From: an uncultured Gammaproteobacteria bacterium
GTDB lineage: Bacteria; Patescibacteriota; Patescibacteriia; UBA9934
Assembly (NCBI GenBank): GCA_964357305.1
Contig: CAYHKX010000001.1
Span: 1 to 26,779 of the forward strand
Direction of reading: 5' to 3'
Length of the DNA stretch: 26,779 nt
This document shows, one piece after another, positions 1 to 26,779 of the stretch. A model generated the notes under the pieces. The model was not told the origin of the DNA and searched no databases. It was given only the letters and a program-made list of their open reading frames with translations. Every line of letters begins with the position of its first letter. The first letter of the stretch is position 1. The position numbers and the translations under genes are program-made.

Positions 1-246
1 ATTGCATATCAGGCCGATATCGTAGCCAGGCGCGATCGTGCGCCGGCAGCATGGACACACAACTGTACGCTCCAGCTCACTTTTTCTCCGACAAGCCTCG
101 CAGACCGGTTTTCTGATTCCGAGAATCTGGAGCAGCGTATCGACGATGCCTGCTTTGTGGATCGGTTTCTGAGCCATGGAATCGACCAATTCGATTTCCG
201 AGGAATTTCCTGGAACGACAAGAAGGAGCTTGTAGTCGTGGAGCAT
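1..246 (-). CDS. Hypothetical Cys-rich (possible Zn-binding) protein, truncated at the window edge
   Basis: Manual translation from ATG at 246 (minus strand) is open to position 1: MLHDYKLLLVVPGNSSEIELVDSMAQKPIHKAGIVDTLLQILGIRKPVCEACRRKSELERTVVCPCCRRTIAPGYDIGLICN... It has CxxC and CxCC motifs and is absent from the ORF track because no stop lies in the window. Confidence 0.55.
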   Translation of the reverse strand, partial: MLHDYKLLLVVPGNSSEIELVDSMAQKPIHKAGIVDTLLQILGIRKPVCEACRRKSELERTVVCPCCRRTIAPGYDIGLICN

Positions 247-474
247 GGGGTGTCCGCACGACCCCACTGATGCTATTGGCGTCTGGTATCGTGGCACCAG
301 TGTCAGATTAAAAGTAGGAATTTCGCACTCCAACAAACCGAACAGTGAGGGTTTCATGATAGCCTCTCGGGTGTATGGACAGGAGTGTCCGTCGCAGATA
401 TTAGCAAATTTTCCGTATTTCGTCAAAATCGTGCCGCTGTTTACATCTCGTTCGCTGTTGGTGCACTTGTTCGC

Positions 475-480
475 TACACT
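475..480 (+). promoter_or_regulatory. Putative sigma70 -10 box (TACACT) for uvrD/pcrA
   Basis: TAnnnT hexamer 9 nt before ATG 490, the same spacing as at other transcription-unit heads; no clear -35. Confidence 0.4.
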
Positions 481-489
481 GTGTGAGTT

Positions 490-2601
490 ATGAAGGATTT
501 TGATTTCAATATTGATTACGAGCACGAGGTAAATGCCGAGCAGTTTCGGGTTGTGGCGAGCGCTGGTGGGCCGACGTTGGTATTGGCGGGAGCAGGAAGT
601 GGGAAGACACGAACCATTACGTACCGCGTGGCATGGCTTCTTGAGCATGGCGTGCCAACGGACCGTATGCTGCTTCTGACGTTTACGAATAAGGCGGCGA
701 AGGAAATGATGATGCGTGTAGAAGGGTTGCTGAAGGCGTATCCCACCGGCCTTTGGTCCGGAACCTTTCACTCCATTGCGAACCGAATGCTTCGGATGTA
801 TGGATCGCAAACTGGGTTTGGAAGCGATTTTTCGATTTTAGACGAAGACGACGCGAACGATTTAATGAAAATGTGCATCAAAGAATTGAAGATCGACACG
901 AAGGCAAAACGTTTCCCCAGTGCGGGCGTGCTGCGCAGTTATATTTCATACAGCGCAAATGCACGTATTCCATTGAAGGCAGTTGTCGAGTCACGCGCAC
1001 AGCACTTTGGTGGAATATTTCCGGAAATTCAGATGGTCGCAGAACGCTATGCCTCGGCCAAGCGCACTGCGCGCAGCATGGATTTTGACGATCTCTTGTT
1101 GCAACTACTCTTTCTTTTACAGGAGAACACCATGGTTCGCGAACAGCTCGCGAACCGATTTCAGTTCATTCTGGTGGACGAGTTTCAGGATACGAACATT
1201 ATTCAGTCGGACATTGTTGATATTCTCGCCAGTGTGTACCGGAATGTTCTCGTGGTGGGCGACGACGCGCAGAGTATCTATTCATTCCGTGCGGCGGAGA
1301 TTCGGAATATTCTCGATTTTTCTCAGCGCTACCCGGACGCGCAGACCTTCAGGCTTGTCACAAACTACCGATCGACCCCGGAGATTCTTGCGGTTGCAAA
1401 CGCGGTCATTGCGAATAACGCCGAACAATTTGAGAAAGAGCTGGTGTCTGCGCGACCGTCTGGTGAAAAACCGAATGTCGTGCCGACACATGATGCGCGT
1501 GAGGAGGGGCAATACGTAGTGGAGCAGATCCTGAGCTTGATCAATGAGGGAATAGCATTGAAGAATATTGCCGTGTTATTCCGTGCAGCGTTTCATTCGC
1601 AGGCCGTGGAATTTGAACTCATGAAGCACGCAATCCCGTATAAATATCGGGGCGGCATGAAGTTTTTTGAGCGTGCACACATAAAAGACGCCGTTTCGCA
1701 TCTTCGCTTGCTTCGCAATGGTCGTGATGTTGTGGCATGGCTTCGATCTCTGCAAATTCAACCAGGTCTTGGATTGACGACGAGCCAGAAGATTGCTGAG
1801 CAGATGGCGCAACACGAAAGCGTGCGTGACGCCTTGGAAGCGCCACCAAAGCTCGCAGCACGTGCGACGGAAGGGTTTCGTCACACATCCAACATTCTTC
1901 GCGCCATGCTCGCGGCGTCGATTCCCACGAGCGCCGTGCGCGCATTTGCATCGCATGATTCGTATCGACTGTACCTGGAGGCTGAGTATCCCAATTATCG
2001 TGAACGTTTGGACGATCTTGAACAGCTCGCGGTGTTCGCGGAACAATATCGTGATTTGGGAGACTTCTTAGACGCGATGACGTTGGCAGGGGATTTTTCT
2101 GGAAAAATCGAACACCCGGAATCGGACGTCGGACGTCGGACGTCGGATGAATCTGAAGATACATTGATTCTCTCAACCATTCATCAAGCCAAAGGCCTTG
2201 AGTGGGACGCCGTGTTTGTGATTCATTGTGCCGGTGGCATGTTTCCGAGCGATCGGAGCATGGGTGAGCGTGGTGGGCTCGAGGAAGAGCGTCGATTGTT
2301 TTACGTCGCGGCAACGCGCGCGCGTGCGAAGCTGTATTTCACGTACCCACTCTCAACCGGTTTTGAATCAATCGATATTCGTGAGCCGTCGCCATTTATT
2401 CAAGAGATTCCCCGGGGCATGATAGAAACTGTTCGGGTAAGGCGAACGTTGCCTTCCTGGTCGCAGCCAAGGGTTTACAACGCACAACGTCCTACGTCCT
2501 ACGCACAAGATCCATTTGACGAACCCACAATCGTGCTCGACGCGATGGGAGAGACCGTGGTAAAAAAGAGTGTACCAGCATCGTTTTTGGGAGACTATTA
2601 A
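490..2601 (+). CDS. pcrA: UvrD/PcrA-family SF1 ATP-dependent DNA helicase
   Basis: Motifs LAGAGSGKT (Walker A), LLTFTNKAA, VDEFQD, VGDDAQSIYSFR, NYRST, STIHQAKGLEW and EERRLFYVAATRA. Confidence 0.95.
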   Translation: MKDFDFNIDYEHEVNAEQFRVVASAGGPTLVLAGAGSGKTRTITYRVAWLLEHGVPTDRMLLLTFTNKAAKEMMMRVEGLLKAYPTGLWSGTFHSIANRMLRMYGSQTGFGSDFSILDEDDANDLMKMCIKELKIDTKAKRFPSAGVLRSYISYSANARIPLKAVVESRAQHFGGIFPEIQMVAERYASAKRTARSMDFDDLLLQLLFLLQENTMVREQLANRFQFILVDEFQDTNIIQSDIVDILASVYRNVLVVGDDAQSIYSFRAAEIRNILDFSQRYPDAQTFRLVTNYRSTPEILAVANAVIANNAEQFEKELVSARPSGEKPNVVPTHDAREEGQYVVEQILSLINEGIALKNIAVLFRAAFHSQAVEFELMKHAIPYKYRGGMKFFERAHIKDAVSHLRLLRNGRDVVAWLRSLQIQPGLGLTTSQKIAEQMAQHESVRDALEAPPKLAARATEGFRHTSNILRAMLAASIPTSAVRAFASHDSYRLYLEAEYPNYRERLDDLEQLAVFAEQYRDLGDFLDAMTLAGDFSGKIEHPESDVGRRTSDESEDTLILSTIHQAKGLEWDAVFVIHCAGGMFPSDRSMGERGGLEEERRLFYVAATRARAKLYFTYPLSTGFESIDIREPSPFIQEIPRGMIETVRVRRTLPSWSQPRVYNAQRPTSYAQDPFDEPTIVLDAMGETVVKKSVPASFLGDY
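2122..2149. repeat. 7-bp tandem repeat (TCGGACG)x3 + TCGGATG inside the helicase CDS
   Basis: Read directly. The reverse complement gives CGACGTC units; the translation is SDVGRRTSD. Confidence 0.9.
2476..2510. repeat. Degenerate 7-bp tandem array in the helicase C-terminal linker
   Basis: TACAACG CACAACG TCCTACG TCCTACG CACAAGA; translation YNAQRPTSYAQD. Confidence 0.8.
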
Positions 2602-2610
2602 TTTGCATCT

Positions 2611-3759
2611 ATGTCCTCACATGACTACGCGGCTCGATCATTGGAATCGCATAAACAGCATGCGGGAAAGTGGGCGGTGACGAGTGTCATGCCACTTGAG
2701 ACGCAGGACGATCTTTCCATCGCATACACGCCAGGTGTTGCAGCGCCGTGTCTTGCGATTGCGGAAGACAAATTGGCTGCGTACGACCTCACGATGAAAG
2801 GGCGCGCGGTTGCAGTGGTGTCTGACGGTTCATCCGTGCTCGGCCTTGGCAACATCGGCCCAGAAGCGGGTCTTCCAGTCATGGAGGGGAAGGCGGTATT
2901 ATATAAAAAGTACGCAAACATCGATGCGGTGCCTATTGTGCTTGCAAGCCAGAAGGCGGACGATATTGTGGAGGCAGTGCGTATGATTGCGCCAACATTT
3001 GGCGGAATTCATTTGGAAGATATTGCGGCGCCGGTATGTTTTGAGGTGGAGCAACGGTTGATTGAGCTTCTCGACATTCCGGTCATGCACGACGATCAGC
3101 ATGCTACGGCAATTGTTGCACTTGCGGGGCTGATGAATGCATCCAAGGTTGTTGGCCGTCGCCTTGCATCCATGACCGTGGTCGTGAATGGCGCAGGTGC
3201 GGCGGGTGTGGCAATCACACGATTGCTCATTGATGCCGGCGTGGAGAACGTGGTGCTCGTGGACTCTAGGGGTATCATCGGTACTCACCGCGCCGATCTT
3301 TCGGGGGAGAAGGCATCACTTGTTTCACTCACAAACACCCGCGCGATCGAGGGCGGACTTGCGGAAGCGATGACTGGTGCAGATGTGTTTATTGGTGTGA
3401 GCAAACCGCACCTTGTGAGCCAAGACATGGTGCGAAGCATGGCGAAAGACCCGATTATTTTTGCACTCGCAAATCCTATTCCGGAGATTGAGGTGGACGA
3501 TGCAAAAGCAGCGGGCGCTGCGGTTATTGCCACTGGAAGATCTGATTATCCAAACCAGATCAACAACGTGCTTGTGTATCCGGGATTATTCCGCGGATTA
3601 CTGAACCGACGCGCAAGTACGCTCACCGCAGCGATGAAAATTGCAGCGGCTAGCGGCCTCGCAAGCATGATTCCGTCACCAACGGCCGAGCAAATTATTC
3701 CAAAAATCATTGACGTGAATCCGGCGGACGTCATTGCTCGCGCCATTGAATCCGTATGA
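2611..3759 (+). CDS. NAD(P)-dependent malic enzyme (short, YtsJ/MaeB N-terminal type)
   Basis: AYTPGVA, VSDGSSVLGLGNIG, PVMEGKA, LEDIAAP, HDDQHATA, NGAGAAG, FALANP, TGRSDYPNQINN. Confidence 0.93.
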   Translation: MSSHDYAARSLESHKQHAGKWAVTSVMPLETQDDLSIAYTPGVAAPCLAIAEDKLAAYDLTMKGRAVAVVSDGSSVLGLGNIGPEAGLPVMEGKAVLYKKYANIDAVPIVLASQKADDIVEAVRMIAPTFGGIHLEDIAAPVCFEVEQRLIELLDIPVMHDDQHATAIVALAGLMNASKVVGRRLASMTVVVNGAGAAGVAITRLLIDAGVENVVLVDSRGIIGTHRADLSGEKASLVSLTNTRAIEGGLAEAMTGADVFIGVSKPHLVSQDMVRSMAKDPIIFALANPIPEIEVDDAKAAGAAVIATGRSDYPNQINNVLVYPGLFRGLLNRRASTLTAAMKIAAASGLASMIPSPTAEQIIPKIIDVNPADVIARAIESV

Positions 3760-4283
3760 TGATGCACAGCTACCGACACCAGGGGCGGAAGTCTGGCGGT
3801 GCATGTTGGAACGTCGTATTCGGTATTGTGGTATTGGGAGTTGGTGCGTTTGCAGTGTACCAACTCATTGGGTGGTTCCGTGCGAGTAACGAAGAAACAA
3901 TTACGGAAGTTGGGGCATCAGCGTTTATCGCGACGGCCTCCACCGTGCCAATGGTGCTCGACAGTAGTGCGGCGATGATGTTCGCAAGTGGAGGTTCGGC
4001 GGGTGTGGTATATCGTCGTGGCACAAGTGAACACGCAGAGTACAACACCGTGTTGAGTCTGCCGGCGCTTGCGCCAGAAACATCCTATGAGATTTGGATG
4101 GTGAAGGAGGGTTTGGTAGATGTACAGACCGTGGGAACACTTGATGTTCGTGCGGACGGTTCCTTCACAAAAGTGTTTTCCCTTGTTGATCCTGCCGAAT
4201 TTTCTACGGTGGTGATTATGTTGGAGCCTCATGACGGCGTGGTAACACCGTCTGGAACGATTATTGTGCAAGGATCGTTTTAA
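3756..4283 (+). CDS. Single-pass membrane protein with an RskA (anti-sigma K) C-terminal-like domain
   Basis: N-terminal TM helix (VVFGIVVLGVGAFAVYQLIGWF), then LPALxxxxxYEIW and VVIMLEPxxGxxxPSGTIIVQG, which resemble RskA_C. ATGA overlap with the upstream stop. Confidence 0.6.
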   Translation: MMMHSYRHQGRKSGGACWNVVFGIVVLGVGAFAVYQLIGWFRASNEETITEVGASAFIATASTVPMVLDSSAAMMFASGGSAGVVYRRGTSEHAEYNTVLSLPALAPETSYEIWMVKEGLVDVQTVGTLDVRADGSFTKVFSLVDPAEFSTVVIMLEPHDGVVTPSGTIIVQGSF

Positions 4284-4286
4284 TCT

Positions 4287-5510
4287 ATGCAATCCATTGG
4301 TATCCTCGGTGCCGGGTACGTCGGCCTCGCAACCGCGGCGAGTTTTGCGGCGCGAGGATTTGTGGTGGTGTGTGCGGATCTGAACACAGAAAAAATTACG
4401 ACGCTTCAGCGCGGCGACCTTCCGTTTTTTGAAGAGGGTATGCTCGACGTGTTTCATGTGGCTTCGACACCGGTGGTGTTTACGACCGATCTCGGGCAAG
4501 CCTGTACATGCGACATTGTGTTTTGTTGTGTTGGTACGCCAAGTGCGGGGGATGGATCCGCTGATCTTTCTTACGTACACAGTGCGGCGAAAGCTTGCGC
4601 CGATATTGCACCGGGAAAACTTTTTGTGATTAAATCGACCGTTCCGCCTGGAACGAGCCGCGCGGTTGCTGCCGAAGTTGAGCATCGGTTGCGTGTGGTG
4701 GCAAACCCGGAATTTCTTCGGGAAGGGAACGCGGTGTATGACGGCGTACACCCGTCGCGCATTGTTCTCGGCGCCGACGATGCAGCTTCGATGGAAGTTT
4801 TGAAATCGGTATATGTCGGTGTCGATGCGCCGATTGTTGCAACGGATACCGTGACCGCAGAAATGGTGAAGTACGCGAGCAATAGTTTTTTGGCGACGAA
4901 AATTAGTTTTATTAATGAGATCGCGAATCTTTGTGACGTGGTTGGCGCAGACGTGCGATCCGTTGCTCATGGCATGGGCCTCGATGATCGCATCGGCGCA
5001 AAATTTTTACAGCCAGGGCCAGGCTATGGCGGAAGCTGTTTTCCAAAAGACGTGCGTGCGCTGATGCATCTGGGTGAATCCGTCGGTGTGCCATTGCAGA
5101 TTCTTTCTGCAACGGCTGCGGTGAATTTCGAACGGCAAGCGTTGCCGTATTGCCGCCTTATTGATGCGCTTGGATCACTTCAGGGCAAACGGATTGCAGT
5201 GTGGGGCCTGGCATTTAAGCCGGGAACTGATGACGTTCGTGATGCGCCAGCACTTGCACTGCTTCAACGGTGCCTTGCTGACGGTGCTGATGTTGTGGCA
5301 TACGATCCGTGCGTGAAACAGCTCTCTCAAGAGTTTTCCTCGGTTTCCATGGGCGTCGATGCACGACATACCACCACGAATGCAGATGCACTCGTGGTGA
5401 TGACTGATTGGCCAGAGTTTGCAGAAATCGATCGTGGAGCAATTCTTGGGGCAATGCGTGGAACGTGCATTATCGATCCACGATACGCGCTCGCGAAGCA
5501 TGTGTCGTGA
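4287..5510 (+). CDS. ugd: UDP-glucose/GDP-mannose 6-dehydrogenase
   Basis: GAGYVG Rossmann motif, CVGTP, IKSTVPPG, NPEFLREG, KYASNSFLATKISFINE, GYGGSCFPKD, GLAFKPGTDDVRDAP. Confidence 0.95.
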   Translation: MQSIGILGAGYVGLATAASFAARGFVVVCADLNTEKITTLQRGDLPFFEEGMLDVFHVASTPVVFTTDLGQACTCDIVFCCVGTPSAGDGSADLSYVHSAAKACADIAPGKLFVIKSTVPPGTSRAVAAEVEHRLRVVANPEFLREGNAVYDGVHPSRIVLGADDAASMEVLKSVYVGVDAPIVATDTVTAEMVKYASNSFLATKISFINEIANLCDVVGADVRSVAHGMGLDDRIGAKFLQPGPGYGGSCFPKDVRALMHLGESVGVPLQILSATAAVNFERQALPYCRLIDALGSLQGKRIAVWGLAFKPGTDDVRDAPALALLQRCLADGADVVAYDPCVKQLSQEFSSVSMGVDARHTTTNADALVVMTDWPEFAEIDRGAILGAMRGTCIIDPRYALAKHVS

Positions 5511-5516
5511 TACAAT
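5508..5516 (+). promoter_or_regulatory. Putative extended -10 promoter (TGaTACAAT) overlapping the ugd stop
   Basis: TG-n-TAnnnT ending 10 nt before ATG 5527. Confidence 0.5.
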
Positions 5517-5526
5517 GCTGGGAGCT

Positions 5527-6270
5527 ATGAGGTTGTTTCGCAGCAAGAAATCGTCATCAAAAACGCTTGGAACGTGCCGCATTCCGCTGAATGAGGAAGA
5601 GCGCATTGCGTGCCGACAAAGCGGCATGATTCCGCATGCTTCGGAAATTACGTGGCGTGTGCTTCGAATTATGGCGGAGTTGGTGGAAGGATTTCAAATG
5701 CTTACCACCGTGGACCGCGAAGTGACAATTTTTGGTTCGTCACGTGCGCATCCGAATAGTCACTGGTACAAAGAAGCACACCAACTCGGGCGTATGCTCG
5801 GAAAAGATGGGTTCACCATTGTGACTGGTGGCGGTCCAGGCATTATGGAGGCGGCAAACAAAGGCGCATTCGAAGTAGGTGCGGAGTCGGTTGGTTTGAA
5901 TATTCAACTCCCACGCGAACAATATTTGAATGCGTATGTCACGCGTTCGCATGGGTTTCATTATTTTTTTACGCGAAAGGTTATGTTGGCGGCAGCGGCG
6001 CAGGCCTATGTGATTTTTCCAGGGGGGTATGGCACGCTCGATGAAACATTTGAGCTCATGACGCTTGTGCAGACCGGAAAATCGTCCCGTATGCCGATTA
6101 TTTTAGTCGGTAAGGAGTTTTGGCAACCGTTGATTGCGTGGCTTGAGGTAAGCGTGTACGGTACCCAGGATGCAATCGATTATGAGGATCTCCGTATTCT
6201 GACGTTGGTCGATTCTGCAAAAGAGGCGTACGACATTGTTGTCACATCGCCAACCCGTGAACTTTTCTAG
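5527..6270 (+). CDS. LOG family (TIGR00730-like) nucleotide phosphoribohydrolase
   Basis: TGGGPGIMEAANKGA, FFTRKVM and PGGYGTLDE (PGGxGTxxE). Start moved from 5419 to 5527 to remove a 92-nt overlap with ugd and to match the -10 box. Confidence 0.9.
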   Translation: MRLFRSKKSSSKTLGTCRIPLNEEERIACRQSGMIPHASEITWRVLRIMAELVEGFQMLTTVDREVTIFGSSRAHPNSHWYKEAHQLGRMLGKDGFTIVTGGGPGIMEAANKGAFEVGAESVGLNIQLPREQYLNAYVTRSHGFHYFFTRKVMLAAAAQAYVIFPGGYGTLDETFELMTLVQTGKSSRMPIILVGKEFWQPLIAWLEVSVYGTQDAIDYEDLRILTLVDSAKEAYDIVVTSPTRELF

Positions 6271-6275
6271 AACGT

Positions 6276-7847
6276 ATGTACGAACGATTAGCGAAACTTG
6301 CCATCGGTGTGCGTCATCATGACGTACCGATTGAGGCGAAGGGCGAAGAGACGATTGAAGTGAGCGTTCCGGCATCTACCGCGGCGTCTCTGTATGAAAA
6401 AGTACGGAACACGCTTGATTATCAGGAAGAACATTTGCTGCGCCGGAACGCAATTGTGCGTATTCTTCGGCGGTATCGAGGGAGCGCAGAGGTACCAGAC
6501 ACGATGGCTGCAGATTTGTTGAAAGAGCTCGTATGGGCAAAATATTTGCCGAACAAGAGCATTCCACTGTCTTTGAGCGTGACAATTTCTACGATTCTTG
6601 CAAAGTATGAGCCACTCTTCACCGCGGTGATGAGTGTGAAGTCTCGTCGAGAAGACTATACGTCGTGGTTGCTTGATGTGGTTGCGACAGAGGTGGAGTA
6701 TACGCTTGCGCCGCCCATGAGCGATGAAGCGCTTGCGAGTTTCATGTACGAAGAAATGCGCTCGCGTATTGATTGGGATCCAAAGTTTGAGTTGTCAGAC
6801 GAAACAAAAGATTTGCGTCTCTACACCGCAATTCATCGCATGCTTCTCAAGAGTAATGTGGCGACACTGCGGTATCGTTTACTTACGCTCTACTACCCAA
6901 CATGGGCAGGAACGCAGCCTGATCAGCGATTGATCGACGAACTCGCGGCGAACATCGTACCGATTATTTCCACCATCGAAGCCGAGCTTTTCCATCCACT
7001 CACGGATCGTCTCGGGCGTGTGCTTCGCAGAAAGGCTGGAATCTTTCGCGTGCTTCGTGATGCGCTTGCACACACAAAAGACCATACGCCATTACTCTCT
7101 CATGCTGGTGCACTGGACGATGCGGTGAGAGAAGCATTGCACCACCGAACAAAGGATTTCAACGTGCGTTTGCGCCGAACCGTGGTGCGTGCTGTGCTCT
7201 TTTTGGTCATTACCAAAATGTTGCTCGCACTCGTGATTGAGGTTCCGTACGATCTGCTTATTGCGCAGGATGCATCGTGGTACCCACTCATGATAAACAT
7301 CTTTTTTCATCCACTTTTCCTTGCGCTCATCGGACTTACTGTATCAATTCCGGAAAAGAAAAATGCTGAAGATTACGTGATGGCTGCGCGTGCCATTGCT
7401 GTTGGTGCGCCGCATGAGCTCCTCACCGTTCGCGTGCGCCGCGAAAGTCGTGGAACATTGTTCAGTATGTTTGGTGCACTCTACGGCGTGCTATTTCTTG
7501 CGGTGTATGGCGCGATCGGCAGTATGCTTCACGGACTTGGATTTCACGGACTTTCTATTGTGCTTTTCCTGTTCTTCATCTCGCTTGTGACGTTCTTTGG
7601 TATTCGTATTCGCTCATCCACAAAAGATATTCTTGCATCAGATGCGCGTAACGGGTTCATTGGTTCGGTGTTTGATATTCTTATGTTACCAATCGTGCGT
7701 GCGGGATCATGGCTTTCGATTCGTGTGGCAAAAATTAATGTGTTCATTTACTTCTTCGATTTCATAATCGAGGCACCGCTCAAGGTTGCTATTGAGTTTG
7801 TGGAAGGATGGTTAACCTTCGTGCGCGAGAAAAAAGAAGAGATTTAA
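6276..7847 (+). CDS. Hypothetical polytopic membrane protein (large soluble N-domain plus about 4 C-terminal TM helices)
   Basis: 523-aa ORF that tiles tightly between its neighbours; hydrophobic segments VRAVLFLVITKMLLALVIEV, LMINIFFHPLFLALIGLTV, LFSMFGALYGVLFLAVYGAIG and LSIVLFLFFISLVTFFGI. Confidence 0.8.
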   Translation: MYERLAKLAIGVRHHDVPIEAKGEETIEVSVPASTAASLYEKVRNTLDYQEEHLLRRNAIVRILRRYRGSAEVPDTMAADLLKELVWAKYLPNKSIPLSLSVTISTILAKYEPLFTAVMSVKSRREDYTSWLLDVVATEVEYTLAPPMSDEALASFMYEEMRSRIDWDPKFELSDETKDLRLYTAIHRMLLKSNVATLRYRLLTLYYPTWAGTQPDQRLIDELAANIVPIISTIEAELFHPLTDRLGRVLRRKAGIFRVLRDALAHTKDHTPLLSHAGALDDAVREALHHRTKDFNVRLRRTVVRAVLFLVITKMLLALVIEVPYDLLIAQDASWYPLMINIFFHPLFLALIGLTVSIPEKKNAEDYVMAARAIAVGAPHELLTVRVRRESRGTLFSMFGALYGVLFLAVYGAIGSMLHGLGFHGLSIVLFLFFISLVTFFGIRIRSSTKDILASDARNGFIGSVFDILMLPIVRAGSWLSIRVAKINVFIYFFDFIIEAPLKVAIEFVEGWLTFVREKKEEI

Positions 7848-7848
7848 C

Positions 7849-8859
7849 ATGAAATATTGGAGGAGCCAGAGAATTCGAGGGTGGCGAGAATATGCGGCTT
7901 TTACGGCGCTCATCTTGACGACACTTGCCTGTGGAGCGGTATTGTTGGGGTTTTCTGTGCTTCGTCAGCCACCACAAATCCTTGGGATCACGTATTCATC
8001 TCAGTATGCACAGTCGCTCGGCCTTGATCCGCAAAGCGCGTTTACAGAAATTGTTGACGATCTCGGCATGACGCATGTTCGCCTTCCGGTGTATTGGAGC
8101 GACGTAGAAATAGCGCCGGGTGTATATGATTTTACCCAGCTCGATGCCATGCTTGACGCAGCGGCATTACGAGATCTTTCCGTCACGCTCGCGATTGGCA
8201 TGAAGGTGCCACGTTGGCCAGAGTGCTTTATTCCGGATTTTTATTCGAACGAGAGCGAACAGCTTGATCCTGCAGTGCTTCGCTATATTCAGGAGCTTGT
8301 TGTTCATGCGCGAACCTATGACGTCGTGACACGGTGGCAGGTGGAGAATGAGCCGTTCTTTCCCTATGGTGACTGCCCTGAGCCATCGACGAAACGCCTG
8401 CAGCAAGAAGTCGCGTTGGTTCGTGCGCTCGATGATCGGCCAATGCTCATGACGGTAAGCGGTGAACAAGAGCTATGGCTCGATCTCGCATCTCTTGGCG
8501 ACGTGATTGGGGTAAGTATATACCGTTTTGCATTTCACAAGACCCTTGGTCCATTGGTGTTCCCACATACGGCAATGTACTATCGACTCCACGCAGGTAT
8601 CACACGGGTGTTTGTGGACGAGGTCATCAGTACCGAGCTCCAAATGGAGCCGTGGTTCACAGGGAATCCGCAACATCCCTCATCGATCGACGTGCCATTT
8701 ACCGCGAAAGATTTTGTGACGCATCTCCAATTCGCGAAGGATACGGGAATCCATGAAATATTGCTTTGGGGCGCAGAATGGTGGTATTATCAACATTTGC
8801 GAGGCGATGATTCGCTGTGGAATGCTGCAGCCAATGCTTTTAGGCAAGACGCTAATTAA
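7849..8859 (+). CDS. Membrane-anchored clan GH-A glycoside hydrolase (beta-galactosidase/GH42/GH5-like TIM barrel)
   Basis: N-terminal TM helix; RLPVYWSDVE..PGVYDF, WQVENEPF (acid/base) and STELQMEPW (nucleophile). Confidence 0.75.
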   Translation: MKYWRSQRIRGWREYAAFTALILTTLACGAVLLGFSVLRQPPQILGITYSSQYAQSLGLDPQSAFTEIVDDLGMTHVRLPVYWSDVEIAPGVYDFTQLDAMLDAAALRDLSVTLAIGMKVPRWPECFIPDFYSNESEQLDPAVLRYIQELVVHARTYDVVTRWQVENEPFFPYGDCPEPSTKRLQQEVALVRALDDRPMLMTVSGEQELWLDLASLGDVIGVSIYRFAFHKTLGPLVFPHTAMYYRLHAGITRVFVDEVISTELQMEPWFTGNPQHPSSIDVPFTAKDFVTHLQFAKDTGIHEILLWGAEWWYYQHLRGDDSLWNAAANAFRQDAN

Positions 8860-8868
8860 AGAAACTGT

Positions 8869-17133: not shown

Positions 17134-17925
17134 ATGGAGTTCCTGTACGCTATCGTTCTTGGATTCATTGAGGGTGTGACGGAATTTTTACCGATCTCGT
17201 CGACGGGGCATCTGATTCTTGCGAACCAGTGGATTGGGTTTTCTGAAGACTTCAATACAACGTTCGATATCGCGATTCAGTCCGGAGCGATTCTTGCGGT
17301 CGTCGTGGTGTATTGGAAAAAACTTTGGCCGTTCGCAAACGGTGTGCTCGACCGCTCCGTGCTGAACACATGGATGAAAATTCTCGTCGCGGTGGTGCCA
17401 GCGCTCGTGCTCGGCGCATTGTTTGGCTCCGTGGTGAGAGATGTATTGTTTACGCCGATGATTGTGGCGCTCGCCCTCATTGTTGGCGGTATTGCGCTCA
17501 TCGTTGTGGAATGGCGCAGACATTCAGAGCATGTGAAGAGTATTGATCGCATGACGTATGCGACGGCGTTTATGATTGGTCTCGTGCAGTGCATTGCATT
17601 GATTCCAGGAACCTCTCGATCAGCCGCAACCATCATTGGCGCGTTATTGCTTGGTGTGGCACGTCCGGCTGCTGCAGAATTTTCCTTCTTTCTCGCGATT
17701 CCAACGCTTGGTGCTGCCACGGTGTTTGCCATCATGCAGGATGGAGCCGTGATTGAACCATCGCAGATCAACCTTCTTGTTCTTGGGGCCTTTGCGGCGT
17801 TTCTCTCGGCATATCTTGTGATTCGGAAGTTTATTCAATTCATTCAGAAGAAAGACTTTTTGCCGTTCGCGTATTACCGCATCGCGCTCGGTTTGATCAT
17901 GTTGGTCATTTTTGTTGCTCGGTAA
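17134..17925 (+). CDS. uppP: Undecaprenyl-diphosphate phosphatase
   Basis: EGVTEFLPISSTGHL, QSGAILAV, PGTSRSAATI, AEFSFFLAIP. Confidence 0.96.
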   Translation: MEFLYAIVLGFIEGVTEFLPISSTGHLILANQWIGFSEDFNTTFDIAIQSGAILAVVVVYWKKLWPFANGVLDRSVLNTWMKILVAVVPALVLGALFGSVVRDVLFTPMIVALALIVGGIALIVVEWRRHSEHVKSIDRMTYATAFMIGLVQCIALIPGTSRSAATIIGALLLGVARPAAAEFSFFLAIPTLGAATVFAIMQDGAVIEPSQINLLVLGAFAAFLSAYLVIRKFIQFIQKKDFLPFAYYRIALGLIMLVIFVAR

Positions 17926-17926
17926 T

Positions 17927-18787
17927 ATGTCTGCCCCAGTCATTCGATCGTGTGAAGCCTGGAATGATTTTGCGCTTTTAGATTCTGGGAACTTTGAGAA
18001 ATGTGAACGGTTTGGCGATATCGTCATGATTCGTCCGGAGCCGCAGGCGTTGTGGAAGAAAGGCGACGAAACATTGTGGCAATCCGCCCATCTTTCGTAT
18101 AAGCGACAGGGACGTGAAGGGGAGTGGACAGTGAATACGCCAGTGCCAGATGCATGGAATATTCGGTGGGAAGATCTTACGTTCCGTATTCGTCCAACGT
18201 CATTTAAACACACAGGATTATTTCCGGAACAGGCCAGTAATTGGGCGTGGATTCGGGAAAATGTGAAACCGGGTATGCGCGTGTTGAATGCGTTTGGCTA
18301 TACCGGTGCCGCAACGCTTGCTGCAGCGAGTGCTGGTGCCGATGTCACGCATGTGGATGCGAGTAAACCGGTGGTGACGTGGGGGAAGGAAAACGCGGAT
18401 TTGTCTGGACTCGGAGCACGGCCGATTCGGTGGATTGTGGATGACGTTCAAAAATTTATTGCCCGTGAAGTACGACGAGGAAATGTGTACGATGCCATCT
18501 TTATGGATCCACCTGCGTTTGGCCGCGGGCCAGAAGGTGAGCTTTGGCAGTTTGAAGATCACCTTCCAGCACTTCTTGATGATTGTATAACACTGCTGAA
18601 TCGTGAGCATGGATTCCTGCTGGTGAATGCGTACTCTCTTGGGTTTCCCGCGCTATCGATTGAAAATCTTGTCCGTTCAACATTGCCGTGGCCGCACCAT
18701 GTTTCTGCAGTTGAGTTGACGCTCAAAGAAACTTCGCCACGTGGTTTTGAGCTCCCAGCCGGCATTGGTATTCGGTGTGGATGGTAA
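17927..18787 (+). CDS. Class I SAM-dependent methyltransferase (RlmI/RlmK-like)
   Basis: KHTGLFPEQ, VLNAFGYTG, VDASK, MDPPAFG. Start moved to ATG 17927, 1 nt after the uppP stop. Confidence 0.85.
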   Translation: MSAPVIRSCEAWNDFALLDSGNFEKCERFGDIVMIRPEPQALWKKGDETLWQSAHLSYKRQGREGEWTVNTPVPDAWNIRWEDLTFRIRPTSFKHTGLFPEQASNWAWIRENVKPGMRVLNAFGYTGAATLAAASAGADVTHVDASKPVVTWGKENADLSGLGARPIRWIVDDVQKFIAREVRRGNVYDAIFMDPPAFGRGPEGELWQFEDHLPALLDDCITLLNREHGFLLVNAYSLGFPALSIENLVRSTLPWPHHVSAVELTLKETSPRGFELPAGIGIRCGW

Positions 18788-18828
18788 AGTGGAAATTAAA
18801 GATGAAATTGAGTACGATGAATGAATCT

Positions 18829-19308
18829 ATGGGAGAAGAATCGGAAATCAAGAAGATTTTAGTCATTGTACAAGGATTGCAAGGGAGTTTTTCGGGTTTG
18901 CAAGAGGACGTTTCCATTTTGAAGAGTGATGTTTCCAGTCTGAAAAGTGATGTTTCTAGTTTGAAGAGTGATGTTTCCAGTCTGAAAAGTGATGTTTCTA
19001 GTTTGAAGGATGACGTTTCGGGATTACAAGAGACTGCTGAGTTCATGCAAGAGCATATGGCTACGAAGGAAGATCTTGCACTGGTACGAGCCGAGATGGC
19101 TACGAAGGAAGATCTTGCGCGAGTACGGGCAGAGATGGTTACGAAGGAGGATCTCCTGATGCTGAAGTCGGAAGTTTTCGAGCACGTTGATGGTTTCGCT
19201 CACCAGAATCAGAAATTTGATCATGAATTGGTCGCGGCTCAGGCAAAATTCAATCGTGTGGAAGAACGCGTAGAGATTTTAGAATTACAGGCAGGAATTG
19301 GGGCGTAG
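18829..19308 (+). CDS. Coiled-coil repeat protein (heptad SDVSSLK and 13-aa MATKEDLAxVRAE repeats)
   Basis: Heptad periodicity throughout. The start is ambiguous (18775/18802/18817/18829); 18829 was chosen because it has TATG context and TACGAT (18813-18818) lies 10 nt upstream. Confidence 0.75.
   Translation: MGEESEIKKILVIVQGLQGSFSGLQEDVSILKSDVSSLKSDVSSLKSDVSSLKSDVSSLKDDVSGLQETAEFMQEHMATKEDLALVRAEMATKEDLARVRAEMVTKEDLLMLKSEVFEHVDGFAHQNQKFDHELVAAQAKFNRVEERVEILELQAGIGA
18918..19008 (+). repeat. Perfect 42-bp (2x21) coding tandem repeat
   Basis: TTTGAAGAGTGATGTTTCCAGTCTGAAAAGTGATGTTTCTAG at 18918 and 18960, plus a partial third unit at 19002. Confidence 0.9.
19057..19155 (+). repeat. 39-bp coding tandem repeat (about 2.5 copies)
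   Basis: ATGGCTACGAAGGAAGATCTTGC at 19057 and 19096, and ATGGTTACGAAGGAGGATCTC at 19135. Confidence 0.85.
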
Positions 19309-19309
19309 T

Positions 19310-19882
19310 ATGAACGATATTGTTTTAGACATTGAAACGCAGAATACGTTTGAAGAAGTTGGCGGATATTTTACGGATAAGCTCAAGGTGTCTTTAGTCG
19401 GCGTGTACTACTACGCGACGGATACGTACGAGTCGTACTTGGAACACGAGTTGCCGCAGATGTTTGCAACGCTAGAAGTTGGTGGACGAATCATTGGGTA
19501 TAACTCGATTGGTTTCGATATGCCCGTGTTGAATAACTATTATGCCGGTGATTTGTTGAAGCTACCGCAGTTGGATATTTTGCAGCATATCGAAAAATCG
19601 CTCGGCTATCGCATTAAGCTGGATGACGTCGCTGCGGCAACAATTGGCACCAGAAAATCTGCACATGGTTTGCAGGCTGTTGCGTGGTGGAAAGAAGGAA
19701 AAATTCACGAGATTCGTGAATATTGCTTACAGGATGTGAAGGTGACGAAAGAGGTATACGAATTTGGGTTGAAGAATGGATACGTATTGTATGACGATCG
19801 TTCGGGCGAACGCCGACTCATTCCGGTAAACTTCACGCCGGTGGCCACGAAGGCAGCAGTGAATCTCACGATGGGCTTTTAA
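19310..19882 (+). CDS. RNase H-like DEDD 3'-5' exonuclease (RNase_H_2/YprB-like)
   Basis: IVLDIET (ExoI), GYNSIGFDMP (ExoII), YCLQDV (ExoIII). Confidence 0.85.
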   Translation: MNDIVLDIETQNTFEEVGGYFTDKLKVSLVGVYYYATDTYESYLEHELPQMFATLEVGGRIIGYNSIGFDMPVLNNYYAGDLLKLPQLDILQHIEKSLGYRIKLDDVAAATIGTRKSAHGLQAVAWWKEGKIHEIREYCLQDVKVTKEVYEFGLKNGYVLYDDRSGERRLIPVNFTPVATKAAVNLTMGF

Positions 19883-19969
19883 ATGGCTAATATTAGCAGA
19901 ATTATGGTTTAGGGCAAATCAAGGATGCTGTCCAATGAGAAGAAAATACGGTAGGATTGCTAGGCATGT

Positions 19970-21793
19970 ATGGCTGTCTCACAAGAAAGCATCCGAAATT
20001 TTTGCATTATTGCCCACATTGACCATGGCAAATCCACGCTGTCTGACCGGTTGCTTGAGGTTACTGGCACCGTCGATACGCGCGTCATGAAGGAGCAATT
20101 TCTGGATTCCATGGATATTGAACGAGAACGGGGGATTACCATTAAATTGGCTCCGGCTCGCATGCTTTGGACGAAGGAAGGGGTGGAATATACACTGAAC
20201 CTCATTGATACTCCGGGTCACATCGACTTTAACTATGAGGTGAGTCGGTCGCTTGCTGCGGTGAACGGAGCGATATTATTGGTTGACGCGACGCAAGGCG
20301 TTCAGGCACAGACCATCGCCAACCTGTACCTCGCCGTCGAAGAAAATCTGCACATTATCCCGGTGCTGAATAAGATCGATCTTCCTGCGGCAGACGTACC
20401 AACGCGCAAGGCGGAACTCGTGAAGCTTCTTGGCTGTGCGCCAGAAGATATTCTTGCAGTCTCGGGGAAAACTGGTGAAGGCGTGCGCGAGTTGCTCGAT
20501 GTGGTGATTGATCGGATTCCGTCCCCGGAAGGGAAGGTTGATGCCGCCCCACGTGCGGTGATTTTTGATTCCGCATATGACGATTACAAGGGCGTTGTGG
20601 CATATGTTCGCGTGATGGACGGTGTATTTAAGAAGCGCGACAGGATTCAGATGTTGGCAACGGATGCACAGGGTGAGCTTCTGGAACTCGGTGCACTTGC
20701 GCCAAAGTTTTCGCCGCGTGACGCATTGGAAACGGGCCAGATTGGTTACATGGTGACGGGGCTGAAAGACATTCGCGCATGTCGTGTGGGCGACACCATG
20801 ACGGTGATCGAACAACGTGTGGGCAGTCGGCAGTCGGGCGTCGAGGCGTTGCCGGGGTATCGCGAGGTACGGCCAATGGTGTTTGCTGGTGTGTTCCCTG
20901 CGCAGGGTGATGAATACAGTTCACTTCGGGATGCAATGGACCGCTTAAAGTTGAACGACGCCGCACTCGTGTTTGAACCAGAGCATTCACCGGCACTCGG
21001 GTACGGTTTCCGTTGCGGATTTTTAGGCATGCTACACCTTGAAATTCTCAAGGAGCGATTGAGTCGCGAATTCACCATCGATCTCGTCGTCACGTTGCCG
21101 AGTGTGGCATATCATGTCTACATGAACGGAAAACCAGAGTTTTCTGTGGTAAAGAGCGCACTCGATTTGCCAGACCCGAGCGTTATAGATCACATTGATG
21201 AACCATGGGCCCGCGTGGACATGATTACGCCGACGGACTATATCGGCAACGTCATGACTCTTGCGCAAGAACGGCGCGGCATGTATGTGAATACGGATTA
21301 CCTTTCTGAGGGGCGTGCCGTATTGCATTATGAACTTCCGCTCTCGGCCATTATTGTTGATTTTAACGATAAGCTGAAGGGTGCATCGAGTGGGTACGCG
21401 TCCATGAGTTATGAAGTCTTTACCTATCGCAATGCTGATGTAGTCAAGCTCGATATTCTTGTTGCTGACGATGCGGTTGATGCGTTCGCAATGTTGGTGT
21501 ATCGCGACGAAGTAGAGCGCGTGGGCCGCCGTGTGCTTGACGTATTAAAAGACAGTATTCCACAGCAGCAATTTGTGATTAAATTGCAAGCCGCGATTGG
21601 TGGAAAGATTGTGGCAAGCGAAAGAATTTCTGCTCTGCGAAAAGATGTGACTGCGGGATTGTATGGCGGAGACGCCACGCGAAAATTAAAGCTGCTTGAG
21701 AAGCAGAAGAAAGGAAAGAAGAAAATGCTCGCCATGGGTGTTGGACGCGTGGAGATTCCAAGCGAAGCGTACATGAAGGTGCTCAAACGATAA
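19970..21793 (+). CDS. lepA: Elongation factor 4
   Basis: IRNFCIIAHIDHGKSTLSDR, ERERGITIK, DTPGH, NKID, GFRCGFLGMLHLEI, RKDVTAGLYGGD. Confidence 0.98.
   Translation: MAVSQESIRNFCIIAHIDHGKSTLSDRLLEVTGTVDTRVMKEQFLDSMDIERERGITIKLAPARMLWTKEGVEYTLNLIDTPGHIDFNYEVSRSLAAVNGAILLVDATQGVQAQTIANLYLAVEENLHIIPVLNKIDLPAADVPTRKAELVKLLGCAPEDILAVSGKTGEGVRELLDVVIDRIPSPEGKVDAAPRAVIFDSAYDDYKGVVAYVRVMDGVFKKRDRIQMLATDAQGELLELGALAPKFSPRDALETGQIGYMVTGLKDIRACRVGDTMTVIEQRVGSRQSGVEALPGYREVRPMVFAGVFPAQGDEYSSLRDAMDRLKLNDAALVFEPEHSPALGYGFRCGFLGMLHLEILKERLSREFTIDLVVTLPSVAYHVYMNGKPEFSVVKSALDLPDPSVIDHIDEPWARVDMITPTDYIGNVMTLAQERRGMYVNTDYLSEGRAVLHYELPLSAIIVDFNDKLKGASSGYASMSYEVFTYRNADVVKLDILVADDAVDAFAMLVYRDEVERVGRRVLDVLKDSIPQQQFVIKLQAAIGGKIVASERISALRKDVTAGLYGGDATRKLKLLEKQKKGKKKMLAMGVGRVEIPSEAYMKVLKR
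20821..20843. repeat. Degenerate 7-bp array inside lepA
   Basis: GGGCAGT CGGCAGT CGGGCGT CG; the reverse complement is CGACGCC CGACTGC CGACTGC CC; translation GSRQSGV. Confidence 0.6.
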
Positions 21794-21795
21794 TC

Positions 21796-22287
21796 ATGAA
21801 TCGGAAGCAATTTACGAAGTTTTATGATGCGAACGTGAAGCGAATCTACCGCTATGTGTATTTTCGCGTTGGGAAGAATCGGGACGTTGCGGAAGATCTC
21901 ACATCGGAAATTTTCATGAAGGCACTTGAGCATTTTGAGGACTATGATCCGAAGATCTCCGAATCTGCATGGATTTACAGAATTGCGCACAACAAAGTGC
22001 TGAATCATCGGCGGGACAGTAAGGTGACGTTGGATGTGCAAAATGGGGCAATTGAGGCGGAAATTGGGGGAGTCGATCATCGTGGACGTATGAATGAACG
22101 GCTTGATATCGAGGCTCTGCTCGCAAAACTTACGCCAGAGGAACGGGAACTTGTAACGTTAAAATACCTTTCTGGGTATAAGTACTCAAGCATGGGGGAG
22201 ATGCTTGGCAAATCTGCCGAGGCGGTAAAAGTTGCAACGCACCGGGCGATGCAAAAACTCAAAACGCTATGTTCTCGCTCATCATAA
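21796..22287 (+). CDS. ECF-type RNA polymerase sigma factor
   Basis: Region 2 (AEDLTSEIF, AWIYRIAHN) and region 4 (LTPEERELVTLKY...VKVATHRA); 163 aa. Confidence 0.92.
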   Translation: MNRKQFTKFYDANVKRIYRYVYFRVGKNRDVAEDLTSEIFMKALEHFEDYDPKISESAWIYRIAHNKVLNHRRDSKVTLDVQNGAIEAEIGGVDHRGRMNERLDIEALLAKLTPEERELVTLKYLSGYKYSSMGEMLGKSAEAVKVATHRAMQKLKTLCSRSS

Positions 22288-22853
22288 TGCTCTGGAAGGA
22301 ACGGCGTGCGGCAAATCCGTCGCGCCAGTTTCGCGTTGCGCTCCGGGAGAAGGCTGATACCTTGCTTCCACTTGAAACTCGCACAGAACACCGTTATGGA
22401 ACATTTCGTCGTGCGGCGATCGGCTTTGCGGTTATGCTCCCAGTATTTTTAGGCGGAACAAGTGTATATGCCTATTCAAGTACATCAGTCACCGAAGGAA
22501 GTACGTTGTATCCGGTGAAACGCGGTATTGAATCCGTGCAATTACGTTTCCGAACTGAGCCGAATGATCTCGCGGCGTACCGGTTGAAATTGTATGAGCG
22601 ACGTTTAGATGAAGCGGAACGATTGCTTGAATCACGTGAAGCAATGATTGAAACATTAAATGCGGCGGTTGAGGTAAATGATGTGCTTGAATCGTTGGAG
22701 CAATTTGAGGGACAGCATGAAGAGATCCGTGAATATTTGCAAAGAAATCAGGAGCGGTACGAAAGAGTCCGCTTGCGAGTATCCGGCGATGATTCAAGTG
22801 ATGAATCTTTGCTTCGAACTCCGTCCTTCATGATCCGAAGAATACAGGATTGA
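22287..22853 (+). CDS. Putative anti-sigma factor: TM helix plus DUF5667-like domain
   Basis: TAATG overlap with the sigma stop; TM segment AAIGFAVMLPVFLGGTSVYAY; GSTLYPVKRGIESVQL and ERRLDEA are DUF5667-like. Confidence 0.7.
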   Translation: MLWKERRAANPSRQFRVALREKADTLLPLETRTEHRYGTFRRAAIGFAVMLPVFLGGTSVYAYSSTSVTEGSTLYPVKRGIESVQLRFRTEPNDLAAYRLKLYERRLDEAERLLESREAMIETLNAAVEVNDVLESLEQFEGQHEEIREYLQRNQERYERVRLRVSGDDSSDESLLRTPSFMIRRIQD

Positions 22854-22884
22854 TTTTCAGAGATTTTCGTATTGCATAATACAA

Positions 22885-22910
22885 CTCCGGCGACCTTTCG
22901 GCCGTCGGAG
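22885..22910 (-). terminator. GNRA-capped hairpin between convergent genes, probably terminating the minus-strand gene
   Basis: Minus-strand RNA CUCCGACGGCC-GAAA-GGUCGCCGGAG followed by UUGUAUUAU; a second small hairpin lies at 22914-22930. Confidence 0.6.
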
Positions 22911-22930
22911 CATCGTGCGTTCGGGGCACG

Positions 22931-23500
22931 TTAGTGGAAGTTTTCTCCTTCATCTTCGGTGTCGATCGCTCCGATGATGTTGAGAAACTGGCAGATAATC
23001 GATTCAATAAGCAAACGATTATCCATGTTAATTGCACAGCGCTGGACCGAGTTTTCATCGAGAATCTCTTGGATGATGAAGAGATAGACCCCCTGTGAGG
23101 GGTTAGCGATCGCGAGGTAGTACAGACCATCGATTTCATCTTCCTGTACCCAGATCGTACCCAGTGGCGTGATATCGATCTGCCCGTAATTGGAGACATC
23201 GAGCTGGGGTTGACCTGCGTTGATCTCAGTGACCTGACAATCGCTCGTAACGATGTCACCCTCGGTGACATAGAGATACGTCGTTACAAGCCAGTTCAGT
23301 TCATTTTTGAGTTTCGCATTCGTGATAGGATGAACCGCGTCTTCGGTAACATGGACTGGAATGCGTTCGTGATCCAGTGGAACGAAGTTCGGCGAATTTC
23401 CGTCGTGGATTCCCTTGATCACGACCCCGACCATTCCGACATCATCAATGTGGGCACTAAAGACGAAAGTATAGTCGCGCAAGACAGTGTCGCTTGTCAT
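22931..23500 (-). CDS. Hypothetical acidic protein, counter-oriented
   Basis: Fills the gap between + strand genes. AGGAG lies 5 nt upstream of ATG 23500 (alternative start 23533) and a hairpin follows the stop. Confidence 0.65.
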   Translation of the reverse strand: MTSDTVLRDYTFVFSAHIDDVGMVGVVIKGIHDGNSPNFVPLDHERIPVHVTEDAVHPITNAKLKNELNWLVTTYLYVTEGDIVTSDCQVTEINAGQPQLDVSNYGQIDITPLGTIWVQEDEIDGLYYLAIANPSQGVYLFIIQEILDENSVQRCAINMDNRLLIESIICQFLNIIGAIDTEDEGENFH

Positions 23501-23605
23501 GGAAGCTCCTGTATGGCGGGCAATTATAGTCATAATTTCTTGGATAAATCAATCCCATCCCCATGAGTACATGACGGCGCGGCAGATCGTTGCTACCCTG
23601 TGTGT

Positions 23606-23704
23606 ATGATATTCAATGGAGCATTTGCACGAAAAGTATGGGCGGTTGTGGCGATATTGGTGATGGTTTCCATGGTTGCGAGCATGGCAATGTTTGGCTA
23701 CTGA
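23606..23704 (+). CDS. Small (32 aa) single-TM protein
   Basis: MIFNGAFARKVWAVVAILVMVSMVASMAMFGY*: basic residues then a hydrophobic helix. TGcTACCCT lies 6 nt upstream and the stop is 1 nt before the recJ ATG. Confidence 0.65.
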   Translation: MIFNGAFARKVWAVVAILVMVSMVASMAMFGY

Positions 23705-23705
23705 T

Positions 23706-25406
23706 ATGGAAACCCCTTGGATTATTGCCCCGCGAAGTCACGATGACCTCGTGACGCAACTTTTGGTGAATCGCGGCGTTCCTCCAGAAGAGCGGGATGC
23801 GTTTCTATCGCCGAATTGGGAAGTGGGAACATATTCACCATTTGCGTTCACGCGAATGCAAGAAGCGGTCGACGCGATGTTTGGCGCGCTTGAACGCGCC
23901 GAATCGATTGTGATTCATGGCGACTACGATGCAGATGGCGTGTCCGGATCTTCACTCTTGTTTGGAGTTTTGACCGATATTGCCGAGCGCCTGAATTTTT
24001 CGCTCGACCTTGGGGTCTTTCTTCCAGATAGGGAGAAAGACGGATACGGTGTGGCAATGCATACGATTGAACGTTGTATTGCGGAAGGAAAAAAGACGAT
24101 CGTCACGGTGGATTGTGGCATTGCAAACGGTCTCGAATTGAATCGTGCTCATGACGCCGGGATTACAACGATTGTGTGCGATCACCACCAGCTTGGCACG
24201 CACTTTCCCGATCATGCGATTATTCTCCATCCACTTACTCCAGGGGAGACATATCCCAATAAAACGCTCTGCGGAACTGGTGTCGCATTCAAATTCGCAT
24301 CGGGACTCATTGCTGAAGCGCGAAAACGCGGTGCAGATTTTCCTGAAGGGTATGAAAAATGGATGCTCGATCTTGTTGCGATCGCGACGGTGACCGATGT
24401 GATGCCGCTTACGGGAGAGAATCGTGTTCTCGAATATTTCGGATTAAAAGTCTTGAACAAGACACGTCGTCCAGGAATTCGCGCAATTCTTGCGGCGTCT
24501 GGTACTGAGCTTGGTGGGATCGACACGCAGACAATTGGATTTCGCATCGGCCCTCGATTGAATGCCGCTGGAAGACTTTCGAGTGCGAAGATTGCGTTCG
24601 ACGCGATTGTAGCGAAAACACCTGAGGAAGCGAGCGTCGCTGCGGCCTCGCTCGAGCAATTGAATCGCGACCGTCAAAATATTTTCAAATCGTCTTACAA
24701 ACAAGCAGAAAGTATCGCCAGGGACATGCTTGCTGAACATCAGGTCCTCGTTATCGCGAGTGAAGAATGGCTTCCGGGAATTGTCGGGCTTATTGCGGGG
24801 AAACTCGTGAACGATTTTGGCCGGCCAGCATTCGCGTTTACGAGGATTGAGGGAAAATATGTGGGTAGTGGGCGAACCGCTGGTGGACTCCATCTTGTTG
24901 ACGCAATGCATGCGTGCGGTGACATCTTTTTGCGCAAAGGTGGTCACCCACAGGCATGTGGACTTTCCATGGCATCAACGATTGAAATTGATCTGTTTAG
25001 AACGCGCGTGAACGATTTTGCGCGTGAGATATTTGGTAGCGCTGGGGTTTCACCGTCGCTCGCTATTGATGCTGTCGTAGCACCATCGACCATCACTCTT
25101 GATCTTCTTGCTGTGCTTGAAGCATGCGCGCCGTTTGGAGAGGGAAACCGTCCGCCAATATTTGCCACCATGGGTGCAAACGTGATGGCGGCGGAAACCA
25201 TGGGTGCAACGGGCGGACACCTTCGTCTCACCGTTCTTGATGACACTGGAGCCGTGGGTAAATTTGTTGGGTTTGGTATTGGCGATAAGGCGCGTGAACT
25301 GACCATGGGGACTGTTGTGGACATTGCGTACGAACCTGGGGTGAACGTGTGGAATGGGAAAAAGAACGTACAGTGTAGAATAGTGGAGGTAAAGAAGAGT
25401 ACGTAG
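23706..25406 (+). CDS. recJ: Single-stranded-DNA-specific exonuclease RecJ
   Basis: HGDYDADG, PDREKDGYG, VTVDCG, CDHH, ATVTDVMPL, PRLNAAGRL, GSGRT, PFGEGN. Start moved to 23706. Confidence 0.96.
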   Translation: METPWIIAPRSHDDLVTQLLVNRGVPPEERDAFLSPNWEVGTYSPFAFTRMQEAVDAMFGALERAESIVIHGDYDADGVSGSSLLFGVLTDIAERLNFSLDLGVFLPDREKDGYGVAMHTIERCIAEGKKTIVTVDCGIANGLELNRAHDAGITTIVCDHHQLGTHFPDHAIILHPLTPGETYPNKTLCGTGVAFKFASGLIAEARKRGADFPEGYEKWMLDLVAIATVTDVMPLTGENRVLEYFGLKVLNKTRRPGIRAILAASGTELGGIDTQTIGFRIGPRLNAAGRLSSAKIAFDAIVAKTPEEASVAAASLEQLNRDRQNIFKSSYKQAESIARDMLAEHQVLVIASEEWLPGIVGLIAGKLVNDFGRPAFAFTRIEGKYVGSGRTAGGLHLVDAMHACGDIFLRKGGHPQACGLSMASTIEIDLFRTRVNDFAREIFGSAGVSPSLAIDAVVAPSTITLDLLAVLEACAPFGEGNRPPIFATMGANVMAAETMGATGGHLRLTVLDDTGAVGKFVGFGIGDKARELTMGTVVDIAYEPGVNVWNGKKNVQCRIVEVKKST

Positions 25407-25413
25407 TGCGTAA
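25398..25413. repeat. 7-bp repeat dimer spanning the recJ stop codon
   Basis: AGTACGT AGTGCGT AA; the reverse complement is TTACGCA CTACGTA CT. The recJ TAG at 25404-25406 lies inside it. Confidence 0.55.
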
Positions 25414-25419
25414 TGAAAT

Positions 25420-25847
25420 ATGATGAAAACAGTTCGCATGTATGCTGACGGGGGATCGAGGGGGAATCCGGGGCCCGCTGCGGGTGCTGCGGTACTTTTT
25501 TGCTGAATGATGATGGCACCGAGGGGAAGCGTGTTAGTGATGCGGCAAAGTACATTGGCATTGATACGAATAATCAAGCGGAATACACCGGGATCATTAT
25601 TGGACTGCAAAAGGCGCTGGAGCTTGGGTATGATGTGGTCGACGTACGGTTAGACTCTGAACTTGCCGTGAAGCAACTCAACGGGCAGTACAAAGTGAAG
25701 CATCCAGAAATCGCCAAGCGATTCCTTGAGGTACACAATCTTCGCTCACAATTCCGGTCCGTGAAATTTTCTCACGTCTTCCGCGAGCAGAATGTCGCCG
25801 CCGACGCACTCGTGAACGAGACGCTTGATGCTAAAGCTAAGCTTTAA
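25420..25847 (+). pseudogene. rnhA: Ribonuclease HI, frameshifted at a T6 run (pseudogene, assembly error or recoding)
   Basis: The frame from 25420 gives MMKTVRMYADGGSRGNPGPAAGAAVLFC* (TGA 25504-25506). The -1 frame continues LLNDDG...TNNQAEY...DSELAVKQLNGQYKVK...HVFREQNVAADALVN. Confidence 0.8.
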
Positions 25848-25851
25848 CATG
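25829..25851 (+). repeat. 23-bp direct repeat, left copy (TGCTAAAGCTAAGCTTTAACATG)
   Basis: Identical to 26470-26492. Contains the palindrome AAGCT-A-AGCTT and the rnhA stop codon. Confidence 0.95.
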
Positions 25852-25852
25852 T

Positions 25853-26488
25853 ATGAGGACGACGCCGATGGTGAATGAATCGTACTATCACGTGTATAAC
25901 CGAGGCGTCGACCGACGGGATATTTTCTTGTCTGATGAAGATCGGCGTCGATACCTGAGAAGTTGCATTCTGTTTAATAATCAGATTGTTATACCCAGGA
26001 AGCCTGAGCTACTCATCGATGGAAGTCATCCGCATCAGGCATTGGATCCCTTGGTCTCTATCGCTTGTTATGTCTTGATGAATAATCACGTTCATGTCGT
26101 ATTGAAACAGATCGCTGATAATGGCGTAGCGAAGTTTATGCAGCGTCTTGGTACTGGATACACAAAGTATTTTAATCGCAAGCATGAAAGAACCGGATCG
26201 CTGTTCGAATCGACATATAAGTCTGTTCTCGTTGAGAGCGAGGAACAGTTTCTCCATTTGACGAGATATGTTCATCTCAATCCGATAGATCTTTTCCAAG
26301 AAGATGAAGATGATGGAGTAAGGGCACTCCAGGAATATCGATGGTCTAGTTTTCGACATTATATTGGGAAAACGAAGGATCCAATCGTCGATGATCTCGA
26401 GTTGAAGACGTTGTTTCGTCCCGATGGTTATCGAGATTTTGTTCTTGACTGGATCCCGAATCGGGGTTTTGCTAAAGCTAAGCTTTAA
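25853..26488 (+). CDS. REP-associated tyrosine (Y1/HUH, IS200-like) transposase
   Basis: YYHVYNRG, YVLMNNHVH (HUH), TGYTKYFN, GSLFESTYKS, RYVHLNP and YRWSS. Confidence 0.9.
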   Translation: MRTTPMVNESYYHVYNRGVDRRDIFLSDEDRRRYLRSCILFNNQIVIPRKPELLIDGSHPHQALDPLVSIACYVLMNNHVHVVLKQIADNGVAKFMQRLGTGYTKYFNRKHERTGSLFESTYKSVLVESEEQFLHLTRYVHLNPIDLFQEDEDDGVRALQEYRWSSFRHYIGKTKDPIVDDLELKTLFRPDGYRDFVLDWIPNRGFAKAKL

Positions 26489-26492
26489 CATG
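26470..26492 (+). repeat. 23-bp direct repeat, right copy
   Basis: Identical to 25829-25851; contains the RAYT stop codon. Confidence 0.95.
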
Positions 26493-26573
26493 ATTTTCAC
26501 ACGGCGATTTTAAAAAAATCCCTAAATCCCTAATATCAATCGATCAATTTTGCGAGAAATCACTTTTGGTAAT

Positions 26574-26589
26574 TGTTAAAGCTTAGCTT
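26574..26589 (-). repeat. Third, inverted 16-bp copy of the repeat core
   Basis: TGTTAAAGCTTAGCTT is the reverse complement of AAGCTAAGCTTTAACA. Confidence 0.9.
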
Positions 26590-26600
26590 CGACATTTGCG

Positions 26601-26609
26601 TGATATACT
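26601..26609 (+). promoter_or_regulatory. Putative extended -10 promoter (TGaTATACT) for pilM
   Basis: TG-n-TATACT ending 8 nt before ATG 26618. Confidence 0.6.
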
Positions 26610-26617
26610 TTCACTAT

Positions 26618-26779
26618 ATGTTTGGAGCAAAAAAAGAGGAGGTTTCTCATGGGCTGCTTGGTGTCGATATCGGCACATCGGGATTAAAAGTGGTGGAGCT
26701 CACGTCGGAAGGTGGAAAAATTCGATTGGTGACGTACGGGTACGCAGATATCGCGCCAGATAAAGATGCATCCGTGCTT
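26618..26779 (+). CDS. pilM: Type IV pilus assembly protein PilM (FtsA/actin-like), truncated at the window edge
   Basis: Manual translation MFGAKKEEVSHGLLGVDIGTSGLKVVELTSEGGKIRLVTYGYADIAP...; LGVDIGTSxLKVVEL is the PilM phosphate-1 motif. Confidence 0.85.
   Translation, partial: MFGAKKEEVSHGLLGVDIGTSGLKVVELTSEGGKIRLVTYGYADIAPDKDASVL

What the first reader, a model, noticed from the sequence alone, without database searches (positions are those of the whole stretch)
2122..25413. Dispersed 7-bp repeat family that colonises housekeeping genes in frame
One heptamer family (consensus approx. C[TGA]ACG[TC][CA]) appears in short arrays at seven places, in both orientations: 2122-2149 (CGACGTC x3, minus), 2476-2510, 10064-10091, 13640-13666, 13724-13753, 20821-20843 (more diverged) and 25398-25413. 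The four arrays inside CDS bodies do not disrupt the frame and fall in loops that vary in these families: just before helicase motif V of UvrD/PcrA, the UvrD C-terminal linker, the loop before FGIVQGG in Tgt, and the LepA domain II-III linker. They add low-complexity peptides (SDVGRRTSD, YNAQRPTSYAQ, QRPTPNVQRP, GSRQSGV). Identical units (CGACGTC, CTACGCA, CTACGTC) occur in both coding and intergenic copies, so the signal is at DNA level and not protein-driven. Inference: a selfish or enzyme-written micro-repeat that survives only where the net insertion keeps the frame. It could be a binding site for a DNA-binding protein, a DNA-uptake tag or an RNA-structure element. I recall heptamer repeats being noted in other bacteria but cannot verify any link.
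Basis: partly seen in the sequence, partly recalled or inferred. Interest (0 to 1): 0.8.

Follow-up and report, generated by a model that had tools for sequence, protein, structure and literature searches.

The report
Heptamer-repeat hairpin elements colonising genes
A tiny groundwater bacterium has recently been invaded by about a hundred short arrays of a 7-base repeat, which sit next to start and stop codons and, read through in frame, inside flexible loops of housekeeping proteins; they look like gene-less relatives of the hairpin cassettes that carry the unexplained "23S rRNA intervening-sequence" four-helix-bundle gene.

Summary
All seven window sites hold arrays of a heptamer with an ACG/CGT core. 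Genome-wide (0.71 Mb), ACG recurs three times at 7-nt spacing 190 times, against 7-27 times at other spacings. That gives about 85 true arrays, mostly of 3-4 units. The closest sister species (about 80% nt identity) has no such excess.

Intergenic copies are 72-76-nt hairpins, (NNCGTAG)4-loop-(CTACGNN)4, with a conserved 16-nt loop. They are net insertions relative to the sister genome and lie within a few nt of start or stop codons. Copies inside genes are single, stop-free arms in hypervariable loops. They replace loop sequence (PcrA +9 and 0 nt, Tgt about +15, LepA +15) rather than adding multiples of 21 nt.

The neighbouring Y1/RAYT gene is not the partner, and no reverse transcriptase is present. 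The link is to four-helix-bundle genes (PF05635). Across the order these genes sit between inverted heptamer arms. In six genomes the dispersed heptamer matches the arms of one resident cassette. The movement mechanism is unknown.

This scan has reported the same element class before on other DNA from other phyla. In print only fragments exist (Coxiella IVS, Xanthomonas GGGAATC, TAACTGA repeats).

The parts
2122..2147 (+). In-frame heptamer array (TCGGACG) x3.7 inside the PcrA/UvrD-like helicase gene (490-2601). It encodes SDVGRRTSD. The G-rich NNCGTCG strand is the mRNA strand.
   Evidence: TRF reports 100% matches and the sequence confirms it. Pfam finds UvrD-helicase and UvrD_C. Ten relatives all have 57 nt here with no 7-nt period, against 66 nt in this genome, a net +9 nt. 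An independent run covers 1900-2167 with no gaps.
2476..2510 (-). In-frame array ACGCACA ACGTCCT ACGTCCT ACGCACA in the C-terminal linker of the same helicase. It encodes YNAQRPTSYAQ. The mRNA reads the CTACGNN orientation, which has no stop codon.
   Evidence: Relatives have 57-60 nt of unrelated sequence here, so the net change is 0 to -3 nt. Contigs from two other runs are identical.
10064..10092 (-). In-frame array CAACGTC CAACACC CAACGTC CAACGCC in Tgt (9494-10699), just before LLFGIVQGG. It encodes QRPTPNVQRP.
   Evidence: The loop varies in length among 13 relatives; G000 is 15 nt longer than sister G008. The same loop in G024 carries an unrelated heptamer array, (ACGTCGC)3. In G005 and G019 it carries a different mini-palindrome.
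13640..13666 (+). Left intergenic arm (GGACGTC GTGCGTA GGACGTA), starting 5 nt after the secF stop codon.
   Evidence: It is absent at the orthologous G008 site. It pairs with the right arm in the predicted fold: -49 kcal/mol, z = -5.1.
13686..13715 (+). Ancestral terminator-like hairpin now enclosed by the two arms. It is not itself part of the repeat family.
   Evidence: A GC stem plus T-run is present in both G000 and G008 at the same place.
13724..13753 (-). Right intergenic arm (CTACGCA CGACGTT CTACGAC CTACGCA), in the usual CTACGNN-to-ATG orientation, ending 30 nt before the ATG at 13781.
   Evidence: It is a net insertion of about 32 nt relative to G008. The orientation rule appears genome-wide: arms end a median of 8 nt before a same-strand start codon.
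20814..20843 (+). Degenerate in-frame array (CAACGTG TGGGCAG TCGGCAG TCGGGCG) in the LepA domain II-III linker. It encodes EQRVGSRQSG.
   Evidence: Seven relatives have exactly 30 nt here (P-V-x-T-x) against 45 nt in G000. That is 30 new nt replacing 15. A strain about 93% identical, from another run, has the same length.
25398..25413 (+). Two-unit remnant (GTACGTA GTGCGTA) overlapping the RecJ stop codon and abutting the next ATG.
   Evidence: It is too short to be significant alone and is assigned only by unit identity with the intergenic arms.

Best explanation
The arrays are gene-less members of a family of small hairpin elements whose two arms are each about four tandem heptamers: (NNCGTAG)4-loop-(CTACGNN)4.

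The full form of this element type carries a four-helix-bundle gene (PF05635/TIGR02436, the '23S rRNA intervening-sequence protein' family) in the loop. This is the design known from ORF-bearing intervening sequences of 23S rRNA.

Shown:
- The family expanded in this species after it split from its sister species.
- Whole hairpins (about 72-76 nt), solo arms (about 30 nt) and one gene-bearing cassette (about 460 nt) occupy sites that are empty in the sister genome, mostly within a few nt of start or stop codons.

Inferred:
- Insertion is not frame-aware. Selection keeps only copies that do no harm.
- A heptamer array cycles through all three frames every three units, so a copy inside a gene must be stop-free in every phase.
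- Whole CGTAG-type hairpins are therefore excluded from genes. Only single arms of stop-free units (GGACGTC, GGACGTT, or CTACGNN read in sense) persist, in hypervariable surface loops, where they overwrite a similar length of linker.

Unknown:
- The copying mechanism. No transposase, reverse transcriptase or target-site duplication is associated.
- The four-helix-bundle protein, or host replication and repair, is the candidate driver.
- At RNA level the hairpins may be RNase III substrates, as rRNA intervening sequences are.
For: (1) Copy-paste rather than local growth.
- At least 8-11 intergenic copies share a non-repeat 16-nt loop, CCRCTCAGGCTNCC: 11 matches in G000 against 2 in G008.
- The copies fold at -20 to -45 kcal/mol; z is -3 to -7.6 for most, with the two weakest copies at -1.7 and 0.0.

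(2) Filled versus empty sites against G008.
- Hairpins are net +51 to +111 nt.
- A solo arm is a clean +30 nt at C22:1456.
- The four-helix-bundle cassette at C21:5631-6103 replaces 13 nt in G008, 3-6 nt upstream of an ATG.

(3) Lineage specificity.
- 66 pattern hits in G000, against 0-3 in 12 genomes of the same genus.
- Bursts are patchy across the order.

(4) Link to PF05635.
- G000 has one such gene, flanked by inverted (AATGGAA)n and (TTCCATT)4 arms, the genome's second dispersed heptamer family. G008 has none.
- Among 30 PF05635 loci of the order, 17 have a strong period-7 flank, against 2 of 351 control windows. 21 share inverted 10-mers between flanks, against 10 of 351.
- The dispersed heptamer matches the arms of one resident cassette in G024, G043, G105, G058 and G037, and for family 2 in G000.
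- All 12 genomes with 6 or more pattern hits have the gene.

(5) Selection filter.
- CGTAG makes up 75% of intergenic units, 1 of 63 sense-strand CDS units and 13% of antisense CDS units.
- CDS arrays lie in unalignable linkers flanked by conserved sequence.
- The same Tgt and LepA loops are occupied by unrelated small repeats in other genomes.

(6) In print.
- The Coxiella 23S IVS has an S23p ORF preceded by tandem GACAGAT heptamers, with RNase III cutting at the first repeat (PMC4990558).
- Xanthomonas heptamer arrays prefer four units, form inverted pairs and lie within 50 bp of ORF ends (PMC4692102).
Against: - The window family (NNCGTAG) has no matching four-helix-bundle cassette in the assembled 92% of the genome. 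The only resident cassette has the other heptamer.
- No enzyme, target duplication or excision has been seen.
- Contigs from other runs show no presence/absence or copy-number polymorphism, although the data are thin and contigs drop rare variants.
- The variable dinucleotides of the two arms are not complementary more often than shuffled partners: 23 of 58 against 41% expected. Pairing rests on the constant 5-nt cores, and selection for an RNA stem is not shown.
- CDS arrays are compositionally distinct: homogeneous GGACGTC/T, even where TAG would be harmless. They rarely show a clean insertion length. They could therefore arise by a different route than the intergenic hairpins.
- The PF05635 correlation is across related genomes and is not phylogenetically corrected. 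66% of genomes in the order carry the gene in any case.
Confidence: 0.6

Rival explanations
1. These are ordinary heptanucleotide microsatellites. Each array arose in place by polymerase slippage, which is said to favour 7-nt units, with no transfer between loci.
For: - Heptanucleotides are the commonest long simple-sequence-repeat class in many bacteria, and slippage was proposed as the cause (Mrazek et al. 2007, as summarised in PMC4679880).
- CDS arrays are mostly perfect, homogeneous repeats.
- CTACGNN x4 arrays occur in many phyla.
Against: - The same unit family sits at about 85 loci in one genome and at none in the sister species with the same base composition.
- There is a conserved non-repeat loop.
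- Arrays are capped at 3-5 units, with no long tail.
- Arms are heterogeneous, with constant CGTAG and variable NN, which slippage does not produce.
- A whole 72-76-nt unit is inserted relative to G008.
- No length variation is seen across runs.
Confidence: 0.1
2. These are REP/REPIN sequences mobilised by the Y1 (RAYT-like) transposase encoded at window 25853-26488.
For: - A Y1_Tnp gene lies in the window.
- The intergenic elements are inverted doublets, and their units contain GTAG, the tetranucleotide of E. coli REPs (the GTAG point is from general knowledge).
Against: - RAYT-like genes occur in 24 of 31 relatives that lack the heptamers, including orthologues at 60-67% identity.
- Both G000 copies are flanked by other palindromes: TGYTAAAGCTWAGCTTTRRCA, which also occurs 10 times in G008, and GAAACCCGGTTTC. 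Neither is flanked by heptamers.
- REPs are extragenic, whereas about half of these arrays are inside genes.
Confidence: 0.05
3. The arrays are domesticated binding sites (operators or leader elements) for a protein that reads contiguous heptads. They form a regulon at promoters or 5' leaders, and the coding copies are incidental.
For: - Arms have a fixed orientation and end a median of 8 nt before start codons. 19 of 76 lie within 60 nt, against about 3% by chance.
- Five of the seven positions are constant.
- TAACTGA repeats just upstream of start codons were interpreted as regulator sites (PMC4679880).
- Contiguous 7-bp heptads are the operators of the plasmid omega repressor (general knowledge, not tested here).
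Against: - A regulon of more than 30 sites gained by 70-nt insertions since a recent split is unlikely.
- The downstream genes were not classified by function here, so it is untested whether they share one.
- Half of the arrays are inside genes.
- The same architecture surrounds a selfish-looking gene cassette.
- This reading is compatible with later co-option and does not exclude the best explanation.
Confidence: 0.12
4. Selection at the protein level produced the arrays, for example recurrent gain of an RRxTSD-type motif in loops.
For: The encoded peptides (GRRTSDV, RRPTSDV, QRPTSNV) are hydrophilic and share R-R-x-T-S.
Against: - The nucleotide units and codons are identical everywhere.
- The same DNA appears on both strands and in non-coding hairpins.
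- A 7-nt period gives the same cyclic peptide in all frames as a by-product.
Confidence: 0.03

Closest known systems
ORF-bearing intervening sequences (IVS) of 23S rRNA carrying an S23p / PF05635 four-helix-bundle gene (Coxiella burnetii, Leptospira; PMC4990558)
   Same: - A stem formed by inverted flanks encloses a small four-helix-bundle ORF.
- Tandem heptamers lie directly upstream of the ORF start, and RNase III cuts at the first repeat.
- G000's own gene (TIGR02436; nearest solved structure is Xanthomonas XCC0516, PDB 2GSC) sits between inverted heptamer arms.
- The distribution is sporadic and suggests horizontal transfer.
   Different: - The copies here are in intergenic spacers and inside protein genes, not in rRNA.
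- The window's copies have no ORF.
- Dozens of copies share one heptamer family.
- RNA excision is untested. Coding copies are translated, not removed.
Dispersed heptameric repeats GGGAATC (Xanthomonas) and GGGGAYT (Nostoc) (Rehm et al. 2015, PMC4692102); cyanobacterial STRR
   Same: - 7-nt units are dispersed genome-wide.
[quoted passage not shown]
- Many occur as convergent inverted pairs.
- Most lie within 50 bp of ORF starts or stops.
   Different: - Those repeats are G-rich and were explained by G-quadruplex formation. The units here cannot form G4 yet show the same four-unit preference.
[quoted passage not shown] Here about half are in frame inside conserved genes.
- That paper drew no link to a gene family.
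TAACTGA direct repeats of marine Beggiatoaceae, Cyanobacteria and Bacteroidetes (MacGregor 2015, PMC4679880)
   Same: - Sets of 2-6 heptamers lie mostly within a few nt upstream of start codons.
- The phylogenetic distribution is patchy.
- The few coding copies are confined to the stop-free orientation and to protein ends.
   Different: - That case is one invariant unit with stop codons in all forward frames.
- Almost no inverted pairs occur.
- Internal in-frame copies are rare.
Rickettsia palindromic elements (RPE) and other selfish repeats translated inside genes (reviewed in PMC10969869)
   Same: - Small repeats are inserted in frame in housekeeping genes.
- They are tolerated at surface loops.
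- The same permissive sites are hit repeatedly.
   Different: - RPEs are whole palindromes of 100-150 bp with no 7-nt substructure.
- Here the coding copies are single arms of 17-34 nt that replace rather than add sequence.
- No sequence similarity is expected, and none was looked for beyond architecture.
REP/REPIN elements with RAYT transposases; Correia-type MITEs
   Same: - They are high-copy, hairpin-forming inverted doublets next to genes.
- They are lineage-specific families.
   Different: - No cognate RAYT is found (tested, not met).
- No target-site duplication is seen.
- The arms are built of heptads.
- Copies occur inside genes.

Membership tests
Dispersed heptanucleotide repeat families (STRR / GGGAATC / TAACTGA type) | Tandem units of exactly 7 nt, in excess over other periods | tested here: met
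   56 lag-7 runs against 1 at lag 8. ACG x3 occurs 190 times at spacing 7, against 7-27 at other spacings.
Dispersed heptanucleotide repeat families (STRR / GGGAATC / TAACTGA type) | The same unit family at many unlinked loci in one genome | tested here: met
   96 merged chains, about 85 after removing chance chains, spread over more than 60 contigs.
Dispersed heptanucleotide repeat families (STRR / GGGAATC / TAACTGA type) | Short arrays with a preferred number of about four units, close to ORF starts or stops | tested here: met
   Chains of 4 units: 62. Of 3 units: 60. Of 5 units: 2. Arms end a median of 8 nt before a start codon.
Dispersed heptanucleotide repeat families (STRR / GGGAATC / TAACTGA type) | Unit-number variation between strains | tested here: inconclusive
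   No indels at the arrays in contigs from four runs. Depth is about 4x and contigs hide rare variants.
IVS-type heptamer-armed cassette with PF05635 gene | Two inverted arms of tandem heptamers able to form a stem | tested here: met
   Searches show this genome-wide. In the window the arms are 13640-13666 and 13724-13753.
IVS-type heptamer-armed cassette with PF05635 gene | A four-helix-bundle (PF05635/TIGR02436) ORF between the arms | tested here: not met
   No window copy encloses such an ORF. The genome has one cassette, at C21:5684-6040, with arms of the other heptamer family. The window copies are therefore filed as gene-less relatives, not as cassettes.
IVS-type heptamer-armed cassette with PF05635 gene | Dispersed gene-less arrays share their heptamer with a resident cassette | tested here: inconclusive
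   Met in G024, G043, G105, G058 and G037, and for G000 family 2. Not met for the window's NNCGTAG family in the assembled 92% of the genome.
IVS-type heptamer-armed cassette with PF05635 gene | Location in 23S rRNA helix 25 or 45, and excision by RNase III | not testable with these tools
   No 23S rRNA is present in the assembly. An RNase III gene is present at C91:2643-3026. No RNA data were available.
REP/REPIN-RAYT system | The RAYT gene is flanked by its cognate repeats, and the repeats co-occur with that RAYT lineage | tested here: not met
   Both RAYT genes are flanked by other palindromes. RAYT is present in 24 of 31 relatives without heptamers.
MITE of a DDE transposon | Terminal inverted repeats plus a target-site duplication and a related autonomous IS | tested here: not met
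   Inverted termini are present. No duplication is seen at about 20 filled/empty sites. No transposase appears among the 20 largest G000-specific ORFs. Transposase families were not searched exhaustively.
Rickettsia palindromic elements | A whole palindromic element of 100-150 bp inserted in frame, adding its full length | tested here: not met
   Coding copies are single arms of 17-34 nt. The net change has mode 0 aa and ranges from -12 to +16 aa.
Contingency-locus (phase-variation) repeats | Changes in unit number switch a gene on or off; located in surface or antigen genes | tested here: not met
   The arrays are in PcrA, Tgt, LepA and other conserved genes. A change of one 7-nt unit would be lethal to the frame. 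No variation is seen.

The most novel reading that the evidence does not exclude
The four-helix-bundle (PF05635 / S23p / Avd-like) protein is the sequence-specific factor of a transposase-less class of mobile elements. On this reading:
- It recognises arrays of about four heptamers matching its own cassette arms.
- It promotes copying of arm units of about 30 nt, or of whole hairpins, into DNA near start and stop codons and into genes.

This would give one explanation for three things: 23S rRNA intervening sequences, the unexplained dispersed heptanucleotide repeats of many bacteria (STRR, GGGAATC, TAACTGA), and in-frame loop insertions.
Probability: 0.2. Interest if true: 0.9.

Novelty: new variant of a known kind. 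Interest (0 to 1): 0.62.

Why it matters
Three puzzles have stood apart for decades:
- why heptanucleotide repeats are the commonest long simple repeats in many bacteria;
- what the '23S rRNA intervening-sequence' four-helix-bundle proteins do;
- how intervening sequences spread.

This genome ties the three together in a compact, recent and well-controlled case.
- One species holds about a hundred copies, and its sister species holds none.
- Clean filled and empty sites exist for hairpins, solo arms and a gene-bearing cassette.
- In several genomes the dispersed repeat matches the arms of one resident cassette.

The case also shows how a non-triplet repeat can live inside essential genes. It must be stop-free in every phase and confined to hypervariable loops. 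The same loops of Tgt and LepA are permissive targets for unrelated small repeats, which matters for annotation and for reading 'insertions' in proteins of small-genome bacteria.

The four-unit preference is seen here with units that cannot form G-quadruplexes. That questions the published G4 explanation for the same preference in Xanthomonas and Nostoc.

Tried and rejected
- RAYT/Y1 transposase as partner: rejected.
- Reverse transcriptase or DGR-type writer: PF00078 is absent from G000 and G008, although present in 102 of 162 genomes of the order.
- Gene-content subtraction of G000 against G008: 131 ORFs had no hit in G008. The 20 largest were scanned in Pfam and none was a transposase, nuclease or polymerase candidate. 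Some, such as rpoC, were only missing from the fetched part of G008.
- Strain polymorphism from public runs: only low-depth contigs were available, with no indels at the arrays. This is uninformative about mechanism.
- Covariation of the variable dinucleotides between the two arms: none beyond shuffled partners.
- Rfam: no family matched. A mir-448 match at 23 bits, against a gathering score of 90, is chance.
- Search for an IVS in this organism's 23S rRNA: the gene is not in the assembly.
- Taxon name: the exact-protein look-up and the Atlas search gave nothing usable. The organism is described only as a groundwater bacterium with a small genome. CPR/Patescibacteria membership is my inference from genome size and habitat.
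- Global scan for CTACGNN x4: more than 120 hits in many phyla. Such arrays are not specific to this clade, and the hits were not analysed further.
- Assembly artefact: rejected.

Full report
**What is in the window.**
- Four lie inside open, conserved genes: two in a UvrD/PcrA-type helicase (490-2601), one in Tgt (9494-10699) and one in LepA (19970-21793).
- Two are inverted arms in the secF-to-next-gene spacer.
- One is a two-unit remnant on the RecJ stop codon.
- The units share a CGT/ACG core. Read on the G-rich strand they are NNCGT[A/C/T]G.

**Is it more than chance?**
The window is contig C1 of a 709,656-bp, 143-contig assembly with 51% GC.
- Exact self-matches at lag 7 of at least 17 nt number 56. 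The counts are 17 at lag 6, 13 at lag 5 and 1 each at lags 8 and 9.
- Three ACG at 7-nt spacing occur 190 times, against 7-27 times at spacings 4-12. For ACGT the figures are 70 against 0.
- TRF gives 169 period-7 rows, against 53-60 in order-3 Markov shuffles.
- Merging overlaps gives 96 arrays. About a dozen of these are chance chains in conserved sequence.
- Chain lengths are sharply limited: 60 of three units, 62 of four and 2 of five.
- A second, unrelated heptamer family (TTCCATT/AATGGAA) adds about 25 arrays elsewhere in the genome and none in the window.

**A natural control.**
Thirteen other genomes of the same genus are held.
- The closest is G008, at 88% amino-acid identity in PcrA and about 80% nucleotide identity.
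- I fetched 849 kb of it, nearly the whole genome.
- With the same GC content it has 2 lag-7 runs and 14 ACG x3 hits at spacing 7, which is background level.
- The four-unit pattern ACG(N4)ACG(N4)ACG(N4)ACG hits G000 66 times and the 12 other same-genus genomes 0-3 times.
- Across the order (162 genomes) the signal is patchy: G043 86 hits, G105 60, G062 34, G058 14. Each genome has its own unit.
- The family is therefore a recent, species-level expansion, and similar bursts have happened independently in relatives.

**Not an artefact.**
Contigs from four public groundwater runs in three studies cover the window.
- Contigs from a different study span both PcrA arrays with no gaps.
- A strain about 93% identical spans the LepA site with the same length.
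- The same data show no copy-number variation. They are thin (about 4x depth, contigs only).

**Anatomy of the intergenic copies.**
- The typical copy is AG-(NNCGTAG)3-4, a 14-16-nt loop CCRCTCAGGCTNCC(AA), then (CTACGNN)3-4-CT, 65-76 nt in all.
- The order is always left arm then right arm. The loop occurs in either orientation.
- The loop word C[AG]CTC[AC]GGCT occurs 11 times in G000 and twice in G008.
- Predicted folds are -20 to -45 kcal/mol; z is -3 to -7.6 for most, and -1.7 and 0.0 for the two weakest copies.
- Pairing rests on the constant five-base cores. The variable dinucleotides of the two arms are complementary in 23 of 58 positions, no more than when partners are shuffled (41%).
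- Solo arms also exist.
- Aligning flanks to G008 places 84 of 96 arrays at orthologous sites.
- Intergenic elements are net insertions of +51 to +111 nt. A solo arm at C22:1456 is a clean +30 nt. No target duplication is visible.
- Arms have a fixed orientation relative to the neighbouring gene, (CTACGNN)n then ATG. They end a median of 8 nt before the start codon.
- In the window the two arms bracket a terminator-like hairpin that G008 also has, so the arms were added around an ancestral structure.

**Anatomy of the coding copies.**
A 7-nt repeat rotates through the three reading frames every three units. An array of three or more units is therefore read in every phase and must lack stop codons in all of them.

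The data fit this rule.

| Location | CGTAG share of units |
|---|---|
| Intergenic | 84 of 112 (75%) |
| CDS, G-rich strand is the mRNA | 1 of 63 |
| CDS, opposite orientation (TAG never read) | 13% |

- Coding arrays are dominated by GGACGTC and GGACGTT, which are stop-free on both strands.
- These encode the cyclic peptides GRRTSDV, RRPTSDV and QRPTSNV.
- A whole CGTAG-type hairpin would always present a TAG-bearing arm on the sense strand. This explains why only single arms are found in genes.

**Insertion or replacement?**

| Site | Relatives | G000 | Net change |
|---|---|---|---|
| First PcrA loop | 57 nt in ten relatives | 66 nt | +9 |
| Second PcrA loop | 57-60 nt | 57 nt | 0 to -3 |
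| LepA linker | 30 nt (P-V-x-T-x) in seven relatives | 45 nt | +15; none of the old residues kept |
| Tgt loop | variable length | 15 nt longer than G008 | about +15 |

- Across 41 conserved genes compared with G008, the net change ranges from -12 to +16 aa with mode 0. There is one clean +10 aa case, at C5:12728.
- The arrays always lie in unalignable linkers between well-conserved blocks.
- The prediction of 21-nt multiples fails. About 25-33 nt of repeat usually overwrites a similar or shorter stretch.
- Whether this is one replacement event or an insertion followed by compensating deletion cannot be told from two genomes.

**Permissive loops.**
- The same Tgt loop carries (ACGTCGC)3 in G024, a different family of the order.
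- It also carries an unrelated mini-palindrome (CTCCCCCTTNCNAAGGGGGAG, peptide LPLTKGE) in G005 and G019.
- That palindrome also sits in the LepA linker of G007 and G001.
- It is dispersed in 11 of 13 genomes of the genus and is absent from G000.
- Independent colonisation of the same loops by unrelated repeats argues for random arrival plus a selective filter, not targeting.

**Who is the partner?**
- The Y1/RAYT-like gene at 25853-26488 occurs in 24 of 31 relatives.
  - It is flanked by a 21-bp palindrome that is equally common in G008.
  - The second RAYT copy (C27) is flanked by GAAACCCGGTTTC palindromes.
  - Neither copy touches heptamers.
- PF00078 reverse transcriptases are absent from G000 and G008.
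- The G000-specific ORFs gave no candidate enzyme.

The lead came from relatives.
- In G037 and G058 a 120-aa gene lies between inverted heptamer arrays.
- That gene family is PF05635/TIGR02436, the 'four helix bundle protein' or 23S rRNA intervening-sequence protein.
- G000 has one copy, at C21:5684-6040. Its nearest solved structure is Xanthomonas XCC0516, PDB 2GSC.
- It is bracketed by (AATGGAA)n and (TTCCATT)4, the genome's second dispersed family.
- Relative to G008 the whole cassette of about 460 nt replaces 13 nt, 3-6 nt upstream of the next gene's ATG, without a target duplication.
- G008 has no PF05635 gene.

Across the order:
- Among 30 PF05635 loci, 17 have a strong period-7 flank, against 2 of 351 control windows.
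- 21 share inverted 10-mers between their two flanks, against 10 of 351.
- Each cassette has its own heptamer.
- In G024 (ACGTGCG), G043 (ACGAACN), G105 and G058 (ACGCTAM) and G037 (CTACGNN), the heptamer that is dispersed through the genome is the one forming the arms of a resident cassette.
- In G024 all five arrays examined are in frame inside long ORFs.
- All 12 genomes with six or more pattern hits have the gene, against 107 of 162 overall. These genomes are related, so this is not an independent test.

**What remains open.**
- The window's own family (NNCGTAG) has no matching cassette in the assembled 92%. The 23S rRNA gene, the classical home of such cassettes, is not assembled.
- No mechanism of movement is shown.
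- RNase III is encoded at C91:2643-3026 and has a heptamer hairpin directly upstream of its own start codon. RNA processing was not testable.

**Relation to what is known.**
In print:
- Heptanucleotides are the commonest long simple repeats in many bacteria, and slippage has been proposed as the cause (Mrazek 2007, via PMC4679880).
- TAACTGA sets of 2-6 units sit just upstream of start codons in Beggiatoaceae, Cyanobacteria and Bacteroidetes, with rare coding copies in the stop-free orientation.
- GGGAATC and GGGGAYT repeats of Xanthomonas and Nostoc prefer four units, often form inverted pairs and lie within 50 bp of ORF ends. They were interpreted as G-quadruplexes.
- The Coxiella 23S IVS has an S23p ORF preceded by three or four GACAGAT heptamers, with the RNase III site at the first repeat.
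- I found no paper that links the gene family to dispersed heptamer repeats in general.

Within this scan:
- The heptamer-armed four-helix-bundle cassette and its gene-less, in-frame relatives have been reported repeatedly on other genomes, including Nitrospirota and Alphaproteobacteria.
- Later checks there kept the observation and priced the 'mobile' reading at 40-50%.
- I reached the cassette link independently, before reading those notes.

This case adds:
- a sister-species control;
- about 20 filled/empty sites, including a gene-bearing cassette;
- matching of dispersed heptamers to resident cassette arms in six genomes;
- the finding that coding copies replace rather than add sequence;
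- the four-unit preference in units that cannot form G4.

**Verdict.**

Best reading, at about 0.6: these are gene-less members of the heptamer-armed, IVS-type hairpin element class, recently expanded in this species. The copying mechanism is unknown.

I rate it a new variant of a known, poorly described kind.

Noticed in passing
Relatives: L106 (G005) and L113 (G019) Tgt loop; L125 (G007) and L126 (G001) LepA linker: A different mini-palindrome, CTCCCCCTTNCNAAGGGGGAG (peptide LPLTKGE), sits in frame in the same Tgt and LepA loops in other genomes. It is dispersed in 11 of 13 genomes of the genus at 1-11 copies, 25 copies in G016 and 9 in G017. It is absent from G000.
   Followed up: partly
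G000 contigs outside the window, e.g. C28:375-464, C54:3149-3237, C21:5640-6098: There is a second dispersed heptamer family, TTCCATT/AATGGAA, of about 25 arrays. Typically four units lie directly upstream of an ATG. They also form inverted pairs between divergent genes and form the arms of the genome's only four-helix-bundle gene. The family is absent from G008.
   Followed up: yes
window 25829-25851, 26470-26492, 26574-26589: The 21-bp palindrome TGYTAAAGCTWAGCTTTRRCA brackets the RAYT-like gene. It occurs 12 times in G000 and 10 times in G008, so it is an older, conserved dispersed site unrelated to the heptamers.
   Followed up: partly
G000 C27:1200-1990: A second RAYT-like gene (C27:1305-1814, 46% identical to the window's) is flanked on both sides by GAAACCCGGTTTC palindromes.
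   Followed up: no
G000 C91:2498-2573 and 2643-3026: The RNase III gene has a complete heptamer hairpin directly upstream of its start codon. This may be chance, but it is suggestive because rRNA intervening sequences are RNase III substrates.
   Followed up: no
window 18896-19019 and 19057-19154: Longer tandem repeats, with periods of 21/42 nt and 39 nt at 81-92% matches, lie inside the ORF 18775-19308. They are coding repeats of triplet-multiple length and are unrelated to the heptamers.
   Followed up: no
G008 intergenic regions aligned (e.g. opposite G000 C87:651 and C139:556): The sister genome has its own GC-rich palindromes of the form GGATCCCCGC...GCGGGGATCC in spacers where G000 has heptamer arms. 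Each species of the genus seems to carry a different small-repeat family.
   Followed up: no
L116 (G024 C1:648586-649728) and G024 C1:205763, 330490, 709363, 913587: G024, a complete 1.0-Mb genome, has (ACGTGCG)n arrays that are all in frame inside long ORFs, including Tgt. It also has a four-helix-bundle cassette at C1:121978-122286 with arms of the same heptamer.
   Followed up: partly
G000 C66:4489-4543: Runs of poly-G and poly-C lie at a contig end. This is probably an assembly or sequencing artefact.
   Followed up: no

What the first reader, a model, noticed from the sequence alone, without database searches (positions are those of the whole stretch)
25829..26492. RAYT gene cassette bounded by perfect 23-bp direct repeats that write the C-termini of two proteins
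TGCTAAAGCTAAGCTTTAACATG occurs at 25829 and 26470. The left copy encodes the end of RNase HI and the right copy the end of the RAYT, so both proteins end AKAKL-stop. The RAYT ATG lies 1 nt after the left copy, and TAAGCT within the repeat sits 9 nt before that ATG, matching the local -10 spacing. Recombination between the copies would delete 641 bp and leave rnhA's 3' end unchanged. The core AAGCT-A-AGCTT is a 5-bp-arm palindrome, unlike classical GTAG/CGTC REP hairpins. Inference: a scarless, self-promoting cassette that integrates at gene ends via its own short palindromic REP-like site, possibly through a circular intermediate. This may be an undescribed RAYT/REP subtype.
Basis: partly seen in the sequence, partly recalled or inferred. 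Interest (0 to 1): 0.75.

Follow-up and report, generated by a model that had tools for sequence, protein, structure and literature searches.

The report
RAYT gene flanked by own hairpins
The two identical 23-base repeats are copies of a short DNA hairpin scattered about 18 times through this tiny groundwater bacterium's genome. They bracket the single-strand-DNA-cutting enzyme gene (RAYT type) that such hairpins travel with, so this is a variant of a known system and not a new self-inserting gene cassette.

Summary
TGCTAAAGCTAAGCTTTAACATG occurs exactly at 25829 and 26470. Both RNase HI and the next ORF end AKAKL-stop inside it, and the ORF's ATG is at 25853.

The repeat is really a 21-nt near-perfect palindrome (10-nt arms, 1-nt centre). 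A third, inverted copy lies at 26574-26594. Its 11-nt core occurs 18 times in the 710-kb genome, against about 0.65 expected.

The ORF is an intact Y1 HUH nuclease:
- It has the motifs NHVH, RYVHLNP and WSS.
- Its best fold match is E. coli TnpA-REP (PDB 4ER8).
- Its signature fits TnpA-Y1 subclass 2.1, which corresponds to TIRYT and Bertels group 1.

Five of 14 species in the genus carry a monophyletic RAYT clade at this same rnhA-pilM site, each with three palindromes. Eight species have empty sites with no palindrome at all. This does not fit integration at, or scarless excision between, the direct repeats. The best reading is a resident REPtron/TIRtron-like unit, inherited vertically with losses and one allele swap (in G012, whose hairpin core has changed).

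Hairpins are enriched at gene ends and often supply the stop codon, which was already reported for REPs.

The same architecture recurs across Patescibacteria. This scan has noted it many times on other DNA, including the same module in a sister species.

Verdict: a real feature and a new variant of a known kind. The cassette mechanism is not supported.

The parts
25421..25847 (+). rnhA (RNase HI, RVT_3/RNase H fold). Its last five codons and TAA stop are encoded by palindrome copy 1. In the window it is split by a 1-nt frameshift in the T-run at 25495-25500.
   Evidence: Pfam PF13456 at 6e-22, NCBIfam RNase HI models and ORF 25500-25847. Three of 4 metagenome runs have one more T after 25495, which restores the frame. 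Tails after ...LDA vary in relatives.
25829..25849 (+). REP-like palindrome copy 1 (TGCTAAAGCT-A-AGCTTTAACA). It overlaps the rnhA stop and ends 3 nt before the RAYT ATG.
   Evidence: The DNA hairpin is -4.1 kcal/mol on the + strand and -5.2 kcal/mol (z -3.4) on the - strand. It sits at the same place in G005, G009 and G012.
25853..26488 (+). RAYT/TIRYT-type Y1 HUH nuclease gene, 211 aa. Motifs: HUH = N78-H79-V80-H81, catalytic Tyr motif R138-Y139-V-H-L-N-P, and W164-S-S.
   Evidence: Pfam Y1_Tnp 28 bits. NCBIfam REP_Tyr_transpos 40.5 bits, below the cutoff of 80. Invariant residues in 12 and 52 homologues. AlphaFold model pLDDT 91. Best PDB fold hit 4er8_A at E 1e-6.
26470..26490 (+). REP-like palindrome copy 2, identical to copy 1. 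It encodes the last five codons and stop of the RAYT.
   Evidence: Orthologues keep a palindrome here but read it in another frame: MAKLSFNI-stop in G005 and G009, read-through in G012.
26491..26573 (.). 83-nt AT-rich spacer between copies 2 and 3. Together the three parts form a REPIN-like doublet.
   Evidence: Copies 2 and 3 can pair across it (-18.4/-22.0 kcal/mol, z -2.7/-4.1). In relatives the equivalent doublet has 63-64-nt spacing and a spacer motif shared with dispersed doublets.
26574..26594 (-). REP-like palindrome copy 3 (TGTTAAAGCT-T-AGCTTCGACA on the + strand). It is inverted relative to copies 1 and 2 and ends 9 nt before the pilM -10-like box.
   Evidence: 16-nt perfect inverted repeat with both other copies. 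The equivalent copy in G005 and G009 has the opposite orientation.
26604..26779 (+). pilM: a -10-like TATACT (26604-26609) and the ATG at 26618. The gene runs off the contig end. It marks the right-hand border of the inserted unit.
   Evidence: ORF frame. GTGCTATACTTT plus the ATG are conserved in filled and empty sites of the genus.

Best explanation
The region is a REPtron/TIRtron-like unit. A resident, single-copy gene for a RAYT-type Y1 HUH single-strand-DNA nuclease lies between three copies of its cognate 21-nt hairpin-forming palindrome, one upstream and a doublet downstream. The same palindrome is dispersed about 18 times in the genome as single copies and pairs.

Shown:
- The enzyme family, with intact catalytic motifs.
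- The three-palindrome layout, conserved at the same rnhA-pilM site in five species.
- Palindrome sequence and RAYT allele change together between genomes.
- Palindrome copy number largely follows RAYT presence across the genus; G008 keeps 11 copies although its rnhA-pilM site is empty.
- The same layout recurs in many Patescibacteria relatives.

Inferred by analogy with E. coli TnpA-REP and IS200/IS605 TnpA: the enzyme binds the folded hairpin on single-stranded DNA, probably the strand where the imperfect positions form G.T pairs. It cuts and rejoins next to the hairpin and so copies hairpins, or hairpin doublets, to new sites in trans, while the gene itself stays put.

In a genome with intergenic spacers of 10-60 nt, new copies survive mainly at gene ends. 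The palindrome carries TAA or TAG in two of three frames on each strand, so an ORF that runs into it usually stops there. That explains why rnhA and the RAYT both end AKAKL-stop. The 23-nt 'direct repeat' is simply two copies of the commonest hairpin subtype.

The unit is old in the genus. It was inherited vertically, lost repeatedly (leaving decaying orphan hairpins, as in G008) and replaced once by a divergent allele with a changed hairpin core (G012).
For: Enzyme:
- Pfam Y1_Tnp.
- HUH, RY-x-H-x-NP and WSS are invariant in 12 and 52 homologues.
- This signature matches subclass 2.1 in the table of PMC6006769.
- The model has pLDDT 91. The top PDB fold hit is E. coli TnpA-REP bound to a REP hairpin (4er8_A, E 1e-6, TM 0.68), ahead of the ISDra2 and IS608 TnpA structures.

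Repeat family:
- 18 cores against 0.65 expected, with 1 hit for the reversed-pattern control.
- Arms co-vary within copies (TA...TA versus CG...CG).

Cognate pairing:
- The second RAYT, on contig C27 (42% identical), is flanked by a different palindrome, GAAACCSGGTTTC.
- G012 has GGTCAAAGTC-S-GACTTTGACC at all three flanking sites plus 3 dispersed copies, and other genomes have 0-1.

Conservation:
- The order recJ-rnhA-[pal]-RAYT-[pal]-[pal]-pilM is found in G000, G005, G009, G010 and G012.
- These RAYTs form one clade with support 0.99.

Copy number against RAYT presence (AAGCTNAGCTT counts):
- 18, 16, 16, 9 and 6 in genomes with the RAYT at this site.
- 17 in G013, which has another RAYT flanked by the same core.
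- 11 in G008 (orphans, including a pair inside queA that is orthologous with G000's).
- 0-2 in the remaining seven genomes.

Family-wide:
- 34 of 80 relatives' loci have the same palindrome on both sides of the gene.
- Perfect palindromes with stems of 9 or more occur at 4.62/kb in RAYT flanks against 0.35/kb elsewhere, and 58 of 90 have a 1-nt centre.

Gene ends:
- 7 of 14 copies outside core coding sequence lie at a stop codon, against 11% expected (P about 4e-4; details).
Against: - No biochemical or transcript data exist, so the enzyme-hairpin interaction and any current activity are inferred.
- The protein scores below NCBIfam's RAYT cutoff (40.5 against 80). Sequence profiles barely reach 4ER8 (E 0.72).
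- Quentin et al. found no REPs next to subclass 2.1 genes.
- The copy number (18) is far below classical REP families.
- Presence at the rnhA-pilM site is patchy on a RecJ+RnhA tree. That tree has only 594 columns, taken from the locus itself. About six losses are needed, and none left a palindrome.
- The empty sites of G002 and G011 share a homologous spacer that the filled sites lack. This fits 'empty is ancestral' at least as well as loss does.
- G012's RAYT is 64% identical to G005's, although their RecJ proteins are 92% identical. Inheritance is therefore not purely vertical.
- In some relatives the palindrome is found only beside the gene (G026: 3 of 3 copies). That looks more like element ends than a dispersed family.
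Confidence: 0.78

Rival explanations
1. A mobile, scarless gene cassette integrates at gene ends through its own palindromic site and excises by recombination between the two 23-nt direct repeats, possibly through a circle, carrying its own promoter.
For: The repeats are direct, identical and 641 nt apart. Recombination between them would leave rnhA intact. Presence of the unit at the rnhA-pilM site is patchy among close relatives. Hairpins are enriched at gene ends.
Against: All eight empty sites lack the motif entirely. Filled and empty sites differ by about 790 nt replacing about 26 nt, not by a clean insertion between repeats. The unit has three palindromes. RAYTs at this site form a locus-specific clade about as diverged as RecJ. 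Other family members do not sit next to rnhA or pilM. No joint was seen in the contigs of 4 runs. The palindrome-to-ATG distance is not conserved, and no sigma-70-like promoter was found.
Confidence: 0.06
2. An autonomous IS200/IS605-like insertion sequence. The flanking palindromes are its left-end and right-end hairpins. The encoded enzyme moves the whole unit by single-strand peel-and-paste, and the dispersed palindromes are its miniature derivatives.
For: It has the Y1 HUH fold and a hairpin near each end in the same orientation. In several relatives the palindrome occurs only, or almost only, beside the gene. The same hairpin core flanks a different RAYT at another locus in G013. Some relatives carry 5-10 family members. 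Bertels et al. found group 1 RAYTs the most IS-like.
Against: The Tyr motif is Y-x3-NP (class 2), not the Y-x3-Q of IS200 transposases. There are no near-identical gene copies: the two paralogues in this genome are 42% identical and have different hairpins. The gene has stayed at one site across species that differ by 25-30% in RecJ. There is no tnpB.
Confidence: 0.12
3. The palindromes are host regulatory sites (an operator for a dimeric DNA-binding protein, a terminator, or an mRNA-end stabiliser) that happen to lie around this gene, unrelated to the HUH enzyme.
For: They are symmetric sites at gene ends and before pilM. REPs elsewhere have host roles (PMC3733652).
Against: Each RAYT paralogue or allele has its own palindrome on both sides. 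Enrichment is 13-fold in RAYT flanks across 80 loci. The copies are lineage-specific insertions absent at orthologous sites of relatives. Some are read in frame inside genes. The hairpin is weak (-4 to -5 kcal/mol) and has no T-run.
Confidence: 0.03

Closest known systems
TIRtron/TIRYT (Di Nocera et al. 2013, PMC3733652), which corresponds to TnpA-Y1 subclass 2.1 (Quentin et al. 2018, PMC6006769) and Bertels group 1 RAYTs (PMC5581495)
   Same: It shares the protein signature NHVH, Y[IV]HLNP and an SS-containing tail, and a length of about 200-240 aa. It has a low copy number with divergent paralogues. The gene is bracketed by matching repeats that can be self-complementary, can overlap the 3' end of the gene, and sometimes form moderately abundant families. 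Flanking 16-mers occur on the order of 12 times per replicon.
   Different: The flanking repeats here are short perfect palindromes with a single-base centre, not long TIRs with a GGGGWSAS motif. The layout is a constant three-copy one (1+2). Copies are dispersed as singles and doublets, at stop codons and in frame inside genes. The host is a Patescibacteria-like small genome, a group missing from those surveys. Quentin et al. reported no REP-like sequences for subclass 2.1. A distal HTH-like tail was not detected here.
REPtron: E. coli TnpA-REP (RAYT, YafM; PDB 4ER8) with REP/BIME, and the REPIN-RAYT systems of Pseudomonas (PMC2817692, PMC3333891, PMC3479197, PMC3116915, PMC8266576)
   Same: It is the best structural match. 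It shares the HUH and Y-x3-NP catalytic core, a single resident gene flanked by its cognate hairpins, hairpins dispersed in the genome, doublets, co-evolution of enzyme and hairpin, vertical inheritance with loss, and REPs that sit after genes and supply stop codons.
   Different: There is no GT[AG]G guide tetranucleotide at the foot of the hairpin. The palindrome is almost perfect with a 1-nt centre. There are tens of copies, not hundreds. The protein belongs to a different subclass, with about 10% identity to 4ER8 and a score below the NCBIfam cutoff. The flanking copies are direct as well as inverted.
IS200/IS605 family insertion sequences (IS608, ISDra2)
   Same: The Y1 HUH fold, subterminal hairpins at both ends recognised on single-stranded DNA, and insertion without target duplication.
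   Different: The Tyr motif is Y-x3-Q and the transposases are about 130-150 aa. These elements occur as multiple near-identical copies and often carry tnpB. Here the gene does not multiply.

Membership tests
RAYT / TnpA-REP (class 2 TnpA-Y1) | Y1 HUH nuclease fold | tested here: met
   Pfam PF01797 at 28.2 bits against a cutoff of 23. Model pLDDT 91. Foldseek top hit 4er8_A at E 1e-6, followed by IS200/IS605 TnpA structures.
RAYT / TnpA-REP (class 2 TnpA-Y1) | HUH motif plus catalytic Tyr in a Y-x3-NP motif | tested here: met
   N78, H79, H81, Y139 and N143 are invariant in 52 homologues. The class 2 signature is as given in PMC6006769.
RAYT / TnpA-REP (class 2 TnpA-Y1) | Gene flanked by a short palindrome that is also dispersed in the same genome, specific to each paralogue | tested here: met
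   Three flanking copies. 18 cores in the genome against 0.65 expected. The paralogue on C27 has another palindrome. G012 has its own variant.
RAYT / TnpA-REP (class 2 TnpA-Y1) | Low copy number, no near-identical duplicates | tested here: met
   Two genes in the genome, 42% identical.
RAYT / TnpA-REP (class 2 TnpA-Y1) | Score above NCBIfam NF047646 (REP_Tyr_transpos, equivalog) cutoff | tested here: not met
   40.5 bits against a cutoff of 80.
RAYT / TnpA-REP (class 2 TnpA-Y1) | Cleavage and strand transfer on the cognate single-stranded hairpin | not testable with these tools
   Needs purified protein and oligonucleotides.
Classical REP (GTAG- or CGTC-tagged) | Conserved GT[AG]G or CGTC tetranucleotide at one foot of the hairpin | tested here: not met
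   The copies begin TG-Y-Y-R and end Y-R-R-CA. None of the flanks of the 18 copies carries a GTAG or CGTC tag.
Classical REP (GTAG- or CGTC-tagged) | High copy number (typically over 100) and extragenic location | tested here: not met
   18 copies. Seven contain a stop codon of a long ORF and at least two lie in frame inside genes.
TnpA-Y1 subclass 2.1 / TIRYT | Motifs NHVH or NH[YF]H, Y[IV]HLNP, and a proximal tail with SS | tested here: met
   NHVH, RYVHLNP and WSS compared with Table 1 of PMC6006769.
TnpA-Y1 subclass 2.1 / TIRYT | Distal C-terminal HTH-like domain, median length 238 aa | tested here: inconclusive
   211 aa. Pfam finds only Y1_Tnp. The model ends in three short helices at 182-210.
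TnpA-Y1 subclass 2.1 / TIRYT | Long terminal inverted repeats, mostly with GGGGWSAS | tested here: not met
   The flanking repeats are 21-nt palindromes with an AAGCT-W-AGCTT core.
REPIN | Two REPs separated by a conserved spacer and dispersed as one unit | tested here: inconclusive
   In this genome three pairs are 96-110 nt apart without clearly homologous spacers. The C44 pair is absent as a whole from relatives. In G009, G012, G002, G005 and G008, pairs share a spacer motif; in the first four they are spaced 63-64 nt, as in the pair next to the RAYT.
IS200/IS605 insertion sequence | Y-x3-Q transposase of about 150 aa in several near-identical copies | tested here: not met
   Y-x3-NP, 211 aa, and no duplicates.
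   Eight empty rnhA-pilM sites lack the motif. No joints were seen in the contigs of 4 runs. Contigs cannot exclude rare forms.

The most novel reading that the evidence does not exclude
The hairpin element may be targeted to gene 3' ends in a fixed register, so that it supplies the stop codon itself: TAG at the hairpin centre, or TAA in the 3' arm. That would be a stop-codon-directed mode of target choice for an HUH-mobilised element, driven in trans by a resident subclass-2.1 nuclease that was thought to have no REPs. The same genus would then also offer a natural specificity switch. G005 and G012 have 92% identical RecJ but only 64% identical RAYT, and the hairpin core has changed at two positions per arm in all copies. 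This would make enzyme-hairpin co-evolution directly testable.
Probability: 0.15. Interest if true: 0.6.

Novelty: new variant of a known kind. Interest (0 to 1): 0.36.

Why it matters
This locus extends REP/RAYT-type systems to ultra-small Patescibacteria-like genomes and to the largest TnpA-Y1 subclass (2.1, Bertels group 1). The reference survey found no associated repeats for that subclass.

It also shows how such hairpins survive in a genome with almost no intergenic space. They sit on stop codons and are sometimes read in frame.

The genus gives a compact natural series: RAYT present, lost with orphan hairpins, and swapped for an allele with a new hairpin core. That series could be used to test how these enzymes recognise GTAG-less perfect palindromes, and whether hairpin populations decay after the enzyme is lost.

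It does not reveal a new kind of mobile gene cassette.

Tried and rejected
- **Sequence searches against PDB.** The single protein gave only noise. Profiles reached ISDra2 TnpA weakly (E 0.007) and 4ER8 only at E 0.72. Fold comparison was needed.
- **Exact ends of the inserted unit.** I tried to define them from filled versus empty sites (G009 against G002, G000 against G008). The flanks are too diverged. About 790 nt replaces about 26 nt, and no clean junction or target motif emerged. The same held for the dispersed copies on C44 and C68.
- **Doublets in this genome.** I tested whether they share a spacer. Alignments were not convincing, unlike those in sister species.
- **Targeting of rnhA or pilM.** None of the 87 loci from outside the four same-site genus orthologues has either gene nearby.
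- **Origin of the G012 allele.** I tested whether G012's RAYT, with its changed hairpin, came from a distant AAGTC-type RAYT. It did not: it falls inside the locus-specific clade, weakly next to G010, whose outer hairpin arms it shares.
- **Read evidence.** Only Logan contigs were available. They showed no joints, and rare excision products cannot be excluded.
- **Promoter scan.** No sigma-70-type match was found in 25300-26779. This is uninformative for organisms with near-leaderless promoters.
- **Register of stop codons in the hairpin.** Six of 7 host ORFs use the frame xAA-GCT-WAG. This is suggestive but not significant once selection against the stop-less frame is allowed for (P about 0.06). 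I do not claim it.
- **Literature.** Searches for RAYT or REP together with Patescibacteria or CPR found nothing. This shows only that the searchable library holds nothing.
Full report
**1. Observation**

The exact 23-mer TGCTAAAGCTAAGCTTTAACATG is present at 25829-25851 and 26470-26492. There is no other match at up to 3 mismatches and none in 100 shuffles. The spacing is 641 nt.

ORF listing shows the RNase HI frame 25500-25847 ending LDAKAKL-stop and ORF 25853-26488 ending GFAKAKL-stop. In both, GCT AAA GCT AAG CTT TAA lies inside the repeat. The ATG at 25853 is 1 nt after the left copy and is the conserved start of the protein family.

- It is a 21-nt palindrome with 10-nt arms and a single central base. 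One position is C.A on the + strand and G.T on the - strand. The hairpin is -4.1 kcal/mol on the + strand and -5.2 kcal/mol (z -3.4) on the - strand.
- A third copy in inverted orientation lies at 26574-26594, just upstream of the pilM promoter-like box.
- The core AAGCTNAGCTT occurs 18 times in the 709,656-bp, 143-contig genome, against 0.65 expected from base composition and 1 for the reversed-pattern control. Arms co-vary within copies (TA...TA versus CG...CG). Three copies are identical over all 21 nt, so the '23-bp direct repeat' is two members of the commonest subtype plus 2 nt.

**2. The gene**

The 211-aa product matches Pfam Y1_Tnp (28 bits). It matches NCBIfam's REP-associated tyrosine transposase model only below cutoff (40.5 against 80).

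Alignments with 11 and then 51 homologues show several invariant residues: N78-H79-x-H81 (HUH), Y139 and N143 (within R-Y-x-H-x-N-P), and S165-S166; W164 is nearly invariant. In the classification of Quentin et al. 2018 (PMC6006769) this is the signature of class 2, subclass 2.1. That subclass has NHVH or NH[YF]H, Y[IV]HLNP, an SS tail and a median length of 238 aa. It equals Bertels group 1 and probably corresponds to the TIRYTs of Di Nocera et al.

An AlphaFold model (pLDDT 91) is most similar to E. coli TnpA-REP bound to its REP hairpin (4er8_A, E 1e-6, TM 0.68). The ISDra2 and IS608 transposases come next. Sequence-only PDB searches were weak.

A second paralogue on contig C27 is 42% identical. 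It is flanked by a different palindrome, GAAACCSGGTTTC, with two copies upstream, one downstream and three elsewhere in the genome.

**3. The locus in relatives**

Among 14 species of the genus, five have an orthologous gene at the same place: G000, G005, G009, G010 and G012. The order is recJ-rnhA-RAYT-pilM and each has three palindromes.

- In G005, G009 and G012 the upstream palindrome again supplies the last codons and the stop of rnhA.
- The palindrome at the RAYT 3' end is kept but read in another frame: MAKLSFNI-stop in G005 and G009, read-through in G012, and a degenerate but still compensated copy in G010.
- What is conserved is therefore the DNA element, not the peptide.
- G012 has a changed core (GGTCAAAGTC-S-GACTTTGACC) at all three sites plus three dispersed copies. 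The other genomes have 0-1. G012 also still carries nine old-type cores.

Eight species have empty sites, with 10-60 nt between rnhA and pilM. None of them has any copy of the motif. G007 has a different gene after rnhA.

A filled site differs from the closest empty one by about 790 nt replacing about 26 nt. The empty sites of G002 and G011 share a homologous spacer.

**4. History**

- The five RAYTs at this site form one clade (support 0.99), apart from about 50 other family members.
- Their divergence roughly tracks RecJ: for example G000-G005 is 67% against 71%, and G005-G009 is 90% against 93%.
- G012 is the exception. It is 64% identical to G005 in RAYT although RecJ is 92% identical. G012 groups weakly with G010, and it shares G010's outer hairpin arms.
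- On a RecJ+RnhA tree (594 columns, taken from the locus itself, so limited) the carriers are scattered.
- G008 is the closest relative of this genome. It lacks the gene but keeps 11 hairpins, including a pair inside queA that is orthologous with this genome's pair.
- Hairpin counts are 18, 16, 16, 9 and 6 in carriers. G013 has 17 and carries another intact RAYT flanked by the same core at a different locus, with its stop codon at the palindrome centre. The other seven genomes have 0-2.

The most economical reading is an old resident gene that was lost several times, with decay of orphan hairpins, plus one replacement of the allele within the genus. Repeated gain by homologous exchange of the whole region cannot be excluded.

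No other family member lies next to rnhA or pilM.

**5. Generality**

A scan of species-representative genomes found more than 557 relatives, most of those listed being Patescibacteria/CPR MAGs.

- In 34 of the 80 best loci, the same perfect palindrome lies upstream of the start codon and just after, or overlapping, the stop.
- Perfect palindromes with stems of 9 or more are 13-fold enriched in the flanks (4.62/kb against 0.35/kb).
- 58 of 90 have a single-base centre.
- 11 of 41 downstream copies begin before the end of the stop codon.
- Dispersal varies. In G026 all 3 copies are beside the gene, and in G004 3 of 5 are.

This scan has recorded the same architecture many times on other DNA. 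That includes what appears to be the same module between pilM and rnhA in a sister species (e1-1194885). I reached the subclass 2.1/TIRYT assignment before reading those notes, and they agree with it.

**6. Gene ends**

- In this genome seven palindromes contain the stop codon of a long ORF: rnhA, the RAYT, and ORFs of 473, 384, 439, 352 and 166 aa. Two more lie within 4 nt of a stop.
- Against a rough gene set, 7 of 14 copies outside core coding sequence are at a stop, where 11% is expected (P about 4e-4).
- The palindrome has TAA or TAG in two of three frames on either strand. An ORF that runs into it therefore usually ends there.
- The pair between two convergent genes on C44 and the copy on C68 are absent at the orthologous sites of five relatives.
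- At least two copies are read in frame inside genes. One is queA, where ...PPYVKAKLWHG... uses an arm variant without the stop. The other is an ORF on C139.

REPs lying downstream of genes, supplying stop codons, sitting inside ORFs and overlapping the 3' ends of tyrosine-transposase genes were all reported by Di Nocera et al. 2013 (PMC3733652).

**7.

A site-specific cassette, or a deletion between the direct repeats, predicts an empty site with one palindrome on the rnhA stop. None of the eight empty sites has one.

Contigs from four groundwater metagenome runs (two studies) show no joints across the region. Contigs cannot show rare forms.

The suggested -10 box inside the palindrome has no comparative support:
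- The gap to the ATG is 3 nt here, 24 nt or more in G005 and G009, and -4 to 105 nt in the family.
- The consensus promoter scan found nothing.
- With 5 nt between the rnhA stop and the RAYT ATG, co-transcription with rnhA is at least as likely. This last point is inference.

**8. Mechanism, with status of each step**

Shown:
- An intact HUH/Tyr enzyme of the RAYT kind.
- A cognate palindrome on both sides of it.
- The palindrome family dispersed in the genome.
- Enzyme and palindrome changing together.
- Palindrome number tracking enzyme presence.

Inferred from E. coli TnpA-REP and IS200/IS605 (PMC3479197, PMC3333891 and PMC8266576):
- The enzyme binds the folded hairpin on single-stranded DNA, cuts beside it and transfers strands.
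- This copies hairpins or doublets to new sites while the gene stays in place.
- How a GTAG-less perfect palindrome positions the cut is unknown.

**9. Verdict**

The feature is real. It is a REPtron/TIRtron-like unit of a subclass for which the reference survey found no REPs, in a bacterial group not covered by the published surveys I could search. That makes it a new variant of a known kind. The specific cassette, excision and promoter interpretation is not supported. Interest is moderate to low. The most useful aspect is the within-genus series of presence, loss and allele switch.

Noticed in passing
window 25421-25500: rnhA is frameshifted in the window. The N-terminus MKTVRMYADGGSRGNPGPAAGAAVLF is in another frame and ends at the T-run 25495-25500. 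Contigs from 3 of 4 metagenome runs have one more T after 25495, which restores an intact RNase HI. This is therefore a homopolymer assembly error or strain variant, not a pseudogene.
   Followed up: partly
G000 contig C24 (L138) 1684-1704 and 1817-1832: Two copies of the same palindrome lie in frame inside queA (354 aa), about 110 nt apart. One is read as PPYVKAKLWHG in the loop before the YQTVY motif, using an arm variant (TTTGG) that has no stop. The pair is orthologous with a pair in G008, which has lost the RAYT.
   Followed up: partly
G000 contig C139 (L139) 92-112: A palindrome copy is read in frame as ...NPMLKLSFGT... inside a 181-aa open frame that runs off the contig. A second copy lies 44 nt upstream of that ORF's start.
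   Followed up: no
G000 contig C27 (L114) 1103-1990: This is a second RAYT paralogue (186 aa, 42% identical) with its own palindrome, GAAACCSGGTTTC: two copies upstream and one downstream. It is followed by a C-terminal fragment of a further RAYT-like gene (about 1103-1177).
   Followed up: partly
G012:C1:155694-155788 (L133): A new-type hairpin doublet (AAGTC-S-GACTT, 63 nt apart) sits 10 nt from an old-type AAGCTAAGCTT copy. New hairpins appear to land next to old ones, as in REP clusters.
   Followed up: no
G009, G012, G002, G005, G008 doublets (L125-L137): Hairpin pairs share a spacer motif resembling GAATCTT-GAAATATAAGG, which contains a -10-like TATAAG. In G009, G012, G002 and G005 the pairs are spaced 63-64 nt; the two G008 pairs are wider apart. 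These look like REPIN-type units with both hairpins in the same nominal orientation.
   Followed up: partly
G007 (L017, L027): This genome holds two recJ-rnhA copies on separate contigs. Both are followed by a membrane-protein-like ORF instead of pilM. This may be strain heterogeneity in the bin or a rearrangement.
   Followed up: no
run X5, record 22: One 163-nt contig in a 2025 groundwater run carries the G005-type RAYT 3' end and hairpin doublet. A sister species with the same module therefore co-occurs in that sample.
   Followed up: no
window 25834-25844 and all other copies: Every copy of the core contains one HindIII site (AAGCTT) and two AluI sites (AGCT). Relatives with other cores lack them, so I saw no link to restriction-modification.
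   Followed up: no
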